Shown: positions 1-64,000 of the stretch, one piece after another
How the letters are laid out: every line of letters starts with the position of its first letter
How positions within the stretch are numbered: the first letter of the stretch is position 1
Origin: a virus
Taxonomy: Duplodnaviria; Caudoviricetes
IMG/VR virus record: IMGVR_UViG_3300003320_000853
Reading direction: 5' to 3' (one strand)
Length of the DNA stretch: 64,000 nt
Made by a program: the position numbers and the translations under genes
The notes under the pieces: model-generated
What the model saw: only the letters and a program-made list of their open reading frames with translations
Databases searched by the model: none
What the model was told of the DNA's origin: nothing

Positions 1-13
1 GAAGTTCGAGAAG

Positions 14-1363
14 ATGTGCAAGCGGATGAAGCTCTTCCAGAGGCTCATCACGGGCGTCCATCACTACTGGCTCGACGGGACGTGCTGCATCTTCGCGGAG
101 GATTCAGAAGTCCAGGTGCCGGCTGAGGTGGGGTACGACCGGCAATCGGTGACCCGCAGCATCCTGGACGATGACGGCAATGCCCGAGAGGTGCAGGAGG
201 AGGCGTGGATCGAGCGTCCCGACCGAGAGGAGCAGGAGCTCGCCTACTACCAACAGCACTACCGTGGGTGGGAGCGGCTCATCATCGTCCCGATTGACCA
301 GGTCCAGATCACCTCGTGGTCGTTCAGCGACAAGGTCCGCATCGAGCTGATCCCTTCGGACAGGGACAGGGCCATCATCGAGCAGGCGCGGATGGGCGAT
401 CCCGAGGCCGAGGAGATGGCCAACGAGATCCCCGAAGAGGTACGGGCGCATATCGAGGAGGGCAGGCTCATCCCGCTTGGCACCGATCCGGACGAGGGGT
501 CTTTCGCCTACCTGCTCTGTGGCCGGAAGGGTGCCGGGGAGGAGCTGGGGCAGAGCATCCTCGATCGCTGCCTTCGGACGCTCTACTACCGGGAGAAGCT
601 TCGTCAGGCGCAGACGCAGATCGCCAGCCGGGCGATGACTCCGAAGCGTGTCGTGTGGGCCGAGGACATCTCGGAAGCCGACGTCGAGGATCTGCGCGAA
701 CAGGTGGACCTCTCGCTCGTCGACCCTGATTACTCGATCGTCGCAAACTACGAGATCCATTGGGAAGAGATGGGGTCGAAGGATCGCCTCCTCGACCTAT
801 CGGCGGAGTACGAGGTGACCGATCGCCAGCTTCATGCGGGGCTCGGGGTGACGGAGAGCCTCCTCTCTGGGGAGTCCCTCTACTCGGGCGACCGCCTCAA
901 GCTTGAGGTGATCAACACGCGCTACCTCTTCCTCCGGGAGATCCTCCAGGAGTACGTCGAGGAGGAGCTCTTCAAGCCCGTCGCCCGACGCATGGGCTTC
1001 ATCGAGAAGGACGAGTGGGGGGACGAGATCGTGCTCTACCCCAGGCTTTCGTTCACGCGGCTTCCGCTCCGGGACAGCCAGGACACGTTCGACGCGATGT
1101 TCAACCTCTACACGAAGGGATCGCTCCCGGTGGAGGCCATCCTGGAGCTTCTCAACCTCGACGCCAACGACATCAAGGCGAAGCTAGAGCGGGACTTCGG
1201 CACGATGAACGACGCCGTGTTCAACGAGCTGACCCGCGGGATGTACACGGGCATTGCCGAGAAGCTGGCGGGGGAGACGGACTTCGCCGAGAAGATCGCC
1301 AAGTACCTCGGCCTCAAGCTCAAGCCGAAGCCCGCCGAAGAGGGCGAGGACAGGTTTGGCTAG
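14..1363 (+). CDS. Phage portal protein (probably 5' truncated by the window edge)
   Basis: Portal-like C-terminal half (LHAGLGVTESLLSGESLYSG...LREILQEYVEEELFKPVARRMGF...PRLSF); lies upstream of protease, scaffold and capsid. Confidence 0.75.
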   Translation: MCKRMKLFQRLITGVHHYWLDGTCCIFAEDSEVQVPAEVGYDRQSVTRSILDDDGNAREVQEEAWIERPDREEQELAYYQQHYRGWERLIIVPIDQVQITSWSFSDKVRIELIPSDRDRAIIEQARMGDPEAEEMANEIPEEVRAHIEEGRLIPLGTDPDEGSFAYLLCGRKGAGEELGQSILDRCLRTLYYREKLRQAQTQIASRAMTPKRVVWAEDISEADVEDLREQVDLSLVDPDYSIVANYEIHWEEMGSKDRLLDLSAEYEVTDRQLHAGLGVTESLLSGESLYSGDRLKLEVINTRYLFLREILQEYVEEELFKPVARRMGFIEKDEWGDEIVLYPRLSFTRLPLRDSQDTFDAMFNLYTKGSLPVEAILELLNLDANDIKAKLERDFGTMNDAVFNELTRGMYTGIAEKLAGETDFAEKIAKYLGLKLKPKPAEEGEDRFG

Positions 1364-1366
1364 CGA

Positions 1367-2101
1367 TCAGGGGGTGGTGATCGCGACCATGGCGGTCACG
1401 GCCTGGGCCGCAGCGGCAGTCACCGTCGGCCCCACCGCCTGGAAGGCGATGTTCAGCGCATCCTGAGCCGAGGTGCTCCCGGCCTTCGCGCCGAGGATGC
1501 CGGTGGTCTCGAAGCCACACCGGAACGCAGCGTCCGTACCGTACCAGTCGCCCGGCAAGCCCGGCACGTTCCCCATGATGGCCGCATGGGTGGTCGCTCC
1601 GATCGTGTCGAGGTCGGCGTCCCAGGTCTGCGGACCCAGCGCAATACGCGCATCCCGGATCAGCCAGAAGGCCCGCTCCGACTCGAAGCTCACCTGTTCC
1701 GGCGTGAGCTCGGTGGCCGGCAACGTGTCCTTCCAGGAAGCGGCAGGAATGCCGGCGGCGTCGACCCACGCGCTGACGTAGGTACGGACGAGGTTGTCCG
1801 CCGCGAAATGGGCCCGCTTGGTCTCGACCGCATCGCTCGCGGCCGTACCAGCGATCTCGGTGGAGAACCCGGCAAGAGTCATCTGATAGGTCGCCCCCTC
1901 CGTGGGATCGGCCGCGCGAGCAATGCGAACCACCTCCGCGTAGATCACGGGGGAGACCCCCGCCGGGACGCCATTGCTGCCATCCATGCCCGTCGAGGTG
2001 CTCGGGCAACCGCCACCCGTGCCCTCGTTCGTATCGGCGCACCCGAAGCTGCCAACGACGGTCGTGAAAGCCAGCAAGGCGAGCGAAAGAGTCGTTTTCA
2101 T
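1367..2101 (-). CDS. Putative lipoprotein, myxobacterial style (244 aa)
   Basis: AAGGAG 9 nt upstream of ATG 2101; MKTTLSLALLAFTTVVGSFG-C signal peptide with lipobox-like Cys followed by a G/T/S-rich linker. Confidence 0.6.
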   Translation of the reverse strand: MKTTLSLALLAFTTVVGSFGCADTNEGTGGGCPSTSTGMDGSNGVPAGVSPVIYAEVVRIARAADPTEGATYQMTLAGFSTEIAGTAASDAVETKRAHFAADNLVRTYVSAWVDAAGIPAASWKDTLPATELTPEQVSFESERAFWLIRDARIALGPQTWDADLDTIGATTHAAIMGNVPGLPGDWYGTDAAFRCGFETTGILGAKAGSTSAQDALNIAFQAVGPTVTAAAAQAVTAMVAITTP

Positions 2102-2323
2102 GTGGATCATCTCCTTGGTGTCGACAGTCGACGCCGAGGCTCCAAGCAGATGCCGTGCCGGGCCGTAGATGCGCCAGGGTTGGCCTGACGTGTCCGGTAT
2201 CGCGCACACGGTTGGAAGCGCTTCCGGTTGGATACGATAGACAGACCGTGAAAACCGCGTGAAATAGGCGGATTCCAGTTTTGAGGACACAGCGCCGATG
2301 GTTTTCCTCGATCCCGGACAGGT

Positions 2324-2337
2324 TAGTCCTTCTTTGG
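2324..2337 (+). promoter_or_regulatory. Putative late-promoter motif (degenerate)
   Basis: TAGTCCTTCTTTGG just upstream of ORF 2348; resembles TAGTTCTCTTATCC. Confidence 0.35.
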
Positions 2338-2347
2338 GCACCGCTTT

Positions 2348-5323
2348 GTGATGCTCCGGTCGGCGACCAAGGACACCTACGAGCGCGAGAACGATGAGGC
2401 CGAGCGCCTTGTTCGACCCTCGCCCAAGGTCAAGCCCCCCCGTCGCGACAAGCGCCGGGAGCGCATCGACTCGGATCCCGAGGAGGAGAGGGACAAGGAT
2501 CTGTCCCTCAACTACAAGGACGTCGGAGGCGCTGTCCTCCGACGCTTCCTCGCGGAGAAGAGCAAGGGGAAAGTCAAGGTCATCAAGAAGGACACGGGCG
2601 AGACGACCTACATCAAGCCCGAGACCCTCAAGGATCGTCCGGAGGATTACGTCCTTCCCGAGGCCGGAGAGGCCGCCGAGTGGTCGCCGGAAGACCTGGC
2701 GGCACATGGGAAGGGCAAGGCGCTTTGGGAGCAAGCCCAGGGCGACCCGGAGCTTCAATCCATCTTCCGGGATCTGGTCAACCCGAAGTCTCAAGGCGCG
2801 GGCTATCTCGCTCGGAGCACCCCTGGCTTCCCGGCGGGGCCGATGATGCGTGGTCGGGCCCTGCCCGACGGAGTCGAGAACCTGGGGCAGCTCCTCAAGG
2901 TCTTGGAGCAGGGGCAGAAAACACCTCCGAAGCCCAAGGACGAGCCCAAGCCTGAGACTCCTTCAGCCGAAGAGACGGCTCCCAGCACTTCCGCCGGAGA
3001 CGAGCCTGTGGCCGAAGCTCCGCCTGAGAAGGGCGAAGAGGAGAAGGCGGAACCGGAGCCGGAGAAAAACGCACCCGAGGATCAGCCGGAGAAGCCCAAG
3101 GAGGAGAAGGGCAAGAAGCCCTCCGGTGAGAAGAAGCCGGGGAAGGTGCCCGAACCGGAGCGACGCAAGCCCGAGGATTGGGAGCTGATGGCTTCGCGGT
3201 CGGCCATTTTGGAGACGCTTCCCAAGGGGGAGATGCGCGATCGTCTCATCGACGCCCGGCTTCATCCCGACGATGTGAGCGAGATCCTCGCGACGTACCA
3301 CACGGCGAAGTCTGCGGATCTCGGTCAGAAGGGCGCTGAAAAGCTCATCGACCACGCTCGGAACTGGTTCGAGCCGGACCCTTCGAAGATCGGGACGCCG
3401 AAATTCGGCAAGGATCGGGCCGGCAACGAGAAGCCATTCGAGGAGCTGAACCCCGAGGAGAAGGCCGAGGCGACAGTCCATCACCGGAACCGGACGGTGG
3501 CGTTGAGCCTCGCGGCACACGACCAGGTGACCCGTTCGCTCACGAAGAACCTCGGAGCTCCGCCCGCGCTCGCTGATTTCCTCTCTGCCTTCATGCTGGG
3601 GCAGAAGCCTCCGAAGGAAGGGGCACCTCCTCCCGACCCGGCGGAGGTGGACGCGAAGTCGCGGGCGCTCTCGAAAAAGGTCTTCGAGAAGGTGCTCGCG
3701 GGAGGTCAGGACGAGACAGTTTCGCCGAACGCGATCAAGAACGTCATCGACTTCACGAAGGACGACCCCACGGCGCAACGTGCGGCAGTGGCTTACTTCC
3801 AGGCTCGGGACTACCAGGCGGCCCGCGAGAAGTGGCTGAACCCGTCGTCTCCGAACGCCATCTCGGAGCACCAGGGGCCCACGGATATCTCCCGCGGGCT
3901 CGTCGAGGGTAGCCGGTACCTTGTGGATCGCTCGCGGCTGTACCCTGCCGTATCGGTCACCCAGGATCCTGCCGGTGCATTCCGAAACCGTGTTCTCCAG
4001 CACATCAAGACGCTCGTCCCGGAGAAGTACCCCTTCGTCCGCAAGCACGTCGATGTCTATGAGCACCAGCTCTACGACTCCGAGGTCAAGCGCCACGAGA
4101 AGATCGTCAACCGGGTGATGGATCGGTACCAGAAGGACGTCCGGCGGGTGCTCGACAAGCACGACCGCGCCGTGGAGAAGATCCGGGGCAAGCACGAACA
4201 GACGATCGACACCTACAAGGACGAGGCCAAGGCGTACGACAAGGAGTACCGGAAGTACGTCAAGGAGAAGATCCGGCACCAGAAGCTCGTCCAGGAGGCC
4301 CTCCAGAAGGACAAGGGCGAGGACTACCGGGAGTCTCCGACCGAGGGGTTGCCAGAGCCGCCCAAGGCTCCGACGCCTCCGAAGCCCCCGCCGGACATCA
4401 ATCTGCCGGACGTCCCTCCGTTGCCGCCCGAGCCGCTTCTCCCGGAGGCTCCGGCGAAGCCGGTGAGATACGGGCTTGCCGACGACGATCTCGACGAGGA
4501 ACGCGAACGGTTGTGGGAGGAGCAGAAGCGTCAAGCATCCTCTTATCCGTCGCGAAAGGCAATGGGACTGCCGAACCGAGAAGCCGTCTACTGGGGGGTC
4601 GATCCGTACCCTCCGGAGAGCGAAGCCCACGGCGCGTACCCCGAATGGTCTCAGGCACACGCCCGGGATCTCGGCGAGAAAGACTTCTCGGGGCTGCTCA
4701 AGTCGGCTCGCGAGTGGCTCCGCACGCCCATCCTTTCAAAGGCCGTCGAGGGCATCGAGAAGGACACGCAGCTCCGTGCGGCACTCGATCTGGCCATCCG
4801 ATCTCACGAGGGAGGCCGGTACTCGGTCGGTCTCCACCCGCAACTCTACAACCAGCTCCTCGCCAGGTTGGCGGGCAAATCCGAGGATGAGACCCTGACC
4901 ACGGTTCGCGCGGCAATCACACGCGATTCCGTTTATGTCGTCGCAGGAGACAAGACCATGAGCGCATCGGCCCAAGTCCGCAAGTTCGCCACCTCCATCG
5001 CCGCGTCGAACCCCGACGTCGCCTACGATCTCGTGGGCCTCGCCGATCACCTCGCTCAGGAGGAGCAGCAACAGGCCAAGGAACAGCAGGCTCAGCAGAA
5101 GCAGGGCGGCGAGGTTCCTCCTCAGTTCTTGGAGCACCAGAAGAAGAAGGAAGAGGAGAAGGGCCAGGATCATGGGCAGGGTCAGCAGAGCGAACAGCAG
5201 AAGCAGGCTGGTGCCCTCGCCTACCGCACCCTCAAGGCGTCGGTTCTGAACGCGGCGAAGCTGAACCCGGCCATCCGGAACGCTCTCCACCCGGTGCTCC
5301 AGACGATCAAGCAGCTCGGCTGA
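2348..5323 (+). CDS. Large head-associated hypothetical protein (991 aa), probably with in-frame internal starts at 4562 and 4958
   Basis: Long ORF with phage-typical codon bias between portal and protease; P/E/K-rich linkers, Gln-rich C-terminus, KQA/RQA sites. Confidence 0.7.
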   Translation: MMLRSATKDTYERENDEAERLVRPSPKVKPPRRDKRRERIDSDPEEERDKDLSLNYKDVGGAVLRRFLAEKSKGKVKVIKKDTGETTYIKPETLKDRPEDYVLPEAGEAAEWSPEDLAAHGKGKALWEQAQGDPELQSIFRDLVNPKSQGAGYLARSTPGFPAGPMMRGRALPDGVENLGQLLKVLEQGQKTPPKPKDEPKPETPSAEETAPSTSAGDEPVAEAPPEKGEEEKAEPEPEKNAPEDQPEKPKEEKGKKPSGEKKPGKVPEPERRKPEDWELMASRSAILETLPKGEMRDRLIDARLHPDDVSEILATYHTAKSADLGQKGAEKLIDHARNWFEPDPSKIGTPKFGKDRAGNEKPFEELNPEEKAEATVHHRNRTVALSLAAHDQVTRSLTKNLGAPPALADFLSAFMLGQKPPKEGAPPPDPAEVDAKSRALSKKVFEKVLAGGQDETVSPNAIKNVIDFTKDDPTAQRAAVAYFQARDYQAAREKWLNPSSPNAISEHQGPTDISRGLVEGSRYLVDRSRLYPAVSVTQDPAGAFRNRVLQHIKTLVPEKYPFVRKHVDVYEHQLYDSEVKRHEKIVNRVMDRYQKDVRRVLDKHDRAVEKIRGKHEQTIDTYKDEAKAYDKEYRKYVKEKIRHQKLVQEALQKDKGEDYRESPTEGLPEPPKAPTPPKPPPDINLPDVPPLPPEPLLPEAPAKPVRYGLADDDLDEERERLWEEQKRQASSYPSRKAMGLPNREAVYWGVDPYPPESEAHGAYPEWSQAHARDLGEKDFSGLLKSAREWLRTPILSKAVEGIEKDTQLRAALDLAIRSHEGGRYSVGLHPQLYNQLLARLAGKSEDETLTTVRAAITRDSVYVVAGDKTMSASAQVRKFATSIAASNPDVAYDLVGLADHLAQEEQQQAKEQQAQQKQGGEVPPQFLEHQKKKEEEKGQDHGQGQQSEQQKQAGALAYRTLKASVLNAAKLNPAIRNALHPVLQTIKQLG

Positions 5324-5353
5324 GACGCCCAGCGCGGAGACGGAGACACGACC

Positions 5354-5740
5354 ATGAGCAAGAACGAGCTGACGCCGGCCCAGAAGGAGGCCAACTCCAT
5401 CCTCAACCGCTTCGATCGGATCGCCAGTGTGATCCAGTCGAAGTTCGCCCAGATGGGGCTCGAACAGCCCGAGGCGAAGGAGATGGTCAACGCCCTCGAT
5501 GCGGTCTCGGACAAGATCGAGATTTCGGCCTTCGGCAAGGAGTCCTTCGAGCGCCGCCGCGCCGAGGTGATCCAGAAGGAGACCGACGAGCCGTACATGA
5601 ACACCTTCAAGAACCCGATGGCGCCCGTCCAGACGGAGAGCGACGAGCCGTACATGCGGGCTTACTCCGACGACCAGTCCTCGGCTGTGATCCACGGCAA
5701 GGCGGAGAACGGTCGGGCTCTGGCCCCGGGCCACACCTGA
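5354..5740 (+). CDS. Hypothetical head-region protein (128 aa)
   Basis: GGAG RBS; strong codon bias; internal repeat (ETDEPYM/ESDEPYM). Confidence 0.7.
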   Translation: MSKNELTPAQKEANSILNRFDRIASVIQSKFAQMGLEQPEAKEMVNALDAVSDKIEISAFGKESFERRRAEVIQKETDEPYMNTFKNPMAPVQTESDEPYMRAYSDDQSSAVIHGKAENGRALAPGHT

Positions 5741-5754
5741 TCGGGTGACCCGAA

Positions 5755-6477
5755 GTGGCGATCGACTACTGGCGCCTCGCAAATGACTTCGAGGTAGGAG
5801 GGACCGTCCAGCGGTTCGTTCCCGGCCTCGGGGGTCTTTCTCTGTCCCCGTTCCTTGGTCGTGTGACGGCCGTCCACAAGGGGCTCGGGGTGGTCGACGT
5901 CCAGTGGCCGTACGGCAACGAGCGGATGTTCCCGGATGATGTCGTTCGCGTCGACCCTCGGCTTGGGGTCTATCTCCCGCCGACGCTCGATCAGATGTAC
6001 TCCTCCTACGACACACAGAAGCAGGCCAAGACGGCAAACCGGGGCCAGTGGCGGACCATCGAGGTGCCGCCCGAGTTCCACCGGGAGCTGGCGCGTCTTT
6101 ACGCCAAGAAGGCGTCGGACGTGCTCGCCTACGACGAGTTGTGGAAGCGGTACGCCTCGACGGTCTCCGACGACATCCTCCGGGCCGAAGTGAAGCGGTT
6201 CTACAAGGTGGCCTCGAACCTGGTCGAGCTCCGGGTCCAACAGCACGCAGCGAAGACGGCGGCCTATTGGGTCGCGCAGAACCGGCAGTACCGGGTCACG
6301 GCGGAGGAGCATCAGAGCAAGAAGCCCTTCTGCCCTCGATGCGGCAAGGTGATGCGGAAGACGACCTACAAGATGGACAAGGGGGCGAAGCATCGTCTCT
6401 TCGCCTGTCCCAAGGATCTCTTCCTCATTCAACAGGAGCACCTTCTCGGTCCGGGCGGCGAGCCCGTGGAGTGGTGA
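5755..6477 (+). CDS. Hypothetical protein with C-terminal Zn-ribbon (CPRC...CPKD)
   Basis: Tightly packed in the head operon; KTA sites; CxxC motif. Confidence 0.7.
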   Translation: MAIDYWRLANDFEVGGTVQRFVPGLGGLSLSPFLGRVTAVHKGLGVVDVQWPYGNERMFPDDVVRVDPRLGVYLPPTLDQMYSSYDTQKQAKTANRGQWRTIEVPPEFHRELARLYAKKASDVLAYDELWKRYASTVSDDILRAEVKRFYKVASNLVELRVQQHAAKTAAYWVAQNRQYRVTAEEHQSKKPFCPRCGKVMRKTTYKMDKGAKHRLFACPKDLFLIQQEHLLGPGGEPVEW

Positions 6478-6480
6478 GCC

Positions 6481-6819
6481 ATGGATCTCGTTGCTCGCGT
6501 TGTTGCCCGATATCAGGGAGTCAAGGTTGCGGGGAAGTACCATTCCGTGATGGTCGACCTGGTATCGCGGATCGATGACTTGAGAGATCCTGACAAGATC
6601 AAGCAAGATCGAGAGCGTGTTCTCAAGCTCGGGGAGATGATTTCCGCCGATGAGGAATGGCACGCGTCCCCGGCGGCACAGGGATTGGCAGCGCATGCTG
6701 TCGTTCAGAGGACGGAGGATCTGGCCGAGGCGCTCTATGAGCTGGCGTTCGTAACCCGGCGGGTGCAAGAATCGTACGACGACATGAATGAAACCTTCCT
6801 CCGGCTCGGGTTGAAGTAA
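6481..6819 (+). CDS. Putative internal virion protein with RVVARY tag
   Basis: MDLVARVVARYQGVKVAG N-terminus shared with seven other ORFs. Confidence 0.6.
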   Translation: MDLVARVVARYQGVKVAGKYHSVMVDLVSRIDDLRDPDKIKQDRERVLKLGEMISADEEWHASPAAQGLAAHAVVQRTEDLAEALYELAFVTRRVQESYDDMNETFLRLGLK

Positions 6820-6821
6820 TC

Positions 6822-8276
6822 ATGGCCTTTCTCCGGTACGCTTACGCGAAGACCATTCAGCCGGATATCAAGGTCGCCGGGTGGGAAGAGATCCGCCGTG
6901 CGGGCAACCCTTTCGTGGAACGGGCGGCTGCCAAGGTCGTCTTCACGGAATTCAGCCCGAACGACTACATGCTCTCGCACTGCACGATCATCGCGTCGGT
7001 CGACGCGGAGCCGGGCAATGCGCCCCTTGGAAAGAGCGTCGTCGACGGCTTCCAGATCAACCGGAAGTACCCCGATTGGCTCGTCACCCAGAAGACGGCC
7101 AAGTACATCAACAACAACAACGACGCCTGGGAGAGGAAGCTCCTCCTCTCGTGCTTCCGCACTTTCATCGGTGGCGAGAACTACGTCGAGCACATTCAGA
7201 TCCCAGAATTCAGCCGTGGGAAGATCATCGACGCGGCGGCTCGGGACATCGGGGACTCGATCTACGTCGACATCCTCGTGGCGACCCATCGGAAGCATCA
7301 GCCCCTCATCGCGTCGATCACGAGCGGAGCCCTACAGACTCTCTCGATGGGCTGCCAGGTCGAATTCACGATCTGCACGAAGTGTGGGAACGTCGCCTAC
7401 GACGAGACGCAGCTCTGCCCCCACGTGCGGTTCGCCAAGGGCACCCCGTGGAAAGATGCGGCCGGCAATGAGCGCATCGTCGCCGAGCTATGCGGCCACA
7501 TCGAGGAGGAGCCCGGGAGCGTCAAGTTCATCGAGGCGTCGTGGGTGGGCAACCCCGCTTTCACGGGAGCGGTTCTTCGCAACATCCTGAACCCCCGGGA
7601 GGCGGCGATCCACGAGGCCAAGCTCAAGAGCGCTCTCGCCGAGATGCCTCGCGTTCCGAATCTCGACCTCTTCCAGAAGGCGGCCTACCAGCTCAAGATC
7701 AGCCAGTACGGGGATCAGGGGGATCAGGGGAGCGATCCCGCGCCGAAGAAGAAGCCGGAGAAGAGTCCCTTCGATTCGGCCGTCGACGATCTCGCGGATC
7801 ATCTCCGAGAGAAGGCGGTCGAGAAGGTTCGGGGGGAGATCCACAAGGACGAGTCCCCGCTTCGAGACGAGAACCAGAACGACACCCTGATCAAGTCCGC
7901 GCTCCGAAATCCCGTCTGGAGGGAGATGGCCCGAGCTGTCATCGCGACCGTGGGTACGGGCAAGCCGGCGCGCAAGACACTTCTGGGGCTCATCCTCCTC
8001 AAGACTGGGGGATGGGAGGCCGTGCGATCCGCGAAACTCCTCACGGGGCGCGAGATCCTCGCTCTTTCCCGCATGATCGACCTCGCCCACAAGCGCACGA
8101 TCATGGCCGGAGAAGGGCGCATTTATCGAACTATTGTCGCGGTTGGCGGGACGTCCCCATACCGCGACGAAGCGCACTACATGGCGGCGTGCCGTCGTGT
8201 CTTGGGTAGGGATCCTACTCAAGACGAGAAGAGGGTCCTCCTCGTCAAGGGGCAGCTCTTCTCGTTCGGTGCATGA
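6822..8276 (+). CDS. Prohead (capsid maturation) protease
   Basis: NNNNDAW, NYVEH, GKIIDA, LSMGCQVEFTICTKCG...CPH and FIEASWVGNPAF fit a herpes/HK97-type (assemblin-fold) protease with a Zn insert; directly precedes scaffold and capsid. Confidence 0.8.
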   Translation: MAFLRYAYAKTIQPDIKVAGWEEIRRAGNPFVERAAAKVVFTEFSPNDYMLSHCTIIASVDAEPGNAPLGKSVVDGFQINRKYPDWLVTQKTAKYINNNNDAWERKLLLSCFRTFIGGENYVEHIQIPEFSRGKIIDAAARDIGDSIYVDILVATHRKHQPLIASITSGALQTLSMGCQVEFTICTKCGNVAYDETQLCPHVRFAKGTPWKDAAGNERIVAELCGHIEEEPGSVKFIEASWVGNPAFTGAVLRNILNPREAAIHEAKLKSALAEMPRVPNLDLFQKAAYQLKISQYGDQGDQGSDPAPKKKPEKSPFDSAVDDLADHLREKAVEKVRGEIHKDESPLRDENQNDTLIKSALRNPVWREMARAVIATVGTGKPARKTLLGLILLKTGGWEAVRSAKLLTGREILALSRMIDLAHKRTIMAGEGRIYRTIVAVGGTSPYRDEAHYMAACRRVLGRDPTQDEKRVLLVKGQLFSFGA

Positions 8277-8286
8277 TTCTGTTTAT
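8275..8286 (+). promoter_or_regulatory. Putative late-promoter motif
   Basis: GATTCTGTTTAT upstream of the scaffold gene. Confidence 0.4.
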
Positions 8287-8351
8287 ATTCCGTCAGCCTA
8301 CGTAAATCGACGTCATCACGTCGATCGGAGGCTGCCCGAGAGGGGTCGAAC

Positions 8352-9722
8352 ATGCGCGCACGCACCACTTGGAACCGCGAGCAGATCAGGCAGGCTTCGG
8401 CGGGCAGGACCGCCGAGGATCCTCGGGCTATGAACCAGGATCACCTTTCGCAGCAACCGCGGGCGGATGCGTATGTGAACGGTGATCCTTCGTCCTGGGC
8501 CGAGGACGTCCGCAAGCCGAACACGTGGGACGTCGAGTACAGCGGCGGCGCCACCAAGCGTGACGAGATCGGCATGCCGGAGAAGCGCCCCGAGACCTAC
8601 AACCACCCGGAGAAGACGGCTGCCATGGAGGAGATGCGACTGTCCAAGAAGGCCGAGTTCACGTGCAAGCTCGCCAAGCTCATGCTCGGTTCGGGCGCCA
8701 CGGAGACCGCGGTCGAGGATCAGGCCGTGTCCCTCATGCACATGCCGGACGAGGCCCTCATCACGACGTACAACACCCTGAGCGAGAAGCTCGCCGATCA
8801 GTCGCAGTTCCCCGGGGGTCAGTACCCGACCGCGGAGCAGCAACAGCAGTCGGCTCAGCAGCAAGTCGCCATGTACCAGCAACAGGCGCAGCAAGCGCTT
8901 CAGTCTGGTGACTTCGAGCAGGCCAAGCAGGCCCTCGAACAGTGCATGGCGGCTCAGCAGGGTCAGCAGGGCCAGGGTCAGCAACAGGTGATGGCCGGGC
9001 AGAAGAGGGCCGATGGGACAGTGGCTCCGGCCCCCGCGACTCCGGCTCCGGCTCCGGCAGCTTCCACTTCGGCGCCCGCGGCTCCGGCCGTGGCGGCCCC
9101 CGCTCCGTCGACGACTCCCGACATCAACGCGATCGTCCAGACGGCGGTCCAGGCGGCCCTCAAGCAGGCCGGGGTGCTTCGGGCCGACGATCAGCAGCAA
9201 CAGCAGGGGCAGCAGCAGCAGGGGCAGGGCCAGGGTCAGCAGCAACAGGCCAGCCAGCAACAGGGGCAGCCGCAGGGTCAGGGCCAGATGCAGCAGCAGA
9301 GCCAGCAACAGGCTCAGATGCAGCAGCAGGCCGACGATGCCCTCCTCGACGAGCTGATGATGGGCCAGGGCCAGGGCGGGATGTCGGAGGCCGACATCGA
9401 GCTGGAGGCTCCCCCGATGGACACCGGCGAGGTCGTGCTCGGTCCGGAGGACGACGTCCTCCAGACGCTCTTCGCCAACGAGGAGACCCAGGCCGCCGAG
9501 CAGGCTCAGCAGGGCCAGGGCGACCAGGGCCAGAAGCAGGCGGGCATGGGTCGCACGGCTTCGACCCGTACCGTGGGCACGCGTCCCACGGGTGGTGTCG
9601 CGAAGGTCGGCGGTGCCTCCGGGGCCGCGGGCCAGCCCACCCGCGGTGGCAGTGACATCGACAAGCTCGCGGCCCTCTGGCCTTCGGCTCCCGATGTCCG
9701 CGGTGCCTTCAATATGACCTAG
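8352..9722 (+). CDS. Capsid scaffolding protein (Gln/Ala/Pro-rich)
   Basis: Low-complexity poly-Q and PA linkers; position between protease and capsid genes; many [KR]xA sites. Confidence 0.65.
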   Translation: MRARTTWNREQIRQASAGRTAEDPRAMNQDHLSQQPRADAYVNGDPSSWAEDVRKPNTWDVEYSGGATKRDEIGMPEKRPETYNHPEKTAAMEEMRLSKKAEFTCKLAKLMLGSGATETAVEDQAVSLMHMPDEALITTYNTLSEKLADQSQFPGGQYPTAEQQQQSAQQQVAMYQQQAQQALQSGDFEQAKQALEQCMAAQQGQQGQGQQQVMAGQKRADGTVAPAPATPAPAPAASTSAPAAPAVAAPAPSTTPDINAIVQTAVQAALKQAGVLRADDQQQQQGQQQQGQGQGQQQQASQQQGQPQGQGQMQQQSQQQAQMQQQADDALLDELMMGQGQGGMSEADIELEAPPMDTGEVVLGPEDDVLQTLFANEETQAAEQAQQGQGDQGQKQAGMGRTASTRTVGTRPTGGVAKVGGASGAAGQPTRGGSDIDKLAALWPSAPDVRGAFNMT

Positions 9723-9807
9723 TCCCTCCGGGACATGCGCCTTTCGAGGCGGGATCGAATCGCATCAAACACCCGAACCAAACCAACGTGCCCAGGAGCA
9801 AACATAG

Positions 9808-10443
9808 ATGACTTCCTACGCCATTGGTGGACAGAGCTCGGGTGACTTCAAGGAGACCTCTGCGCGCGTCCAGCTTCTCAACGTCGTCACCCGGAATTCC
9901 CAGGGTGTCCTGACGCCGGACGCGTTCTCGCAGGCGAATCCCCCCGTCGTCACCGGCCAGAAGTCCTCCACCCTGAACGCCATCGGCGGCAAGCTCGGCG
10001 TCCTCGGGGGCAGCATCGCCTTCACCCGATACGACTTCGGCAACGGCTTCCATGGGGGGCCGCTCAAGGTCGGTGGCAACTACGACGCTCGGGTGAAGCC
10101 TCTCGGCTTCTTCCTGAACGACTCGCTCGGGAACGCCTTCGAGAACACCCCCGGTGTCGCTTCGACGCGCGGTCCGTACGTGTGCGGCGTGGGTTCCACC
10201 GTCGGCCTCTCGATCTACGAGACGAAGAAGCAGGTCGCGACGAATCCCGGTGACGCGATCACCTGGACGGCGGGCGATCCGGTCTACGCCTCGGTCAACG
10301 GCTACGCCACGAACGTCGTCGGTGACGCTTACGAGTTCAACGTCTCGGGGCAGAACGACGTGAAGTTCGTGACCCTCATGGGCATCGTGAAGGTCGCCCC
10401 CGACGCCAATTCGTCGCTCCTCGTGATCGACACCCGGATCTGA
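9808..10443 (+). CDS. Capsid cement/decoration protein
   Basis: AGGAG RBS; PLGFFLND...YET...WTAGDPVYASVNG...MGIVKVAP beta-tulip-like pattern; immediately before the MCP. Confidence 0.65.
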   Translation: MTSYAIGGQSSGDFKETSARVQLLNVVTRNSQGVLTPDAFSQANPPVVTGQKSSTLNAIGGKLGVLGGSIAFTRYDFGNGFHGGPLKVGGNYDARVKPLGFFLNDSLGNAFENTPGVASTRGPYVCGVGSTVGLSIYETKKQVATNPGDAITWTAGDPVYASVNGYATNVVGDAYEFNVSGQNDVKFVTLMGIVKVAPDANSSLLVIDTRI

Positions 10444-10462
10444 GAGAGGAGCAGAGGACACC

Positions 10463-11344
10463 ATGAATCAGCAGGTTTCCAACGAGCTGAAGCAGCAAAT
10501 CATCAGCGAGTACATCAAGACGGCTTCCGGCCGAGCGAAGCTCGCTGCGTCGATGATCCAGCCGCTCCGGCTGCGTCGCGACTACACCGCGGTGGGTCGC
10601 AAGACCTTCCTCGTGGAGCAGCTCCCGGACGGCGCGCTCCCGATCTACGACAAGGATCCGGACGTCACGGCATTCGTCGTCGGCGAGGAGGGCCAGAACA
10701 TCCTCGCGATCCAGAAGCCGCGCCGCGTGATCTTCCCCCTGTTCGAGATCGCCTCGAACCCGGAAATCCCGCTCACTCAGATCAAGGAGCGTCGCTTCGA
10801 TCTCATCGAGCGCGCTCAGGATCTCGCCAAGGCGCAGATCCAGGCTGCGGAGGACGAGCGGGTCTTCACCGTCCTCGACTCGATCGCCGTCTCGGGCTTC
10901 GACACCCTCCCCGGGCAGACGAACCCCGACGTCGCCGTGGTCGCCCCGATCTCGCCGGCCGTCCTCGCGGACGCCTTCGCGGAGATCGAGCGCCACGACC
11001 TCCGGGTCGCGCGCATCTACATGAACGCCGTGGACTATGCGGACATCCGCAAGTTCGGGCGTGACATCCTGGACATCGAGAGCCAGGCGACCCTCCTCAA
11101 GACCGGCCTCCAGGCCGTTCTGTGGGGTGCGCAGATCATCACGAGCCGCCTCGTCCCCGTCGGCTTCGTCTACATCTGCGCCGAGCCCGAGAACTTCGGC
11201 CGCTTCCCGGTCCGCACCGAGCTCACGGTGCTCTCGGCCGACGACCCGAAGGCCCGCACCATCGGCTTCTCGTGCTTCCAAAATGTCGGCATTGGGGCAT
11301 TCAACCCCAAGGCGCTGACGAGGGTCGTGGTTCAGCGCTTCTAG
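10463..11344 (+). CDS. Major capsid protein (HK97 fold, 293 aa)
   Basis: GRAKLAASMIQPLRLRRDY...FEIASNPEIPL...IQAAEDERVF...IYMNAVDYADIRKFG...LWGAQIITSRLVP; very strong codon bias; followed by a terminator. Confidence 0.85.
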   Translation: MNQQVSNELKQQIISEYIKTASGRAKLAASMIQPLRLRRDYTAVGRKTFLVEQLPDGALPIYDKDPDVTAFVVGEEGQNILAIQKPRRVIFPLFEIASNPEIPLTQIKERRFDLIERAQDLAKAQIQAAEDERVFTVLDSIAVSGFDTLPGQTNPDVAVVAPISPAVLADAFAEIERHDLRVARIYMNAVDYADIRKFGRDILDIESQATLLKTGLQAVLWGAQIITSRLVPVGFVYICAEPENFGRFPVRTELTVLSADDPKARTIGFSCFQNVGIGAFNPKALTRVVVQRF

Positions 11345-11380
11345 CCTGAATCCGGCCTGAAATCAGGCCCAAAGGCGATG

Positions 11381-11420
11381 GAGGCCCTGCTCGGGAAACC
11401 GGGTGGGGCCTCTCGTTTTT
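11381..11420 (+). terminator. Rho-independent terminator after MCP
   Basis: GAGGCCCTGCTCGG-GAAA-CCGGGTGGGGCCTC stem-loop followed by TCGTTTTT. Confidence 0.8.
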
Positions 11421-11460
11421 AGTGCTTGTAAAGAAGATGGGCCGTCCCGCCATGGCGAGA

Positions 11461-11467
11461 CGGTGTA
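11461..11467 (+). promoter_or_regulatory. Early-type promoter motif CGGTGTA
   Basis: Upstream of the YodC-like gene. Confidence 0.45.
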
Positions 11468-11504
11468 GATGACGGTAGCTGATAGTCTTTGCATCGGAGA
11501 ATGT

Positions 11505-11699
11505 ATGGGTGAGATCACGATCGGATCGAAGGTCAGATTGAAGAGTGGGATCGGGCCAACGATGATCGCAGACGGAGAGTCTGCTGGGGGCCCGGGCGAA
11601 GCCATCTCCTTGATGGCTTGCTACTGGTTCACGTCGGACATGACGTACCAGAGGGCGGACTTCCGGCTCGACCATCTGGAGAAAGATCCCAACCCCTGA
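11505..11699 (+). CDS. YodC/DUF2158-family small protein
   Basis: GSKVRLKSGIGPTM...CYWF pattern; GGAG RBS. Confidence 0.7.
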   Translation: MGEITIGSKVRLKSGIGPTMIADGESAGGPGEAISLMACYWFTSDMTYQRADFRLDHLEKDPNP

Positions 11700-11717
11700 C
11701 CAGGGGTTCTGAACGGC

Positions 11718-11758
11718 AAGGGGCCGTCTCCGAGAGGGGTCGGCCCCTTCGCTTTTTG
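11718..11758 (+). terminator. Rho-independent terminator
   Basis: AAGGGGCCG...CGGCCCCTT stem followed by CGCTTTTT. Confidence 0.75.
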
Positions 11759-11802
11759 TCTGTTTGACCCCCACATGTGTGGATGAGCCGGTAGACTTCC
11801 TC

Positions 11803-12699
11803 ATGAAGTGGGCACGCTTCCCTTCGCTTCCGAGAATGTTTCACGTGCCCGAGAGCGTGAGGGATACCAAGCCGCTCACTCCTCCTGGCACCGACCTATC
11901 CATCTGGCAATGGGATGATGAGCGGGGGCGTCCGACCGCCATCGTCTTCCAGGGGGATTCAAACAAGCCTTTGTGGAAGTACACCTTCGGAAACGAGGCC
12001 CAGCGTCATCATGAGATCGTCGAGGCCGCTCGGATCCGCAAAGAGCAGCTCAAGGAGGAAACGATGACCCTCAACGATCGGGTCTTGGCGCGGTTCAAGC
12101 AGTCTCTCGACCTTGGGAAGACGTTCTTCACCGAGAGCCTCAAGTTCCACCACTGGCGCGGGCACCTCACCATCACGGACATCACGAACGCCGGGAAGCG
12201 GGGGAAGAAGGTTCGCGAGCTGGTGGTGACGCCGAACACACGGGGTGGGGACGCCCGAGCCGAGGAGGTGATCAAGCACCTCGTTCCGACGCTCACGCAC
12301 ATGAACTACGACCAGGCGAAGGGCAAGATGGAAGACCTTCAGGAGGAACTCGACGACAACGGCAAGCCCGTCGTCGAGCTCTTCGAGAGGATCCTCCGTG
12401 GGGTCGACGTCGAGCCTCCCGGCACGAAGATCGAGCTGACCAACAAGTTCGAGAATGGGACCATCCTGCGCATCGAGTCGAGCCCCCACGACTTCCATCT
12501 CACGAACAGCGCTCTGTTCGGCGCCGCTGGGGAGAAGCCGTCCTTCCGTCAGGACACCGGCTACTGGCCTCGGTCGAAGAAGGACGGCATCCTGTTCTAT
12601 GCCTGGCTCAAGGAAAACATGGCCAAGGCGTCCAAAATGACGATCCAGGACTTCCAGAAGGTCTGGGATCAGCTCGGCGTCACGTACAACCAGCACTGA
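11803..12699 (+). CDS. Two-module hypothetical protein; second module starts at 12064 with the RVLARF tag
   Basis: CCGGTAGACT 11 nt before ATG 11803; internal AAGGAGG RBS before ATG 12064 (MTLNDRVLARFKQS). Confidence 0.6.
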   Translation: MKWARFPSLPRMFHVPESVRDTKPLTPPGTDLSIWQWDDERGRPTAIVFQGDSNKPLWKYTFGNEAQRHHEIVEAARIRKEQLKEETMTLNDRVLARFKQSLDLGKTFFTESLKFHHWRGHLTITDITNAGKRGKKVRELVVTPNTRGGDARAEEVIKHLVPTLTHMNYDQAKGKMEDLQEELDDNGKPVVELFERILRGVDVEPPGTKIELTNKFENGTILRIESSPHDFHLTNSALFGAAGEKPSFRQDTGYWPRSKKDGILFYAWLKENMAKASKMTIQDFQKVWDQLGVTYNQH

Positions 12700-12702
12700 C
12701 GT

Positions 12703-12713
12703 CGGTGTAGACT
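12703..12713 (+). promoter_or_regulatory. Early-type leaderless promoter CGGTG-TAGACT
   Basis: -10 hexamer starts 12 nt before ATG 12720. Confidence 0.6.
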
Positions 12714-12719
12714 TCGGGC

Positions 12720-13055
12720 ATGCCCCTGACCGAAGAAGCTCAAGCGCTGATCGAGCGATCCCTCCAAACCCGAGAGGGTCAGGTTGCACTCATGGTTGCC
12801 ATGGGGGACGCGATCCAACGGTTTGTGGACTGGGGGAACGTAATGCCCGGGACGCGGCGGGATCTAGAAATCACCCGCGCCCGCCTTGAGGCCCGTCGTG
12901 TCGATGTGATGGGCTTCGGGGTGTGGCGCCACGGGCGCACCCTCGGCCAGCTTTTCGAGGCCATGAGACTTTTGAAGGCGCCGCCGATCGGACCCTGCTT
13001 CATCGAGCCCGCGCCGACCGCCTGGGAACATCTCCTGGCAGATGACCCGGTTTGA
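12720..13055 (+). CDS. Hypothetical protein with C-terminal PTAWEHLLADD motif
   Basis: Own promoter motif; C-terminal motif shared with ORF 39685. Confidence 0.6.
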   Translation: MPLTEEAQALIERSLQTREGQVALMVAMGDAIQRFVDWGNVMPGTRRDLEITRARLEARRVDVMGFGVWRHGRTLGQLFEAMRLLKAPPIGPCFIEPAPTAWEHLLADDPV

Positions 13056-13457
13056 CTATCGGAACATCCCGGGCGGCGTCCGGATCCCGGCCTTCCGCAG
13101 GATCTCTTCGCACCATGTGAGCGCCTCGGAGCGCTGGTCGAACGCCTTCACGTTCGTCGGCATCGGCGCCACCATGAGGAGCGTGGAGAGCACGAAGCGT
13201 ACGACGGCGCCGTCGACTACGACGGCGTTTCCGAGCCACGTGTTCCGCAACTCCGGCATCATCTTGATCCCATCAGAAAAGGGGGCGACGATTGCCCGAG
13301 GGGATGCCTTCAGCCGCGACGCATCCGTGAGCACCACGAAGACTCCCGACCGAGATGCCTGCCTGAACCCCTCGAAGAGAGGAGGGAGGTCGACGGGGCC
13401 GATCTCCTCGGGGAGATCCAGGGTCATAAGTGGGTGAGTGAGGGTGATTGTAATCAT
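13056..13457 (-). CDS. STAS/SEC14-like (SpoIIAA-like) protein
   Basis: FVVLTDASRL...NAVVVDGAVVRFVLSTL...VKAFDQRSEALTW pattern; ATGA overlap with the terpene synthase stop. Confidence 0.7.
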   Translation of the reverse strand: MITITLTHPLMTLDLPEEIGPVDLPPLFEGFRQASRSGVFVVLTDASRLKASPRAIVAPFSDGIKMMPELRNTWLGNAVVVDGAVVRFVLSTLLMVAPMPTNVKAFDQRSEALTWCEEILRKAGIRTPPGMFR

Positions 13458-14494
13458 GTCCTGTCCGTGAACCTAGGTTCGATGACGCGGTTGTTCACGA
13501 CCACCTTGTAGGCCGTGTATCGCGGGGATTGCGCCTCCCAGAGGGAGAACCCAAGGGACGCGTAACGGACATCCTGCAACCACCGGGCGATGAAAGGATC
13601 GTCGCGCTCCGACCAGGATCCCAAGGATCCGGCGAGGCGATCGAATTCCAGGAGCGTGGTGTTGTGGGTGAGGATAAGGTACTCGAAGGCATCCTCCACG
13701 CTCATCGCACGTTCGTGCATGAGCGTGGAGGTCAGGTTGAGGTGGCCCTCGGTGAAGTCCTTGCCAAAGCTCAGAAGATCGTTGCCGATCCCGACGATCT
13801 TGTTGGACAGAGTCTTGAGCCGCATGACCGTAGGGTGGAGGTGGAAGGAACGCGGAAGCTCGAAGTCATACACGTCTTCGAGCAAGTAGACGGTTGCGTA
13901 CATCCCGATGGTCGCGATCCTGAGATCCATCTGCCGCGTGAAGCTCGGGAACACCTTGTTCTCCTGAGCATTCCTCACCGCGAGGGCTTCCTGACGTGCG
14001 GCCGTGCTCCACGTCTCCATGCACTGGCAGACGGCCCGAAGCCACAGCTCGCTCCTCCCCCCAGAGAACTCCTTGAGGAGCTGCCACCAACCGAGATCGA
14101 AACGAGACATGTCCTTCGGAGGCTCGGCCTTGAGGATATCGCTGGGGTCGATCCTCCAACGATTGTCCCGGCTTTCTACCTCAACGTCGTCCCACAGGAG
14201 CCACAGGGTGAGATGTTTTGCGACCCGGATGGTCTTGTCGAGAGGCAGTGTGGGGAACGGAAAGCCTACATAGCCCTCGATGTCGAACCGACGGGCACGG
14301 GTCAGTTCCTCGGGTGTACACCCGAGGGTCTCCAACCACTGGAGCACGTGACGCCTCGCCTGGATGGCGAGGGGATTCTTCGGGATCGGCGATCTCCAGT
14401 GCGGTGGCACACGGAACACGAACTTCTCGCCCGTATTTGTAGGGTAGCCCCTAGCGGCGTCCGCGGAGACGACAAGGAAATCGCTTTCGGTCAT
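13454..14494 (-). CDS. Class I terpene synthase/cyclase (346 aa)
   Basis: Asp-rich WDDVEVE, effector RIATIG, NSE-type NDLLSFGKD, C-terminal WEAQSPRY; GGAGG RBS before ATG 14494. Confidence 0.85.
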   Translation of the reverse strand: MTESDFLVVSADAARGYPTNTGEKFVFRVPPHWRSPIPKNPLAIQARRHVLQWLETLGCTPEELTRARRFDIEGYVGFPFPTLPLDKTIRVAKHLTLWLLWDDVEVESRDNRWRIDPSDILKAEPPKDMSRFDLGWWQLLKEFSGGRSELWLRAVCQCMETWSTAARQEALAVRNAQENKVFPSFTRQMDLRIATIGMYATVYLLEDVYDFELPRSFHLHPTVMRLKTLSNKIVGIGNDLLSFGKDFTEGHLNLTSTLMHERAMSVEDAFEYLILTHNTTLLEFDRLAGSLGSWSERDDPFIARWLQDVRYASLGFSLWEAQSPRYTAYKVVVNNRVIEPRFTDRT

Positions 14495-14506
14495 GACCCC
14501 TCCATC

Positions 14507-14524
14507 CTGGTGTAGGAACACCAG
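14507..14524. promoter_or_regulatory. Palindromic divergent promoter/operator CTGGTGT-AGGA-ACACCAG
   Basis: Perfect 7-bp inverted repeat in the 30-bp gap between the terpene synthase and ung; contains TGGTGTA 12 nt before the ung ATG. Confidence 0.5.
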
Positions 14525-15190
14525 ATGCACGCCTCATGGAAGAGGGTCCTCCAAGATGAATTTCGATCCCCATCCTTCCAGGATCTCATCAAGTTCGTCG
14601 AGAGAGAGCGTTCCACCTACACGGTTTTTCCTCCTGTGGGTGAGGTCTTCACCGCGTTCGACCTAACGCCATTCGAGGATGTCAAGGTCGTCATCCTCGG
14701 TCAGGACCCCTATCATGGGGTCGGGCAGGCGCATGGTCTGAGCTTCTCCGTCAAGCCCGGCGTCTTGCTACCGCCCTCCCTCGTCAACATCTTCACGGAG
14801 GCCCGGTCTGATGGGGTTCTGACCGGCACGCCTGGGGGATGCCTCAAGCCGTGGGCTGAGCAGGGGGTCTTCCTCCTGAACTCGGTGCTCACGGTTCGAT
14901 CAGGGGTGGCGGGATCCCATCAGTACCGTGGGTGGGAGGCGTTCACGAACGCCGTCATCCGGAAGCTCTCCGAGCGGGAGAAGCCGATGGTCTTCATCCT
15001 GTGGGGGAGCTATGCGAGGGACAAGAAGCCTCTCATCGATCTCGACCGGCACACGGTCATCGAGTCGGCTCACCCGTCCCCTATGTCGGCCGACCGGGGA
15101 TTCTTCGAGAGCAGGCCATTCTCCAGGGCCAATGCAGCCTTGGTCGCCGCGGGACAGACGCCGATCGACTGGCAGCTCCCTCTGGTCTAA
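14525..15190 (+). CDS. ung: Uracil-DNA glycosylase (family 1)
   Basis: VVILGQDPYHG, GLSFS, PPSLVNI, GVFLLNSVLTV, HPSP motifs. Confidence 0.95.
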   Translation: MHASWKRVLQDEFRSPSFQDLIKFVERERSTYTVFPPVGEVFTAFDLTPFEDVKVVILGQDPYHGVGQAHGLSFSVKPGVLLPPSLVNIFTEARSDGVLTGTPGGCLKPWAEQGVFLLNSVLTVRSGVAGSHQYRGWEAFTNAVIRKLSEREKPMVFILWGSYARDKKPLIDLDRHTVIESAHPSPMSADRGFFESRPFSRANAALVAAGQTPIDWQLPLV

Positions 15191-15465
15191 TCGAGACCGA
15201 AGGAGAGCTGCTCATCCTCTTCCACGGCGGGCTCGCCCTTCTTCCCCTTGCCCTTCTTGAACTTGGGCGCCTTCCGGCGTTGTTCCTCGAAGAATGCTTG
15301 GAAGAGGGTCTTCCACTGGTCGCGGGGGATCCCGACCTTGACCACAGCGAAGACCGAGATCCGCCAGGCGCGGGGAACGGCGCGGGCGACCTCCCGGCCG
15401 AGCTCGGCTGGATCGGTCACCCCGTCGTCGATCTTCTTCTGGAGGAGGGTGGGGAGGTTGTCCAC
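15187..15465 (-). CDS. Hypothetical protein (92 aa)
   Basis: Packed ORF in a small minus-strand cluster; ends EQLSFGLD. Confidence 0.55.
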   Translation of the reverse strand: MDNLPTLLQKKIDDGVTDPAELGREVARAVPRAWRISVFAVVKVGIPRDQWKTLFQAFFEEQRRKAPKFKKGKGKKGEPAVEEDEQLSFGLD

Positions 15466-15467
15466 GA

Positions 15468-15665
15468 TCAGTACCCAGTGCGACGCCAGATGTGGCCGCC
15501 ACGAACCGTGGCAACGAGGAGCTCGCCGACGTAGACGTTGACCTGATCCCAGTCGTCCGAAGCGCGGACCGCGTTGACGATCGCCTGGTCGATGTTCTGC
15601 GGGGTGTGGTCGAAGTTGTAGGAGCGGTTGCCGAGGAGGCCGGTGGTCCAGATCGTCGTGCTCAT
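15468..15665 (-). CDS. Hypothetical protein (65 aa)
   Basis: AGGAGGAG RBS; good codon bias. Confidence 0.6.
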   Translation of the reverse strand: MSTTIWTTGLLGNRSYNFDHTPQNIDQAIVNAVRASDDWDQVNVYVGELLVATVRGGHIWRRTGY

Positions 15666-15682
15666 GCTCCTCCTACAGAGGA

Positions 15683-15716
15683 GAGGGCCGAGCGATCAAC
15701 TCGGCCCTCCGTTTTT
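15683..15716 (+). terminator. Rho-independent terminator (possibly bidirectional)
   Basis: GAGGGCCGAG-CGATCAA-CTCGGCCCTC followed by CGTTTTT. Confidence 0.65.
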
Positions 15717-16052
15717 CTAGCGGCCGGTGATCTTCTCGAACCCGTTGGCGCTTTTCATGGCGAGGGCGAGCGCCTGAGCGTAGGCCGCGAGCTTGGCCAC
15801 GACCTCGTCATGACGGCGGAGGACGCGCGACCAGTCCTCACGGCATTCCGCCGATGCCTCGTAGATGCCAGGGTTGTCCTGGCGGGAGAAGCGCTGGAAG
15901 TGCGCCGTCTTGTCGTCGGTGGCGGCGGCCAGCTCCAAGAGAAGAGCCATCGCCTCGTCGTGCGTCCATGGCACCGAATTGAGCGAACGGACCTCGCCAC
16001 CGAGGCGATCGAGAAGGATGCGGATATCGGACAGGGTCTTCTGGGGATCCAT
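15717..16052 (-). CDS. Hypothetical helical protein (111 aa)
   Basis: CCGTGTAGAAGGA motif upstream of the ATG. Confidence 0.6.
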   Translation of the reverse strand: MDPQKTLSDIRILLDRLGGEVRSLNSVPWTHDEAMALLLELAAATDDKTAHFQRFSRQDNPGIYEASAECREDWSRVLRRHDEVVAKLAAYAQALALAMKSANGFEKITGR

Positions 16053-16089
16053 GGGTCCTTCTACACGGAACCCGGCACCTTGATCAACC

Positions 16090-16103
16090 TAACTCACTTA
16101 TCC
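16090..16103 (+). promoter_or_regulatory. Putative late-promoter motif
   Basis: TAACTCACTTATCC upstream of ORF 16147. Confidence 0.5.
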
Positions 16104-16146
16104 GTTTGCTCTCTGTGGAGACCTTTGTCCCGCGCAGGAGCAGACG

Positions 16147-17406
16147 ATGCCTCAGCAAGATCAGATCCGATACCAGCACGGCCAGCCCATCCACTTCATC
16201 ACGACCAGGAACTTCACGTTCGGCAACACGCCGAACGGCCAGCCTCTCGCTCTGTCGAAGGGCACCGATGTCTTCTTCGACGGGACCACGGCGGAGGTTG
16301 CCGGGGCGCGGTACGCGATCCCGCAGCTCCGGGGGGCCATTCGCACGGGGTGGCTCGTCCAGGCACAGCGGTACGACGAGAACGACACCTCGGCGGAGCG
16401 GCCGAGGGCGGCGGGCATCGAGGTTCGGCATGCGGCGGAGGGAGGCAATCCTCTCCGGCCGAACCGGGTTCGATTCGAGCGTGCGACGGAGGAGGACATC
16501 GACGAGCGTGAGGTGGGCAACGTCGACAGCCATGCGGCGTCGACGAGGGCTCGGAACACCCGGTGGCGGCCCGGCCAGCGTCCGCCCGCGGATGTGGAGC
16601 CCGGGCGTCGCTTCACCGGCTCCGTGTGGGAGGTCGAGGCCCAGGATGGGGTCGAGGTGCGGCGGGGCTTCGCCACGGCGCGTTCGGCGGGTGAGGATGC
16701 TCGGAGCATCCCGACTACGCAGCTCAGCCGGGCGGGTGAGGCCATCGCTCGGGCGAACAACGTTCAGATCGAGCCGGGGGAAGGCATCACCGAGGAGGAG
16801 ATGCTGGAGAGGATGCACCCGGAGGATCGCGAGCTGTACCTCGCCGACAAGGAGGCGTACCGTTCTCGGTACGCCGACGTGGCCCCGGCTCCTCGGGTGA
16901 TGCGAGCCGATCCTTCGGCGAACCGCGTCATCGCTCGGGTCGCAAACCACGGGGCCGAGACCCGGGAGGGGATGACGAGCCGGGTCACGACGGGTGGGGG
17001 GACAGAGGTCTTCGACGTTTCGGGGCTTGATTCGGCGCCGGCTCGGCAGGACACCATCAGCCAGGAGGGTCTCACCTTCCGGACCACGAACGGTCCGCAG
17101 CGGGCATTCGAGAAGCCTTCCAGCCCCGACGACAAGAGGGTCGCTCCGGCCGAGGTCGTCCGCACCGTGGGGCAGTCTGTCACCATGCGTGAGGCTCCGG
17201 CCGAGATCCGCAAGATGGTCGCCAAGACCGTGTGCGCGGACTTCCCCGACAACTATGATTTCTCGGGCTCTGTGCGGAAGCGGCTCGCCCGTCTCCAGGC
17301 GGACTTCGAGGATCGCCACGACGTTCTCCGTGCCGTCTTCGCGGCTGAGGGCGACGAGATGAAGTCGCTCCTCGTCGCCGAGTTCCCGCAAGCTTTCGCG
17401 CAGTGA
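16147..17406 (+). CDS. Hypothetical late protein (419 aa)
   Basis: AGGAG RBS, codon bias, late motif upstream. Confidence 0.7.
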   Translation: MPQQDQIRYQHGQPIHFITTRNFTFGNTPNGQPLALSKGTDVFFDGTTAEVAGARYAIPQLRGAIRTGWLVQAQRYDENDTSAERPRAAGIEVRHAAEGGNPLRPNRVRFERATEEDIDEREVGNVDSHAASTRARNTRWRPGQRPPADVEPGRRFTGSVWEVEAQDGVEVRRGFATARSAGEDARSIPTTQLSRAGEAIARANNVQIEPGEGITEEEMLERMHPEDRELYLADKEAYRSRYADVAPAPRVMRADPSANRVIARVANHGAETREGMTSRVTTGGGTEVFDVSGLDSAPARQDTISQEGLTFRTTNGPQRAFEKPSSPDDKRVAPAEVVRTVGQSVTMREAPAEIRKMVAKTVCADFPDNYDFSGSVRKRLARLQADFEDRHDVLRAVFAAEGDEMKSLLVAEFPQAFAQ

Positions 17407-17452
17407 ATCTCGCCCCATAGCTGAGGATCTCCTTTTGCTGGCCCTTCCGGTG

Positions 17453-18589
17453 ATGGGCGAGACGGAGATCGGCGATGGGTGCGTGCGAGCTTCCCAACAG
17501 GAGAAGCAAGCCTCCGGCATCGTCGTGTACCTCATGGAGGAGCTGGGGGACGCCCGCCTCCGGACAGCCCAGCTCAAGAAGTACATTCAAGAAGCTCTCG
17601 ATCTCGTCGAGAAGTCTCCGGAGCGGGACAGGATCTTCGAGATCGCTGGCCACCTCCTCCACGGCATTCCCGACACCGCCTTCAAGCTCGACAAGGCTCT
17701 CGACGCGGCGGCGATGGCGGCGGCTCGTCTCGACTACGAGGAGATCAAGCAGAACCTCAAGCCCGAGAAGGCCGACGAACTTGAGGACGTCTTGAATGAC
17801 GTCCGGCTCAACATTCTCAAGAGGCGTTCGAACATGGAATCTACGGTCACAGCCGAGCATCGGTCAGGCAAGGTCGCTGCGCTTCTCAAGCTTGCCTTCC
17901 TCATGGGGCAACATGAGAGCAAGTCTCCACCCTCGAAGCACGTTACTTCGGACGACTTGCAGGGATTCGCGGAAGAATCCTGCCAGGTCGTTGCCCAGAA
18001 ACTTCAGTTGTTGGCGGGCATGATCAAGAGGGGGTCCCCAAACATCGAGGGTCTTCTCGGAGACATTGGGGGACACCTTGAGACGGGCCTGTGGTTCTAC
18101 GGCCAATCCTTGGCGGAGAAGCCTACGGGATCCATGACAGCGGAACAGCACAGAGGAACGACCATGAAGAGCGCGAAGGAAGCTGCGGCGGAGTTGGTTC
18201 AGCTTGCCGAGATCACGGAGGCCACGGGGCAGGTTCCGCTCGTCCGTCTCGCCAAGCTCATCCGGGCCCTGGAGGGGCCCCAGGCCCGCACGGCTTCGGA
18301 CGTCCCGAAGAACGCGGCTTCCTTCTTCCGGAACGTCGCGACGGCGATCCAGAAGGAGGCCAACCCGAGCCGTCTCCGGCTCGCGAACGTCCTCCGCAAG
18401 GTCTTCGCAGACGGGATGCAGATGGACGCTGGCACCATGCTCGCGGCCATCTACGCCCAGGCGAACTCGCGCGAGGACGTCATCAAGGGGTTCATGAGCG
18501 CCAATCCCAGCATGTCGAAGGAGGACGCCGAGAAGGCGGCCGACATGTGGGAGAAGCACAAGGACGTCGTCAAGGACAAGCACCAGTAG
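17453..18589 (+). CDS. Hypothetical head-associated protein, modular (KQAS/KVAA/RTAS sites)
   Basis: Long helical ORF; start uncertain; internal GAGGA RBS before ATG 18164. Confidence 0.6.
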   Translation: MGETEIGDGCVRASQQEKQASGIVVYLMEELGDARLRTAQLKKYIQEALDLVEKSPERDRIFEIAGHLLHGIPDTAFKLDKALDAAAMAAARLDYEEIKQNLKPEKADELEDVLNDVRLNILKRRSNMESTVTAEHRSGKVAALLKLAFLMGQHESKSPPSKHVTSDDLQGFAEESCQVVAQKLQLLAGMIKRGSPNIEGLLGDIGGHLETGLWFYGQSLAEKPTGSMTAEQHRGTTMKSAKEAAAELVQLAEITEATGQVPLVRLAKLIRALEGPQARTASDVPKNAASFFRNVATAIQKEANPSRLRLANVLRKVFADGMQMDAGTMLAAIYAQANSREDVIKGFMSANPSMSKEDAEKAADMWEKHKDVVKDKHQ

Positions 18590-18595
18590 GGCACC

Positions 18596-18853
18596 ATGGC
18601 TACAACACTTGTCGATCGAGTTGTCCGTCGATTTCTTCAGGGGAATACGTCGAAGGTCAGTCGTATGACCCTCCCCCAGGTCTACAACAACCTGAAGATC
18701 ATCTACGACTACGAAGAGGGCAAGACCAAATCTCGGCCGGGGGCTGAGCAACTCGTCAACGACGCCATCAAGCGTCTGGAAGATGAGGGGATCGACGTCT
18801 CGGGAGCCCTTCGGACCATGACCAAGGGGCCTCGGGGATGGATCGACATGTGA
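18596..18853 (+). CDS. Putative internal virion protein with RVVRRF tag
   Basis: MATTLVDRVVRRFLQG. Confidence 0.6.
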   Translation: MATTLVDRVVRRFLQGNTSKVSRMTLPQVYNNLKIIYDYEEGKTKSRPGAEQLVNDAIKRLEDEGIDVSGALRTMTKGPRGWIDM

Positions 18854-19191
18854 ATCTCGCCGACCGCGTCCTCCACAGGTACAAAAGCGCGGCGAACAAG
18901 GCGCTCACGGATGCGGAGTATCAAAAGACCGCCACCGACGTGCTCGCGGCGATCAAGCGGATCGGAGAGGACACCAGTACGGTTCGGGAGGGTGTCGTCA
19001 ACATGGCGCTCACGCTCAAAGATCGAGGTCACTTCCGTGATGCCTCGACTTTGATGGAGATGGCTCCGGACATGAGCGGCGTGCCCGAGCATCTATCGGC
19101 CATGGTCGAGCGTCTCAAGAAGGTCCCCGCCGACATGCGCAAGTCCCCGAAGCCCGGGCCGAAACCGAACCCCTGGACGAAGCCCCTCTAG
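18850..19191 (+). CDS. Putative internal virion protein with RVLHRY tag
   Basis: GTGA overlap with the upstream stop; VNLADRVLHRYKSAA. Confidence 0.6.
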   Translation: MNLADRVLHRYKSAANKALTDAEYQKTATDVLAAIKRIGEDTSTVREGVVNMALTLKDRGHFRDASTLMEMAPDMSGVPEHLSAMVERLKKVPADMRKSPKPGPKPNPWTKPL

Positions 19192-19195
19192 CGCC

Positions 19196-20017
19196 GTGAT
19201 TCAGCCTCTCGTGAGTCGACCTCCCTACGGACAAGGGCATCCCGCCATGCCCACAGGAGAGGCCAAGCTCCCTTCCGGAGACCCGGCGAAGCGGGGCCTT
19301 CCGCTCGACAATTCTATCCCCGGCGACTCGACGTACAACAAGCCGGAGCAGGATGAGCGGAACCCGGACAAGGGGCATGACGAGTCCATCTACCGGGTCG
19401 ACGACGCGGACGATCTACAGAAGACCGATCAGGGGGGCAAGGACAACCGGGAGGAGAATTCGGACAAGCATGACGGGCTCGGTTGGAGCGGCGGTGGGAA
19501 GCAAGATGCTTCCCCGAAAACGCCCTACCCCTATCGGGACGGCGTTCCCAACGCCCACAACGCCGCGCATGTGGTGGGACTCTTCCTCCTCGCGTCCTCG
19601 CCCGAACGGATCCTGACGGCGGCTCGGATTGGGGAGATCGAGAAGAACCTATCGAAGATCACCCAGGATCGGGCCCGTCGGTGCAAGGTCACCCTGAAGC
19701 GAGCCGACATCGGCAACCTCCGATGGATCTTCGCGGTGGACAGTGGGAGCGGCCCGAAGCTCGTCCGACTCAAGGCGGCGCGGCCGAGCCGGGTGGTCAA
19801 GCTGACGAAGATGGACCTCCGGTTCTCCTGCTCTTGTCCTGCATGGCGTTGGCAGGGCCCCGAATTCCACGCGAAGCAAGACGGCTTTCTCGATGGTTCG
19901 CCTCGCGGGACGGCATCTACGCCAGACATCACCGACCCGGGACGCGAGAACCGGGTCTGCAAGCACGTCGCCGCAGTTCTCGACTTCGTTCGCGGGTGGG
20001 AAGTACCCGCGGCATGA
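19196..20017 (+). CDS. SWIM zinc-finger protein
   Basis: FSCSCPAWRWQG...RVCKHVAAVL (CxC...CxH). Confidence 0.7.
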   Translation: MIQPLVSRPPYGQGHPAMPTGEAKLPSGDPAKRGLPLDNSIPGDSTYNKPEQDERNPDKGHDESIYRVDDADDLQKTDQGGKDNREENSDKHDGLGWSGGGKQDASPKTPYPYRDGVPNAHNAAHVVGLFLLASSPERILTAARIGEIEKNLSKITQDRARRCKVTLKRADIGNLRWIFAVDSGSGPKLVRLKAARPSRVVKLTKMDLRFSCSCPAWRWQGPEFHAKQDGFLDGSPRGTASTPDITDPGRENRVCKHVAAVLDFVRGWEVPAA

Positions 20018-20036
20018 CATAGGAGATCGAATTCAA

Positions 20037-20447
20037 ATGCCTACGTACACGACCCTTTGCCAGGGATGCCAAACCGAGAGCACCGTTCGTCTTTCTTTCG
20101 CCGACTACGACAGCGTGAGGCTCGGCGCGAAGATCCTCGAATGCGGCACGTGCCAGGCGGGCGTCAAGATCGTCTTCAATCCTGGGGACATCAACTTCGT
20201 CCTCAAGGATGGGGAGAGCGGCGGGTGGGCCGGCAAGGCCATCAAGGAGAACAAGCTCCGCGCTCGCCGGAGGGAGATCCTCGCGAAGAGGGAGCGCGAC
20301 CACGTGTTCAAGAACAAGCTCCAACCCAACGTCGCGGGGATGGAGACCGGCACGTGGAAGGAGGCTCAGGCGTTCGTCAAGTCGGAGGTCGGAGAGGCGG
20401 CGGCGAAGACGTATGAACCCCTTGTGGCCCAGGAGAAGACAGGATGA
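20037..20447 (+). CDS. FmdB-like Zn-ribbon protein
   Basis: MPTYTTLCQGC...ECGTC...FVLK...GW; AGGAG RBS. Confidence 0.7.
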   Translation: MPTYTTLCQGCQTESTVRLSFADYDSVRLGAKILECGTCQAGVKIVFNPGDINFVLKDGESGGWAGKAIKENKLRARRREILAKRERDHVFKNKLQPNVAGMETGTWKEAQAFVKSEVGEAAAKTYEPLVAQEKTG

Positions 20448-21085
20448 AGCGCACGTTCTCCGTCATTCGTCGGCGGCCACACCTGGTCGATGTGATCATG
20501 CCCCTCACCTCTGGGGTGCAGACCTATCGGCTCAAGTGGGCGGCCAACTTCGACGCCGGGAGCTACACGCAATTCCTCGACTCGGGGAACCAGGGGTACC
20601 TCGATCCCTCGATCGACCCTGGGGTTGTGGGTGCGCAGCCGACATCTTCCCGCCAGGTGCGGGTCGTCTTCGATCCCACGACCTTCAGCATTCCGGACAC
20701 GTCGCCGTTTTGGCTCCAATTCTGGACGGTTCCGTTCGGTGGGAGCGAGGCGCAGCAATCGGCCGGCGGCCTCATCCTTCCCGATTCCGACAACCACGGC
20801 ACGGGGATCATCACGATCCATGGCAACGCGCCGAACGCGGCGAGCGTGGCGGGTTCCCTCCAGATCGATCTCCCTCGGATGATGCAGGACATCCGGGTCC
20901 ACAACGAAGACAGCACGAATTCTCTCTTCGTCGCCACGGACGAGGGGGGAGCTGAGTCCAAACTCCCCCCCGACACATTCCCGCAGTTCGCGAATCTCCA
21001 GGGCACGCACGCGAGTCTGTGGGTTCGGGGGGGTGGGGGAGCCGTTGCCTTCTCGGCGACCTTTACGCAGTCGTTCCCTCGGTAG
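20444..21085 (+). CDS. Putative virion structural protein (beta-rich)
   Basis: ATGA overlap; beta-strand-rich composition. Confidence 0.6.
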   Translation: MKRTFSVIRRRPHLVDVIMPLTSGVQTYRLKWAANFDAGSYTQFLDSGNQGYLDPSIDPGVVGAQPTSSRQVRVVFDPTTFSIPDTSPFWLQFWTVPFGGSEAQQSAGGLILPDSDNHGTGIITIHGNAPNAASVAGSLQIDLPRMMQDIRVHNEDSTNSLFVATDEGGAESKLPPDTFPQFANLQGTHASLWVRGGGGAVAFSATFTQSFPR

Positions 21086-21096
21086 CTCTTTTATCG
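21083..21096 (+). promoter_or_regulatory. Putative late-promoter motif
   Basis: TAGCTCTTTTATCG. Confidence 0.55.
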
Positions 21097-21121
21097 CCAT
21101 GGAGAGCCAGGAGCCCATCGC

Positions 21122-22084
21122 ATGCTTCGTCTCATTCACAATCAGACGGTTCTCGGAGCCATCCTCGTCGACGACATCGACGACGGATTGCCCAACAAGC
21201 AGGTTCACCGTCTCGGGAGCACGGCCGACCCGAAGGCATACAAGCGGGACGGCTATGCGAACGAGCCGAAACAGCCCTGCTACGTGCCCTACACGGTCAT
21301 CGGGAACGCTGCCGTGGCGGGGTACATCGACCTCAACGAGACGCAACGCGTGCTCCTCTCCGAGGGGAAGGGGAAAATCTCGAAGCTCGTCCAGGCTGGG
21401 CTTCTCTCGAAGCTCAACTTCGCGGCGGGTGCGACCGCTGCCCCTGCCATCACGAACGCTCAGTCCAACACCCCGAGCTTGGGGGCGGTTACCCTCACGG
21501 GCACCGGCTTCACCTCGACGTCGCCGAACGTCTCTTCGGTGAAGCTCACGGGCACGGGGGCGGTGACTCTCACGCAATCCCAGATCACGGGGGCTGGCGG
21601 AACGTTCTCGTCGACGTCGATCGTCATCCCGTCCTCGCTCATCCCGAATGTCGTGGCGGCGACCGGCACGATCACGGCGGTGTCCGGAGCGAACCTCAAC
21701 GATGGGGAGACGTTCACCCTCAATGACGGGGTGAACTCCGCGACGGTCTTCGAGTTCGACTCTGGCGGCGGTGTCACCGGCGGCCACGTCGCGGTGCCTT
21801 TCACCAGCGGGGACTCTGCGGCGACTGTCGCAGCCTCGATCATCACGGCGATCAACGGGGTTGCTGGGAGTCTTGCCATCACGGCTTCCCCGGGGACCGG
21901 AGCCGTGGTCAACCTCACGAACGACGCGCTCGGCTCGGCTGGCGACCACGCGATCACGAAGACGGTCGCGAACTCCGGCTTCATCGTCACGGGCATGTCC
22001 GGTGGTGGGGGCGCCGTGGCGACGGCGACGAGTGCTCAGGTCATCGCCAACGCTCAGACCTCGAACGTCTTCGCCTTGGTCTGA
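21122..22084 (+). CDS. Virion decoration/fibre protein with an IPT/Ig-like domain and an inserted module shared with the tail sheath
   Basis: AGGAG RBS; PAITN...VTLTGTGF Ig-like motif; T/G/A-rich. Confidence 0.65.
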   Translation: MLRLIHNQTVLGAILVDDIDDGLPNKQVHRLGSTADPKAYKRDGYANEPKQPCYVPYTVIGNAAVAGYIDLNETQRVLLSEGKGKISKLVQAGLLSKLNFAAGATAAPAITNAQSNTPSLGAVTLTGTGFTSTSPNVSSVKLTGTGAVTLTQSQITGAGGTFSSTSIVIPSSLIPNVVAATGTITAVSGANLNDGETFTLNDGVNSATVFEFDSGGGVTGGHVAVPFTSGDSAATVAASIITAINGVAGSLAITASPGTGAVVNLTNDALGSAGDHAITKTVANSGFIVTGMSGGGGAVATATSAQVIANAQTSNVFALV

Positions 22085-22091
22085 TCGTGAC

Positions 22092-22469
22092 GTGCGTTAC
22101 CGGCTCCTCCGCTGGATCCTCGATCAGGAAGGGACGTCCTTCCAGCGGGTCGACCGTCGCTGGCGACCAACGGATCTCCTCTACCTGCAACAGGTGCGAG
22201 CCCTGCTCAAGGACATCCAGAACCGCTACGACGCCCTCGCGGCAGCCGAGGAGGAGCTTCGGACGCTCGATCGTGCAGACCTCTACATTCGGGCGCTTCG
22301 ACAGATGCGTGTCTACGCCCGGGCAGCGGCCTTCACATGGAAGGCCGACCAGCTCTCGTTCATCCGGTCGGTTTCCGGTTTCTACGAGAACTACGGCACT
22401 GTCCTCCGTCTCCTCAAGATCGACGAGGCGCGAGGACGGTTCACCGTCGAGACGACAGCCTTGGGGTAG
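22092..22469 (+). CDS. Hypothetical protein (125 aa)
   Basis: GTG start filling the gap between two structural genes; codon bias. Confidence 0.5.
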   Translation: MRYRLLRWILDQEGTSFQRVDRRWRPTDLLYLQQVRALLKDIQNRYDALAAAEEELRTLDRADLYIRALRQMRVYARAAAFTWKADQLSFIRSVSGFYENYGTVLRLLKIDEARGRFTVETTALG

Positions 22470-22492
22470 TGACCCCAGATCAGGAGCCTGAG

Positions 22493-23596
22493 ATGCGTGT
22501 TGGAGTCATTCGTGGGGATCTCCCCGGGCCGGTCTTTCTCGGAGACCTCGAACCGACCTCGCAGCTCGACTTCTCGATCGAGCAGGTGGGGCAGACGCGG
22601 TACGTCTCGTACCCGAACCTGACGGCGTTCGGAACCGTGCTGGCGACAATCCCGGCAACCATCGCCTCGACGGGAGCCATCACGTTCCCGCTCACGGTGA
22701 GCGGCTCGAACGACACGCTCAGGCTTCGTGCGGCGGCGTCGGGTGCGTTCACCGTGGCGACCATCGCCCACGCGTCTTACTCGACCCTCACGACGCTCCT
22801 CGCGGCCGTGAACGCGGCCCTGGCGACCGCGGGTCTCGCGATCACCGCTCAGGCGGCCACCACGGCGAACGAGATGGCCTTCGCGACGACGGCCTCTTTC
22901 GGGCCCGGTGCGGCGATCAGCCTCGACACGAACGGCAACGGTTCGAACGCGGATGCGAGCCTCGGGTTCTCGACGAGCGGTGCCACGTTCACGATGCCGG
23001 CGGCGGCGACCATCCTGAACGCGTTGCTCCCGGTGGGCGGCCCGCTCGACGTTTCTCAGGCCACGATCTTCACGAACGTTGGCGCCGGCCTCACGACGGC
23101 CCAGGTGAAGAAGGTCGCCGACGCCATCGCGCCGCAGTTCGTCGAGAGCAACGTGGCGATCCAGAGCTTCAAGGCGGGCAACCTCCACGGCCTGCTTTCG
23201 TCGAGCTTCAACCCCGATCCGAACCGGCGTCCGGCTCTCAACTCGGGGGCGGCGATCACCGTCGTGCAGGACGACGGGCACACGGTCTTCTCGGTCGGTC
23301 TGCCCCACATCTCGTCGGCGGCCAGCAACACCCCGAACGCGGGCGATGTGACCATCACGGGCACCGATCTCGGCAACACCGAGCAGGATCTCGACACGAT
23401 CAAATTCACGGGTGCCGTCGCGAAGTCGATCAGCCAGAAGCTCCTGACGCACACGAACACCGGGGGCACCCAGGGTTCGGTCTCGGCGACCTCGATCGTC
23501 ATCCCGGCCTCGCTCATTCCGGGCGCGGTGGCGGCGACTTCCAGCGTCCAGGTGAAGTACGGCTCGTTCGCCTCGAACGTCGTCGCGCTCTCCTGA
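22493..23596 (+). CDS. Virion structural protein with C-terminal IPT/Ig-like domain (related to 21122)
   Basis: AGGAG RBS; SNTPNAGDVTITGT...TSIVIPASLIP matches 21122. Confidence 0.65.
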   Translation: MRVGVIRGDLPGPVFLGDLEPTSQLDFSIEQVGQTRYVSYPNLTAFGTVLATIPATIASTGAITFPLTVSGSNDTLRLRAAASGAFTVATIAHASYSTLTTLLAAVNAALATAGLAITAQAATTANEMAFATTASFGPGAAISLDTNGNGSNADASLGFSTSGATFTMPAAATILNALLPVGGPLDVSQATIFTNVGAGLTTAQVKKVADAIAPQFVESNVAIQSFKAGNLHGLLSSSFNPDPNRRPALNSGAAITVVQDDGHTVFSVGLPHISSAASNTPNAGDVTITGTDLGNTEQDLDTIKFTGAVAKSISQKLLTHTNTGGTQGSVSATSIVIPASLIPGAVAATSSVQVKYGSFASNVVALS

Positions 23597-23624
23597 CCGA
23601 TTCACACATGAGATGAGGATGACA

Positions 23625-23879
23625 ATGCCAGTGCAGAATGGGATCTCCCCGGAGTTCAAAACGAGCGACCTCTACTTCGCCGCATACCTCAAGACGGCGG
23701 GCGCTTCCATGAAGCGCACGGAGCGATCCGAGGGGGGCAAGGTGATGTTCGTGTTCGACACGAGCATCGTGAACATCGAGGAGTTGACTCAGGGGTGGGT
23801 CAACGATACCGGCAAGGTGTCGGCCAACTCCTTCTCGTTCAACATCAAGTCGTTGAAATCGGTCTGTCATATGAAATAG
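23625..23879 (+). CDS. DUF5659-like small protein
   Basis: FKTSDLYFAAYLKTAG...KVMFVF...IKSLKS. Confidence 0.7.
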   Translation: MPVQNGISPEFKTSDLYFAAYLKTAGASMKRTERSEGGKVMFVFDTSIVNIEELTQGWVNDTGKVSANSFSFNIKSLKSVCHMK

Positions 23880-23882
23880 TTT

Positions 23883-23889
23883 TGGTGTA
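23883..23889 (+). promoter_or_regulatory. Early-type leaderless promoter TGGTGTA
   Basis: TA 13 nt before ATG 23901. Confidence 0.55.
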
Positions 23890-23900
23890 GGCGCTGTCAT

Positions 23901-24425
23901 ATGAAGCGCTGCTCCAAGTGCGGGATTGACAAGGACGAGAAGACCGGCTTCCACATGGATTCCCGCACTGGGAAACCTCGTGGGTGGTGCAAGGTCTGCA
24001 TCAACGCTGACAACATTGCCCGAGCGGCGGCGAATCCTGAGAAGAACAACGCTCGCTCGAAGGCATGGCGTGATGCCAATCCGGAACGGTTCTCGGCTCG
24101 TACAAAAAAGTGGCGGGACGAGAACCCCGAGCGTCTCCGGCAGACCATCTACCGGAACAAATACCACGTCGATCGCGAAGCGCTCTGGAAGGCTCAGGAG
24201 GGCAAGTGCGCCCTCTGCGGGGACGAGATGCTTCCGACTGGCCGTGAGAAGTCTTCGGCTGTGGTCGACCACGACCGGACTTGCTGTCCTGGATCTGGAT
24301 CTTGCGGGAAGTGCGTTCGGGGTCTGATCCACTGGGGGTGCAACTTGATGCTCGGCTACGCCAAGGACGACCCGAGGATCCTCCGATGCGCGGCCGAGTA
24401 CGTGGAGAGGAGCGTGCAACCGTGA
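23901..24425 (+). CDS. Endonuclease VII-family (His-Me finger) nuclease, probable free-standing homing endonuclease
   Basis: N-terminal CxxC...CxxC; AQEGKCALC...VDHDRTCC...VRGLIHWGCNLMLGYAKDD. Confidence 0.85.
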   Translation: MKRCSKCGIDKDEKTGFHMDSRTGKPRGWCKVCINADNIARAAANPEKNNARSKAWRDANPERFSARTKKWRDENPERLRQTIYRNKYHVDREALWKAQEGKCALCGDEMLPTGREKSSAVVDHDRTCCPGSGSCGKCVRGLIHWGCNLMLGYAKDDPRILRCAAEYVERSVQP

Positions 24426-24799
24426 TCCTCAAGCAACGCCTCGTCCCCAACAACCAAACACTCTTCGATCTGGTCGACATCTTCCAGAACGATGGCATCA
24501 CTCGGGTGACGGGGCTGCCGCCCTTGCAGGCACAGGTATTCCTGAACAACGTCTCCCAGCCCTGGGGAACGGTCTCGGGTGCGATGGTTTCGGACGCCCA
24601 AGTGGTCTCCGGAACCATCTACTGGAACGAGGTCGCGCCCGGTGCGGGTCTCTACGGCGTCCGATGGCGACCGAATGCCGTTGGGTTCTGGAGGCTGGCT
24701 TTCACTTATACGCCAGTTCCGCAAAACGTCACGCTCGACTACGATGTGATCGCGAGCGCCCCCTCTTCTGGGGGATTGCAATTTTCATTTATCTCTTAG
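24422..24799 (+). CDS. Putative virion protein, Ig-like
   Basis: GTGA overlap; GLYGVRWRPNAVGFWRL beta pattern. Confidence 0.55.
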   Translation: MILKQRLVPNNQTLFDLVDIFQNDGITRVTGLPPLQAQVFLNNVSQPWGTVSGAMVSDAQVVSGTIYWNEVAPGAGLYGVRWRPNAVGFWRLAFTYTPVPQNVTLDYDVIASAPSSGGLQFSFIS

Positions 24800-24818
24800 G
24801 TGCATCGACGGACGTTCG

Positions 24819-25202
24819 ATGCCCAAGAGCACCTATCAAGCCACCAATGTGTTGGAAGCGACGCTGAGGCAGGTGCCTTTCGTTGCACCGTCCGCGATCT
24901 TTGTGGCGCTCTACACGGGTGCCCCGGGAATCTCTGGAGGGGGTACCGAGGTCTCGGGTGTGAATTACGCCCGACAACAGGTTGTCTTCGTTCCGTCGTC
25001 GGGGGGTCAGACGACGAACGAATTCGATGTTCTTTTCCCGATCGCCTCGACGGATTGGGGGGTCGTGGTGGCCTACGGCCTCTTGGACGCCATTACCAGT
25101 GGGAATCTCTTGTACTTCTCCAACCTGAGCAACCCCAGGACCATACTCACCAATGATCAACTCAAGTTCACAGCAGGGCAAATTGCTGTGGTTGAGTCGT
25201 AG
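24819..25202 (+). CDS. Tail fibre-associated small protein
   Basis: IFVALYTGAPG...EVSGVNYARQ...GNLLY pattern common to phage fibre-associated proteins. Confidence 0.7.
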   Translation: MPKSTYQATNVLEATLRQVPFVAPSAIFVALYTGAPGISGGGTEVSGVNYARQQVVFVPSSGGQTTNEFDVLFPIASTDWGVVVAYGLLDAITSGNLLYFSNLSNPRTILTNDQLKFTAGQIAVVES

Positions 25203-25210
25203 GAGTCCCC

Positions 25211-25597
25211 ATGGCTGGCAAGAAGCAGGCGTTGGAAGTTCAGATCCTCAACGCGATCCTCCGGAACACCACGTACACGAGCCCCACGACGGTCTACGCC
25301 GGGCTCTTCACCACGGCGCCCACGGACACGACAGCCGGAACCGAGTGTTCGGACTCGGGGTACGCTCGGCTGGCGGTGACCTTCGGCGCGCCGAGCGGGT
25401 CGCCCTCTCAGACGGCCAACACCAACCAGCTCGACTTCGGGATCGCGGTCGCGTCTTACACCGTGGTGGCGTTCGCCATCTTCGACGCGGTGTCGTCCGG
25501 GAACCAGCTCTACTGGAACACGGTCACCAACAAGACGATCGCCATCGGGGACCGTTACCAGGTGCCGATCGGCAACCTGACGATCTCCGAGGACTGA
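25211..25597 (+). CDS. Tail fibre-associated small protein (tandem paralog of 24819)
   Basis: VYAGLFTTAP...ECSDSGYARL...GNQLY. Confidence 0.7.
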   Translation: MAGKKQALEVQILNAILRNTTYTSPTTVYAGLFTTAPTDTTAGTECSDSGYARLAVTFGAPSGSPSQTANTNQLDFGIAVASYTVVAFAIFDAVSSGNQLYWNTVTNKTIAIGDRYQVPIGNLTISED

Positions 25598-25602
25598 TCG
25601 GC

Positions 25603-25950
25603 ATGCCCTTCGCCAACAAGGTCAAGGAAACCACGACCACGACGGGTACGGGGACGATCACGCTCAACGGCGCCGTCTCCGATGCCAGGTCGTTCGGGTC
25701 CGTCTTCCCGGACGGGACGACGATCACGTTTCAGATCGATGACGGCGCGGGGAACTGGGAGATTTCCACTGGGAGCATCGGGGGGAGCGGAACAACCCTG
25801 ACGAGAGACATCGTCGAGGACTCCAGCAATTCCGGGGCGTTGGTCAGCTTCGGTTCTGGGGGCAAGGTCGTTTTTCTACCTTTGTCCGCAGGGAAGGTGA
25901 TCGAGAGCGGATCCGCTCTCGCGATGTCTCTGGGCATGAACCTTCCGTGA
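25603..25950 (+). CDS. Tail-fibre N-terminal-type domain protein
   Basis: ANKVKETTTTTGTGTITL...WEISTG...TLTRD...SSNSGALVSF...KVVF. Confidence 0.7.
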   Translation: MPFANKVKETTTTTGTGTITLNGAVSDARSFGSVFPDGTTITFQIDDGAGNWEISTGSIGGSGTTLTRDIVEDSSNSGALVSFGSGGKVVFLPLSAGKVIESGSALAMSLGMNLP

Positions 25951-25960
25951 GGAGGCTAAA

Positions 25961-26185
25961 ATGATCGCTGGCACAGTGTCTGGTTACTGGTGGTACCTGA
26001 CGGCCTTCGGTATCGTGATGAGCGGGTCGCAGATCGACAACGACCTCTACCAGCTCGTCGCTGGTGGCGAGGCGAATGCCTCGGTCACCCTGGGCATCCA
26101 GGACGCGAAGGCGACGAACCCCGCCCTCAAGTCGTTCGCCGACTATCAGACGGCCATCACGGCTCTCGCCATCCCGTCCTCCTGA
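25961..26185 (+). CDS. Hypothetical protein (74 aa)
   Basis: GAGGAGG RBS. Confidence 0.6.
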   Translation: MIAGTVSGYWWYLTAFGIVMSGSQIDNDLYQLVAGGEANASVTLGIQDAKATNPALKSFADYQTAITALAIPSS

Positions 26186-26233
26186 ACTCCGAGCATGGGC
26201 TCGGCACGGGTCGAGCCCGAGGCCACATAGCCC

Positions 26234-26641
26234 ATGACCGCGAACACCTCCCCCATCTACACGAAGACCCCGAACCACGGGTTCGGGGTCGTTGCTACCG
26301 CCAACACGGCGATGGACGGGACCGGGACCGTCGTGACGGTCTTCACGGCCGGCGCGTCGGGTTCCTACGTCAGTGAGATCGTGTTCAAGTTCGCTGGGAG
26401 CTCGGTCGCGACCGTTGCCCGCATCTTCGAGAACAACGGATCCTCTACCAGCGTTGCGGCGAACAACTCGCTCGTCATGGAGCAACAGCTACCCAACGTC
26501 ACCGCCAGCAACAGCACGCCGCAGCCGGACATCGTCGTGCCGGTGAACCGGACCCTTCCTGCGGGATACAAGTTGACCGTAGCCATTGGCACCACGGTGG
26601 CGTCAAACATCGCCATCACGGTTCTCGGAGGCGACTACTGA
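26234..26641 (+). CDS. Putative fibre/structural protein
   Basis: ANTSPIY...ANTAMDGTGTVVTVFTAGASGS...VARIF...GGDY. Confidence 0.65.
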   Translation: MTANTSPIYTKTPNHGFGVVATANTAMDGTGTVVTVFTAGASGSYVSEIVFKFAGSSVATVARIFENNGSSTSVAANNSLVMEQQLPNVTASNSTPQPDIVVPVNRTLPAGYKLTVAIGTTVASNIAITVLGGDY

Positions 26642-26940
26642 TGAAATACTACCGCCTCGAAGTGAAGGAATTCGCTCCGTACGCGAAGCGTCTCCCGCAT
26701 CCGGATCGTCCTCCGAAGCTGGTCCCCTCGACGGCGGATCGGCCCGGTCACCACGTGTACGAGGGGGAAATGCTGAACGACCCCATCCGTACGTTCTACG
26801 TCCTCCAGGAGATCGACTCCCGGGGAGCTCTCTGTCGGCACTGCGACCCAGACACGGGGGCGACGGTCGATCTCCCGAAGATCCACGAGGCGCAAGTCAT
26901 CGACGACGATCATCCTACGCCTCCATGGGCAGCTCGATAG
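26641..26940 (+). CDS. Hypothetical protein, possible fibre assembly chaperone
   Basis: TGATG coupling within the fibre cluster. Confidence 0.5.
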   Translation: MKYYRLEVKEFAPYAKRLPHPDRPPKLVPSTADRPGHHVYEGEMLNDPIRTFYVLQEIDSRGALCRHCDPDTGATVDLPKIHEAQVIDDDHPTPPWAAR

Positions 26941-26943
26941 CCC

Positions 26944-27831
26944 ATGTTGGACCACCTGGCATGGCCTGATCGGAACGTCCTCAAGCGCACGTTCTTTTCT
27001 CCTGCGGGGTCGGGGAATCGCCACTGGCACAAGCAACGTGGTGCCAGGCTCTGTTATATCGAGATCGTGGGCGGTGCCGGGGGTGGTGGGGGCGGCTTCA
27101 CCCGGGCGGTTAGTGCTCAAGGTGGCGGTGGTGGTGGCGGCGGTGTCTCCGGAATCGCTCGCCTTATCATCCCTGCGCAATTCCTCCCGGATGTTCTTTG
27201 GATCATCCCGGGATTTGGGGGCGCGGGGTCTACCGGGAGCGGTGTTGCTGGAACGGCGGGTACAGCGTCGACCATCTTCGCCTACGAAGGCTATACCCAG
27301 ATCATGTCAGTCGCTGGCGGCGGCGGCGGCGGAGCTGGGACCGGCAGTGCTGCCGGCGGCGCGGGAGCGGCTGGAACCACACCCTCCAACGGGTCGAACT
27401 TCCTGCCGTACCAAACCGCGTCGACCTTTCTGGCGGGCGTCGCTGGGGTTGCAGGATCTGCCTCCGGCACAGGTCTGAACTCGTCCTTTACGCCCTTCTC
27501 TGGGGGAGCCGGTGGGGCCGGGGTCAACTCCAGCAACACGGTGGCGACCGGGGGCAATGTCTTCGTGAACGCCCTCACGAGCTGGCCTCCCACCTTGGGG
27601 GGTGCGGGGGGTGCTTCTGGCGGGACAGCGGGGGATGGTGGCCAGACGATCATTCGGAGGATGATCCTCGGGACGGGCGGGGGTGGAGGGGGTAGCTCGG
27701 GGACATCTGGAACGGGTGGCGCGGGCGGTCCTGGGGGCATTGCTTGCGGCGGCGGCGGTGGAGGAGCAGGCGTGACCGGAGGTCCGGGCGGTAGGGGTGG
27801 GAACGGGTACGTACTGATCATTGAATTCTAA
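26944..27831 (+). CDS. Glycine-rich tail fibre-like protein
   Basis: IEIVGGAGGGGGG...GGGGGG...GGNGYVLIIEF, a typical Gly-rich phage domain. Confidence 0.75.
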   Translation: MLDHLAWPDRNVLKRTFFSPAGSGNRHWHKQRGARLCYIEIVGGAGGGGGGFTRAVSAQGGGGGGGGVSGIARLIIPAQFLPDVLWIIPGFGGAGSTGSGVAGTAGTASTIFAYEGYTQIMSVAGGGGGGAGTGSAAGGAGAAGTTPSNGSNFLPYQTASTFLAGVAGVAGSASGTGLNSSFTPFSGGAGGAGVNSSNTVATGGNVFVNALTSWPPTLGGAGGASGGTAGDGGQTIIRRMILGTGGGGGGSSGTSGTGGAGGPGGIACGGGGGGAGVTGGPGGRGGNGYVLIIEF

Positions 27832-27840
27832 GGGGTAGGC

Positions 27841-30600
27841 GTGGGTATCGGCTTTACCCCTCTATCCGAAGGCCCGATCGGGAACTTTCCCAACGATGAG
27901 ATCCTCATCGGGATCTCGGGTCTTGGGACGCTTACTTCTACAGGCGTCGATGTCCACGTAGGGAGCGGATCTTCGACGGGCGCCGCGGTCCTTTCTTGTA
28001 CGGGCGTTGATGCCCACGTTGGAACGTGCTCCTCCTCTGGCGCTGCAACGGCAACGTGTGCCGGCGTTGTAACGGGGACCACGATCACAATTGCAGGCGT
28101 TGGGACCCTCTCCTGCGTTGGCGTCGATGTTCACGTTGGATCCGCTGCTATCTCTGGGGTGGGAGCCCTCACCTCGGGCGGGATCGACGCTCACATTGGG
28201 TCGGGATCCTCCGCGGGCGTCGGATCGGATGCTGCGGTTGGCGTCGATGTTCACGTCGGGTCCGGTACCAGCGCTGGCGTAGGTACGGCATCCGGATCCG
28301 GCGTCGATGCCCATCCCGGAACGGGATCGAGTGCGGGCGTCGGTGCAGCTTCTGCATCCGGTATTGATGCCCATGTCGGCACCCTTGCCAGCTCGGGTCT
28401 CGGGACCGAGACGACCTCCGGCATCAATGTCCACGTTGGGTCCCCCTCTATCTCCGGGCAGGGGACAGCAACGGCGACGGGGGTCGATGAACACCTCGCG
28501 ACTGTCTCGATCACGGGCGTCGGCACCCTTTCATGTACCGGCGTCGATGCTCGCATTGCCACACAGACGAGTGCTGGATCTGGTACAGCTTCGGCGTCTG
28601 GTGTCGACGCCCATCCGGGAACGGCAGCCATCTCGGGCGTCGGAGCTCTCTCTTGTGGGGGCGTGGACGTTCATGTTGGGGCGGCGACCATCGCTGGCCT
28701 TGGAACGGAGACTTGCAGCGGGGTCGACGTTCACATCGCGTCCGTATCGAGTTCGGGGCAGGGATCCCTATCTTGCTCGTCGGTCGATGCCCATCCCGCT
28801 ACCGCATCGAGCTCGGGGACGTCGTCCCTCTCTTGCTCCGCCATCGAAGCCGTTCCTGCCACTTGGAACTCGGCGGGTCTCGGAACTGCGTCGTGCGTTG
28901 GGGTTCTCGTCGATGCGGCCCTCGTCCAGATCGCGGGAACGGCGACCCTCACCAGCGCGGGCGTGGACGTTCATGTTGGGACGAACGCAAGTTCGGGCAC
29001 TGGCGTCGCTTCGGGTTCCGGGATTCAGGCGGTTCCAGGCACGGCATCGATCTCGGGGACGGCTACAGCTTCATGCACCGCGGTCGATGCTCATCCGGGA
29101 ACGGGCACGTCCGCGGGACATGGCACCCTGTCCTGCTCGGCGATCCTCGCCCGCACGGGGGTTCTCAGCTCGGCCGGAACTGGGACGGCGGCGTGTGATG
29201 GGCAAGTCGAAAACCCGACCGGCGTCGAAGCGGATGGGATCGGGGTTCTCACCTGTGCTGGCATTGATGCCCATGTCGGGGCTCCCGCTGCCTCTGGGGT
29301 GGGATTCGCGATCTCGGTCGGGGTCGATGCCCACCTCGGAGCCTTGTCTTCCGCGGGCGTCGGAACCCTCTCCGCAACCGGCGTCGATGCCCGGGTATCG
29401 AGCGCGTCCCTCTCCGGAGCAGCGACGGCGACGGCGGCAGGAATTCAGGCGGTCCCTGGCACGGCGTCCGCACATGGGGCAGGGTCTCTTGCCTGCTCGG
29501 CCCTGCAAGCGGTCCCAGGTGTTCTGGCTGCGCATGGTGCGGCCACGGCTTCCTGCTCGGCTCTACAAGCCGACGTGGGGCTATGCCAGGCCTCGGGCCT
29601 CGCGACCACAAGTTGTGCAGGGGTTCGTACTCACGTCGGCATTCTCTCGGCGGCGGGAAGTGCGTCCGCTTCTGTGTCAGGTGGGCAGACCATCATCGGG
29701 ATCGCAGCGGCGCAGGGGTCTGCCGTTGTCTCGATCACGGGAGTCCATACGCATGTCGCGGCCCAAGCCGCCAACGGTTCGGCCTCCGCAGTTTGTGATG
29801 GCAATGTCATTCAGCCCGAGCACCTTGAATCACAAGGGGAGGCGGTCCTTGGAGTCCAGGGCGTTCATGTCGTAACGCTGCCCGTCAGCATCCTCGGACA
29901 GGGGACTCTCCTGTGTGCTGGGGTTCGCGTTGAAACCAACACGGAACACAGCTCGGGCATCGCCGTCGTTATTCCCGTCGGGCATCTGCTCGCCGTGGGG
30001 AATTTGCTGGCCCATGGCGCCAGTGTGTTGGTGTGTATTGGGGTCAACCACCCGCCGGTCGCCGGGCAGGTCCCGTTCCTTGGGTTTGGAGATACGCATG
30101 CCAGTGTGATCCGTATCGACTACCTGACGGCGGCGTTTTTGGGCGATGGGGCTGTGTTTCTCATCGGGTACCCAGAAGCTATGGTGGGGGTCGGGTACCT
30201 CACCGCGGTCCTGAACATCACGAACCTCCCGCCCATCAATGTCCCGCGTCCGCCGACTTTCCCCTTGGGCCATGTCTTCACCAGCGGGGACTTGACCTTC
30301 CAGGTCAAGGATGCGGCGGGCAATCCTCTCTCGCCGTTCGTGCTCACCTACGCGATCTTCCAGGTAAGGGCGGGGAACGTCCTCTTGCCCTTTGGCGACC
30401 CCAAGAGGCGGCCGGTGATGGGCATGGACGGACAGTTCTACCCGAGCTTCCTGGCCGACGACTTGGGGCAGCCGGGAGACTTCCTCCTCCGGTGGACCTA
30501 TCAAGAAAGTTTTTCTTCGCCCCCCGTTGTGAAGGACATCCCGTTCCGGATCAATGGGACCAGAGCGAATGGCACGCGAACACAGCGAGGGTGGTTCTGA
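27841..30600 (+). CDS. Long repetitive fibre protein (20-aa G[VI]D[AV]H repeats) with C-terminal Ig-like domain
   Basis: 919 aa; degenerate 20-aa tandem repeat; C-terminal domain similar to the N-terminus of 32258. Confidence 0.7.
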   Translation: MGIGFTPLSEGPIGNFPNDEILIGISGLGTLTSTGVDVHVGSGSSTGAAVLSCTGVDAHVGTCSSSGAATATCAGVVTGTTITIAGVGTLSCVGVDVHVGSAAISGVGALTSGGIDAHIGSGSSAGVGSDAAVGVDVHVGSGTSAGVGTASGSGVDAHPGTGSSAGVGAASASGIDAHVGTLASSGLGTETTSGINVHVGSPSISGQGTATATGVDEHLATVSITGVGTLSCTGVDARIATQTSAGSGTASASGVDAHPGTAAISGVGALSCGGVDVHVGAATIAGLGTETCSGVDVHIASVSSSGQGSLSCSSVDAHPATASSSGTSSLSCSAIEAVPATWNSAGLGTASCVGVLVDAALVQIAGTATLTSAGVDVHVGTNASSGTGVASGSGIQAVPGTASISGTATASCTAVDAHPGTGTSAGHGTLSCSAILARTGVLSSAGTGTAACDGQVENPTGVEADGIGVLTCAGIDAHVGAPAASGVGFAISVGVDAHLGALSSAGVGTLSATGVDARVSSASLSGAATATAAGIQAVPGTASAHGAGSLACSALQAVPGVLAAHGAATASCSALQADVGLCQASGLATTSCAGVRTHVGILSAAGSASASVSGGQTIIGIAAAQGSAVVSITGVHTHVAAQAANGSASAVCDGNVIQPEHLESQGEAVLGVQGVHVVTLPVSILGQGTLLCAGVRVETNTEHSSGIAVVIPVGHLLAVGNLLAHGASVLVCIGVNHPPVAGQVPFLGFGDTHASVIRIDYLTAAFLGDGAVFLIGYPEAMVGVGYLTAVLNITNLPPINVPRPPTFPLGHVFTSGDLTFQVKDAAGNPLSPFVLTYAIFQVRAGNVLLPFGDPKRRPVMGMDGQFYPSFLADDLGQPGDFLLRWTYQESFSSPPVVKDIPFRINGTRANGTRTQRGWF
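27920..30050 (+). repeat. Degenerate 60-nt coding tandem repeat
   Basis: Recurrent GGCGTCGATG[CT]NCA[CT] every ~60 nt. Confidence 0.75.
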
Positions 30601-30985
30601 CATTGCGGTGCGCGTTGCCCGCCGGTACTCCGGGTCAAAGCAGGTAGCCTTGAACCAGGACTTCTGGTTGACGCCTTCCGACATCGCCGAGGTCTGCCCG
30701 CCCTGTGCAACACGGATGGCGAGCCTCGGGATTCGCCGGATCCGGGCATCGGTGATCTTCGGGCAGGACATGCTCCGGCTGGCTTCGTCTGCGCACACAG
30801 CCGAGGCGTGGAAGAACCTGCCCGAGGGCTGGACGGACGACTCTCGGCGGAAGTTCTGGGAGTCCATCGGGGGATCTCTCCAGAAGTGCATGGCGAAGGT
30901 CGAGGGCCACGTGACCGACCCTGGAGCATTCGCCACCGCGCTCCGGGATCGGATCGAGCAATCCGGTTGGAAGGGACCTACATGA
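30569..30985 (+). CDS. Putative internal virion protein with RVARRY tag
   Basis: DIAVRVARRYSGSKQVA; CPPC; LPEGWTDDSRRKFW. Confidence 0.6.
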   Translation: MAREHSEGGSDIAVRVARRYSGSKQVALNQDFWLTPSDIAEVCPPCATRMASLGIRRIRASVIFGQDMLRLASSAHTAEAWKNLPEGWTDDSRRKFWESIGGSLQKCMAKVEGHVTDPGAFATALRDRIEQSGWKGPT

Positions 30986-31623
30986 GCACGTTGACGCAGC
31001 GGGTGATTAGGCGGTTCAAGAGAGCGTCTACCCGCACAGCGTCGAAGTTCGTTCCCCTGGGGGATGAACTAGACGACTTGAAGCGCTTCCCCAAGAAGCT
31101 CGCCGGCTATGTGGCGGACTTCGAGCAGGCTCTACAGATTCTAGGAAAGATCCAGGAGGTCTTGGAAAGCAAGCGCCTCGGAGAAGTTCTCCGTTCCGAT
31201 ATGGAGAATCTTGCCGAAGTCCGAGGTCTTGCCAAGAAGACGGAGGAATATCTCCGTGATGCCCTGACGGTCAGCGCCTACTATGTCGCCGAGTACACGA
31301 AGGGGGTCGCCTATTTGAAAGCGCACCCTGACAGTGAATTCAACATGGACGATCACCCCCATGATCACCATCTGCCCGCGCAGATGCGCGCCCTCAATGA
31401 GGGCTTGGGAAAAGCCTTCGCGGGGATCAAATCGCTCGACCTCGTCGATGACCTTCAAGATCATCTGGGAAGCAAACCCCTTGCCTCGGTAAAGAAGCTG
31501 CTTGTAGACATTCCGACGACGCCGCACGAGACTTCTGCGGAGTTCGGCTTCCTCGATACACTCGCCGACTCGATCGACAACGCCTACGACTTCACCATCG
31601 AGACCATCTCGGAGGACGCGTGA
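30982..31623 (+). CDS. Putative internal virion protein with RVIRRF tag
   Basis: ATGA overlap; MSTLTQRVIRRFKRASTRTAS. Confidence 0.65.
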   Translation: MSTLTQRVIRRFKRASTRTASKFVPLGDELDDLKRFPKKLAGYVADFEQALQILGKIQEVLESKRLGEVLRSDMENLAEVRGLAKKTEEYLRDALTVSAYYVAEYTKGVAYLKAHPDSEFNMDDHPHDHHLPAQMRALNEGLGKAFAGIKSLDLVDDLQDHLGSKPLASVKKLLVDIPTTPHETSAEFGFLDTLADSIDNAYDFTIETISEDA

Positions 31624-32258
31624 CCATCAGCCTTGCCCGACGTGTGCTCCGTCGATACCAGCGTCAGGTCCGAGGGTCCTCGAATGATTGGTACTTGTTC
31701 GAGGATGCGTGGACAGAGATCGAGGCATACCCCGGGAAGATCAAAGCCTATGCGGGGGAGTACGCAAAGGTGATCGCTGCCACGGAGAAGGTCCAGGAAC
31801 TCTTGAAGAGTCCGCCAATTGCCCGGGCCATCAAGGCAGACAAGTCTTTTCTTGCGGGGGTGCAGGAACTCGCGAAGGATGCAGACAGTCTCATCGAGGA
31901 TCTGCGCAAGTTCGACAAAGCCTACTACAAGACCGTTGAGGAGGCGCGGGTTTTCCTGAAGGAAAACCCCAAGGGCAAGTTCGAATTCAAGTCTCTTCGG
32001 AACGGACCGTTGATCGGGCGGGTTGCCAAGGTCGTAAAGCTGGAGCGGGATTCCACGAACGGGGAGACTTTCTGGATCCCAGGAGTCTGGGAAGAAGCAA
32101 ACGACCTCCTGAATTCTGCAACCCTCAAAGCCATCAATCGGATGGTGGAGAACATCGAGAACCCAGAGGATTTCCTTGGTTGGTTCTCTGAAGCTCTCGA
32201 CGCCTTGAAGGACGCCGACAAGACGGTTATGGACCACGCAAGAGATGGGGAAGACTGA
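31620..32258 (+). CDS. Putative internal virion protein with RVLRRY tag (diverged paralog of 30982)
   Basis: GTGA overlap; YPGKIKAYAGEY..KVQELLKS vs FPKKLAGYVADF..KIQEVLES. Confidence 0.65.
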   Translation: MTISLARRVLRRYQRQVRGSSNDWYLFEDAWTEIEAYPGKIKAYAGEYAKVIAATEKVQELLKSPPIARAIKADKSFLAGVQELAKDADSLIEDLRKFDKAYYKTVEEARVFLKENPKGKFEFKSLRNGPLIGRVAKVVKLERDSTNGETFWIPGVWEEANDLLNSATLKAINRMVENIENPEDFLGWFSEALDALKDADKTVMDHARDGED

Positions 32259-33229
32259 TGGCCGTCGCATTTCTTCGGGGTCAGCAGCTCGGTCGGCAAG
32301 ACCTCAACATTTTCCTCACGAATTCCGCGGGCACGCCCACGAACGCGGCCGAAATCACCTACGCCATCGTGGACTTCACGACCGGGCAGGAGGTCGTTGT
32401 CGGCGTTCCCAGGATGACCCCGGCCAACCCCTCGGTCGGCGAATACTACGTGAGCCTGGTCATCCCTCTCGATGCGAACCTTGGGGACTACCGGGTGCGA
32501 TGGTCGTTCCGAGAGCTGGTCGGGAGCCCTCTGGTTCAGGTTGTCCAGGAGTTCGAAGTCATCGCTCGGCAGGGGGAGCACGACGGGCACGACGAGGAAG
32601 AACATCGTCGGCGCCATCACCATGGGGGTCCCTGTAATTGCCCCGATAGGCATCACCATGATCGCCACAAGTTCACCATCGTCGAGCGCGACCTCATCCG
32701 GCGCATCCGGACCCTCCTTCGGGACAACGACCCCGATCGGAACTACCACTTCCGGCCGCCCTCGATGGAGTCGACCGTCCGGCAGTTCAGCCAAGTCTTC
32801 GGCTTCATCTGGGAGGACGACGAGCTCCACGAGTTCATCCTGCGGTCGCTCGACATGATCATCGCGGCGCCTCCGCGGACGCCCTTCGCGAATGTCGATC
32901 ACATGGTTCGATCCCGGGCCGAGTGGCGCACCCTTCTCCTCACGGGAGCGATGATCCACGCCCTCCAGGCGGTGCGGATCAACTGGATCGCGGACGAGTT
33001 CGACTATTCGATCGGTGGGATCAGCTTGAACCTGGACAAGGCAGGCAAGTACGAGGCGGCGTACCAGGCACAGGCCGACCAGTTCGACAAGCAGCTCGAA
33101 AAGGCGAAGGCCACCGTCAACTTCGTCCGCGGCCTCCAGCAACCGCGCTTCGGCGTGGGCATCCGATCAGCCTTCGGCCCCTACGTGGGCGCCGGGGTGC
33201 TCACCCCGAGGAAATTCGTAGGATTCTAG
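32258..33229 (+). CDS. Head-tail adaptor/neck protein
   Basis: LIRRIRTLLRD...IWEDDEL...DEFDYSIGGISLNLDKAGKY adaptor-like pattern; N-terminal Ig-like domain. Confidence 0.65.
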   Translation: MAVAFLRGQQLGRQDLNIFLTNSAGTPTNAAEITYAIVDFTTGQEVVVGVPRMTPANPSVGEYYVSLVIPLDANLGDYRVRWSFRELVGSPLVQVVQEFEVIARQGEHDGHDEEEHRRRHHHGGPCNCPDRHHHDRHKFTIVERDLIRRIRTLLRDNDPDRNYHFRPPSMESTVRQFSQVFGFIWEDDELHEFILRSLDMIIAAPPRTPFANVDHMVRSRAEWRTLLLTGAMIHALQAVRINWIADEFDYSIGGISLNLDKAGKYEAAYQAQADQFDKQLEKAKATVNFVRGLQQPRFGVGIRSAFGPYVGAGVLTPRKFVGF

Positions 33230-33260
33230 GGTCTTCGGTGTAGAAGCTCCCCGAGGGGAG

Positions 33261-33716
33261 ATGACACATCCGAAGTGCCCCGAGTGCAGACGTCGGGTCG
33301 ATCACCATCGGCCCGGGTGCTCGTTTTCCCGAGAGGAGCTGGATCGGAAACTCCTGCTCATCAAGCACGAGATCGACCCGATGCAGTTCGAAGTGTTCCT
33401 TCGGGCTCTTGCCCGTCGGTATGAACACGGGTCAGTCCATCCGCGCGAGCACCCCCTTGGGGATCAGATGCCCCGCCATCGGCCGCACCTTCAGCTTCTT
33501 GAGCCCGTCCAGGAGGCTGGGGTTCGAGATGGAGGCGTAGTCGAAGTAGCTGATGCGGCCGATGGCGTTGATACCCAGGAAGAAGAGCCGGTCTCCGGCT
33601 ACCGCCAGGTGCGGCGACCAGTCGTTCGTTTCACAGACGAAACGGAGAGCGTAGAGCCCACCTTCCGTCAATCCGTTGATGGCCTGCTCCAAGAGGAGCG
33701 GGACGTTCTCGCATGA
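33261..33716 (+). CDS. Hypothetical protein (N-terminal CxxC...H...C); 3' part overlaps an antisense gene
   Basis: CGGTGTAG at 33236 and GAGGGGAG RBS. Confidence 0.4.
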   Translation: MTHPKCPECRRRVDHHRPGCSFSREELDRKLLLIKHEIDPMQFEVFLRALARRYEHGSVHPREHPLGDQMPRHRPHLQLLEPVQEAGVRDGGVVEVADAADGVDTQEEEPVSGYRQVRRPVVRFTDETESVEPTFRQSVDGLLQEERDVLA

Positions 33717-33725
33717 TGTAGTCAT
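33432..33725 (-). CDS. Hypothetical protein (97 aa)
   Basis: TGTAGGAG upstream; codon bias. Confidence 0.5.
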   Translation of the reverse strand: MTTSCENVPLLLEQAINGLTEGGLYALRFVCETNDWSPHLAVAGDRLFFLGINAIGRISYFDYASISNPSLLDGLKKLKVRPMAGHLIPKGVLARMD

Positions 33726-33768
33726 CTGGTCTCCTACAAGGGAGCCTTCCAGAGGATCAACGAGGAAA

Positions 33769-34068
33769 ATGAGCAACGAATCCGATAGGAAGCTGACGAT
33801 CAACGATCCGGTCGATCCCGACACCTTGAAGAGGCTGGCCGACGTACACGACGCTCGGCAACAGCTCGCCCTTCAACTCCTGGAGTGGGAGGAGGAGAAG
33901 GTGCGCCTCCTCGTGGCGGCCCGTCCGCTCCGGGAGGAGCGGACCAAGCTCTTCGAGAAGATCCTCATCGACCGCGGGCTCCCGCCGAGCTTCCAGGTCG
34001 ACATCGACCTCACCACCGGCAAGCTCCACCCGCACGGCCCGCTGCCGAAGCCGAAGGTCGAATCCTAG
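33769..34068 (+). CDS. Hypothetical coiled-coil protein
   Basis: GAGGA RBS; codon bias. Confidence 0.6.
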   Translation: MSNESDRKLTINDPVDPDTLKRLADVHDARQQLALQLLEWEEEKVRLLVAARPLREERTKLFEKILIDRGLPPSFQVDIDLTTGKLHPHGPLPKPKVES

Positions 34069-34088
34069 TCCTCTTAGTCCTCTTGTCG
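34066..34088 (+). promoter_or_regulatory. Putative late-promoter motif with tandem TAGTCCTCT duplication
   Basis: TAGTCCTCT-TAGTCCTCT-TGTCG upstream of ATG 34107. Confidence 0.45.
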
Positions 34089-34106
34089 GGCGGCCTCGGC
34101 AGAGGC

Positions 34107-35447
34107 ATGCCGTACGCTACCCAACGCGACCGCGACATCACGAACCTGGAGTTCTCCAGGGCGCCGTGGCCTGCCCCTCCCCTCAACCTCTTCCTCAAGA
34201 GCGGCTTCGTTCCCGGGGTCTTCGATCTCGTGTGGGATGACCCCTCACAGCTCGCGCGGAATGGGGACTTCTCGCTCTTCGGGGTCAACGTCTACCGGAG
34301 TTTCGATTCCGAATACGGTCCTTACCATCGGGTGACGGATCTCCCCGTGGGTGCGACCTTCTGGCGCGACCGTACGGACATCGAGATGATCGTTGGGGAG
34401 GATGTTTCTTCCCGCTTTGTGGTCGAGGGATCAGCCGGCGTCGGGCACGACAAGTACCGCTATGTCTTCAAAACCCTCTACTCGCCCATCGTGAAGTCGG
34501 GGAGCCAAGGCATCGACGCGGATACCCCCGAGGACGTCAGGGTCTTCGTCGACGGGCAGCCCGCGGCGGTCAAGCGGGTGCGTGGCTTCTCCGGGGAGGT
34601 CGAGATCGATCCCGCTGTGGGGGCCGACGTCTCGACACAGACGGCTGTCTTGCCGGTCGTCCCCGGGCAAGGGAGCGTGGTCACATGCTCCTACCGCCGG
34701 CTTCGGGCCCTGCTCAAGACCGATCTGGCGCAGCGAGTCTTCTACCGTGTGACGACCGTTGGGTATGCGTTGAACGACCCCACGGCTGAGCTGGTCGAGA
34801 CCCCCCTGGAATACGCCGTCAAGACTTCTTCCGCCGAGATCGAGAAGCTCGACTACATCTGGCGCGAGGCGATCCATCGAAACCGTTGGATCCTGCAACA
34901 GGGCGGCGAGCGGGTGAATGTCTTCCTCCGCAAGAACGTAGGCATGATCTGCCCTTGCGTGGAGGACGACTACCACAAGCAGGGGCAGAACGATTGCAAG
35001 TTCTGCTTCGGGGTCGGCATCGTGGGGGGTTATGAGGGACCCTACCCTATTCTTCTCGCACCGGACGATGCTGAGCGTCGGATCGCTCAGAAGGACATCG
35101 GGCGCACGGTCGAGCATACAAACGAGGTGTGGACGGGCCCGGCCCCGCTCCTCTCTCACCGGGACTTTCTCGTGAAGATCAACGGGGATCGCTATAGCGT
35201 CGGCGCCGTCCGGATGCCTACGAACCGGGGGATGGTGCTCCAACAGCACTTCAACATCGGACACCTCGACGAGAAGGACATCCGCTACCGGGTTCCGATG
35301 GACAATCCCCTCCGTGCTGTCGCGGGAACCTTCATTCCCTCGGGGCCGGAGGAAGAGGCGCAGTCCGGACCCACGGACAACCCCCGGGTTCCGGAGGGGC
35401 GGCAGCTTCGAGGCAACACGCCTGCTTGGCAGAACACCGAATACTGA
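34107..35447 (+). CDS. Neck/head-closure protein
   Basis: FN3-like N-terminus; ILQQGGERVNVFLRK..G..CPC...C..CFGVGIVGGYEGP...WTGPAPLLSHRD. Confidence 0.6.
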   Translation: MPYATQRDRDITNLEFSRAPWPAPPLNLFLKSGFVPGVFDLVWDDPSQLARNGDFSLFGVNVYRSFDSEYGPYHRVTDLPVGATFWRDRTDIEMIVGEDVSSRFVVEGSAGVGHDKYRYVFKTLYSPIVKSGSQGIDADTPEDVRVFVDGQPAAVKRVRGFSGEVEIDPAVGADVSTQTAVLPVVPGQGSVVTCSYRRLRALLKTDLAQRVFYRVTTVGYALNDPTAELVETPLEYAVKTSSAEIEKLDYIWREAIHRNRWILQQGGERVNVFLRKNVGMICPCVEDDYHKQGQNDCKFCFGVGIVGGYEGPYPILLAPDDAERRIAQKDIGRTVEHTNEVWTGPAPLLSHRDFLVKINGDRYSVGAVRMPTNRGMVLQQHFNIGHLDEKDIRYRVPMDNPLRAVAGTFIPSGPEEEAQSGPTDNPRVPEGRQLRGNTPAWQNTEY

Positions 35448-35456
35448 GAGGTGGAT

Positions 35457-36197
35457 ATGAAGCTTGGAAAGAAGGCTCCCCGTCACGATCCGCGAACGTT
35501 GAAGCTCGCCCGATACATGCCGGAGTTGCCGCCCGTTCCGCCGGCCGTCGACTGGACGTGGGGCGAGACGAACTGGCCGATGTACAAGAACGACGAGATC
35601 GGCGACTGCACGTGCGCAGCCATGGCACACCAGATCCACTCGTGGACGAAGGCGGCGGGCTCTGAACTGATCCTCCCCGAGGAGACCGTCATCGGGGCCT
35701 ACGAAGCCGTGGGCAACTACACCCCGGGTGACGACTCTACGGACAACGGCGCCGTCGAGCTGGATGTACTCAAGTGGTGGCGGGGCAGCGGGATCGGCGG
35801 GCACAAGATCAACGCCTTCCTGTCGGTCGACCACACGAGTGTCGGGCATTTCAAGACATGCGTCGCGATTCTGGGGGGATGTTACATCGGGATTGCGCTC
35901 CCGAAGACCGCCGAGGATCAGGACTCCAAGTGGAGCGTCGTCCCTGGCAAGGATGGCAGCGATGCTCCCGGAAGCTGGGGCGGGCACGCCGTGGTGGTTC
36001 TCGGCTACAACGGCGACGGTGTCATCTTCGTGAGCTGGGGGACGGTCATGACGATGACGTGGGACTTTTTCGCGAAGTACGTCGACGAGGCGTGGGCCGT
36101 GCTCTCGTTCGACTTCCTCAAGAATGGTAAGAGCCCGGGGGGCCTCGACGTGGGCGCTCTCCATCGGGATCTGAACGAGATCGGCGGCACTGTGTGA
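35457..36197 (+). CDS. Papain-like (C1-family) cysteine peptidase
   Basis: NDEIGDCTCAA (catalytic Cys), GGHAVVVLGY (His), FVSWG. Confidence 0.75.
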   Translation: MKLGKKAPRHDPRTLKLARYMPELPPVPPAVDWTWGETNWPMYKNDEIGDCTCAAMAHQIHSWTKAAGSELILPEETVIGAYEAVGNYTPGDDSTDNGAVELDVLKWWRGSGIGGHKINAFLSVDHTSVGHFKTCVAILGGCYIGIALPKTAEDQDSKWSVVPGKDGSDAPGSWGGHAVVVLGYNGDGVIFVSWGTVMTMTWDFFAKYVDEAWAVLSFDFLKNGKSPGGLDVGALHRDLNEIGGTV

Positions 36198-36697
36198 AGA
36201 CGTACTTCGAGGTCGGCCGGGTCTATTCGAAGCCCGTCTTCGGGGATCCGTTGGGTGGGGTCGACCTCGACAAGGAGATGCGCAAGCTCCAACGAACGCT
36301 CCTGAAGCGCATCCGAGACAAGATCCAGGCGAGTGCCTTCTCTCTTCGGGCCAAGAAGGCGCTCGCCAAGTCGCTCTCGATCAAGATGAAGCCGAAGAGC
36401 CTCCTCATCCTGGCGAAGCATCCGGCGTGGTTCCCCCTCGTCGAAGGCCAGAAAAAGGGACAGATGACATGGCTCACCAAGGCGAAGGCTCCGATCCCCA
36501 TCGTCACGGAGAGCGGTGAGGTCATCTTCCGATCGGCCAACGCTCGGACGATGCGGAATGGCAAGTGGGTCCATCCGGGGAGGGACCCGATGCGGTTCAT
36601 GGACAAGGCGAAGAAGGAGGCCCGAGCCGCTGTGAAGGATCGGCTTGTCAAAGGCCTCCAGAAACAAATCAAGATGGGATGGGTGAAGAATGGGTGA
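36194..36697 (+). CDS. Basic neck/tail-completion-type protein
   Basis: GTGA overlap; WVHPG...FMDKAK motif like HK97 gp10-type proteins. Confidence 0.5.
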   Translation: MKTYFEVGRVYSKPVFGDPLGGVDLDKEMRKLQRTLLKRIRDKIQASAFSLRAKKALAKSLSIKMKPKSLLILAKHPAWFPLVEGQKKGQMTWLTKAKAPIPIVTESGEVIFRSANARTMRNGKWVHPGRDPMRFMDKAKKEARAAVKDRLVKGLQKQIKMGWVKNG

Positions 36698-37283
36698 CGT
36701 CGTTGTCTTTGGTCTCGATACGCAGACGGTTCCCCTCGACGACATCATGATGGACGTCCCGCATGCGCGGACGGTGACCATCCCGGAGGAAAAGGCCGTC
36801 CGATCGAAGGCTTTGTGGACGGCTCTCTCCCAGAGAAAGCTCTTCCGTCTGAGTGCTGATCCGACCCCGAGAGTGGCCCAAGTAGCTCCGGCGGCGCCTC
36901 CAGAAGTCACGCCGGAGCCGAACCCGGTAGAGGCTCGTCTCGCTGAGGTTGAGGCGGAGAACGCCAGCCTGAAGGCGGAGAACGCCAGCCTGCGGACCCG
37001 AATCGAGGTTCTGGAGGCACACGCTGCCGGGAGCGGGAAGATCGACGAGATCCTCCAGCTTCTCCGAGAACGGCCTGTCGTGGTCTCGGCGCCGGCCGTC
37101 AACACGAACAGCGGCCGGGCTTTGGGGGACGGTGTAGTCGAGGTGGATGCGCCAGCATTCGTGCCGGGGGAGATCCGGCCGAGGGATGTCGAGACCCGGG
37201 TCGAAGTCTCTTCGGAGACTTCGCATGGGGGTTCGGTCTCGGGCGCCACGGAAGCTCTCAGGCGTCGCCGTCAAGGGCAGTAG
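36690..37283 (+). CDS. Hypothetical protein with short coiled coil
   Basis: Overlapping start; AENASL tandem duplication. Confidence 0.6.
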   Translation: MGDVVVFGLDTQTVPLDDIMMDVPHARTVTIPEEKAVRSKALWTALSQRKLFRLSADPTPRVAQVAPAAPPEVTPEPNPVEARLAEVEAENASLKAENASLRTRIEVLEAHAAGSGKIDEILQLLRERPVVVSAPAVNTNSGRALGDGVVEVDAPAFVPGEIRPRDVETRVEVSSETSHGGSVSGATEALRRRRQGQ

Positions 37284-37294
37284 TGTTCCTATGC
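37281..37294 (+). promoter_or_regulatory. Putative late-promoter motif
   Basis: TAGTGTTCCTATGC. Confidence 0.45.
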
Positions 37295-37310
37295 GAAAGG
37301 ATCCAGTGTC

Positions 37311-37931
37311 ATGCACCCTCGACAGGCCGCTCTTCTGAACCAGTCCGCCGACCTCACCGAAAAGCTCGCGGCGAAGCCCCCGGGAACCGTACTTTGGGAG
37401 TACACGGATCCGGATGGGAGGGAGTTCTACCTCAAGGAGCGCATCACCACGGTGAAATCTCCCTGGACGGGCAAGAGCTTCACGGCGAAGCCGAAGAAGT
37501 TCACGCCGGCCCAGGTGGGGCAGGAGATGCGGGACGAGAAGAACGAGGCTACTAGCAAGGGGAAGACGCAGAAGTCCGCGGGGCACGAGCAGGGCCTGTG
37601 GGATGCGCTCACGCCCATCGCCGACAACATCATCGGCGGCGCCATCACGAAGACGGCGTTCTCTGTGGCCCCCCTCTCTTCGGACGCTATCAAGGGGATC
37701 TTCCGCGAGTGCAAGACGGCGGCGGACACCTCGGCCAAGATCCGCGAGATCACCCGCAGCGGCGAGGCATACGTCAACGAGGCTGGCGAGTTCTTCCAGA
37801 CGCTCGCGTTTGCCCTCGGGTGCCACAAGAACATGCTCGTCGCGATGGCCTCGAACGATACCCAGGAGGCGGCGCACCAGAGCAAGATGGTCGCGACGTC
37901 GCTGGCTCGTCTCCATGTGCACGGAATCTGA
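37311..37931 (+). CDS. Hypothetical late protein (KLA/KSA/KTA sites)
   Basis: AAGGA RBS; module WEYTDPDGREFY...SPWTG. Confidence 0.65.
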   Translation: MHPRQAALLNQSADLTEKLAAKPPGTVLWEYTDPDGREFYLKERITTVKSPWTGKSFTAKPKKFTPAQVGQEMRDEKNEATSKGKTQKSAGHEQGLWDALTPIADNIIGGAITKTAFSVAPLSSDAIKGIFRECKTAADTSAKIREITRSGEAYVNEAGEFFQTLAFALGCHKNMLVAMASNDTQEAAHQSKMVATSLARLHVHGI

Positions 37932-37933
37932 GG

Positions 37934-38632
37934 ATGGGCCAGGCGAACCCAGAACTGCCCAGGCTGACGGGGCCGGACGAGGAGCACGCGCAGGGGATCC
38001 TGACCATGTGGCACGACCCCTCGATGTACGATCCTCTCCGCGATGGCCCTCCCTATCTTCCTCCGCCTCGGAAGGCTGCCAGCGTGAAGACCGCCGACGA
38101 GGCATCTGCGATGGCCGTCTTGTCGCAGATCCTCCAGAACGTTGCGGCGGCCTATGAGCAGACGCCGATGTCGGAGCTGGCGGTTCTCCTGGCGTTCCTT
38201 CGGGCCGAGGGGATGATCCATCAGTCGCATCACTGGATGACCCGAGGGACGACCTTCTACGGCGACCATCTCCTCTACGATCGGCTCTACAACGACGTCC
38301 AGGAGCACGTCGACCGCGTTGCGGAGCGGGCGGTGGGCTCGGGAGGGCATCTCCTGGCGCATCCGACCCTGCTCGCGGTGCACGTCGCGGAGATCGTGAA
38401 GTCTCTCTACGGGGACACTCCGGAGGACCCGTCCCCCGAGGAATACCCTCTCCTGAGCCTTCGCACAGCACTTCGGTTCCTCGCCGTGCTCCGCATGGTG
38501 TACGCCGTCTTGGAGAAGCGCGGGCAGCTCTCCCATGGCACGGACAACCTCCTCCAGGACATCGCCGACAAGCACGAGGAGCATGTCTACCTTCTCAAGC
38601 AGCGTACAACGGTCTACGATCGTCGGTCGTAG
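37934..38632 (+). CDS. Dps/ferritin-like protein with N-terminal extension
   Basis: HQSHHWMTRGTTFYGDHLLYDRLY...HVDRVAER...NLLQDIADKHEEHVYLL. Confidence 0.8.
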   Translation: MGQANPELPRLTGPDEEHAQGILTMWHDPSMYDPLRDGPPYLPPPRKAASVKTADEASAMAVLSQILQNVAAAYEQTPMSELAVLLAFLRAEGMIHQSHHWMTRGTTFYGDHLLYDRLYNDVQEHVDRVAERAVGSGGHLLAHPTLLAVHVAEIVKSLYGDTPEDPSPEEYPLLSLRTALRFLAVLRMVYAVLEKRGQLSHGTDNLLQDIADKHEEHVYLLKQRTTVYDRRS

Positions 38633-38656
38633 ACCTTGAAATCAAAGGCAAATCAG

Positions 38657-39676
38657 ATGGCACAAGATCGCACGGGATACAAGCATGGTGTCGGCATCGA
38701 CATCGGGACGATGAATCTCGTCTCCGCTCGCATGGTGGGCGAGGACGTCCGCACGAAGCGGATGCGGGACGCCTTCATCGACCTCGATCCGGAGGTGAAG
38801 AAGCAGCTCCGGCTCTCGAAGGTCTCCTACGTCGAGCAGAACGGGTCTCTTCTCGTTCTCGGGGATTCGGCGATGGTGATGGCGAACCTCTTCAAGCGGG
38901 AGGTTCGCCGGCCGCTTTCGCGTGGGGTGATCTCGGCCGGCGAGCTGGAGGCCCAGCAGATCCTCTCCCTGCTCATCTACCACGTGCTCGAAGATCCTAC
39001 GGTGCCGGACGAGCATTGCTTCTACTCCGTGCCGGCGGTGCCGATCGACGATCCGGATCAGGATGTCGTCTACCACACGGAAATCTTCCGCAAGATCATT
39101 GCCGAGCACGGCTACCGCCCACATCCGATGAACGAGGCGATGGCGATCATCTACAGCCAGTGCGTCGCCGAACAGTTCTCGGGTCTCGCGATCTCGTTTG
39201 GCTCGGGGATGGCGAACGTGGCCCTCGCCTATCAGACGGTGAAAGGGATGGACTTCGCGCTCTCCCGGGGCGGCGACTGGATCGATGCCCACTCGGCCAA
39301 GGCGACCGGCTCGACGGCGGCCCGGATGTGCGCGATCAAGGAGAAGGGCGTCAATCTCGCGAAGCCGAACGGGCGCGAGGAGGAGGCCATCACGCTCTAC
39401 ATCCGGACGTTGATCCGCTACTGCCTGGAGAACATCGCCGCCCAGTTCCGGAGGGTGCAGAGCACCCTCAGCCTCCAGGAGCCGATCCCCTTCGTGGTCT
39501 CGGGCGGTACGAGTCTCGCCGGGGGTTTCCTCGACGCCTTCAAGGAAGAGTTCGAGACCGTCAAGAAGAAGGGCTTCCCGATTCAGATCAGTGGGATCCG
39601 GACGGCGAAGAACCCCATGACGGCCGTGGCCGAGGGCCTCCTCGTGCTCGCCATGGAAGAGCACGCCGACCAGTAG
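38657..39676 (+). CDS. Actin-like ATPase (MreB/ParM-type fold)
   Basis: GIDIGTMN (phosphate 1), RRPLSRGVI, NEAMA, SFGSGMAN, GGDWID, VVSGGTS, AVAEG. Confidence 0.8.
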   Translation: MAQDRTGYKHGVGIDIGTMNLVSARMVGEDVRTKRMRDAFIDLDPEVKKQLRLSKVSYVEQNGSLLVLGDSAMVMANLFKREVRRPLSRGVISAGELEAQQILSLLIYHVLEDPTVPDEHCFYSVPAVPIDDPDQDVVYHTEIFRKIIAEHGYRPHPMNEAMAIIYSQCVAEQFSGLAISFGSGMANVALAYQTVKGMDFALSRGGDWIDAHSAKATGSTAARMCAIKEKGVNLAKPNGREEEAITLYIRTLIRYCLENIAAQFRRVQSTLSLQEPIPFVVSGGTSLAGGFLDAFKEEFETVKKKGFPIQISGIRTAKNPMTAVAEGLLVLAMEEHADQ

Positions 39677-39684
39677 GAGGCGTC

Positions 39685-39960
39685 ATGCCGGTCTGTTCAC
39701 GCTGCGGTACTGACCACTCCGAGCCGGGGGTAGGGGATAGACTCCTCGAAGCCTCAAGGCAAGAGTCGCGTGAAAGGGAGGACATTCACGCCATGCTCAT
39801 GCGTGGCGAGGATGATGGGCGGCGAAGCTCGAACGCCGCCTTCCTCCGAATGTCAGGCTACCTCTCCTGCCTCATGAGAAGTCTCGACGCGCTCCCGGTT
39901 CAGCCCGTACAGCCTGGGCCTACCGCGTGGGAAGTGCTCCTTGGGGAGGACGGGATCTGA
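39685..39960 (+). CDS. Hypothetical protein with C-terminal PTAWEVLLGED motif
   Basis: AGGAGG RBS; MPVCSRCGTDH. Confidence 0.6.
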   Translation: MPVCSRCGTDHSEPGVGDRLLEASRQESREREDIHAMLMRGEDDGRRSSNAAFLRMSGYLSCLMRSLDALPVQPVQPGPTAWEVLLGEDGI

Positions 39961-39961
39961 G

Positions 39962-41128
39962 ATGTACTACTACTTGGTCGGCTCCCTCAAGCGCAGGCTC
40001 ATCAATGAGCTGAAAGAGTCGTTCGCGCAGCATCCGATCTACGAGAAGATCGTCCCCTTCATCCAGAACAAGTACGCTTTCGACGAGCGACCGCAATACG
40101 GTATCGTGGTCAAGGGTTCGAGCGCGAACAAGGTACAGCTCTCGGGGGACAACTTCCTCGCCGTCGTGTCGAGCCACGTCATGCTCGCGTACATCGGGAC
40201 GACGCCGACCTACCCTCTCGAATGGATCCGAGAGGATCTGAATGTCGTACGAGCTGCGGGGGATACCTTCCCGAGCCGACCTGGGATCTACTTCATGGAG
40301 ATCCTCAAGCAGCCTGAGAATGCACAGGATCCCGGGCTCTTCGTCATCGACCCCCAGTATACGGTGACGGATGAGCCCGTGCTCCGGTTCATCTCGGGCT
40401 ACGAACACGAAGCGCATCTCCAGGACGTGCCCCTCAAGAATACGCTGCGTCTCTGGCTGAACGGCAACATCCTCCTCGATGAGGGGGAAGACTACGCGGT
40501 CGATTGGTCGACCGGGGAACTCACGATCCAGAAACATCAGCCGCCGGAGGCGACGCTCACCGCGGACTACCGGACGGTGGGGCCTTCAACAGATCCCGTT
40601 CAGTTCTTCTGGAACACGTCGGACGTCAAGACGATCCCCGGCGTCGTTCTCGCCTTTGGCAAGCGCGCTCGGAAGGGGGACAAGGTTGCCATCGTTGTCT
40701 ATCAAGACCGGGTCGACGCGGCGTTTGCCTACGGAGGGAAGTTCGACGCGACCTTCGAGTTCGACGTCATCTCCCGTGATCCGAACCAGATGGAGGAGAT
40801 CGCCGACCTCGTGATCATGTACCTGTGGGGCACACGCAAGCCTGTCCTGGAGTACGAGGGCATCGAGATCATGGACATCTCGATGGGTGGCGAGACCGAG
40901 GAGACCTACGACGAGACGGCGGACGAATACTACTACAACGCCTCGATCTCGATCACGCTTCGCGCCGATTGGGAGATCCACGTTCCGTTGCCGCTCACGA
41001 TCAGCAAAGTCTCTCCGACGACGCAGACTGGGGCTCCTGGGATCGTTGGGGGCCTTCCGAGCGCGCTATTCTTCGCCACCGTGCCTACTCTTCCGGGCCG
41101 CAACAACAACTTCGAGCGCATCATCTAG
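39962..41128 (+). CDS. Tail terminator/completion-like protein
   Basis: FEFDVISRDPNQMEEIADLV...YYNASISITLRADW; lies before the sheath. Confidence 0.55.
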   Translation: MYYYLVGSLKRRLINELKESFAQHPIYEKIVPFIQNKYAFDERPQYGIVVKGSSANKVQLSGDNFLAVVSSHVMLAYIGTTPTYPLEWIREDLNVVRAAGDTFPSRPGIYFMEILKQPENAQDPGLFVIDPQYTVTDEPVLRFISGYEHEAHLQDVPLKNTLRLWLNGNILLDEGEDYAVDWSTGELTIQKHQPPEATLTADYRTVGPSTDPVQFFWNTSDVKTIPGVVLAFGKRARKGDKVAIVVYQDRVDAAFAYGGKFDATFEFDVISRDPNQMEEIADLVIMYLWGTRKPVLEYEGIEIMDISMGGETEETYDETADEYYYNASISITLRADWEIHVPLPLTISKVSPTTQTGAPGIVGGLPSALFFATVPTLPGRNNNFERII

Positions 41129-41134
41129 GACCCC

Positions 41135-41581
41135 ATGCCCAAGTACGTCTTCCAGTGCCAGATGGAGGGGTGCAACGTACGCTTCGAGCGCACGCTCCCC
41201 CTCGACAACCACAAGTCGCACGCCTGCCCGATCTGCGGGGAGCAAGCTCCGCGGCATCTCGAAGGCGAGGGGTTCGGTTTCGCTTTCACCGGCAAGGCGA
41301 CGGGCTCGACCGCGAACACAGGCGTCCACAAGGAGGACTACCCCACGGCCGATCATGCGGTTGGCCGGTCGGCGGAGGCCCGGTGGGGGGAATACGATGC
41401 GAGGGCCAAGGTGAAGGACGCGGCCCGCAAGCAAGGGGGAAGTCCGGCCCTCATCCGCCACACGACGCCTGGCCATCTCGACTACGAGCCCATGAGCGAC
41501 GGGGGTCGAATCGCGCGTCGCAACCTCGCCAAGAAGGCCGTCCAGACGCTGCGGGAGAAGGCCGAGAGCCGGAAGCGCTAG
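41135..41581 (+). CDS. FmdB-like Zn-ribbon protein
   Basis: MPKYVFQCQMEGC...ACPICG. Confidence 0.7.
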   Translation: MPKYVFQCQMEGCNVRFERTLPLDNHKSHACPICGEQAPRHLEGEGFGFAFTGKATGSTANTGVHKEDYPTADHAVGRSAEARWGEYDARAKVKDAARKQGGSPALIRHTTPGHLDYEPMSDGGRIARRNLAKKAVQTLREKAESRKR

Positions 41582-41592
41582 TTCTCTTATCC
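41579..41592 (+). promoter_or_regulatory. Putative late promoter TAGTTCTCTTATCC
   Basis: Identical copy at 58877 and 13/14 match at 49534. Confidence 0.65.
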
Positions 41593-41656
41593 CTGCCCGG
41601 TGGTTGTGGGAAGTATCTCCCACGGGATGAACCCTCATCTCTCCGAGGAGTCCTGA

Positions 41657-44600
41657 ATGGCCACCCCTGACCAGACTTTCGCCACGTTCACCCCCACGCC
41701 GGACATGGCGCCCGGGGTCTACACCCAGACGTTCTCCGATCAGAACGTGGCGAACCTCCTCGGCGGGATCCGCATCCCCGCGATCATTGGCGTCGGCCAA
41801 GAGGAGTTGACTCAGACCGATCTGGAGATGGTGCGCGGGAGCAGCACCTCGATCGATCAGCAGATCGTCAACGAGGACGTGAGCATGGAGTGGGTGGTCG
41901 ATGCGACCAACCCGCAGAATCTCATCCTCGGGGCACAGGACGGGACGCGGACGCAGTTCCGAGTGCGGAACTTCCCCATCGTCGACGGCAGCGGCGTCGG
42001 TCGCGTGACGACGCAGGGGAACACCGTGTCCGTCACGGTGAATGGGTCTCCGGTCTCGGTCGGATCGGTTCAGGGTCAGCAAGGGCTCGTCACCCTCCAG
42101 GTGCCGACGCAACCGACCGATGCGGTGCGGGTGACGTACTTCTTTCACCGCGGGGACACGTCTTTCACGGATGATGTGTCGGCTCAGGTCACGACCACGG
42201 ATGCGATCCTCATCACGCCCGGGTTCGAGCCCTTCGCCATCACCCAGGGGACGAACGACAGTTTCATCCTCGTCGTGGCTGGGACGAGCTACACGATCCC
42301 ATTCACGGCGGGAAGCCTGACGGCGGCGAACATCAAGAGCCAGATCGATCAGGCCAACATCCCGAACCTCGTGACGTCGGTCTTCATCGACAACCAAGGG
42401 CTCAAGCACGTTCAGCTCACGACGCCGGTCTCGATGGTGGTCGGCTCGGGCACGGCGAACGGTCCGCTCGGGTTCACGACAGGCACGAAGACGAACCGGA
42501 ACACAGCATTCCGTGTCTTCCAGAGGCCCATCGTCGATGGGTCGAGCGGGGGCATCACCACGACGGATACCAGCAAGGTCGTCGTCATGGTGAACGGTTC
42601 CCAGGTGATCCCGACGTCGGTCGACGGGACGAACGGCATCGTGACGCTGTCTGCTCCGCCGGCCAAGGGTTCGACGGTCACGATCCAATACTTCGCCAAC
42701 ACGTGGCAGGACACCTTCGACTACCTGCCCAACACCCTGGTCACTACGGTCGCCCGTTGCGGGATCTCCCCGGGCCGTTCGGACTTCATCCAGGGTCAGG
42801 ACTTCGTGATCTCGAATCCTTCGTCGGACGTCTCGATCGTCCACTGGGGTACGAGCTTCGTCGTCTCGGCGACCCGAACGACGCCCGGCGCCACGCCGTT
42901 CAACGACTCCCAGATCATCGGTTCGCTCGTCGACGAGAAGCTGTACCTCGCTCCCTGCACGCCGGTGGTCGACACGACCGTGCTTCCGGCGAAGGTCTCC
43001 TCGACGCAGTTCCTCCTCCCCGAGGTCCCGACGACAGGAAACGGGAGGTCGACCACCCTCGGAACGACGCTCTTCAACGCGATCACGAACAACCGGCAAG
43101 ACCTCATCACGAACCGGCCGGATCTCGTCGTGGTCTTCGCCGGTCGTACGCTCCGCGATGCCTTGAACCGGGCTCCGCTGAAGGTGACCGTGGTCGACGG
43201 TGCGAACCGGACGATCACCCTCCAGAATCCGATTCCCCCGGACTGGATCGTGTACGCGACGTTCAACTACAACCGGATCGTCGACGACACCTACATCTTC
43301 ACGTGCCTCACGCCTGGTGCGATCGGTATCGGCCAATACAGCGTCTTCTCCGCCCTCCAGAACACGAACCTCTTCCAGACGAGGTTCGGTACGAAGACGG
43401 GTCTCTCCGAGATCGTTCAATGGCCCCGCGGGGTCGAGACGGTGCCGGACGCCTTCCACACGGGGAAGGGTACGCCGGTCGCCGAGACGGTCACGGTGAC
43501 CTTCGGGCAAGCTCCGGCTACGAACGCGGCTTTCACGAACAATCTCGCGGAGCCCTACTCGTTCTTCTCGCCCTCCTCGGCGACGTGGGCGATGTCGTTC
43601 AATGGGAACAACTTCACGACGAACCTCACGTCGGCGGCGCCGGCCTTCCTCGTCTCCGGGCACGTCACGCCGATCCAGTCAGGCGGCAACGCTGGCAAGA
43701 TCCTCATCCCGTCGGCTCCGGGGAACGTCCTCAACTTCCTCATCGACGGTCTCGTGGCCGCCGCGACGGGTTCGATCACGGTGGTGGGCGGCGCCAGCCT
43801 GGTCGACGGGGAGACCTTCACGATCAGCGATGGCGTGAACACGCCGACGACCTTCGAGTTCGATTCCAACTCTTCGGTCACTGCGGGTCATGTCGCGGTC
43901 ACCTTCACCAACGGTGACTCGGCAACAACGGTTCGGGACGCGGTCATCGCTGCGATCAACGGCGTGGGTGCCGGTCTCGCCGTCACTGCCTCGAATGGGG
44001 GCTCGGCCAAGGTCAGCCTCGTCAACGATGTCGTGGGCACGGCGGGCAACCAGCCGATCACGGAGACGGTGGCCAACTCCGGCTTCGTTGCCATCGGCAT
44101 GACCGGCGGCAACGGGCAGATTTCCGTGCCGATCACGGCGGGCGACCGATCGCCGACGCAGATCGTTGCCGACATCAACACGGTCATCGACGCGACCGCT
44201 CCGTTCGCGGGCACGGCTCCGAACAACCTCGCGGCGTTCGCGCAGATCGGCGGCTCGACCGGGGACGTGTTCTTCATCATCAAGAGCATCACGACGCCGG
44301 GAGCTCTTCCGGGTGGTTTTGACGCGCTCTCGAAGGTCGAGATCCTCCAGGGGACGGTGGAGAGCCTCCTTGGCTTCAAGGACTTCCAGACGGCTCTCGG
44401 GACCCCGGGTGCGATCAACAAGCCCGCCACCCTGCTGGGCTCGCTCGCGGGTCCGTTCAACATCACGGCGGGCCTGAACGACAACTTCCAGTTCACGATG
44501 AACGGGGCGGCGTACCAGGTGACGCTCCCTGCGGGCGGCAGCGTCGCGGCTTCGGCTGTCGTCGGGGCGATCAACGCCGTCATTGCCGGGGTGGCTTCGG

Positions 44601-46312
44601 CTGGCAGCGGGGTGAACGCCAACAAGGTGCGCCTCACCTCGGTGACGAACGACACGAAATCTTCGCTCGTCATCGGCGGCGGCACGGCGAACGTCGTGCT
44701 CGGGTTCGTGCAGAACCAGACGGCTTCGCAGACCCTCGTCACGGCACAGGAGGTCGTGGACGCGCTCCTCGCGACCGCGGGTCTTTTGGCCCAAGGGGTG
44801 GCGTACGTCGACCCGATCAACGGGGCGAACTTCATCACCTTCGAGTCGCTCACCACGGGCACGACGGGAAGCAGCATCGTCTTCCAGGCGGGGACCAACT
44901 CGGCCTTCAACCCGACGACGGGGATCGGCCTCACGCCGGGCGTGGATGGGGACATCGGCGAGGATGCGCTCAACAACTACGTCGTCTCCTCGAACAACCC
45001 CAACGGGTCGGGCGGCACGGGCATCCCCGGGCAGACCTACACGGATGCGAAGACCGGCCTCCGGTTCACCATCCTGCCGGCGACGACGGGCTCCTACGAC
45101 AGCAGCGGGACGTTCACGCTATCGGTGTCGCAGACCTTCCAGGTCGACCCGTCGCGGCCCTTCCTCGCGGTGCCCGGCCTGGAGATCGCCGTCGCGAACA
45201 CGGTGAACGTGGGGGTCAACGACACGGCCACCGTTCAGACCTTCAACCCCGGGGGTCTCGAACCGGCCATCGGCGACTTCTACTTCATCACCTACAACTT
45301 CATGAAGCAGGACTTCTCGCCGAAGCTCTTCCGGACGATCAAGACGATCACCCAGAACTTCGGCGAGGTCTCCGCCGAGAACCGTCTGAGCCTCGGAGCC
45401 TTCCTGGCCATCACGAACGGTGCGCTCCTCGTCGAGCTCCTCCAGGTGCTCAAGGCGCCGAACACGAACCAGGCGACCGACACGAGCTTCCTGAACGCGC
45501 TCGACACGCTCAAGCAACCGCTTCCGGGCCAGATCAAGCCGAACATCATCGTGCCGCTCGCGACGACCACGAGTGTCTACTCGCGGCTCATGCAGCACGT
45601 CGAGACGCAGAGCAGCGTCCAGAACCAGAGCGAGCGGATGGGGTTCATCGGCTTCGCCTCGGGGACCAACGCGACCAACGCGCAGACGATCGCTCGCGGT
45701 CTCGTGTCGAACCGCATCGTGGCCTTCTTCCCTGACTCCGTGGTCATCACGCTCACGGACGCGACGGGGGCCTCGTTCGACTCTCTCGTGGACGGGACCT
45801 TCTTCGCGGCTGCGGTCGCGGGTGCGGTCGTGGCCCCGAGCGTCGACGTCGCGACGCCGTACACCCGGCGCCGGATCAACGGGTTCACCAGCATCCCGAC
45901 GATCCTCGACCCGGTGACGGCGAACCAGTGCCAGGGGGCCGGCGTGACCCTGATGGAGGATCTGTCGACCTTCATCCGGATCCGCCAGGGCGTCACGACG
46001 AACATGAGCACCGTGCTCACCCAGCTCCCGACCGTGACGCAGATCGCGGACTACGTGCAGCAACAGAGCCGGATCGCGCTCGATGCCTTCGTCGGCACCA
46101 AGTTCCTCGCGACCCGCACGAACGAGGTCAACGTCTCGATGACGGGCCTCTTCAAGCAGCTCGTCCAGGCGGAGATCGTCGGGGCCTTCTCGGGCATCTC
46201 GTCGGCCATCGACGCGAACAACCCGACCATCCTCCGGTTCCAGGCGTTCTACCAGCCGATCTTCCCCCTCCTCTTCCTCGTCCTCCAGTTCAACCTGCGC
46301 GCGAGCATCTAG
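41657..46312 (+). CDS. Contractile tail sheath protein (1551 aa)
   Basis: N-terminal APGVYTQT...IPAIIGVG; C-terminal sheath domain (ERMGFIG...IRIRQGVTT...IADYVQ...FYQPIFPLLFL). Confidence 0.9.
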   Translation: MATPDQTFATFTPTPDMAPGVYTQTFSDQNVANLLGGIRIPAIIGVGQEELTQTDLEMVRGSSTSIDQQIVNEDVSMEWVVDATNPQNLILGAQDGTRTQFRVRNFPIVDGSGVGRVTTQGNTVSVTVNGSPVSVGSVQGQQGLVTLQVPTQPTDAVRVTYFFHRGDTSFTDDVSAQVTTTDAILITPGFEPFAITQGTNDSFILVVAGTSYTIPFTAGSLTAANIKSQIDQANIPNLVTSVFIDNQGLKHVQLTTPVSMVVGSGTANGPLGFTTGTKTNRNTAFRVFQRPIVDGSSGGITTTDTSKVVVMVNGSQVIPTSVDGTNGIVTLSAPPAKGSTVTIQYFANTWQDTFDYLPNTLVTTVARCGISPGRSDFIQGQDFVISNPSSDVSIVHWGTSFVVSATRTTPGATPFNDSQIIGSLVDEKLYLAPCTPVVDTTVLPAKVSSTQFLLPEVPTTGNGRSTTLGTTLFNAITNNRQDLITNRPDLVVVFAGRTLRDALNRAPLKVTVVDGANRTITLQNPIPPDWIVYATFNYNRIVDDTYIFTCLTPGAIGIGQYSVFSALQNTNLFQTRFGTKTGLSEIVQWPRGVETVPDAFHTGKGTPVAETVTVTFGQAPATNAAFTNNLAEPYSFFSPSSATWAMSFNGNNFTTNLTSAAPAFLVSGHVTPIQSGGNAGKILIPSAPGNVLNFLIDGLVAAATGSITVVGGASLVDGETFTISDGVNTPTTFEFDSNSSVTAGHVAVTFTNGDSATTVRDAVIAAINGVGAGLAVTASNGGSAKVSLVNDVVGTAGNQPITETVANSGFVAIGMTGGNGQISVPITAGDRSPTQIVADINTVIDATAPFAGTAPNNLAAFAQIGGSTGDVFFIIKSITTPGALPGGFDALSKVEILQGTVESLLGFKDFQTALGTPGAINKPATLLGSLAGPFNITAGLNDNFQFTMNGAAYQVTLPAGGSVAASAVVGAINAVIAGVASAGSGVNANKVRLTSVTNDTKSSLVIGGGTANVVLGFVQNQTASQTLVTAQEVVDALLATAGLLAQGVAYVDPINGANFITFESLTTGTTGSSIVFQAGTNSAFNPTTGIGLTPGVDGDIGEDALNNYVVSSNNPNGSGGTGIPGQTYTDAKTGLRFTILPATTGSYDSSGTFTLSVSQTFQVDPSRPFLAVPGLEIAVANTVNVGVNDTATVQTFNPGGLEPAIGDFYFITYNFMKQDFSPKLFRTIKTITQNFGEVSAENRLSLGAFLAITNGALLVELLQVLKAPNTNQATDTSFLNALDTLKQPLPGQIKPNIIVPLATTTSVYSRLMQHVETQSSVQNQSERMGFIGFASGTNATNAQTIARGLVSNRIVAFFPDSVVITLTDATGASFDSLVDGTFFAAAVAGAVVAPSVDVATPYTRRRINGFTSIPTILDPVTANQCQGAGVTLMEDLSTFIRIRQGVTTNMSTVLTQLPTVTQIADYVQQQSRIALDAFVGTKFLATRTNEVNVSMTGLFKQLVQAEIVGAFSGISSAIDANNPTILRFQAFYQPIFPLLFLVLQFNLRASI

Positions 46313-46331
46313 CTCTGGCCCATACGCAGGA

Positions 46332-46360
46332 TTGACAGCTTCCAGGTCCGAGTGTAGTCT
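46332..46360 (+). promoter_or_regulatory. Sigma70-type promoter TTGACA-17 nt-TAGTCT
   Basis: Consensus -35, 17-bp spacer, GTG-TAGTCT. Confidence 0.7.
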
Positions 46361-46380
46361 CGGTGGCTGGAGGCTTACTT

Positions 46381-46569
46381 ATGTCTGAGATCGATCCGGA
46401 CCCTCTCAAGGTACACGGCATCAACATGCAGGTAGACTTCGTCGAGCGGCCTGCTTGCCTGACGTGCAAGCAGTGGGTTATCTCGCCTGACGGGACTCCC
46501 GATCCCGTCAAGTGCCCCACTTGTGGTGGGGCCTTGACGACGGGTATCCGACCCGAGGCCGGATACTAG
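46381..46569 (+). CDS. Small Zn-ribbon protein
   Basis: GGAGG RBS; CLTC...CPTC. Confidence 0.6.
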   Translation: MSEIDPDPLKVHGINMQVDFVERPACLTCKQWVISPDGTPDPVKCPTCGGALTTGIRPEAGY

Positions 46570-46700
46570 CGGGAGGCTGTCTTCTTCCTCCGGGGCGCCG
46601 CCTTGCGGCGGGCCTTCGGGGTGTGGCTCTTGAGGAGCGCGACCGCGGTGATGACCGTGGCCATGGACGAGAGCAACTCGGCGATTTCGTGCAGGTTCAT
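46566..46700 (-). CDS. Small membrane peptide with basic tail (44 aa)
   Basis: MNLHEIAELLSSMATVITAVALLKSHTPKARRKAAPRRKKTASR; AAGGGG upstream. Confidence 0.4.
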   Translation of the reverse strand: MNLHEIAELLSSMATVITAVALLKSHTPKARRKAAPRRKKTASR

Positions 46701-46749
46701 GCCTACCCCTTGAGCACGCCCTGATCCAACCCCTATGCTGCCGTAATCA

Positions 46750-47913
46750 TTGGTGTTCACCCCTCTTGGGGTGCCTCTGCCGGCCCCGTCTTGCAGCAAT
46801 TTGCGGCACGATAAGGTGGTGTACCTCTTGGGGGTGCTCGCCACGACGCTCTCCCCCGAGGAGATCCTTCCCTGGACGAAGGATCCTAGAATCCCTCCAG
46901 CCGAAGCGCTCGCCCTCCACCTGTACTATGCCGCCGGCCGGAAGCAGGTAGAGATCGCGGAGTTCTTCGGGATGACGCAGGCTGCTGTCTCCTACCGCAT
47001 CCAGCGGGCATTGAGTCGGATCGAGTTCATCCTCTCCCTTCCGGAGGTCCAGGAGAAGGATCTTCGTCGGGATCTCCCGACGGTTCTTACCGATCCGGTC
47101 CATGTAGAGATCCTCGTAGGTGTCTGGAAAACGTCCTGCCAGAGTGCGGTAGCTGATCAGCTCGGGCTCAGCCAGGGGAAGGTGAGGCACCGCTTCTTCA
47201 AGGCCGTCAAGGTGCTCCAGACAACCCCCGGCATGGATCTGTACCGGCAGCTCTTCGAGCGCATCGGAGAGGGATGGAATATGTTCAGGGAGGTCAAGCT
47301 CCCACAATGGGATCGCCCCCTTCCCGGTGTACAGCTTGGGGAGAACCCCAACCCTCAAGGTACTATGCCCCCGCGTGCCAAACCCACGTCTCCGAGCGTG
47401 CCGATCCGCACCTTCGCTACGTTCGATCAGCGTATCCGGACCCTGTTGAAGGATGGGGAGGAGCGGACCGTCGACGCTCACTACGAGGCCCTCGACCTCA
47501 AGAACCACCCGTCGCTCTGGGCGACGGAAGAGATCACCAAGTTCGAGGACATCGTCGCCTCTCACAACTGGTGGACGCGGCACCACTGGAGGGTCTTCGA
47601 GCGGACGGCAGCTCTCTTCTCTAAGGACGAAATCAAGCAGATCGGTCTTCAGGCGGCGGGTCGGATCGCATCGCAGCCCGAGGAGAGGCGGACTTCGCTC
47701 AAGGAACGGGTGCTCGCATACACCAGTACCGAGGGCAAACCGGCGACGCCCCAGTATGTGACGCAGCTCATCCAGAAGATGCGGAAGAAGCCTCCGAGGA
47801 AGCGGGTCAGCGATCTGACTCGCAAGGAGGCCCTGGAGTACATCCGCGTCCTCCAGGCGCGGCTCCGGCGTGCGGGCATCTCTGTCCCGACCGTCAGGGA
47901 GACCTTCGCATGA
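46750..47913 (+). CDS. Sigma-region-4-like double-HTH protein fused in frame to a second module (ATG 47365)
   Basis: LYYAAGRKQVEIAEFFGMTQAAVSYRIQRA and QSAVADQLGLSQGKVRHRF; start uncertain. Confidence 0.6.
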   Translation: MVFTPLGVPLPAPSCSNLRHDKVVYLLGVLATTLSPEEILPWTKDPRIPPAEALALHLYYAAGRKQVEIAEFFGMTQAAVSYRIQRALSRIEFILSLPEVQEKDLRRDLPTVLTDPVHVEILVGVWKTSCQSAVADQLGLSQGKVRHRFFKAVKVLQTTPGMDLYRQLFERIGEGWNMFREVKLPQWDRPLPGVQLGENPNPQGTMPPRAKPTSPSVPIRTFATFDQRIRTLLKDGEERTVDAHYEALDLKNHPSLWATEEITKFEDIVASHNWWTRHHWRVFERTAALFSKDEIKQIGLQAAGRIASQPEERRTSLKERVLAYTSTEGKPATPQYVTQLIQKMRKKPPRKRVSDLTRKEALEYIRVLQARLRRAGISVPTVRETFA

Positions 47914-48713
47914 ACCTCATGTTCTACCGGGACCCGAGCAAGAGCTTCGTTCCGGAAGCGGCCAACAAGACCGAGTGTATTCTCCTCCACTTCGGTCTGA
48001 CGCGGGATCTGGCAGCTCGGTTCGGCTGTGATGTCAAGGATGTATTCGCGAAGGTAGAGGAGATGGTGGGCCTGTTCGACGAATACCAGAAGGGAGCCTC
48101 GCGGCCCCAGACGGCGGCGAAGCCCCAGACGGCTCCATCCGAGGGAAAGAAGTCGCGCCTCTCCAAAGAAGGTCGCGCACGGGCAACCGCGGGTCGTCAG
48201 GCGGTTGCCCGTGGAGATCGTCCCCCACTGAAACAGGCGATGATTGAGGTAATGGGATCGGACACGTGCAACCCGGCGATGGTAGTGGAGCGCCTTGCGT
48301 CCAAGGGGTGGACTCCCTCCGCCGGCAATCCCAAGACCTATGTGGGAGAGCAGCTCGCGAAGTGTCCGGATACGTTTCTCCGTCAGAATCGGGGGTTCTA
48401 TCAGGTGAACCCGGAGCTGATCGTCAAGGGAGCCCCCCTGGAGGCGGTGCCGACTTTCGACAGTATTTTCAGTGATGGCGCAGAGTTCGCCAAGAAAATG
48501 TTTTCTGTTCTGTATCGCCGTTCCGAGAGGGGTACACAGGCCAACGATCTCACGGAGGGTATGGGCCTGCATCGCACCGAGGATGCTCCTACCATTCGGT
48601 TGTATCTTCGGACGGCTGAGGGGGCGGGTCTGGTATATCGGGAACGGCGTAGTAACGCTATCTACTGGATTCTCCAGCCGGTCGGAAGGGTAATGGCGGA
48701 GATCGTAAGTTGA
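47910..48713 (+). CDS. Hypothetical protein with possible winged-helix domains
   Basis: ATGA overlap; PLKQAMIEVMG...RGFYQV. Confidence 0.55.
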   Translation: MNLMFYRDPSKSFVPEAANKTECILLHFGLTRDLAARFGCDVKDVFAKVEEMVGLFDEYQKGASRPQTAAKPQTAPSEGKKSRLSKEGRARATAGRQAVARGDRPPLKQAMIEVMGSDTCNPAMVVERLASKGWTPSAGNPKTYVGEQLAKCPDTFLRQNRGFYQVNPELIVKGAPLEAVPTFDSIFSDGAEFAKKMFSVLYRRSERGTQANDLTEGMGLHRTEDAPTIRLYLRTAEGAGLVYRERRSNAIYWILQPVGRVMAEIVS

Positions 48714-48731
48714 TGCGGCAGCCTGCCGGGC

Positions 48732-48742
48732 CGGTGTAAGAT
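48732..48742 (+). promoter_or_regulatory. Early-type leaderless promoter CGGTG-TAAGAT
   Basis: -10 hexamer starts 13 nt before ATG 48750. Confidence 0.6.
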
Positions 48743-48749
48743 CCCCAGA

Positions 48750-49202
48750 ATGGCGAAGCTCGGCCCCATCTCCTACCAGGACGTTCTGGTCCGCTACCCT
48801 GAACAGGTGACGGATCTGCTCGCTCGGCTGCGTACCGGACGGAGCGTCCAGAAGCATGCCGAACCCGAGAGGGTCTCCTGGTACTTCGAGTGGGCGATCC
48901 TCATCGACCCGAGCATGCTGGCCAGCACGGCGGAGGTCGAGGCACAGGTGGCCGACCGCGTCGAACGTACCCGGGTTTCGATCTACGCGACTGTCGGGAA
49001 GTGGTGGGGCATGTCGGGGCCGATCCCTGTGCCGCCCGAGCTGGTGGAGTACCACCGCGGGAAGGTCGAGGAAGAAAAAGCTCGGAGGATTCAGGTCATG
49101 GCCATGACCCCCGAGGAGCGCCAGGCGGAGATCGACCAGCTCGTCGGCAAGCTGGCTGACAAGCCAGGCTTCATGGCCCTCTACGTCCCGGGATCGAAGT
49201 AG
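48750..49202 (+). CDS. Hypothetical protein (150 aa)
   Basis: Promoter motif; codon bias. Confidence 0.6.
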   Translation: MAKLGPISYQDVLVRYPEQVTDLLARLRTGRSVQKHAEPERVSWYFEWAILIDPSMLASTAEVEAQVADRVERTRVSIYATVGKWWGMSGPIPVPPELVEYHRGKVEEEKARRIQVMAMTPEERQAEIDQLVGKLADKPGFMALYVPGSK

Positions 49203-49204
49203 TC

Positions 49205-49501
49205 ATGGGCTACGCCGAGAGAGAGGCCGCCTACCGGGCGACCCTGGGGCCCGAGGAGCTTGCCCACTATGACGCGTACCAGGCCGAGGTTGAGCGCCAG
49301 GAGGCCGAGTTCAAGGCGAAGATGTCGCCCGAGGAGCTCGCCGGCTACCTTGCTTGGTGCGAGGCGCTCGATCGTCTGGATGCTGCGTGGGCTGGGGAGG
49401 CTGACGTCGACGCGAGCTTGTGCAACAAGCCGGTGGACGGGGGCCGGTGTCTGCTCTGGCGGAAGCACCAGGGGGACTGTGCGCGCTACATGGGACCGTA
49501 G
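49205..49501 (+). CDS. Hypothetical protein with C-terminal C...CxxxxxHxGxC motif
   Basis: Adjacent ORF; codon bias. Confidence 0.55.
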   Translation: MGYAEREAAYRATLGPEELAHYDAYQAEVERQEAEFKAKMSPEELAGYLAWCEALDRLDAAWAGEADVDASLCNKPVDGGRCLLWRKHQGDCARYMGP

Positions 49502-49533
49502 AGGTTGATCGGGGCCTACCTGGAGATGTAGAA

Positions 49534-49547
49534 GAGTTCTCTTATCC
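49534..49547 (+). promoter_or_regulatory. Putative late promoter GAGTTCTCTTATCC
   Basis: Matches 41579/58877; upstream of the helicase. Confidence 0.6.
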
Positions 49548-49559
49548 CAGAGGATCACC

Positions 49560-52500
49560 GTGGAGCCCACCCTGAGCTACGACCGCCGCTACATCCCCAT
49601 CCTCGCCGTCGAAGAGGACGAGATCGACAAGGAATTCGGCGAGCTTCAGATCGCCGAGTACATCGTCTTCCTGCTCGCCTTGGACACGTACATGCGGTAC
49701 CGGGAGGAGGCGGGCATCGGAGACGACGACGAGACGGTCAAGGGGCTCCGGCTCCTCCGGACGGCAGATACCCTCCACGGGGAGGCGATCTCGACCTTCA
49801 TGAAAGCCCATCTTCCGTCGGAGACGCACCGGAAGATGCTCGACAAGGCGCTCCGTCTCCGGCCGACAAAGGATGGAGCGAGCCGTCGGGCCCTCCAGAT
49901 CCGGACGCTTCTCTCCCGGGGTGGCGCGGCGACGATGAGGGCTGTGTTCTCGACGAACAAGGCGCTCAACGAGGTGCGGACAGCCATCGCGGCGGCGATG
50001 ATCGACGACGCCGACAAGGCGCTCGACAAGTTCGCAGTCATCCCCGTCAAGAACATCAAGATCCGGGATTGGATCGACCTCGCGGCGAAGCTTGCCGGAA
50101 CGGGCGCTTCGCCCCCTCCGGTCGCGGCTTCGGCGCAGACGGGCGGGATCATCGACGGTGCCAAGGCCATCGTCGAGGCGCGCATGAAGGTCGAGGCGGC
50201 TCCGCCGGCCTCGGACGAGGCCACTCATGCGACGGCCCACCACGAGGCTCTCGTCAGCAAGGTTCAGCACGACGCAACGGAAGGCGCCAAGCGGGCCCTG
50301 GCGGCGGCCGGCGAGCCGGATGGGCCTGTGACTCGTTCGGCGGCCGTTGGCATCGCACAGGCCGCCGTGGCGGCGGCGATGGCCGACCCCGAGGATGACC
50401 GGAATGTGCCCGAGCCGCTCCGGCATCTCGACCCCGAGCAGCGGGGTGCGGCGCTCACGGACGGGAAGGTTCTCGTGGCGGCCGGCGCCGGAGGCGGCAA
50501 GTCGACGACGCTCGTCGCCCGGATCTCGTACTTGATCAAGGATCGCGGGGTGCGGCCGAGCCGCGTCCTCGCCTGCTCGTTCAACCGGAAGGCAGCGAAC
50601 GAGTTGAGGGACAAGATCGCCAAGAAGTGTGGCGAGGCCGAGATGAAGCAGATGTCGGTCGGCACGATGCACAGCCTCTTCATGAGGTTCATCACCGGCG
50701 ACCGCTCGGCCAACATTCCCGCGTTTGGCACGCGGGAGGAGCAGATGCTCTTCAACGAGGAGCGGCTCATCGCCGATGCCGAGCCAGGCCAGCGGGGCAA
50801 GCGTGGCCCGAAGCCCATCAACCACACGATGGCCATCCGCGGCGTGTGGAACGACTGTGGCGCGGTGGCGCTGGGCTCGTTCTACAAGGTGCAGCCGAAG
50901 CTTCTGGAGGAGCCTCCGAAGGCGAAGAAGGTCGGGACGCTCATCAACCAGTGGAAGGGCAACGACGTGAGCCCGACCCAGGCGCTCGCGAATGCTCGCT
51001 CGAAGAACGAGATCCAGGCGGCCATCTGGTACCACATCGGCGCGGGCCTCAAGGGTGACGTCCCTGGCTGGCGTCCCCCGTGCGGGAACAGCAAGGCCGC
51101 CGACAAATGGATGCGGGACTTCCGCCCGGGTGGGGAACGGCTCGGCGATCTCGACGACATGCTCCGCGTGATGCGGGACATCCTTCAGCGCGACCAGCGG
51201 GCCCGCACCCTGATCCAGGGGATGTACGACCACATCCTCGTCGACGAGTGCCAGGATCTCAACACGATCCAGCATCAGGTCTTCGACTACATGTCCCAGC
51301 ACATCACGGATGGCTCGGACGGCAAGTCGCTCTGGATGGTCGGCGATGACAAGCAGGCCATCTACCAGTTCCGCGGGGCGCGGCCGGATCTCTTCACGGC
51401 GCTGAACGGCAAGCCCGGGTGGAAGACCCGGATGATCCGCACGAACTACAGGTGCGAGCCCGAGATCGTCGAGGCGGCCAACCGGCTCGTTGCGCACAAC
51501 TCGAACCTGATCCCCATGGAGGCTCGTCCGAGTCCCAAGAAGGCTCGGGGGGAGGGCAGCATCGAGGTGCAGGTTCCGGACGACAACGCCGAGGGCGCGA
51601 TCATGACCCTCAACCGGATCACGAAGGAGCTGGCTGCGAACCCTTCCGCCGATCCGAAGGACTACGCTGTCCTCTCCCGGACGAACGCCGAGCTCAACGA
51701 CTTCGAGACGGCGTGCATCGTCGCGGGCATCCCCTACACCCGGGTCGGCGGGACGAGCTTCCTGGAGGCACCCGAGTCGAAGGTCGTTCTCGGCTACCTC
51801 GATCTCGCGGGCGGGAACAACTTCGAAAGGATGCAGACCTCGCTCGTCATGGCGCTCACGAAGCCCGACCGCGGGCTCTTCATGGGGCCGGACAAGGTCG
51901 CCGAGATCGTCAAGGAGACCCTCGGAGACATCGCTCGGAGCGAGGGCGAGGATGTCAAGAATCTCAACCCCTACGAGGTCATCACCAAGTCGGGGATGGC
52001 CCGGCAGCTCGCGGAAGCCCTCAAGAAGCCCTACAAGAACAAGCTGATGGAGAAGGGCCAGTGGCTCTGGAACAAGGCTGTTCAGGAGCTGACAGACACC
52101 ATCCTGGAGATGGGGCGCCAGGTCGCCCAGATTCGTAGGTTGGTCCAGGGGCCCACGGGCGCACCCATCGAGGATGTCTTCGCGTTCATCCTCGACAACG
52201 TCACGGCGACGACGGGCTACTACGATCGTCGGACGGGGGTCGACTCCCGCAAGACCGTCAAGCTCCGGGACCAGATCGCGAACGACATGTCGCTCTTCTC
52301 GGACGACGAGGACGAGGAGGAGCCGGAGGCCGAAGAAAAGCCGGTCGTCGACGAATCTGGCAACCTCGTGAACCCCGAGGAGAAGAAGCCCGAGAACCCC
52401 GCCAAGGGTCTCGGCGCTGTCCAGTTCCTCTACATGCTCGCGCAGCCGAACGACATGGACCACGAGACGGGCAACGACCCGTCGACGGCACAGGGGTTCC

Positions 52501-53030
52501 TCCGCAAGCTCGACAAGTACACGGAGAAGTCCAAGACGTTGAGGGTCGATCTCAAGAAGTGGGCGGCCGATCAGCGGGCGCTTCCTCCGGAGCAGCGGCA
52601 GGATCGGCCCCGCTGCATGGTGCTCTCCACGGTGCACAGCGTGAAGGGTGCCGAGTGGCCCAACTGCTTCGTGCTCATGCCCCAGGGCAAGTTCCCGATC
52701 GAAAAGAGGCAGAAGCCGGACGACCCGCCGCCGGATCCGGTCGAGGAGCAGAAGAATCTGGAGGCCGAGCGCAACCTGGCCTATGTGGCTCTCACCCGGG
52801 CCGCGAAGAACCTCACGGTCGTCTGCCCGAAGGCAAACGGGAAGGGCGGGCCCTCTCGCTTCGTGTGGGAGGCGGGGCTCAAGCCGGGGGAGAACGTGCC
52901 GAAGGTCGTCGGCACGGAGCCTGTCGCCGCGCCCGAGCCGAAGCTCGCCGCCGAGTTCGATGCCGATGTGGAGGAGTTCATGAGCTTCTCGGACGACTCT
53001 GATGTGACCTATGACCGGAGGGCGGTCTGA
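49560..53030 (+). CDS. UvrD/PcrA-family SF1 DNA helicase with ~280-aa N-terminal extension
   Basis: AGAGGGKST, SFNRKAA, GTMHS, VDECQD, VGDDKQAIYQFRGA, TNYRC, LSRTN, STVHSVKGAEW, ERNLAYVALTRA. Confidence 0.92.
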   Translation: MEPTLSYDRRYIPILAVEEDEIDKEFGELQIAEYIVFLLALDTYMRYREEAGIGDDDETVKGLRLLRTADTLHGEAISTFMKAHLPSETHRKMLDKALRLRPTKDGASRRALQIRTLLSRGGAATMRAVFSTNKALNEVRTAIAAAMIDDADKALDKFAVIPVKNIKIRDWIDLAAKLAGTGASPPPVAASAQTGGIIDGAKAIVEARMKVEAAPPASDEATHATAHHEALVSKVQHDATEGAKRALAAAGEPDGPVTRSAAVGIAQAAVAAAMADPEDDRNVPEPLRHLDPEQRGAALTDGKVLVAAGAGGGKSTTLVARISYLIKDRGVRPSRVLACSFNRKAANELRDKIAKKCGEAEMKQMSVGTMHSLFMRFITGDRSANIPAFGTREEQMLFNEERLIADAEPGQRGKRGPKPINHTMAIRGVWNDCGAVALGSFYKVQPKLLEEPPKAKKVGTLINQWKGNDVSPTQALANARSKNEIQAAIWYHIGAGLKGDVPGWRPPCGNSKAADKWMRDFRPGGERLGDLDDMLRVMRDILQRDQRARTLIQGMYDHILVDECQDLNTIQHQVFDYMSQHITDGSDGKSLWMVGDDKQAIYQFRGARPDLFTALNGKPGWKTRMIRTNYRCEPEIVEAANRLVAHNSNLIPMEARPSPKKARGEGSIEVQVPDDNAEGAIMTLNRITKELAANPSADPKDYAVLSRTNAELNDFETACIVAGIPYTRVGGTSFLEAPESKVVLGYLDLAGGNNFERMQTSLVMALTKPDRGLFMGPDKVAEIVKETLGDIARSEGEDVKNLNPYEVITKSGMARQLAEALKKPYKNKLMEKGQWLWNKAVQELTDTILEMGRQVAQIRRLVQGPTGAPIEDVFAFILDNVTATTGYYDRRTGVDSRKTVKLRDQIANDMSLFSDDEDEEEPEAEEKPVVDESGNLVNPEEKKPENPAKGLGAVQFLYMLAQPNDMDHETGNDPSTAQGFLRKLDKYTEKSKTLRVDLKKWAADQRALPPEQRQDRPRCMVLSTVHSVKGAEWPNCFVLMPQGKFPIEKRQKPDDPPPDPVEEQKNLEAERNLAYVALTRAAKNLTVVCPKANGKGGPSRFVWEAGLKPGENVPKVVGTEPVAAPEPKLAAEFDADVEEFMSFSDDSDVTYDRRAV

Positions 53031-53422
53031 TGGCCGGCGCGACGTTCACCCAGATCACCCTCCGCGATATGGACAGCTACCTCAAGAGGGCCTTCCGGGC
53101 GCTCAAGCCGCGGGCCTCCGTCGTTCGCGGGGAAATCGCCTACGACCTCTTTCTCAACGAGACGCACACGATCGGCGTCCGGGTTTTCACCTCGATCGGA
53201 CAGGGTCGGGAGCAGGCAGCCGAGCAGGGAGCCGACGCGATCCGGGTCGGGTTCTTCAACTACGCCGGCAACCACCCGCTGATCTCGGGCAAATTCCCGA
53301 TCGTGAAGCGCACCCAGGGGTGGCGCGACTCCCTCAAGGATCGCATCGAGGACTTCATGGAGATGTACGAGGAGAAAGAGGACTACTGGGAGTCCCGCGC
53401 CGGCAACAACTACGCCCGCTAG
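53030..53422 (+). CDS. Hypothetical protein (130 aa)
   Basis: TGATG coupling; GADAIRV...VKRTQGWR. Confidence 0.65.
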   Translation: MAGATFTQITLRDMDSYLKRAFRALKPRASVVRGEIAYDLFLNETHTIGVRVFTSIGQGREQAAEQGADAIRVGFFNYAGNHPLISGKFPIVKRTQGWRDSLKDRIEDFMEMYEEKEDYWESRAGNNYAR

Positions 53423-53430
53423 TCGCTAGT

Positions 53431-53437
53431 CGGTGTA
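53431..53437 (+). promoter_or_regulatory. Early-type leaderless promoter CGGTGTA
   Basis: TA 13 nt before ATG 53449. Confidence 0.55.
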
Positions 53438-53448
53438 TTTGCCAGCCC

Positions 53449-53784
53449 ATGAAGACGATCGATATCGTTCTCCGAAACCTCCTCAAGCAGACGGGCACAT
53501 TGCCCGTGAACTGGCAGGACCCTTTCGCGAACCTGGCCCGCGAGTACCTCGCGGTGATCGGCGTGCTCCGGGAGCAAGGCGTGGAACAACTTCCTTGGAG
53601 GATCTACCGAGAGATCCAGATTGGGATGTTCGCCATGACCCTCGTGCTCAACGGCGGCCTGGAGACCGTTCCCAATCCGGAAAGCTTCCGACGGAGCTTC
53701 ATCGCGGCTATCAGTGAGATTCGCGCCACGATGAAGCTCCACGAAGAGGCACGGCAGCGCCGGCTCGGGCTTCTACAGGCTTGA
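53449..53784 (+). CDS. Hypothetical protein (111 aa)
   Basis: Promoter motif; codon bias. Confidence 0.55.
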   Translation: MKTIDIVLRNLLKQTGTLPVNWQDPFANLAREYLAVIGVLREQGVEQLPWRIYREIQIGMFAMTLVLNGGLETVPNPESFRRSFIAAISEIRATMKLHEEARQRRLGLLQA

Positions 53785-54963
53785 GCGCCAGGCGCCGAAG
53801 GCGTTGACGGCCGTGCCGAGGAGATCGCCCCGGAGGCAGAGCTCGTCGCAGAGCATAAACCTGCGGTAGCCCACGTCGTAGAGCCACTGCAACTCCATGA
53901 AGTCGGCGCAGCTCGGGACGGGGTTCACGATGTTCTTCGTCGTGCTGAGGAGCGCCTTGACGGGCGGCTGGACGCCTCCCACGCGCCCCGTGTAGGGGGA
54001 GGTGACGGCCTTTTCCTCCACCCGCTGGGGCATGTAGAAGACGTTCCCGTCCTCGTCCTCGTACCTGTAGAGGGCCGTCTGCTCCTTCTCGATGACCGAG
54101 AGGAGGAGGCGGCTCGCGGCGCACGCGAAGGGATCCTTGTCCACGATGAGCCGGAGCGCCTTGCTCATCATGTGTGGTTTCTGGATCTCGACGTAGAGGT
54201 CACCGCGGGCCGCGACGAGGGTCGTCCGGTCGTCCTTGGTGAAGTCCTCCGCGACGTACCGGAGCCCTCTTTCGTTCTCGATCTTGAGCCACACGTCGGC
54301 ATCCTTGCCGACCAGCTCGCGGAACTCATCCACGTCGCTCTGCTCCTCGACGTAGGAGAGGAACCATTTGGTGAAGCCCGCGGCCCGCACCTTGGCGATC
54401 TTCTCGCGCTCCGCCTCGGTGAATGGGTTGCCGAGGATCTTGTGGGGCGCCCGGATGCAGAGCGACTCGCCTGCCTTCACCTGGAAGGTCGGGTTCCGGC
54501 CGAAGATGAGGCGCCGTCCGTCCTCCTCCGTGTGGTCCAGCACGGCCACGTCCATGCCGCCCTTGAAGATGATGGGCGCTCCCGGGGCCACTTCGACGGG
54601 ATGGTTCATCCGGATGTCGAGGTGGTCGTTATTGGGGATGACCTCGACGACCCGAGGCTGACGGCTCTTGATGTCGTAGAAGAGCGGCGCTGAGCCGGCC
54701 GGGAGCCCGGCGACGATGTCCAGCTCCTTGTCCAGCTCGGGACAGGTCATCATCGCCGAGTTCAGGCGAATGCCCGTGATCCGCTTGTCCGCCACGAACT
54801 TCCCGAAGTGGGGGAAACTCGGCCACAGGGTTACGAGGAGCTCGATGTCGGTCATGGCCTTCTCCTGGCGCCTCTGCCGGCGCCATTCCTCCGCCTGCTT
54901 GAAGATGTCTTGTGGCGCCGGGGCAAGCTGCCTGGGCCGTTTGAGGAAGTCGAAGAGGCCCAT
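53773..54963 (-). CDS. Divergent pyruvate-kinase-like protein (A barrel plus B domain, no C domain)
   Basis: LLVTLWP, GIRLN, DIKSRQPR, LSYVE, WLKIENERGL, VAARGDLYVEI, FMLCDE. Confidence 0.75.
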   Translation of the reverse strand: MGLFDFLKRPRQLAPAPQDIFKQAEEWRRQRRQEKAMTDIELLVTLWPSFPHFGKFVADKRITGIRLNSAMMTCPELDKELDIVAGLPAGSAPLFYDIKSRQPRVVEVIPNNDHLDIRMNHPVEVAPGAPIIFKGGMDVAVLDHTEEDGRRLIFGRNPTFQVKAGESLCIRAPHKILGNPFTEAEREKIAKVRAAGFTKWFLSYVEEQSDVDEFRELVGKDADVWLKIENERGLRYVAEDFTKDDRTTLVAARGDLYVEIQKPHMMSKALRLIVDKDPFACAASRLLLSVIEKEQTALYRYEDEDGNVFYMPQRVEEKAVTSPYTGRVGGVQPPVKALLSTTKNIVNPVPSCADFMELQWLYDVGYRRFMLCDELCLRGDLLGTAVNAFGAWRSSL

Positions 54964-54966
54964 GGC

Positions 54967-56004
54967 CTACTTCTTGGAGCCGGGTTTGGAGGGGGGCTTG
55001 GCCGGCTTGGGATCGACGTCCTCCCAGTAGTCGACGAGGTCGGTGCTCTTGGGGGCGAGGAGATGCCTCGACTTCTTCGCGTCTCCGGGCAGCATCATGC
55101 GGCTCTTGCCGCTGCCAGCCGCGTCGAGGAAGTGCTCGGTCTTGAGCGAGCGGAAGACCACCGCGCACTGCGCCTCCGTCTGCCGGCCCTCCATCTCCGT
55201 CTTGAAGTACCCGAGGCGGCCGGTCTCCTGGGCGAGGCACCCGAAGATCACGTCCACGACGCGCTCCGGATCGTCGAGGTTCTTCACGTGGTCGGCGCCG
55301 AGATAGTCCTCCCACTGCTTCTGGATGTTGGCCTCCTGCGAGTCGCCGTACTCCTTGCGGATGATGTAGACGGCGAACTTGTCCACCAGCTCGCGCATGA
55401 TCTCGTCCGTGGGGATCCTCGTCCGGCGGCCGACGTCGATGTGGACGTCCTTGGCCTTCGACGCGAGCACCTCGGAATGGAGCCCTTCGTCGCCCACGAA
55501 GATGATGATCGGCTTCTCGGCGACGGCGTTCGGCGTCCTCACGTTCTGGTTGCAGTAGAGCGCGGCCATCTCGTACGACTCCATCTTGTCGCCGCCCCCT
55601 CCGCCCTCGATCTTCAGCTCCTTGAGATGATTCACGAGCGCCAGGCCGGACGCGAAGGGACGCACCTGGAGGTAGAACTTGTCCCCCATGTGGTCGTCGC
55701 CCACGGCGAAGAAGCTGATCTGCATGTCGGTGCCGAGGTACCAGGGGCACTCCTTGTCGAGGTAGGGCAGCTTGCCGAACCCGACCGCGGGCCACTGTCC
55801 CATGCTCCCGGTCACGTCGAAGATGATGATGAGCGGGCGCTGGGCCATGCTCTCGATGAAGGGCGGAACGAGGGAGGACACCTCGACGCCCGTTTGGACG
55901 GCCTCCTGGTAGCCGCGCCCCGCGTCGGCCGTGTAGGTTGCCTGCGCGTCCTTGAAGCTGTAGCCCCGCCAATCTCCCGGATCGTAGTCGGCTGACTCGG
56001 CCAT
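54967..56004 (-). CDS. von Willebrand factor A (vWA) domain protein
   Basis: MIDAS DVTGSM, GGGGD..ESYE, IFVGDE; AAGGAG RBS; CGGTGTA upstream at 56027-56033. Confidence 0.85.
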   Translation of the reverse strand: MAESADYDPGDWRGYSFKDAQATYTADAGRGYQEAVQTGVEVSSLVPPFIESMAQRPLIIIFDVTGSMGQWPAVGFGKLPYLDKECPWYLGTDMQISFFAVGDDHMGDKFYLQVRPFASGLALVNHLKELKIEGGGGGDKMESYEMAALYCNQNVRTPNAVAEKPIIIFVGDEGLHSEVLASKAKDVHIDVGRRTRIPTDEIMRELVDKFAVYIIRKEYGDSQEANIQKQWEDYLGADHVKNLDDPERVVDVIFGCLAQETGRLGYFKTEMEGRQTEAQCAVVFRSLKTEHFLDAAGSGKSRMMLPGDAKKSRHLLAPKSTDLVDYWEDVDPKPAKPPSKPGSKK

Positions 56005-56053
56005 GATTCGTTCTCCTTGTCTCTCTTACACCGTTCTGGGGGATGTTTTGGGA

Positions 56054-56302
56054 TCATTCGTTCCAGCGGTTCAGGCTGACGCATGACCCATCTCCCATCC
56101 AGTCGTGAAGGATGAAACCTCCGGTTGTGATCCATGTGCGGCCGGAGGCATCCAGGGGCTCGAATTCCAGGTCGGTCATCCCTGACAGCTCGCCTGGAAT
56201 CTTACCGTCCAGGATCACAGCTTTGGGAGCCGTGGGGTTGGGATCCGTGATGCGGATCCTGAATTCGTCGGCTTCGACGATCATATCCTTCTGGAGAGTC
56301 AT
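56054..56302 (-). CDS. Hypothetical protein (82 aa)
   Basis: ATGA overlap with the upstream small ORF. Confidence 0.45.
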   Translation of the reverse strand: MTLQKDMIVEADEFRIRITDPNPTAPKAVILDGKIPGELSGMTDLEFEPLDASGRTWITTGGFILHDWMGDGSCVSLNRWNE

Positions 56303-56475
56303 GTATTCCAGTACCTCCGCCACAAGGCATCCGTCTCGCCAGGAGGGTCGTCTTCGCGGGGACGCTTCACGAGAACCCCGATCGCGGGAGGGCGCCTCCG
56401 GTGCTCTGTGCAGGAGAGACAATCCTGTTCGCACCCGCAATGCGAACACATCGACCCTGTGTAGTGCTTCTCCAT
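56299..56475 (-). CDS. Small Cys-rich protein (58 aa)
   Basis: TGATG coupling to the kinase; CSHCGC...CLSC. Confidence 0.45.
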   Translation of the reverse strand: MEKHYTGSMCSHCGCEQDCLSCTEHRRRPPAIGVLVKRPREDDPPGETDALWRRYWNT

Positions 56476-57473
56476 CACGACCCCGAGGCGGGCCGCGTGC
56501 CCGGACGGATCTGTCCGAACGCCTTCTCCCGGATGGCCTTGAAGGCGTCGAAGAGGTCGCCCTGGGGCCGGTCGAGGGGGTGCTTCGCAGTGAGCTTCTT
56601 GATGAAGCGGCACATGGGCTCCGGAACGGTCGTCGGCACCTCGACCTTCTGGACGGCCTTCATGCCCCCGCCGAGGCCGTAGATCATGCACTGGCCGAGG
56701 GAGTAGTAGTCGGACGCGGGGATGAGAGGCTTGAGCGCGAGCTGCTCCGGCGGGGCGAAGAGCTCCGTGTACCCGTTGCCTCTCGTCTTGGACGTGGGCT
56801 TGACCTGCGACAGGCCGAAGTCGACGAGAACGACTCCGTGATGCTCCCACTGGAGGATGATGTTCTGCGGCTTGAGATCCCCATGGATCACGCCGAAGCG
56901 GTGGAGAAAGAGCAGGGCGTTGAGCAGGCGCTCCGTGATCCATCCCATGTCGTAGGGATCGATGCGGCCCTTCGTTTCGACCTCCTGCTCCAGGGTGGGG
57001 CCCTCGATGTACGACATGACGAGGGCCAGGGAGCCATCGTCGAGCCGGATCATGTCCCGCATCGACGGGAGCGCGAAATGCCGCAACGTTCCGAGGATCC
57101 GGGCCTCCTGGATGAGGACGGCATCGTGGGCAGCCGAGACCGAGGAGCAGTGCTTGATGCACACGATCTCCTTGGTGATGAGGTGCTCGGCGCGGAAGGT
57201 GGTTCCGAAGCCGCCTTCGGCGATCTGGGAGATGATCCGGTAGTTGCCGATGATGTTGTCGCCCTTGGGTGCCCGCTTCTTGTCGTGCTCGGCACGCTTG
57301 GTCGGATCCCCCAGGATGTCGAAGGCGTCCTTCAACGTCTTGAAGCGGGCCATGGATGGGTCCTGCCCGAAGACGAGCGTCTCGTAGGCTGCCTTGATCA
57401 CCTCGGCGCTGGCGCGGGGTGAGACCTCCAGGAGAGCGTAGGGATCGGGGATGGGCGTGGCGGTCTTCGGCAT
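56475..57473 (-). CDS. J-domain (degenerate) / Hanks-type Ser/Thr protein kinase fusion
   Basis: DPYALLEVSPRASAEVIKAAY...AFDILGDPTKRAEHD; IAEGGFG, VCIK, HGDLKPQN, DFG, APPE, SDYYSLG. Confidence 0.9.
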   Translation of the reverse strand: MPKTATPIPDPYALLEVSPRASAEVIKAAYETLVFGQDPSMARFKTLKDAFDILGDPTKRAEHDKKRAPKGDNIIGNYRIISQIAEGGFGTTFRAEHLITKEIVCIKHCSSVSAAHDAVLIQEARILGTLRHFALPSMRDMIRLDDGSLALVMSYIEGPTLEQEVETKGRIDPYDMGWITERLLNALLFLHRFGVIHGDLKPQNIILQWEHHGVVLVDFGLSQVKPTSKTRGNGYTELFAPPEQLALKPLIPASDYYSLGQCMIYGLGGGMKAVQKVEVPTTVPEPMCRFIKKLTAKHPLDRPQGDLFDAFKAIREKAFGQIRPGTRPASGS

Positions 57474-57486
57474 CTTGAGGATCTAG

Positions 57487-57524
57487 TACACCAGACCCCG
57501 AGGTTCCATTGTTCCCACGGTGTA
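57487..57524. promoter_or_regulatory. Back-to-back early-type promoters (TGGTGTA on minus, CGGTGTA on plus)
   Basis: Divergent kinase and 57535 genes each have the motif 12-15 nt upstream of their ATG. Confidence 0.55.
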
Positions 57525-57534
57525 ACAACGCGTC

Positions 57535-58389
57535 ATGCAGCAGATCGAGTTCAACGCGAAGATCGACCCCGATCTTCCCGCGATCGTCCCCGAAGCTGTC
57601 TCTTTCGAGACGGGGGCAACGAGAAGCCAGGCTGGCGACCCCGACCTTTTCGTCTACGAACATCACGGGCCGGAGTTCGGCAAGGCTGACCCAGGGGCGC
57701 TCACATGTTTCTTCGAGGATCTGATCCTCGGACGTCCCTTGCCCTTGACGTTTGCGACCCATCGGATCCGGGACCTCGACACCATCTTCGCGATGGCGCT
57801 CTTCTTCGACCGGACCCTTGCCATACATCCAGCCATGCCGGGCATCGTGGCCGCGGTGGATCTTGTCCATCGGCGGGGAACCCCCATGCTCGGGCACATC
57901 GACGCCGACTTGGGTCGCTTTTTTCGCGTCCTCCGGAGCTATTTCCCCGATGCAGGCCTCCCAATGCGTGAGCTTGGGGAGCGCCTGACGAAGGCCATCG
58001 GGTGGATCACGGAATACCTGGACGGAAGGCCGCCGTCGCTCGGGGCCCCATGGCCGTCGGTTCGGATCCTCGATGTCGGGACGAACGGCTTCGTCCTCGC
58101 AGAGACGCCCGGTTTGCTTCCCTCGGGCTGGATCGAGCTGTACCGGAGGGGATTCTTGAAGGGCTTGCTCATCGGTCCCGACCGGGATGGCCGTCGGGCT
58201 GTGCTTGTCGCCAGGAAGAGCACCTTCGTGGACTTCGACCTCATGAAGGCGGCGAGCATCTTCAACGAGGCCGAGCAGGCGAACGGAGAGCTTCCGAGCT
58301 GGCGGGCGGATCGTCTGTGGCTCTGGGGACCGGACGAGGGCACGCTCCTCCGCGTCTCCGAGATGCTCGAAGTCCTCCAGAGGGTCTAG
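57535..58389 (+). CDS. Divergent DHH-like phosphoesterase-fold protein
   Basis: YEHHG and THRIRDLDT motifs, VDLVHRRG. Confidence 0.4.
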   Translation: MQQIEFNAKIDPDLPAIVPEAVSFETGATRSQAGDPDLFVYEHHGPEFGKADPGALTCFFEDLILGRPLPLTFATHRIRDLDTIFAMALFFDRTLAIHPAMPGIVAAVDLVHRRGTPMLGHIDADLGRFFRVLRSYFPDAGLPMRELGERLTKAIGWITEYLDGRPPSLGAPWPSVRILDVGTNGFVLAETPGLLPSGWIELYRRGFLKGLLIGPDRDGRRAVLVARKSTFVDFDLMKAASIFNEAEQANGELPSWRADRLWLWGPDEGTLLRVSEMLEVLQRV

Positions 58390-58577
58390 TCCAGGCCGCA
58401 ATCCTCACAGACGACGATCATTCCGAGGAATCCCCCTTGGTAGTGGATCCGACCGTTGCACCGAGAACAGCGCCGGGGGTAGACCCCGCAACAGCGGTCT
58501 GACCCTCGGATGTGATCGATTCCGTCGAGATTGAGGTCGACCCCTGTACGCTCCTCGGCGGCGTCGGTTGTGGCCAT
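58386..58577 (-). CDS. Small Zn-ribbon protein
   Basis: CGGTGTA 12 nt upstream; CSRC...CEDC. Confidence 0.55.
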   Translation of the reverse strand: MATTDAAEERTGVDLNLDGIDHIRGSDRCCGVYPRRCSRCNGRIHYQGGFLGMIVVCEDCGLD

Positions 58578-58622
58578 GCTTCGCCATTACACCGCGTAAT
58601 CTTCCTGTTGCTGGGCCCTGGT

Positions 58623-59489
58623 GTGCCTGGCCGACGCCTCACAACGGTGACCATCGGGACCGATGGTCTCCGAGACTGGGTTCAGCTCCCAACCGGGGAG
58701 CGGTACAACCTCGGAACACTCTCCGTCCTCAACTTCATCGCCAAGTTCGTTCCGAGTCGTCTACAGGCTCGCCAGGCGCTCGACCGCTTCAACGCGGAGA
58801 TGGTGGCCATGGTGCCCGTAGACCTCGAAGCGATGTCTGCGATCTTCGTCCCACGTCGCGCCAGGTGGTCGTCCGCTAGTTCTCTTATCCTCGGGCAGGA
58901 TCGACATCCCCCCGGGTCGGGAAAGGACGCAAGCGTACCCATGGCAGACACGATGACTTTGCCGGAGAGTCTTCCGGCCCAGGTAGGTCTCATCGAAGCG
59001 CAGATCGATCAGATCGGCAGGATCGCCTCTGCGAATCTCCCGAAGCCGGTGCTCCGCGCAGCGGCTGTCGCTCTCAAGGAGATGGTCGCTGCGATCAAGC
59101 TTCCCGACTTCGGCGACCAGTCGAAGAACGACGCCTTCTATGGGCTCGGGGCACCTCGGGTCGACACGGCGGATCCCGGGCAGAAGCTCCCGGCCGAGGT
59201 CACGAACCCCAAGCTGGCTTCGCACGAGGCTCTCCTGGAGAACACGACTCTCGCCGAAGGCATCCTTCAACAGGTCGGGGAGACCGAGGCGAAGATCGAT
59301 CAACTCGTTCAGGCGGGCCGCAAGTTCAATGCGGCCCGGGCGAAGCAAGACCTTCACCAGGTCTCCGCTCGGCTCACCAACTTCCTCCAGGACGTCGACA
59401 TGGCGCAGCCCTGGGTCAAGGGTGACCTCGCCAAGCTCGCCAACCGATCCTCCGAGCTTCACGCTCTCTTCGCGACCGCCAAGGTCTGA
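58623..59489 (+). CDS. Hypothetical late protein with in-frame internal start at 58941
   Basis: TAATCTTCCTGT at 58597; TAGTTCTCTTATCC at 58877; KLAS site. Confidence 0.55.
   Translation: MPGRRLTTVTIGTDGLRDWVQLPTGERYNLGTLSVLNFIAKFVPSRLQARQALDRFNAEMVAMVPVDLEAMSAIFVPRRARWSSASSLILGQDRHPPGSGKDASVPMADTMTLPESLPAQVGLIEAQIDQIGRIASANLPKPVLRAAAVALKEMVAAIKLPDFGDQSKNDAFYGLGAPRVDTADPGQKLPAEVTNPKLASHEALLENTTLAEGILQQVGETEAKIDQLVQAGRKFNAARAKQDLHQVSARLTNFLQDVDMAQPWVKGDLAKLANRSSELHALFATAKV
58877..58890 (+). promoter_or_regulatory. Putative late promoter TAGTTCTCTTATCC (intragenic)
   Basis: Exact copy of the site at 41579; upstream of ATG 58941 and the tail tube gene. Confidence 0.6.
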
Positions 59490-59497
59490 GGTGATCG

Positions 59498-60205
59498 ATG
59501 CCGACCCCGAACACGAACTACATCTACCGGACAGGGACGGCTCCGAACACGCGTGCCGTTTCGAGCCAGAAGAACAAAATCTTCGGCTACGCGGTCGGCG
59601 CCACTGGCTTCATTCAGATCGGTGCCGTGTCCGAGTTCGGTGTCGACGAGTCGCGTACCATCGAGCCGGTGCGAGGTGTCGGCTTCGGTGACCAGATCGC
59701 CGAGCTGGTGCCGAGCGTGACCGAGCCGATGACCCTCACGCTCAACATGACCCTCCTGTACCAGCAGAACCTCTTCCAGGCGGTGGGGTACAAGGGAGGC
59801 ATCGACGGGCTCGTTCGCTCGCTCCGACATCACCGCTGGCCGTTCGACATCAAGCAAGAGATCGTCTTCTCCGAGATCGCGAACCTCGACGGCGTGACGA
59901 CCCCGCAGCCGGCGGACGTGAACGTGGGCCCGGCCATTTCCGGCATCGTGCCGGGGACGATCCAGGCGCTCTTCACCTACTTCGAGGGGTGCTGGTTCAA
60001 CAGCTACTCGGCGAGCTATACCAGCGACGCCGGTCTCGTGGCGCAGAACTCGTCGGTCACAGTCACCGACATCCTCGACGGGATCAGCCAGTACGGCGAG
60101 TTCATCGACACCGGCCTCGCCCCGATCGCCGAGAACGGCGCCGCGGGCAAGGGCTTCTCGCTCCGCTTCGCGGGCGGTACGACGGCTCCCCAGGTCACGG
60201 TCTGA
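59498..60205 (+). CDS. Tail tube protein
   Basis: IGAVSEF...SRTIEPVRGVGFGDQIAELVP...PFDIKQ...YFEGCWFNSYSASY; GAGGTG RBS. Confidence 0.85.
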   Translation: MPTPNTNYIYRTGTAPNTRAVSSQKNKIFGYAVGATGFIQIGAVSEFGVDESRTIEPVRGVGFGDQIAELVPSVTEPMTLTLNMTLLYQQNLFQAVGYKGGIDGLVRSLRHHRWPFDIKQEIVFSEIANLDGVTTPQPADVNVGPAISGIVPGTIQALFTYFEGCWFNSYSASYTSDAGLVAQNSSVTVTDILDGISQYGEFIDTGLAPIAENGAAGKGFSLRFAGGTTAPQVTV

Positions 60206-60216
60206 TCGTGACCCCC

Positions 60217-60546
60217 ATGTCTCTTCGAGTCGTCGGGCGGTTTCTCCAGGGAACCGCCAAGAGCTACGTCGATTGGCTCGAAGAGAAGGGCTACAAGCTC
60301 ACATCTGAGCAGTTCGCCGATCACAAAAATTTCCTAGAGACGATCACCCCTGCGCTCAAGGCTTTGAAACTCGTGCTCAACCGCTACGAGTTTCAGGGTG
60401 GGAGCTGGGAGAAGGGGGCGAAGTTCTCTCGGGAGGAGCTTCACACACTCGTGGAAGCCAAGAACATCTTGACCCGAGCTGAATTCCCTTTGGCGGGTTT
60501 GACCGTCGAAGAGAAGAAGCCGAAAATCCTGAAGATTCCCCGCTAG
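60217..60546 (+). CDS. Putative internal virion protein with RVVGRF tag
   Basis: MSLRVVGRFLQGTAK. Confidence 0.55.
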   Translation: MSLRVVGRFLQGTAKSYVDWLEEKGYKLTSEQFADHKNFLETITPALKALKLVLNRYEFQGGSWEKGAKFSREELHTLVEAKNILTRAEFPLAGLTVEEKKPKILKIPR

Positions 60547-60704
60547 TCGCAATCGCAGACGACCATCTCCGTCACCTCGTGGTAGACGAAGAGGCATCGC
60601 CCGCAGACTTCTCGACCGTCGGCGAGGATCACGGGCTGTGGGTGCTCGCATTCCAGGGGGCAGTGCTTGTGCGGGGGTTTTTCCTTCTCGGGGGTGTCGG
60701 TCAT
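60543..60704 (-). CDS. Small Cys/His-rich protein (53 aa, below the ORF-track cutoff)
   Basis: MTDTPEKEKPPHKHCPLECEHPQPVILADGREVCGRCLFVYHEVTEMVVCDCD; ATGA overlap with 60701. Confidence 0.5.
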   Translation of the reverse strand: MTDTPEKEKPPHKHCPLECEHPQPVILADGREVCGRCLFVYHEVTEMVVCDCD

Positions 60705-60922
60705 CCCTCACCCTTGGCGATGAGGGGAACCACGTAGGCGAGGTACTCCCTGTGGGAAACCTGTGCCAGGAGCTTTTCCCCGTCGGGCAGCTCCAGCGTG
60801 AGGAAGGCCCTTTCGCTCCCCGCAACGGGTTCCAACTTGTCGATCTTGCCCGTCACCGGATCGGTGATGTGACGGATGTCCCTGTGCTCGTAGGTCTCGA
60901 CGATCTTTGCGTTGATTTCCAT
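60701..60922 (-). CDS. Hypothetical protein (73 aa)
   Basis: GGAGG RBS; CGGTGTAGACT upstream (60945-60955). Confidence 0.6.
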   Translation of the reverse strand: MEINAKIVETYEHRDIRHITDPVTGKIDKLEPVAGSERAFLTLELPDGEKLLAQVSHREYLAYVVPLIAKGEG

Positions 60923-60956
60923 GGTCTTCCTCCAGTCGGTGGGAAGTCTACACCGG

Positions 60957-60970
60957 GGATCTTCCTATCA
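60957..60970 (+). promoter_or_regulatory. Putative late-promoter motif
   Basis: GGATCTTCCTATCA upstream of ATG 60985. Confidence 0.4.
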
Positions 60971-60984
60971 CCACCCCCGGGTAT

Positions 60985-62130
60985 ATGGGAAGCGTGTTGT
61001 CCGCGCAGAAGATCAGCGCCGCTCTCGACAAGGCAAAGAACATCTGCATCGTCGAGGAGCCGGTCGAGATCGGGGGCGTCCGACTGGTCGTCCGGAACCT
61101 TCGTCCTGCCGACTACGAGAACATCAACAAGGCCATCGAAGGCTCTACATCCGAGGCCGAGGCGCTTTTCGCCTGGCAGAAGGCGCACATCTGCTACGCG
61201 CTTGTCGAGGTCAACGGCATCGACCTCCGGCAGGTAGACTTCGTCGAGGTCGAGGAGGTCGACGCGAAGGGGCAGAAGAAGGCCGTCAAGCTCGAACTTC
61301 CGACCTACCTCCGCGACCATCTCATCTCCACGTGGAGCAAGGAGGCGATCTTCACGGTCTACCGAAAGGTCGGAGATGCCGTCTCCCGGGCGGAATCGGC
61401 GTCGAGCGAGGGCATCAAGTTCCTCGTCCCCGAGGAGAGCCCCGAGGAGAAGTACCGGCAGCTCGTCGGCGAGATGCGGGACATCGAAGATGAGATTTCC
61501 CCGGCGATCATCGACAGAATCCTCGAAGAGCACGGCCTCATGAAGAAGTCCACGGCGGCCGAGATCAAGGCGGCCATGGAGAAGGAAGGCCAGGAAGCTT
61601 ACGAGGAGATCCAGCGGAAGAAGAAGGAGGCCGAGGCTGCGGCTACCGAACCTCCTCCGGCAGTCGATCCTTGTAAGAGCACCACGACCTCACCGCTCAA
61701 CCCGAAGTCGAAGCTCCAGTGTACCCTCGGTCAGGGGCATACCGGGAGCCACGCGGCGAGCAACCTCGTGTGGGATGACGAAGAAACGCCCTCTTCGGAT
61801 CGTCGTGTGCCGCAGCCTCCTCCGACGCCTCCGGAGACGCCGGAGAGCCGCTCAAAGCGGGTGCCCTTGAACCAAATGGTGGTTGATCTCCCGCAGCACC
61901 CAGCGGCCCAACCGGCGACCGTGCCGGCCCGGTCGCGTGCTGCTGAGATCGCTGCCTTGGAGGGCGAAGCCGCCGCGGGTCTCTCACAGCCGCCCGAGGG
62001 GGTCGAAATGCCGGAAAACGTCGCCGTTCTCACGAAGAAGCAGGTGCCCGTCAATCCTCGTGAGGCCGCCAGGGCCATCGACCGGCCCCCGGCCGTGGGT
62101 CTCAATCCGAAGTTTCGTCCGCCCAGGTAG
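60985..62130 (+). CDS. Tail assembly chaperone-like protein
   Basis: Between tube and tape measure; VEIGGVRLVVRNL...YALVEVNGIDL...ISTWSKEAI. Confidence 0.6.
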   Translation: MGSVLSAQKISAALDKAKNICIVEEPVEIGGVRLVVRNLRPADYENINKAIEGSTSEAEALFAWQKAHICYALVEVNGIDLRQVDFVEVEEVDAKGQKKAVKLELPTYLRDHLISTWSKEAIFTVYRKVGDAVSRAESASSEGIKFLVPEESPEEKYRQLVGEMRDIEDEISPAIIDRILEEHGLMKKSTAAEIKAAMEKEGQEAYEEIQRKKKEAEAAATEPPPAVDPCKSTTTSPLNPKSKLQCTLGQGHTGSHAASNLVWDDEETPSSDRRVPQPPPTPPETPESRSKRVPLNQMVVDLPQHPAAQPATVPARSRAAEIAALEGEAAAGLSQPPEGVEMPENVAVLTKKQVPVNPREAARAIDRPPAVGLNPKFRPPR

Positions 62131-62133
62131 CGC

Positions 62134-63345
62134 ATGGGCCAGGAGTCGTACGCTCAGGAGCAGGAGCGTCTTCGGAAGCAGGTTGACGGGGAGCGGGACG
62201 AGCTTCCCGAGATCAAGCCGCCCGAGGTCGACCCAGATCACTACCGGGACGTCGAGAGCCTCATCTTTCGGGGTTTCCTCACGGTCTCGGCGGAAATCAA
62301 CGGCGTCCTCTTCGTCTTCAAGAGCCTGAACCACCACGAGTTCGGTCTCGTTCGAATGATGGGGGACGTCCGCGATGGTAAGGCGCCCCCGCAGAAGTTT
62401 TGGGATCTCTTCCTGGCGTACGGCGTCCTGATGGTCGATGGGCAGAACATCCTCCCCGATCGAGACCGCTGGCTCATCGAGGTCTCGGAGGTCTTCGCGA
62501 GCTTCGCGAAGGGGCCGAGGAACACGCTGATCCGACACCTATCCGAGCTGAACCGGAAGGCGGCTTCGGCTGTCCTTCTCACCGAAGCGTACGCCACCGA
62601 GACCTACTCTCGCTTCCGGTGGGCGCAGCTCCAGAACATCGACATGACGACCACCGCGGTGACCGGGATCGCGGGTACGGCGCAACTCGGCCTGAATTGG
62701 GCGCAGCTCGTTTGGAGGGCCATCAACCACTTCGAGGATCTCCACGCTCAAGTCGAGCGTGATTGGGAGAACGCCAAATTCGTAGGGTCGTGCATGGCTG
62801 GCAAGGGGATCCAGCGGATCTATGCGCAAGATGACCGGCGGCGCCGGTCAGAACGTGAGGCGGCTTGGACCCGAAAGGATCGAATCCTCCGCCATGTCCT
62901 CATGGGTGAGCCCCTCGACGAGAAGAAGTCGGGTCGAGCGGGAACGGTGATCGTGGCCCGCACCGTGGAGGATCTCGTCGAGCAGCGCCGGAAGGAACTC
63001 CAGGGCGAGAAGGACTGGCACGACGAGGTCGTCGATCGGATCGAGCAACGGGCGCGGGACGAGCAGAAGAGGAGGCGCGAAGAGATCGAGGCGCTCATGG
63101 CTGCCAACGAGGACAAGTTCGGGGGCAGCCACCTCCAGGGGGAGACAGACTTCACGGGCCTCACCCAGGCACAGGTCAACGAGCGGATCCTCAGAAGCAA
63201 GCAAATCGAGGCGCAACAGGCGGCGTCGAGGATCCTCCATCCTGAGCTGTATGATGAGAAGTACGCGAAGGGTGTCTCGAAGATCCTGGCCACGTCGGAC
63301 AGCGACACTTCGGCTCGGCGAGGACGACCGTTCAGGAGTAAGTGA
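62134..63345 (+). CDS. Second tail assembly chaperone-like protein
   Basis: LIFRGFLTVSAEINGVLFVFKSL; directly precedes tape measure. Confidence 0.55.
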   Translation: MGQESYAQEQERLRKQVDGERDELPEIKPPEVDPDHYRDVESLIFRGFLTVSAEINGVLFVFKSLNHHEFGLVRMMGDVRDGKAPPQKFWDLFLAYGVLMVDGQNILPDRDRWLIEVSEVFASFAKGPRNTLIRHLSELNRKAASAVLLTEAYATETYSRFRWAQLQNIDMTTTAVTGIAGTAQLGLNWAQLVWRAINHFEDLHAQVERDWENAKFVGSCMAGKGIQRIYAQDDRRRRSEREAAWTRKDRILRHVLMGEPLDEKKSGRAGTVIVARTVEDLVEQRRKELQGEKDWHDEVVDRIEQRARDEQKRRREEIEALMAANEDKFGGSHLQGETDFTGLTQAQVNERILRSKQIEAQQAASRILHPELYDEKYAKGVSKILATSDSDTSARRGRPFRSK

Positions 63346-64000
63346 TGGCAACCACGGTGGAGGTTCTTGGCCTTAGAGTCGACCTCGATTCGAGGGATGC
63401 TCGCCGCGACATGGATCGCCTCCAGGGCGCCATGTCGAAGAAGCTCAAGGATCTCGACAAGGATTCGAAGGAATTCAACAAGGGTCTCGGGAAGCTCTTT
63501 CATCAGTTCGTCACCGGCAGGCGCACCGTCGTGCCGATGCTCAAGGACGTCGAGAAGTCCTACAACCGGCTCCAACGGTCGGTCATGGACGTCAACGCCG
63601 AGCTAGAACGCTGGCAGAAGAAACTCACGACGGCCTCAGCATCCGAGCGCGCCGAGATCGAGAAGGAGATCAAGGTCTGGGAGAAGCTCCGCGACTCCCG
63701 TGAGAAGGCGCTCTCCGGCATGGAGCGGGTCAAGGAGGACCTCGAAACGCGCATCGTCTTCGACAAGGACGAGTTCGTGGAGGCGATGAAGGAAGCCGGC
63801 CGCGAGCTGTACGACCCCGTCGAGCGCCTCCTCTCGAAAGACCTCCCCGGCGCCTTCGAGTCGGGCGGCAAGCTTGTCGGCAAGGGGATCCAGAAGGTAT
63901 TCAAGGGCGGCTCCTGGCTCGCAAAGGTCGGGGGCAAGTTCGGCCAGGAGGCCGGCACCTCGCTCACGTCCAAGGGTCGGATGTCGATGGCCAGGGGTGG
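63345..64000 (+). CDS. Tape-measure-like protein, N-terminus (runs off the window)
   Basis: TGATG coupling; open to the end; MATTVEVLGLRVDLDSRDARRDMDRLQG..., helical and coiled. Confidence 0.6.
   Translation, partial: MATTVEVLGLRVDLDSRDARRDMDRLQGAMSKKLKDLDKDSKEFNKGLGKLFHQFVTGRRTVVPMLKDVEKSYNRLQRSVMDVNAELERWQKKLTTASASERAEIEKEIKVWEKLRDSREKALSGMERVKEDLETRIVFDKDEFVEAMKEAGRELYDPVERLLSKDLPGAFESGGKLVGKGIQKVFKGGSWLAKVGGKFGQEAGTSLTSKGRMSMARG

What the first reader, a model, noticed from the sequence alone, without database searches (positions are those of the whole stretch)
6481..60546. Shared N-terminal RV[VLIA]xR[YF] tag on at least eight unrelated proteins: candidate capsid-targeting system
Seen: 6481 MDLVARVVARY; 12064 MTLNDRVLARF; 18596 MATTLVDRVVRRF; 18850 VNLADRVLHRY; 30569 DIAVRVARRY; 30982 MSTLTQRVIRRF; 31620 MTISLARRVLRRY; 60217 MSLRVVGRF. 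Weaker internal matches occur in 2348 (AVLRRF) and 19196 (HVVGLF). The bodies after the tag are unrelated except for one paralog pair. All are co-oriented inserts within late operons, and most have a [KR]x[AS] site soon after (KVA, KQS, KVS, KSA, RTA). Established: T4 internal proteins use a short N-terminal capsid-targeting sequence that the prohead protease removes. Inference: this is a portable amphipathic tag that loads interchangeable cargo (for example anti-defence or host-takeover proteins) into the head for injection.
Basis: partly seen in the sequence, partly recalled or inferred. Interest (0 to 1): 0.85.

Follow-up and report, generated by a model that had tools for sequence, protein, structure and literature searches.

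The report
Portable address tag on huge-phage proteins
Eight otherwise unrelated proteins in the virion-gene region of an uncultured huge phage start with the same short helical peptide (M-x-L-x-x-R-V-x-x-R-F/Y), a clade-wide address label that also sits on enzymes such as a topoisomerase and most plausibly loads them into the phage head, although what reads the label is still not shown.

Summary
The strict motif RV[VLIA]xR[YF] occurs 9 times in the six-frame translation, against 0.9 expected. Eight hits lie on the + strand, 1-14 residues after a plausible start codon.

Codons vary synonymously, so selection acts on the peptide. Bodies are unrelated except one paralog pair.

The window belongs to an uncultured clade of huge phages related to Bacillus phage G and Tunturi_5, with 558 IMG/VR relatives. 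The tag is clade-wide:
- Density is 4.7-5.1 hits per 100 kb in two relatives, 1.6 in LR745208.1, and chance level in cultured Tunturi_5.
- It also occurs at C-termini, in tandem, and at both ends of one protein.
- Tagged proteins include type IB topoisomerase, GNAT, a HAD phosphatase and a J-domain protein.

In an AF2 model the tag is a short helix on a loop, ahead of a well-folded body. No cleavage motif follows it.

A portable docking peptide is well supported. Capsid loading is my best guess (about 0.45), and T4-style removal by the protease is unsupported.

The major capsid protein is the only hyperconserved protein (95% against a 50% median), which makes it the best candidate reader. Phage ClpX is not required, because LR745208.1 has tags but no ClpX.

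The scan had already found this tag elsewhere in the same genome.

The parts
6481..6819 (+). Tagged gene t6481 (112 aa), directly upstream of the head protease. The tag is residues 1-13 (M-D-L-V-A-R-V-V-A-R-Y).
   Evidence: PSSM 21.4. The family (C-terminus ...FLRMGLK) exists without the tag in L030 and L022.
12064..12699 (+). Tagged gene t12064 (211 aa), the first sizeable gene after the MCP. The tag forms a helix at residues 3-10.
   Evidence: AAGGAGG Shine-Dalgarno. PSSM 26.1. There are 43 orthologs and most start M + 4-5 aa + RVAxR[FY]; nine carry two tandem tags. AF2 pLDDT 92.4, with the tag helix on a loop.
18596..18853 (+). Tagged gene t18596 (85 aa).
   Evidence: PSSM 21.9.
18850..19191 (+). 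Tagged gene t18850 (113 aa). GTG start overlaps the previous stop; an alternative ATG lies at 18838.
   Evidence: PSSM 24.8.
30569..30985 (+). Tagged gene t30569 (138 aa). The tag starts at residue 15 (nt 30611).
   Evidence: Ortholog in G001 is 71% identical with the same 14-16 aa lead. PSSM 12.4.
30982..31623 (+). Tagged gene t30982 (213 aa), paralog of t31620.
   Evidence: ATGA overlap and Shine-Dalgarno. PSSM 24.6. Paralogy E 4e-13.
31620..32258 (+). Tagged gene t31620 (212 aa).
   Evidence: GTGA overlap and GGAGGA Shine-Dalgarno. PSSM 23.5.
60208..60546 (+). Tagged gene t60217 (109-112 aa; start GTG 60208 or ATG 60217). It follows a homolog of Tunturi_5 'virion structural protein' gp329.
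   Evidence: PSSM 14.5.
2348..5323 (+). Large protein (991 aa) lying between the portal gene and the protease gene. It has an internal tag-like helix at nt 2531-2548 (A-V-L-R-R-F-L), after NYKDVGG.
   Evidence: Orthologs carry a full RVxxRF at this place. In G003 a second tag heads the last 270-aa module.
10463..11344 (+). Major capsid protein (HK97 fold), the candidate reader of the tag.
   Evidence: phrog_2522 E 8e-52. It is 98% and 94% identical to G001 and G003, while all other proteins are 28-88% identical. It is an outlier against a median of 50% and of 35%.
6822..8276 (+). Head maturation protease (context).
   Evidence: phrog_18299 and phrog_2774.
8352..9722 (+). Gln-rich scaffold-like protein with a conserved C-terminal motif (context).
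14..1363 (+). Portal protein (context).
   Evidence: phrog_16240 E 3e-15.

Best explanation
The peptide [M]-[DTS]-L-x-x-R-V-[ALV]-x-R-[FY]-[LKQ]-x-A is a portable docking peptide. It is about 12-14 residues long and forms an amphipathic helix with two flanking arginines.

It is attached through a flexible linker to the N-terminus of unrelated proteins, less often to the C-terminus, sometimes twice. One common phage-encoded partner reads it.

Shown: the tag is real, it is under peptide-level selection, it is clade-wide, it is position-flexible, and it sits on small orphan proteins and on enzymes.

Inferred: the partner is the assembling procapsid. Tagged proteins would then be loaded into the head and delivered with the DNA. 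The best candidate receptor is the interior of the uniquely hyperconserved major capsid protein, in the manner of encapsulin cargo loading. Removal of the tag by the head protease is not required.
For: Enrichment and N-terminal placement: (9 observed against 0.9 expected; P 4e-6). The same holds in G001 (P 1e-6), G003 (P 3e-7) and LR745208.1 (6 N-terminal hits against 0.08 in shuffles).

Peptide-level selection: synonymous codon variation. In 43 orthologs of t12064 at 23-55% identity, the tag's R, V and R carry 3.1-3.5 bits, similar to core residues.

Portability: 45 distinct N-terminal instances on different bodies. C-terminal, tandem and double-ended instances also occur.

Cargo with known domains:
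- type IB topoisomerase (E 1e-28 and 8e-27);
- GNAT;
- HAD_SAK_1 (E 3e-17);
- a J-domain, at 27.4 bits against a cut-off of 27.8.

Structure: the tag is a helix at residues 3-10 on a loop, before a confident body.

Links to the head:
- Eight tagged genes are co-oriented and translationally coupled inside the portal-protease-MCP-neck-sheath operons. Their density is 10.9 per 100 kb, against about 5 genome-wide in relatives.
- In the window the large protein between portal and protease carries the tag-like helix.
- In LR745208.1 a topoisomerase-like protein with a degenerate C-terminal tag lies between portal and protease (the HAD and topoisomerase IB domains are my reading of its sequence, not a domain search).
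- The MCP is the only hyperconserved protein in tag-bearing phages.
- Tunturi_5, whose MCP is 48% identical, has no tag.

Precedent: the T4 capsid targeting sequence, and Alt with propeptides at both termini (PMC9026906).
Against: - There is no direct evidence of binding or of presence in virions.
- In the complete relative G003, only about a quarter of tagged genes lie in the structural block.
- G001 has a tag island at 178-183 kb, away from virion genes.
- No cleavage motif follows the tag.
- The t6481 family exists without the tag in relatives, and only 5 of 45 loci have a tag just upstream of the protease.
- MCP hyperconservation could have other causes, such as the constraints of a very large T number.
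Confidence: 0.45

Rival explanations
1. The tag docks proteins on another hub that is not the capsid. Candidates are the replication, repair or transcription machinery, DNA itself, or a phage-made intracellular body. It would work like clamp-binding or SSB-tail-binding peptides.
For: The annotated cargo are nucleic-acid and protein-modifying enzymes: topoisomerase IB, HAD of RNA-repair type, GNAT and a J-domain. Most tagged genes in G003 lie outside the structural block. Either-terminus and tandem placement is typical of hub-binding linear motifs. The same genome has a second, acidic C-terminal tag, so more than one address exists.
Against: It does not explain why so many tagged orphan genes are embedded in and coupled to virion operons. 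No conserved candidate hub stands out: after the MCP, the next most conserved protein is 77% identical, or 55% against LR745208.1.
Confidence: 0.25
2. The tag is a ClpX-binding peptide, either an adaptor-like tether or a degron. It would be read by the zinc-binding N-domain of the phage's own ClpX or of the host's ClpX.
For: G001, G003, G004 and G005 encode ClpX with a zinc-binding domain. Tagged genes flank clpX in G001 and G003. From my own knowledge, the tag resembles the SspB XB peptide (L-R-V-V-K).
Against: LR745208.1 (485 kb, recorded as a chromosome-level assembly) has no ClpX at all (with a positive control on G003), yet it keeps significant N-terminal tags. The flanking arrangement is one shared syntenic block, not two independent events. 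By eye, the ZBD sequences of G001 and G003 differ at many positions, while the tag consensus is unchanged. ClpP is found only in G003. Host ClpX cannot be excluded.
Confidence: 0.12
3. The tag is a generic membrane-targeting amphipathic helix (MinD, FtsA or MreB style), or the tags bind each other or the acidic tag and so build a multiprotein body.
For: It is a terminal, transplantable, sometimes tandem amphipathic helix with basic residues. A basic tag and an acidic tag co-exist in one genome, and one acidic-tag gene (12720-13055) lies directly after t12064.
Against: R, V and R keep a fixed register in orthologs at 23-55% identity. That is far more specific than membrane helices need to be. 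The hydrophobic face is small and rich in alanine. LR745208.1 keeps the basic tag but has no acidic tag by my pattern.
Confidence: 0.12
4. There is no function. The motif comes from chance, hidden paralogy, or a DNA-level repeat at gene starts.
For: Motifs this short can arise by chance. One antisense hit exists.
Against: There are 9 hits against 0.9 expected, and placement gives P 4e-6. Codons vary synonymously. Bodies are unrelated. The tag recurs in four genomes, in 80 loci, and at C-termini.
Confidence: 0.02

Closest known systems
T4 capsid targeting sequence (CTS) of IPI, IPII, IPIII and Alt
   Same: A short peptide of about 10 residues on otherwise unrelated, fast-evolving proteins. It is portable to foreign proteins in T4. 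Genes carrying it are dispersed in the genome. The phage has a portal-protease-scaffold-MCP head module. T4 Alt has propeptides at both termini (PMC9026906).
   Different: There is no sequence likeness. Here the peptide also sits at C-termini, in tandem and internally. No cleavage motif is enriched after it. Packaging and removal are untested.
Encapsulin cargo-loading (targeting) peptides
   Same: A short peptide on a flexible linker at either terminus of unrelated enzymes, read (there) by the interior of an HK97-fold shell protein and not removed. Here the HK97-fold MCP is the one hyperconserved protein.
   Different: The consensus is different. The shell here is a DNA-filled phage head with a separate scaffold and protease. 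Binding to the MCP is not shown. Most cargo genes are not next to the shell gene.
SspB C-terminal XB peptide docking on the ClpX N-domain
   Same: A short basic/hydrophobic terminal peptide with an R-V-V core. Most clade members encode ClpX with the zinc-binding domain.
   Different: The tag persists in a relative without phage ClpX. From my own knowledge, the XB peptide binds as an extended strand, whereas this tag is modelled as a helix.

Membership tests
T4-type capsid targeting sequence | Short N-terminal peptide shared by otherwise unrelated proteins | tested here: met
   It also occurs at C-termini, which T4 IPs do not show.
T4-type capsid targeting sequence | Peptide is followed by a prohead-protease cleavage site and is removed | tested here: inconclusive
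   [AGS]xE, [LIV]xE and [KR]x[AS] are not enriched in the 25 residues after the tag. The specificity of this protease is unknown, so cleavage cannot be excluded.
T4-type capsid targeting sequence | Tagged proteins are found inside proheads and virions, and are injected | not testable with these tools
   No cultured member of the clade is in the phage collection searched. Tunturi_5 lacks the tag.
T4-type capsid targeting sequence | Phage has a protease-scaffold core head-assembly module | tested here: met
   Portal, protease and MCP by PHROGs. Gln-rich scaffold-like protein with a conserved C-terminal motif.
Encapsulin cargo-loading peptide | Terminal peptide on a flexible linker, at either end, on unrelated enzymes | tested here: met
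Encapsulin cargo-loading peptide | Peptide binds the luminal face of an HK97-fold shell protein | not testable with these tools
   Only indirect evidence: the MCP is uniquely hyperconserved in tag-bearing phages.
Encapsulin cargo-loading peptide | Cargo gene lies in an operon with the shell gene | tested here: inconclusive
   In the window t12064 is the first sizeable gene after the MCP, and L020 has a tagged GNAT about 3 kb downstream. Most tagged genes are elsewhere.
SspB-type ClpX-binding (XB) peptide | A ClpX with a zinc-binding N-domain is present wherever the tag is present | tested here: not met
   LR745208.1 has tags but no phage ClpX. Host ClpX is not excluded.
SspB-type ClpX-binding (XB) peptide | Peptide binds the ClpX N-domain | not testable with these tools

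The most novel reading that the evidence does not exclude
The head of these huge phages works as a programmable protein container of the encapsulin type. An uncleaved helical peptide, usable at either end and in multiple copies, docks dozens of interchangeable proteins on the interior of the capsid protein for delivery into the host. These include topoisomerase IB, an acetyltransferase, a phosphatase and a J-domain co-chaperone. This many-partner hub role would be what has frozen the capsid protein at about 95% identity while the rest of the genome drifted to about 50%. A second, acidic tag in the same genomes would then address a different destination, making a two-address protein-sorting system in a virus.
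Probability: 0.25. Interest if true: 0.85.

Novelty: new variant of a known kind. Interest (0 to 1): 0.7.

Why it matters
Portable targeting peptides are the handle by which phages load protein cargo, and by which engineers load foreign proteins into capsids. Only the T4 capsid targeting sequence and encapsulin peptides are well characterised.

Here a different peptide serves a large, globally distributed, uncultured clade of 300-530 kb phages (at least 558 contigs). It marks roughly 1 gene in 10 in this window, and it is attached to recognisable enzymes.

If the destination is the head, the tag gives a direct list of the injected proteome of uncultured huge phages. That list would cover candidate anti-defence and takeover factors, and the tag itself would be a new, short, terminus-independent packaging signal. 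If the destination is something else, the tag defines an unknown hub in huge-phage biology.

Either way the question can be tested with one peptide and a few recombinant proteins.

Tried and rejected
- Complex prediction. I folded the MCP, two copies of the ClpX N-domain (residues 1-52 of P0275), the 35-residue tag as partner, and zinc. The verdict was 'no answer' (score 0.00, controls not run). This is no evidence either way.
- Pfam and PHROGs on the eight window cargo proteins and the head-module neighbours gave nothing beyond portal, protease and MCP.
- Fold search with the confident t12064 model gave no Foldseek match at E <= 0.001 and no VIA-align match at Z >= 5. The fold is unassigned. 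That does not prove it is new.
- I tested whether the gene just upstream of the protease is always tagged. It is not: only 5 of 45 loci, and the t6481 family occurs untagged.
- I tested for a cleavage site after the tag and found no enrichment.
- The MCP C-terminus (...T-R-V-V-V-Q-R-F) looked like a built-in tag. I rejected this because the spacing is off by one and relatives show an alternating strand-like pattern.
- A DNA-level repeat is rejected by the synonymous codon variation.
- A near-identical phage record was sought and none found. No whole genome is held for the window.
- Orthologs of t30982 and t18850 in IMG/VR number one and none, so I built no alignments or models for them.
- Literature searches for a described tag of this kind in huge phages found none.
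Full report
**What the window is.** The window has 63% G+C and almost all genes lie on the + strand. PHROGs identify three head genes:
- a portal at 14-1363;
- a head maturation protease at 6822-8276;
- an HK97-type major capsid protein (MCP) at 10463-11344.

Homology to annotated Tunturi_5 genes adds a minor tail protein, a tail terminator, a tail sheath (41657-46312) and a 'virion structural protein' (59498-60205). The MCP is 82% identical to that of the uncultured phage LR745208.1 (485 kb). It is 48% identical to Tunturiibacter phage Tunturi_5 and 39% to Bacillus phage G. IMG/VR holds 558 relatives whose MCP is 90-98% identical, on contigs of up to 529 kb. Earlier notes of this scan put the window in a roughly 377-kb genome. 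The database copy of t12064 lies on a 376,986-bp contig.

All eight quoted N-termini are present.
- The strict motif occurs 9 times in the six-frame translation, against 0.9 +/- 1.0 in resampled sequence.
- Eight hits are on the + strand, just after a start codon. Several starts have a Shine-Dalgarno sequence or an ATGA/GTGA overlap with the upstream stop.
- The codons of the conserved residues differ from copy to copy.
- The bodies are unrelated, except the pair 30982 and 31620.
- About 70 genes are called in the window, so roughly one gene in nine carries the tag.

**The tag is clade-wide and position-flexible.** I fetched three whole relatives: G001 (275 kb), G003 (529 kb, rated 100% complete) and LR745208.1.
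- From 45 distinct N-terminal instances the consensus is M-[DTS]-L-x-x-R-V-[ALV]-x-R-[YF]-[LKQ]-x-A. The initiator Met is most often five residues before the first Arg.
- A position matrix finds 7 hits in the window (10.9 per 100 kb), 14 in G001, 25 in G003 and 8 in LR745208.1. It finds one non-terminal hit in Tunturi_5.
- In LR745208.1, 6 hits are N-terminal, against 0.08 expected from shuffles.
- The same peptide also closes proteins: 5 C-terminal cases in G003, 2 in G001, and several in the MCP loci.
- It also occurs in tandem (G003 299147/299177; nine orthologs of t12064).
- It sits at both ends of single proteins: G003 9784-10671 and 335722-337029, and G001 178664-180544.
- In the large portal-adjacent protein it is internal. 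It lies after a conserved NYK[ND][VI]GGS, and in G003 a second copy heads the last module.

**Orthologs keep the tag.** The t12064 family has 43 members at 23-55% identity.
- Most begin exactly M + 4-5 residues + RVAxR[FY]. This supports 12064 as the start, rather than the 287-aa database call (P0392).
- The R, V and R columns carry 3.1-3.5 bits, comparable to core residues.
- The most distant members lack the tag.
- The AF2 model is confident (pLDDT 92.4). It shows the tag as a helix at residues 3-10 (pLDDT about 63), on a loop at residues 11-19, ahead of an alpha/beta body. That body has no clear match among solved structures.

**What is tagged.** The window's cargo proteins have no family assignment. 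In relatives, tagged proteins include:
- type IB topoisomerase, twice, once with tags at both ends;
- a GNAT acetyltransferase;
- a HAD phosphatase of the RNA-repair 'SAK' type;
- a J-domain protein, just under the Pfam cut-off;
- a weak metallopeptidase-like hit.

Cargo ranges from 77 to about 1300 residues, with pI from 4.8 to 12.

In LR745208.1, by my reading of the printed translation, a fused HAD-topoisomerase IB protein ending in a degenerate tag lies between the portal and the protease. No domain search was run on that protein. Its basic C-terminal linker is homologous to the N-terminus of the window's large protein.

**Who reads it?**

Capsid.
- The window's tagged genes are embedded in virion operons, at twice the genome-wide density.
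- The MCP is a striking outlier. It is 94.8% identical between G001 and G003, where the next best protein is 77% and the median is 50%.
- It is 82% identical between G001 and LR745208.1, where the next best is 55% and the median is 35%.
- MCP-region DNA is only about 80% identical. The protein conservation therefore reflects purifying selection, not recent transfer.
- Tunturi_5, with an MCP at 48%, has no tag.
- This correlation fits a hub role for the MCP but does not prove it.
- The scaffold-like protein has its own conserved C-terminal motif, which is unlike the tag.

ClpX.
- Most clade members encode ClpX with a zinc-binding N-domain, and tagged genes flank it in one shared syntenic block.
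- LR745208.1 has no ClpX (with a positive control) yet keeps the tag. Phage ClpX is therefore not the obligatory reader.
- The acidic C-terminal tag noted by other agents is absent from LR745208.1 by my pattern. It is present twice in this window.

**Against a T4-type cleaved propeptide.** No candidate cleavage motif is enriched after the tag. C-terminal and internal tags also do not fit. T4 Alt does have propeptides at both termini.

**Limits.** There is no binding or virion evidence. About three quarters of tagged genes in G003 lie outside the structural block. The t6481 family occurs without the tag in relatives.

**Verdict.** This is a real, portable, clade-wide docking peptide (about 0.9). 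Head loading is the best-supported destination (about 0.45), with the MCP as the best candidate reader. It is a new variant of a known kind. The scan had already noted this tag elsewhere in the same genome (e1-5754086, e1-5754078).

- the head-module context;
- the C-terminal, tandem and double-ended forms;
- the enzyme cargo;
- the MCP outlier result;

Noticed in passing
window 12720-13055 (+), and a small ORF ending at 39960 (+): Two proteins end in the second, acidic tag of this genome (...P-T-A-W-E-H-L-L-A-D-D-P-V stop and ...P-T-A-W-E-V-L-L-G-E-D-G-I stop). The first lies directly after the basic-tagged t12064. G001 and G003 have 3 and 5 such C-termini by my pattern, and LR745208.1 has none.
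   Followed up: partly
window 10463-11344; G001 45652-46533; G003 343030-343896: The major capsid protein is 94-98% identical across phages whose other proteins have a median identity of about 50%. Against Tunturi_5 it is not an outlier (48%, others 30-47%). This points to a clade-specific freeze of the capsid protein.
   Followed up: yes
window 1364-2347: A minus-strand ORF (1367-2110, good codon score) lies between the portal and the large protein. In G001 the large protein follows the portal directly, so this may be an inserted gene. Its identity was not examined.
   Followed up: no
window 2348-2500 and L001 12851-12991: The basic N-terminal roughly 50 residues of the large protein (...E-R-L-V-R-P-S-P-K-V-K-P-P-R-R-D...) are homologous to the C-terminal linker of the protein in LR745208.1 that I read as a HAD-topoisomerase IB fusion. 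This suggests a shared 'basic linker plus tag' module that moves between proteins.
   Followed up: partly
window 8352-9722: A Gln-rich, low-complexity scaffold-like protein. Its last roughly 20 residues (...K-L-[AS]-x-L-W-x-S-A-P-D-[VI]-x-x-A-F...) are conserved in G001, G003 and LR745208.1. This is a likely capsid-binding end.
   Followed up: partly
window 6822-6850: The protease N-terminus M-A-F-[LA]-[RK]-Y-A-Y-A is conserved in the relatives looked at (L039, and as M-P-M-M-K-Y-A-Y-A in LR745208.1). It resembles the second half of the tag (R-Y-x-x-A). The significance is unknown.
   Followed up: no
G003 54555-59375 (-): In the complete relative G003 the phage clpX gene lies about 1.6 kb downstream of the portal gene and is followed by two tagged genes. 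In G001 the portal gene and clpX are about 125 kb apart.
   Followed up: partly
window 5755-6477: A 240-aa protein with a C-terminal zinc-ribbon-like motif (C-P-R-C ... C-P-K-D). The LR745208.1 homolog has the full C-P-R-C ... C-P-S-C. It is conserved in the head module between the large protein and the protease.
   Followed up: no

Follow-up and report, generated by a model that had tools for sequence, protein, structure and literature searches.

Bacterial class I sesquiterpene synthases, such as the 10-epi-cubebol synthase of Sorangium cellulosum (7zrn) and 1-epi-cubenol synthase (9hq2), are alpha-helical enzymes of about 350 aa that carry an Asp-rich motif, an Arg sensor, a metal-binding triad, and an RY pair. 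Among viruses, terpene synthases have been characterized from giant viruses of eukaryotes (Jung et al., JACS 2023; Park et al., Biochemistry 2025; both as cited in PMC13524828), and such enzymes are also mentioned in PMC11665903. They belong to Nucleocytoviricota and presumably use prenyl diphosphates of the host. In family 2 encapsulins, a terpene cyclase is the cargo, and its gene lies near that of an HK97-fold shell (PMC8346489; NCBIfam NF041167). Small proteins of the SpoIIAA/STAS fold include the DUF3478-type SpoIIAA-like proteins (PF11964; 2q3l, 2ook) and the STAS antagonists SpoIIAA, RsbS, and RsbV. Our literature search turned up no terpene synthase described as having a dedicated STAS-fold partner.

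Here we describe such a pair in the DNA of a tailed bacteriophage, within a 64-kb stretch that was analyzed as a whole (the window) and that belongs to a contig of 376,986 bp. We think it likely that the pair is an old, selected two-gene terpene synthase/STAS cassette, captured whole from a Polyangia-type operon and now residing in the post-capsid hotspot of a phage-G-like phage. Its direct homologues are myxobacterial operons of a synthase and a STAS/SEC14-domain protein, found in Minicystis rosea (CP016211, L085), a Byssovorax MAG (L087), and Phaselicystis flava (UniRef), with the same gene order and tight coupling; the synthases are 53–62% and the partners 43–56% identical to those of the phage, while the phage versions have no counterpart of the variable tails at the N and C termini of the myxobacterial ones and are the most diverged members. 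The phage enzyme also shares its alpha-helical fold, its approximate size, and the order and spacing of all four motifs with the bacterial class I sesquiterpene synthases named above, but it is only about 20% identical to them, has a family-wide Asp for Glu in the triad, and is encoded by a phage. Like the giant-virus enzymes, it is virus-encoded and presumably uses host prenyl diphosphates, whereas its carrier is a tailed bacteriophage. The original prediction for this locus was silent on giant-virus terpene synthases, as it was on a pre-existing bacterial module and on the one-off status of the pair.

Organization of the Gene Pair

Both genes lie on the minus strand. The synthase gene (P0001, 346 aa) occupies 13454–14494 with its stop codon included, the reading frame running from an ATG at 14494 to 13457 and the stop codon lying at 13454–13456. 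If translation began instead at a GTG at 14530, the protein would have 358 aa, 12 more. The ATG is preferred because a Shine-Dalgarno-like GGAGG, read directly from the sequence, lies at 14499–14503 on the same strand, 4 nt upstream of it, and because the homologues align from the ATG position. The second gene (P0002, 133 aa; 13056–13457) encodes a SpoIIAA-like/STAS-fold protein, assigned by its structural model and structure matches. Its start codon overlaps the synthase stop codon as ATGA at 13454–13457 (junction CATGATT), an arrangement of the kind associated with translational coupling and one that had been called correctly in the original prediction. The same prediction placed the pair 2 kb downstream of the major capsid gene; the proximity holds, while the distance is 1.7 kb and the capsid gene is on the opposite strand.

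The pair is tightly packed against its neighbors, with gaps of 0 and 30 bp. The neighbor divergent from the synthase is a uracil-DNA glycosylase family gene on the plus strand (14525–15190; PF03167, 54.2 bits). Scanning for consensus promoters and terminators near the pair returned nothing on the minus strand, no tRNAs were found in the 64-kb window, and PHROGs contained no family for either the synthase or its partner. A tblastx comparison with four Minicystis polyprenyl synthase loci likewise detected no prenyl-diphosphate synthase in the window, its scattered short matches never exceeding 35 bits; the substrate is therefore presumably supplied by the host.

Identity of the Phage Terpene Synthase

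The 346-aa protein is a class I terpene synthase, far beyond what a chance match could produce. It matches the Pfam family PF19086 (Terpene_syn_C_2) with 78.9 bits (E = 5.5e-22; cutoff 23.7), and its AlphaFold2 model, built with 41 homologues as input, has a pLDDT of 95.1 and a pTM of 0.93. Foldseek places this model among class I terpenoid synthases: its best matches are bacterial sesquiterpene synthases (TM 0.7–0.8, E = 1e-12), including 1-epi-cubenol, 10-epi-cubebol, and T-muurolol synthases, and matches in the PDB at E ≤ 0.001 numbered over 300, with the top matches listed all being class I terpene synthases (TM 0.67–0.84). At both the N and the C terminus the model carries additional short beta strands. 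Searching the PDB by sequence returned 29 sequences, and all those with E < 0.001 were terpene synthases or engineered variants of them; the NDxxSxxK(D/E) and RY motifs of the phage enzyme align to those of 10-epi-cubebol synthase and presilphiperfolanol synthase, the triad aligning to NDIYSLRKE of 7zrn and the RY pair to RY in 7zrn and 8h6q. The HMM search and structure prediction that had been proposed as checks thus agree on the assignment first made from the motifs.

All four signature strings of the original prediction are present on the minus strand in the order it gave. Their conservation was read from an alignment of 41 mostly myxobacterial homologues. The Asp-rich motif LLWDDVEVE supplies D102, D103, and E107, of which D103 is invariant and the other two are conserved in at least 90% of sequences. 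The metal-binding triad NDLLSFGKD (N238, S242, D246) ends in Asp instead of Glu, a residue invariant across the family. The diphosphate-sensor Arg R192 (RIATIG), conserved at 90% or above, precedes N238 by exactly 46 residues, which is the textbook spacing for this sensor in bacterial class I synthases, and the RY pair R325–Y326 (WEAQSPRY), conserved to the same degree, follows N238 after 87 residues. Across the family alignment D102, D103, E107, R192, N238, D239, S242, K245, D246, R325, and Y326 are all either invariant or at least 90% conserved, and the phage synthase is intact and apparently functional. The DDxxxE motif and the KD in place of KE had been taken as possible signs of an unusual product; this idea was not supported by the comparison, as both variants are invariant or nearly so in the 41 homologues and are a trait of the family.

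The weak NCBIfam matches of the enzyme are all to sesquiterpene synthases, and FPP is therefore its most likely substrate, judging from these sequence relationships. As far as our literature search went, no known product was found for any member of the synthase clade. One candidate route to a product, the sorangiadenosine cluster of Vitiosangium cumulatum (PMC7321100), was rejected: Sora9 is a protein of 333 aa with DDxxxD, the homologue P0013 has 356 aa and DDVHVE, and the two are different enzymes.

A Small Partner with a Predicted SpoIIAA/STAS Fold

The partner is predicted to adopt the SpoIIAA/STAS fold, in keeping with the STAS-like character first proposed for it. Its AlphaFold2 model (pLDDT 86) matched 2q3l, a DUF3478 SpoIIAA-like protein, with Z 10.9 in a VIA structure search, followed by the STAS protein 4xs5 (Z 10.4), RsbS (Z 9.1), and SpoIIAA (Z 8.5), and Foldseek agreed on the fold with a probability of 1.00. 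Taken together, the matches to SpoIIAA-like and STAS proteins have Z of 8–11 and an rmsd of 2.7–3.4 Å over about 110 residues, at 10–17% sequence identity; the partner differs from these proteins in the fixed position of its gene, downstream of that for a terpene synthase. The phage protein alone scores 18.1 bits against PF11964, under the cutoff of 25, while 24 of 28 members of the partner family match that profile at E ≤ 0.01 (best 5.5e-6). The family is small, a search of 5.8 billion proteins yielding 27 clusters, almost all of them 136 aa long. Its phage member is 48% identical to its counterpart in the bacterial locus L002, and its structural neighbors in the ESM Atlas are mostly from Myxococcota.

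The resemblance to SEC14-like proteins, which had suggested binding of a hydrophobic ligand, is of a different order. Sec14-type lipid binders (Sfh5, the squalene-binding SPF, the Sec14 domain of neurofibromin, alpha-TTP, and CRALBP) matched the core only, with Z of 6.3–8.0, within the range that the search tool calls a common arrangement. The partner has only 133 aa, as against about 250 aa for a full SEC14/CRAL-TRIO domain with its helical lid and hydrophobic pocket. Since matches of this strength may reflect just a common arrangement, a lipid-binding role of the partner is kept here as a hypothesis. A scan of neighboring genes detected neither an anti-sigma or HATPase-type kinase nor a sigma factor that could act as a partner. 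Prediction of a complex between the synthase and the STAS-fold protein gave a score of 0.00 (mark 0.32), which counts neither for nor against binding.

Relationship to Myxobacterial Operons

A total of 102 homologues of the synthase were found, none more than 62% identical to the phage enzyme, and the named ones are from myxobacteria. In species-representative genomes, the closest 25 loci (at least 38% identity) are all from Myxococcota except for one from Chromobacterium. A comparison with myxobacterial cyclases by tree had also been proposed, and in the maximum-likelihood tree the phage enzyme falls at the base of a Polyangiaceae-rich clade (SH-aLRT 86), the clade in which most of the known partner-bearing loci sit. 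The partner gene lies directly downstream of the synthase in L002, Minicystis, Byssovorax, two MAGs, L123, and L124, and the synthase and partner genes of L002, L123, and L124 share the identical 4-bp overlap. Matching contig sizes imply at least a dozen further pairs of synthase and partner. The bacterial pairs lie in varied chromosomal contexts and have no other neighbors in common. Because these loci hold the same coupled partner and nothing else in common, the phage appears to have captured a self-contained two-gene module whole, and the gene order and the tree together argue that its source was a pre-existing operon of the Polyangia type.

Phage Context and Host

The pair is carried by a genuine phage-G-like huge phage, which bears out the view that the synthase is phage-encoded. 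The window encodes portal, head-maturation protease, major head, and tail-related DUF2460 proteins, as well as a UvrD-type helicase. The major capsid protein gene (10463–11344, plus strand; phrog_2522 major head protein, 177 bits) forms the conserved left flank of the site, and its product is 90–98% identical to proteins in 558 IMG/VR stretches. IMG/VR contigs sharing this capsid protein reach 529 kb, and one record of 407 kb has direct terminal repeats; the relatives of the phage are 400–530 kb in size. The nearest deposited phages are an uncultured phage of 485 kb (82%), Tunturiibacter phage Tunturi_5 (48%), and Bacillus phage G (39%).

The closeness of a terpene synthase gene and an HK97-type capsid gene, 1.7 kb apart, recalls the family 2 encapsulins, and the enzyme has a weak NCBIfam match to the model for their cargo terpene cyclase, so that it might be read as the cargo of a nearby HK97-fold shell or as a protein packaged into the virion. 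We rejected the encapsulin-cargo reading, and judge this whole line of explanation to be very improbable. The match to NF041167 scores 51.4 bits against a cutoff of 400 and is confined to residues 201–326, the generic C-terminal half of the synthase fold, and the phage enzyme is without a targeting domain. The adjoining shell gene is a real phage capsid gene accompanied by portal and protease genes. Moreover, the synthase gene is on the opposite strand and is absent from relatives with the same capsid gene.

With respect to the host, the donor lineage of the cassette suggests a member of Myxococcota. None of the 401 Myxococcota genomes searched yielded the capsid protein, so it is only through the donor lineage that a myxobacterial host is indicated. 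The closest cultured relative, Tunturi_5, infects Tunturiibacter, an acidobacterium.

A Variable Site and a Pair Found Once

The interval from the capsid gene to a conserved gene starting at 16147 (11345–16146, no strand assigned) is a hypervariable hotspot for accessory genes. It measures 4803 bp in this phage, as compared with 167–7366 bp (median 2331) across 50 related phage loci and about 1.1 kb in the closest relatives, L003 and L005. Uracil-DNA glycosylase lies inside the hotspot in 14 of the 50 relatives. The right flank is a conserved phage gene (16147–17406, plus strand) with homologues in 51 of the fetched loci, at 36–57% identity in the phage loci.

The search for the pair in related phage contigs that the original prediction called for came back empty. 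Neither gene was present in the best 80 related loci, and none of nine related full huge-phage records had a match to PF19086, while Minicystis rosea, used as a positive control, had six. Phages are known to carry host-derived metabolic genes; no homologue of the synthase was found in 50,697 deposited phages, and no terpene synthase of a bacteriophage was found in the searchable literature, which agrees with the earlier impression that such an enzyme had not been reported. Among 2.9 million viral contigs there were only two distant matches, at 24–26% identity, on contigs of 314 and 847 kb with a GC content of 40% (L083 and L084). Judged by CheckV completeness, the genome size would be close to 1 Mb, more in line with a giant virus than with a phage; searches of the L083 record for NCLDV and HK97 capsid families found nothing.

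The pair is thus a one-off among hundreds of related phages. It is a phage accessory (moron or auxiliary) gene cassette, as follows from its variable site between conserved phage genes, its absence from close relatives, and its cellular homologues.

Age, Constraint, and Assembly Integrity

A bacterial pair found in a single phage raises the question of whether the assembly is sound, with bacterial DNA misjoined to a phage contig or a chromosome adjoining a prophage. The closest homologues are indeed bacterial, and some related IMG/VR records are labeled "provirus." However, an independently assembled Logan contig (run SRR1926113) matches at 100% identity along 16,873 bp that span both junctions, phage genes conserved in relatives lie on both flanks, and the gaps to the neighboring genes are those of 0 and 30 bp given above. 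The GC contents of the two genes (60.0 and 63.4%) are like those of the phage genes (64.3%, sd 2.2) and unlike those of the bacterial homologues (65–69%), and the closest bacterial sequence is only 62% identical. We therefore regard a chimera or host contamination as highly unlikely.

The same GC values, together with the pattern of conserved residues, bear on the age of the capture. The phage synthase keeps 85 of 89 columns that are conserved at 90% or above, and its four changes are conservative. Both reading frames are unbroken, and a strong ribosome-binding site precedes that of the synthase. The partner keeps 46 of 57 conserved columns (11 changed), having diverged more than any other member of its family. 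The phage-like GC and the retained residues of the synthase argue that the capture is old and that the gene has been maintained, and, with the Logan contig, they speak against the pair being a chimera, a recent contaminant, or a pseudogene in decay. The synthase thus appears, from its pattern of substitution, to have been kept under purifying selection since its capture.

Another possibility is that the pair is a neutral passenger, brought by illegitimate recombination into a permissive hotspot, conferring no benefit, and in the course of being lost, regardless of whether the enzyme works. Its presence in one phage only, set against the 80 related loci and the nine full records, is what such a passenger would show, and the singleton distribution is also compatible with a dispensable gene. 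Turnover of the hotspot is rapid, and the synthase is on a long branch (0.66 versus a median of 0.19 in the maximum-likelihood tree) while the partner has diverged most in its family, which together could perhaps reflect relaxed constraint. On the other hand, both reading frames are intact and tightly packed, and the 85 conserved residues and all catalytic motifs of the synthase were retained despite about 40% overall divergence. With the GC drifted to phage level, these features imply long residence under constraint, and we consider a passenger rather unlikely.

Possible Roles during Infection

If the pair is a captured and maintained cassette, as we favor, its operation can be sketched as follows. 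During infection the synthase would bind three Mg2+ through D102/D103/E107 and N238/S242/D246, with R192 and R325/Y326 sensing the diphosphate. A prenyl diphosphate supplied by the host, most likely FPP, would then be ionized and cyclized to a sesquiterpene. The STAS-fold protein would be made in step with the synthase and would act on or with it, either in a regulatory capacity or by binding the hydrophobic substrate or product. The benefit to the phage might perhaps be the terpene itself or a drain on the FPP pool of the host.

The first of these alternatives, a terpenoid made in infection as an active chemical, with the STAS-fold protein gating or chaperoning the synthase, is one that we hold only tentatively and believe to be improbable in this specific form. 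Such a chemical might be a volatile or membrane-active sesquiterpene that alters the behavior of the infected population, of cells nearby, or of animals in the soil, or that acts by blocking rival phages. The alternative would be metabolic sabotage, in which the gain lies not in the terpene but in the draining of host FPP, so that envelope or exopolysaccharide synthesis is weakened or development is blocked. Undecaprenyl phosphate and quinones derive from FPP, and the failure to find a prenyl-diphosphate synthase in the 64-kb window means that the substrate would come from the host, as this idea calls for. However, a dedicated STAS partner has been kept, which suggests a native, product-oriented function, and a plain sink needs no partner; we view sabotage as distinctly unlikely.

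Implications

If a terpenoid is indeed made in infection as an active chemical, with the STAS-fold protein gating or chaperoning the synthase, no earlier small-molecule terpenoid pathway of a bacteriophage would be known, and the pair would be the first terpene synthase system described as having two components, synthase and STAS. The general or ecological importance of a one-off pair in a fast-changing hotspot is perhaps small. Nevertheless, the gene is intact and conserved, and whether the phage can make a terpenoid is directly testable. Beyond the phage, the bacterial module itself, in which a terpene synthase is paired with a small STAS-fold protein, could reveal a new form of cyclase regulation or product handling.

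Termini of the Terpene Synthase and Its Neighborhood

In the predicted model of the 346-aa class I terpene synthase (13454-14494, minus strand), short N- and C-terminal beta strands are placed beside the all-alpha catalytic domain, in terminal segments covering residues 7-10, 26-28, and 329-343 (between 13466 and 14476 in the window). The C-terminal segment of the protein, KVVxxGRVIEP, is kept across the synthase family, and might be a docking surface. Abutting the gene for the STAS-fold partner (13056-13457, minus strand) and tail to tail with it lies a 111-aa ORF (12720-13055, plus strand), whose C-terminal end is PTAWEHLLADDPV. Neither the synthase nor the STAS protein carries a C-terminal PTAWEHLLADDPV tag or an N-terminal RVxxRF tag.

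Distant Terpene Synthase Domains on Other Viral Contigs

A 545-aa ORF on a second viral contig (IMGVR_UViG_3300031825_000002; locus L083, 9833-11467, plus strand) matches PF19086 at 45.5 bits, a distant but real terpene synthase domain. This contig is 314 kb long with 40% GC and has an estimated completeness of about 30% (CheckV). The same sample yielded a second, similar terpene synthase match on an 847-kb contig, and both contigs are probably giant viruses.

Other Features of the Window

TTGATC occurs 47 times in the whole window compared with 31 expected copies, a count reached by none of 100 shuffles of the window. The minus strand carries 38 of the 47. Elsewhere, the window encodes a 332-aa protein (56475-57473, minus strand) in which a DnaJ J-domain (residues 10-64) is fused to a Ser/Thr protein kinase domain (residues 78-269, 110 bits). 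The 387-aa product of 46750-47913 (plus strand) has a sigma-70 region 4 domain close to its N-terminus and could serve the phage as a sigma-like or transcription factor. Volactin (PF25216) is an actin-like family, and a 346-aa protein (38636-39676, plus strand) matches it over its full length at 237.9 bits; the huge phage thus appears to encode a cytoskeletal protein of the actin type.

Capsid Conservation in the Lineage

The capsid protein (10463-11344, plus strand) retains 90-98% identity over hundreds of contigs. The conserved neighbor gene (16147-17406, plus strand) falls below this range, with 36-57% identity among the related loci that share the capsid gene (L003-L082). As read from these identities, the constraint on the capsid protein of this widespread huge-phage lineage is unusually strong.

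What the first reader, a model, noticed from the sequence alone, without database searches (positions are those of the whole stretch)
53773..57473. J-domain Ser/Thr kinase, vWA and pyruvate-kinase-like gene cluster
Seen: five co-oriented minus-strand genes with early-type promoters. They encode a J-like domain lacking HPD (reads GQDP) fused to an intact Hanks kinase, two small proteins, a MIDAS vWA protein, and, 3 nt later, a divergent PK barrel without the C domain. In the PK-like protein KIE and ARGDL are kept, but TQMLES becomes SRLLLS and MLSGET becomes MLCDEL. Established: vWA plus Ser/Thr kinase pairs occur in Ter-associated stress and conflict loci. Inference: a phospho-signalling module in which the PK-like enzyme transfers phosphate from PEP or ATP to a non-canonical acceptor. 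It could serve host takeover, nucleotide supply or counter-defence.
Basis: partly seen in the sequence, partly recalled or inferred. Interest (0 to 1): 0.75.

Follow-up and report, generated by a model that had tools for sequence, protein, structure and literature searches.

The report
Kinase, vWA, mini pyruvate-kinase cassette
This huge phage carries its own copy of a three-gene set (a protein kinase, a metal-binding adaptor protein and a pyruvate-kinase-like enzyme lacking its regulatory domain) that I could not find in any paper; the same set recurs in ultra-small bacteria and archaea, where a sister form sits inside the operon that makes the cofactor NAD.

Summary
Window 53773-57473 (minus strand) holds five tightly packed genes:
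- a J-domain Hanks kinase in which HPD is replaced by QDP
- two small ORFs
- a MIDAS vWA-fold protein
- 3 nt later, a pyruvate kinase (PK) paralogue with the A and B domains but no C domain

Only the "early-type promoters" could not be verified.

The three large genes form a conserved cassette. They occur in the same order in all 27 phage or metagenome loci I fetched and in nearly all of 80 loci from species genomes. Those loci are mostly MAGs labelled CPR or DPANN, with 27-74% GC. Two of the contigs are clearly cellular. The three proteins co-evolve (r 0.74-0.85), and the kinase, MIDAS and PK phosphoryl-transfer residues are nearly invariant.

The enzyme is not an ordinary PK. The proton-donor and MLSGE motifs are changed, and a canonical PK co-exists in 13 of 32 cassette-bearing genomes.

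A sister clade of the cassette lies inside NAD operons. In one closed DPANN genome the order is NAPRTase-like, PncA-like, NadE, Nudix, NMNAT, kinase, vWA, PK-like, NadK.

Best reading: an undescribed, kinase- and vWA-controlled phosphotransfer module tied to NAD(P) and nucleotide supply. The biochemical function is inferred, not shown.

Earlier follow-ups in this scan reported the same cassette on other DNA. I found no paper that describes it.

The parts
56475..57473 (-). J-domain plus Hanks-type Ser/Thr kinase (332 aa). The J domain has lost HPD (QDP). The kinase is catalytically complete and of the non-RD type (HGD).
   Evidence: Pfam Pkinase 1.3e-31 and DnaJ 32.5 bits. Alignment with relatives. 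Catalytic H/D/K/N, DFG and the VCIK Lys are invariant in 92-94 of 94 copies, and HPD is kept in 48 of 94.
56299..56475 (-). Small ORF 1 (58 aa, Cys-rich CxxCxC...CxxC). Its start overlaps the kinase stop (TGATG). Its status as a gene is uncertain.
   Evidence: Sequence read. GC3 is 0.71 against about 0.9 for the large genes, and there is no homologue in the closest relative L120. No family hits.
56054..56302 (-). Small ORF 2 (82 aa). Its start overlaps the ORF 1 stop (ATGA). It is a lineage-specific insert in the slot between the kinase and vWA genes.
   Evidence: Translation. 53% identity, E 4e-30, to the 84-aa gene in the same position in L120. Absent from the other loci.
54967..56004 (-). 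vWA-fold protein with a MIDAS motif (D63-x-T65-x-S67, D172-E173), a conserved N-terminal peptide and a C-terminal helical domain. It belongs to a large family with no Pfam model.
   Evidence: No Pfam hit, PHROG 2971 at 1e-22. AF2 pLDDT 86 and Foldseek matches to integrin beta-I and NorD VWA at E 1.5e-7. Invariant columns. 1,260 representative clusters at E<=1e-10.
53773..54963 (-). Pyruvate-kinase paralogue with the A (TIM barrel) and B domains and no C domain. The phosphoryl-transfer residues are kept; the proton-donor and MLSGE motifs are changed.
   Evidence: Pfam PK 28 bits. hhalign to E. coli PykF residues 1-335. AF2 pLDDT 90. Foldseek top hits are all PKs at E 3e-16. VIA-align Z 27.9. 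Motif positions. Residue conservation over 109 copies.
53926..54093 (-). A roughly 55-residue beta-hairpin insertion (residues about 291-346) in the PK-like protein, between the SRLLLS and PVPSCADF motifs. It is found only in this sub-clade and resembles a segment of the ORF at 37284-37931.
   Evidence: More than half of the 120 relatives have a gap here. The model shows strands at pLDDT 70-87. BLASTP to ORF 37284-37931 gives 39% over 38 aa, E 9e-8.
57474..57534 (.). A 61-bp divergent intergenic region upstream of the operon. This is the presumed promoter region; no promoter was identified.
   Evidence: Sequence. No sigma-70-like site on the minus strand. A 17-nt stretch of this region has no other copy in the window at up to 3 mismatches.

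Best explanation
The operon is a huge-phage copy of a widespread three-gene cassette that I could not find described. It is inherited and transferred as one unit among CPR bacteria, DPANN archaea, a few other bacteria and huge phages.

Shown:
- The PK paralogue keeps essentially every residue that canonical PK uses for phosphoryl transfer between PEP and a nucleotide. It has lost the allosteric and tetramerisation C domain, and the residues around the enolate-protonation site are remodelled.
- Its two constant partners are an active Hanks kinase and a vWA protein with an intact MIDAS site.

Inferred:
- The PK-like protein is an active, metal-dependent phosphotransferase that uses PEP or an NTP.
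- The kinase and the vWA adaptor take over the control that the C domain provides in ordinary PKs. Phosphorylation and MIDAS-mediated docking would gate the enzyme.
- The cassette supplies or couples phosphoryl or NTP equivalents to NAD(P) and nucleotide-cofactor synthesis. The basis is that its sister clade is wedged between NMNAT and NAD kinase in NAD salvage operons.
- In the phage it would sustain this supply during infection.
- The J domain would link the kinase to host DnaK in many lineages. It is degenerate here, so that link is dispensable.
For: Cassette conservation:
- The order kinase, vWA, PK-like is found in 27 of 27 loci and in nearly all of 80 species-genome loci with 27-74% GC.
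- No other gene is shared across these loci.
- The pairwise-identity matrices of the three proteins correlate at r 0.74-0.85 over 86 loci, against a permutation maximum of 0.30.

Active enzymes:
- PK-like R66, N68, D97, K99, R104, K227, E229, G254, D255 and S284 are kept in 105-108 of 109 copies.
- MIDAS D, T and S are kept in 104-107 of 108 copies.
- Kinase H, D, K, N and DFG are kept in 92-94 of 94 copies.

PK homology without the C domain.

Not the housekeeping PK:
- A canonical PK with PF02887 is also present in G002 and in 12 of 30 further cassette-bearing genomes.

NAD link:
- On L094, Pfam finds an isochorismatase, NAD synthase, NUDIX and an NMNAT-like gene upstream, and an NAD kinase downstream.
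- NadE or NMNAT flank 10-11 of the 16 type-2 loci, which include Chloroflexota, Planctomycetota and Acidobacteriota. NadK lies within 6 kb downstream in type-1 L091 (about 0.7 kb) and L005 (about 4.4 kb).
- The closed DPANN genome CP010425.1 carries, on one strand and tightly packed, many with overlapping ends: NAPRTase-like, an unknown 174-aa ORF, PncA, NadE, NUDIX, NMNAT, kinase, vWA, PK-like, NadK.

The J domain is optional: HPD is kept in only 48 of 94 copies.
Against: - No biochemical activity, substrate or protein-protein contact has been shown.
- In this window, and in most type-1 loci, no NAD gene is adjacent. The NAD link therefore rests mainly on the sister clade.
- 18 of 30 cassette-bearing genomes show no canonical PK, so a plain PK role in those is not excluded.
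- The changes T to S, Q to R, S to C and G to D may mean a substrate other than PEP or pyruvate.
- The idea that the kinase and vWA replace the C domain is analogy only.
Confidence: 0.45

Rival explanations
1. The PK-like protein is simply a streamlined glycolytic pyruvate kinase. In the phage it would be an auxiliary metabolic gene; in reduced cells it would be the only PK. It would make ATP from PEP, and the neighbouring kinase and vWA genes would be regulators or bystanders.
For: All of the PK phosphoryl-transfer residues are kept. 18 of 30 cassette-bearing genomes, and the closed AR15 genome, have no detectable canonical PK. Canonical PK is patchy in DPANN (bioRxiv 10.64898/2026.05.13.725050).
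Against: A canonical PK co-exists with the cassette in 13 of 32 genomes. The invariant changes at the proton-donor Thr and in the MLSGE motif (S284-R285, C372-D373) are fixed across the family. The linkage to a kinase and a vWA protein is obligate, which glycolytic PKs do not show. The protein scores below the Pfam and NCBIfam PK cut-offs. AR15 carries two copies, one of them inside the NAD operon.
Confidence: 0.15
2. The cassette is a TerY-P-like conflict module. The kinase and vWA protein form a phosphorylation-dependent switch, as in defence or counter-defence systems, and the PK-fold protein takes the slot of the phosphatase or effector.
For: Triads of a kinase, a vWA protein and a third enzyme are an established theme in conflict systems (PMC10542128; PMC7159879). 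The kinase matches defence-kinase models generically (PD-T4-6, mad6). The cassette is mobile between phages and cells.
Against: There is no PP2C, no zinc-ribbon or OB fusion, and no Ter genes. The vWA and PK-like proteins have no PADLOC hits. The proteins evolve slowly, with mean pairwise identity 44-50% across bacteria, archaea and phages. The cassette sits beside housekeeping genes (S12/S7, RuvA, NAD operon) rather than in defence islands.
Confidence: 0.15
3. The PK-fold protein works as a PEP-dependent protein phosphotransferase, comparable to Enzyme I or PPDK barrels. It would pass phosphate to a residue of the vWA partner or to a DnaK-bound client, with the Hanks kinase as a second input.
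For: The PK barrel belongs to the same PEP/pyruvate-binding barrel superfamily as the PEP-utilising phosphotransferases (general knowledge). The enolate-protonation residues are remodelled while the phosphate-binding residues are kept. The vWA protein has an invariant N-terminal peptide and a Ser/Lys-rich tail.
Against: The B domain and the nucleotide-site Arg (R104) are retained, which points to a nucleotide partner. No swivelling phospho-histidine domain is present. No fused vWA-PK forms were found (weak evidence).
Confidence: 0.1
4. The cassette is a chaperone or assembly module. The J domain recruits DnaK, and the vWA protein acts like the MoxR-associated vWA cochaperones. Together they would fold or load metal into the PK-like protein or other clients.
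For: HPD-bearing J domains occur in 48 of 94 copies. DnaK is present in both cellular genomes I checked. vWA cochaperones are known from jumbo phages (PMC7824862).
Against: The J domain is degenerate or absent in about half of the copies, including this one. No AAA+ MoxR partner is present. The kinase catalytic residues are invariant, which suggests that phosphorylation rather than chaperoning is the conserved activity.
Confidence: 0.05

Closest known systems
Pyruvate kinase (EC 2.7.1.40; PykF/PKM; Pfam PF00224 barrel plus PF02887 C domain)
   Same: A-domain TIM barrel with an inserted B domain (Z 27.9, rmsd 3.0 A). Conserved equivalents of PykF R32, N34, D66, K68, R73, K220, E222, G245 and D246.
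   Different: No C domain, and therefore no FBP/AMP-type allosteric site and none of the C-domain contacts that hold the tetramer together. T278 becomes S and Q279 becomes R; MLSGE becomes MLCDE. PykF P70-E71 become R-Q, both invariant. The B domain is smaller. The score is below the Pfam and NCBIfam cut-offs. The gene is always linked to a kinase and a vWA protein, and it co-exists with a true PK in 13 of 32 genomes.
TerY-P triad (TerY-like vWA, PP2C phosphatase, Ser/Thr kinase fused to a zinc ribbon or OB fold; Anantharaman et al. 2012 as summarised in PMC10542128)
   Same: A three-gene unit with a Hanks-type kinase next to a stand-alone MIDAS vWA protein and a third enzyme that handles phosphate.
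   Different: The third gene has a PK fold, not PP2C. The kinase carries an N-terminal J domain rather than a C-terminal zinc ribbon or OB fold. The vWA protein matches no Pfam VWA model. The genomic context is housekeeping or NAD genes, not Ter, restriction or defence loci.
Kinase, vWA, PurA-like modules of large phages (for example Mycobacterium phage I3 gp270-gp273)
   Same: A homologous vWA-like protein (27% identity, E 2e-9, PHROG 2971) directly follows a protein-kinase gene. Adenylosuccinate-synthetase-like genes also flank vWA/PK-like copies in L045 and L046.
   Different: The partner enzyme there is PurA-like rather than PK-like, and the kinase has no J domain in I3. That module is uncharacterised as well.
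Phage NAD+ reconstitution and salvage pathways (NAMPT plus NMNAT/Nudix in jumbo phages; PMC7824862)
   Same: Large phages carry genes of NAD metabolism. The cassette's sister clade is embedded among PncA, NadE, Nudix, NMNAT and NadK.
   Different: None of the three cassette proteins is a known NAD enzyme, and all canonical Preiss-Handler steps are already present in the AR15 operon. In this window the cassette is not next to any NAD gene.

Membership tests
Pyruvate kinase (PF00224 + PF02887) | A-domain (beta/alpha)8 barrel with an inserted B domain | tested here: met
   AF2 model at pLDDT 90. VIA-align Z 27.9, rmsd 3.0 A, 287 residues, model 38-396 against T. cruzi PK 20-354. hhalign to PykF 1-335.
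Pyruvate kinase (PF00224 + PF02887) | C-terminal alpha/beta regulatory domain (PF02887) | tested here: not met
   The protein ends with the last barrel helix. There is no PF02887 hit, and structural alignments stop at the A/C boundary. Most relatives are only 304-330 aa long.
Pyruvate kinase (PF00224 + PF02887) | Phosphoryl-transfer and metal residues (PykF R32, N34, D66, K68, R73, K220, E222, D246) | tested here: met
   Window R66, N68, D97, K99, R104, K227, E229 and D255 are conserved in 106-108 of 109 copies.
Pyruvate kinase (PF00224 + PF02887) | Proton-donor Thr (PykF T278, TQML) and the MLSGE motif | tested here: not met
   The window has S284-R285 (ASRLL) and C372-D373-E374 (MLCDE). S is found in 106, R in 105, D in 106 and C in 90 of 109 copies.
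Pyruvate kinase (PF00224 + PF02887) | Score above the curated family cut-offs | tested here: not met
   Pfam PK 28.0 bits against a cut-off of 30. NCBIfam TIGR01064 23.7 bits against 306.4. Some relatives pass Pfam, for example L094 at 42.8 bits.
Pyruvate kinase (PF00224 + PF02887) | Catalyses PEP + ADP to pyruvate + ATP | not testable with these tools
   This needs an enzyme assay.
TerY-P triad | PP2C-family phosphatase gene in the unit | tested here: not met
   No PP2C among the five window genes. Clustering of about 108 loci found no conserved fourth gene.
TerY-P triad | Ser/Thr kinase fused at its C terminus to a zinc ribbon or OB fold | tested here: not met
   The kinase has an N-terminal J domain and a short basic C-terminal tail.
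TerY-P triad | TerY-like vWA protein | tested here: inconclusive
   The vWA fold and MIDAS site are present, but no Pfam, NCBIfam or PADLOC VWA/TerY model is matched.
J-domain (Hsp40) cochaperone | J-domain sequence signature (PF00226) | tested here: met
   DnaJ 32.5 bits against a cut-off of 27.8, residues 10-64.
J-domain (Hsp40) cochaperone | HPD tripeptide needed to stimulate the Hsp70 ATPase | tested here: not met
   The window reads G-Q-D-P at this position. The nearest relatives L002 and L120 also lack HPD. 48 of 94 orthologues keep it.
Hanks-type Ser/Thr protein kinase | Gly-rich loop, VAIK Lys, catalytic HxD...N loop, DFG | tested here: met
   EGGFG, VCIK, HGDLKPQN and DFG are present. 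Pkinase 1.3e-31. The motifs are invariant across 94 copies. HGD rather than HRD makes it a non-RD kinase.
vWA / MIDAS domain | vWA alpha/beta fold with MIDAS residues (DxSxS, T, D) | tested here: met
   Foldseek matches integrin beta-I and NorD VWA at E 1.5e-7, prob 1.0. The motif is the DxTxS variant (D63, T65, S67) with D172, all conserved in 104-107 of 108 copies. The fourth MIDAS Thr was not assigned.
Kinase, vWA, mini-PK cassette (unnamed; CPR, DPANN, huge phages) | Same-strand order kinase, vWA-like, C-less PK-like, with orthologous proteins | tested here: met
   Profile HMM hits in all 27 loci and nearly all of a further 80. The window's copy is nested in the type-1 clade together with 228-, 489- and 763-kb contigs.

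The most novel reading that the evidence does not exclude
The C-less PK paralogue, gated by its vWA partner and Hanks kinase, catalyses a so-far undescribed PEP- or NTP-driven phosphorylation within NAD(P) and nucleotide-cofactor salvage. One version would be PEP-coupled ATP regeneration channelled to NAD kinase or NAPRTase. Another would be phosphorylation of a nicotinamide or nicotinate nucleoside, or of an ADP-ribose-type intermediate. Ultra-small symbionts (CPR, DPANN) and huge phages would share this as a common adaptation to living on a host's metabolite pool.
Probability: 0.2. Interest if true: 0.85.

Novelty: new variant of a known kind. Interest (0 to 1): 0.68.

Why it matters
- These three proteins are among the better conserved genes of unknown role in CPR bacteria, DPANN archaea and huge phages. 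The vWA family alone has at least 1,260 clusters at 50% identity and no Pfam model.
- Some pipelines already label the enzyme 'pyruvate kinase' (JGI names). That label can distort glycolysis and energy-budget reconstructions of these organisms.
- The position of the cassette between NMNAT and NAD kinase gives a concrete, testable handle on its function.
- Finding it in a huge phage suggests that phages borrow it to keep NAD(P) and nucleotide supply running during infection.

Tried and rejected
- **Complex prediction.** Complex prediction for vWA plus PK-like was not available, so binding is untested.
- **DNA search.** Nothing in the phage database. No whole genome is held for this window.
- **Single-protein scan of viral contigs.** Found nothing. 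The profile scan did work.
- **Fused forms.** None found among proteins of 717-2045 aa. This is weak evidence.
- **Missing-PRTase idea.** I considered that the cassette replaces the NaPRTase/NAMPT or NadC step. This is rejected as a general explanation. AR15 has a NAPRTase-like gene in the same operon, and several type-2 genomes have NadC or NAPRTase-like genes. The absences in other MAGs are uninformative.
- **NadE neighbour in L029.** This turned out to be MnmA, a false lead.
- **Ter or defence membership.** No PADLOC hits for the vWA or PK-like proteins.
- **Conserved unknown neighbours in type-2 loci.** The 296-aa and 385-aa families gave no Pfam or PDB sequence match.
- **Promoters.** No sigma-70-type site for the operon and no repeated upstream motif.
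- **NAD genes in the window.** None found by tblastn.
- **Literature.** Nine full-text searches found no description of the cassette. The jumbo-phage comparative review does not mention it.

Full report
**What is there**

The window has about 63% GC and comes from a 376,986-bp contig. It carries phage-type genes, including a head-maturation-protease-like gene and a weak, sub-threshold DUF2460 match in a 1,551-aa protein. No whole genome is held for it, and it has no DNA match in the phage database.

On the minus strand, 53773-57473 holds five co-oriented ORFs.

- **Kinase, 56475-57473.** Pfam gives a DnaJ domain (32.5 bits) followed by Pkinase (1.3e-31). The HPD position reads GQDP. The kinase motifs are complete, with HGD instead of HRD.
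- **Small ORFs.** ORF 1 (56299-56475, 58 aa) and ORF 2 (56054-56302, 82 aa) overlap their neighbours by TGATG and ATGA. ORF 2 is conserved in the nearest relative and ORF 1 is not.
- **vWA protein, 54967-56004.** It matches no Pfam model. Its AF2 model (pLDDT 86) is a vWA fold (Foldseek E 1.5e-7 to integrin beta-I and NorD VWA). It has an invariant DxTxS MIDAS motif.
- **PK-like protein, 53773-54963.** It starts three bases after the vWA stop.

**The PK-like protein**

- Pfam PK scores 28 bits, just under the cut-off, and covers only residues 182-273.
- A profile of 120 relatives aligns to E. coli PykF residues 1-335.
- The AF2 model (pLDDT 90) superposes on solved PKs at Z 27.9, rmsd 3.0 A over 287 residues. 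The alignment ends where the C domain would begin.
- Kept residues, with PykF numbering in brackets: R66 (R32), N68 (N34), D97 (D66), K99 (K68), R104 (R73), K227 (K220), E229 (E222), G254-D255 (G245-D246).
- Changed and fixed across the family: T278 to S284, Q279 to R285, MLSGE to MLCDE, and P70-E71 to R101-Q102.
- The window's copy adds a 36-residue N-terminal helix, shared with its closest relatives. It also has a roughly 55-residue beta insertion, which BLASTP links to another ORF in the window (E 9e-8).

**Conservation**

- The PK-like protein has more than 1,000 relatives, most of them 304-330 aa long and many on 200-760 kb contigs.
- The vWA-like profile finds 1,260 representative clusters at E<=1e-10.
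- In every locus recovered with the PK-like protein alone, the order is kinase, vWA-like, PK-like on one strand. This holds for LR745208.1 (a 485-kb uncultured phage), four assemblies and 21 IMG/VR contigs.
- The same holds for nearly all of 80 loci from the species-genome collection, which span 27-74% GC.
- Nothing else is shared between the loci.
- Pairwise-identity matrices of the three proteins correlate at r 0.74-0.85, with a permutation maximum of 0.30. The genes therefore travel and evolve as a unit.
- Catalytic, MIDAS and kinase residues are almost invariant. The J-domain HPD survives in only 48 of 94 copies.

**Not phage-specific**

- In the closed DPANN genome CP010425.1 the cassette lies next to the S12 and S7 genes, a Na/H exchanger and a diphthamide synthase gene.
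- In a 1.24-Mb Patescibacteria contig it lies near maf, ruvA and femAB.
- Both genomes encode Hsp70.
- The Patescibacteria genome also has a canonical PK at 404 bits. So do 12 of 30 further cassette-bearing genomes.
- On the quick maximum-likelihood tree (SH-aLRT support; the careful search did not finish) the family splits into two clades, each with 100% support.
- The window's copy sits in a well-supported sub-clade with 228-, 489- and 763-kb contigs. Viral-database copies fall into at least four separate groups.

**Functional lead**

- The second clade ('type 2') has a kinase without a J domain and is embedded in NAD operons.
- On L094, Pfam identifies an isochorismatase (PncA-like), NAD synthase, NUDIX and an NMNAT-like gene upstream, and an NAD kinase downstream.
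- Local HMMs find NadE in 10 and NMNAT in 11 of the 16 type-2 loci. These include Chloroflexota, Acidobacteriota and Planctomycetota.
- NadK lies within 6 kb downstream in type-1 L091 (about 0.7 kb) and L005 (about 4.4 kb).
- The second cassette copy in CP010425.1 sits in a single-strand, tightly packed operon in which many genes overlap: NAPRTase-like, an unknown 174-aa ORF, PncA, NadE, NUDIX, NMNAT, kinase, vWA, PK-like, NadK.
- All canonical salvage steps are present in that operon. The cassette is therefore an accessory, not a replacement for a missing step.
- Separately, Mycobacterium phage I3 has a kinase (gp270), a homologous vWA-like protein (gp271) and a PurA-like gene (gp273). PurA-like genes also flank extra vWA/PK-like copies in L045 and L046.
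- The recurrent theme is a kinase and a vWA protein paired with an enzyme that phosphorylates an oxo or enol group in nucleotide metabolism. This last generalisation is my inference.

**Interpretation**

- Shown: a conserved, co-evolving three-gene cassette with intact catalytic residues, a PK paralogue without the C domain, and embedding of the sister clade in NAD(P) operons.
- Inferred: the enzyme performs PK-type phosphotransfer, the kinase and the vWA MIDAS domain gate it in place of the lost allosteric domain, and its output serves NAD(P) and nucleotide supply.
- Within this window no NAD gene is adjacent. For the phage copy the functional link is therefore by homology only.
- First-reader notes from this scan, which I could not check, mention NAMPT/NrtR and a vWA-PurA-pseudokinase cluster elsewhere in the same genome.

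**Novelty**

- Nine full-text searches and the jumbo-phage comparative review gave no description of this cassette.
- The closest named system is the TerY-P triad (PMC10542128). The window cassette fails its defining PP2C and zinc-ribbon/OB features.
- Earlier follow-ups in this scan reached the same picture on other genomes. I reached the cassette and the NAD link independently before reading them.

Noticed in passing
window:38633-39676 (+): A 347-aa protein matches the Pfam Volactin family (PF25216, 2.7e-70, full length). This is an actin-like protein encoded by a huge phage.
   Followed up: no
window:53926-54093 (-) and window:37284-37931 (+): The insertion in the PK-like protein (residues about 296-333) shares a roughly 38-residue module with residues 35-70 of an unrelated 215-aa ORF (39% identity, E 9e-8). 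It may be a portable beta-hairpin docking element.
   Followed up: partly
window:49560-53030 (+): A 1,156-aa UvrD/Rep-type helicase lies just downstream of the operon on the other strand. Its N- and C-terminal helicase domains are split by long inserts. The orthologue in relative L002 is 1,493 aa and has a weak intein hit.
   Followed up: no
L121 (CP010425.1, 1054000-1068000) and L057: The closed DPANN genome GW2011_AR15 carries two copies of the cassette. One is beside the S12/S7 genes and one is inside a complete NAD salvage operon. No canonical pyruvate kinase was detected in this genome.
   Followed up: partly
L094:4980-5867, L094:8011-9165 and orthologues: Two conserved families with no Pfam or PDB sequence match accompany the type-2 cassette. 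One is 296 aa, lies between the vWA and PK-like genes, and is also found in three type-1 DPANN loci. The other is about 385 aa and contains GRVGGL and VEMET motifs that resemble nucleoside phosphorylases.
   Followed up: partly
L119 (Mycobacterium phage I3, NC_067270.1, 150646-154494): Cluster C mycobacteriophages carry a kinase (gp270), a vWA-like homologue (gp271, PHROG 2971), gp272 and a PurA-like gene (gp273). This looks like a sister module with a different enzyme partner. 140 Mycobacterium phage records match.
   Followed up: partly
P0015, P0028, P0059, P0067 and others: Some source annotations name the C-less paralogue 'pyruvate kinase'. This could inflate PK counts in metabolic reconstructions of CPR, DPANN and phage genomes.
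   Followed up: no
L045, L046, L083, L108: Some CPR and DPANN loci carry tandem duplications of the vWA-like gene, or of the vWA/PK-like pair. In L045 and L046 an adenylosuccinate-synthetase gene lies between the copies.
   Followed up: no
window:46747-47913 (+): A 388-aa protein with a sigma-70 region-4 domain (2.1e-10). It may be a phage-encoded sigma-like transcription factor.
   Followed up: no
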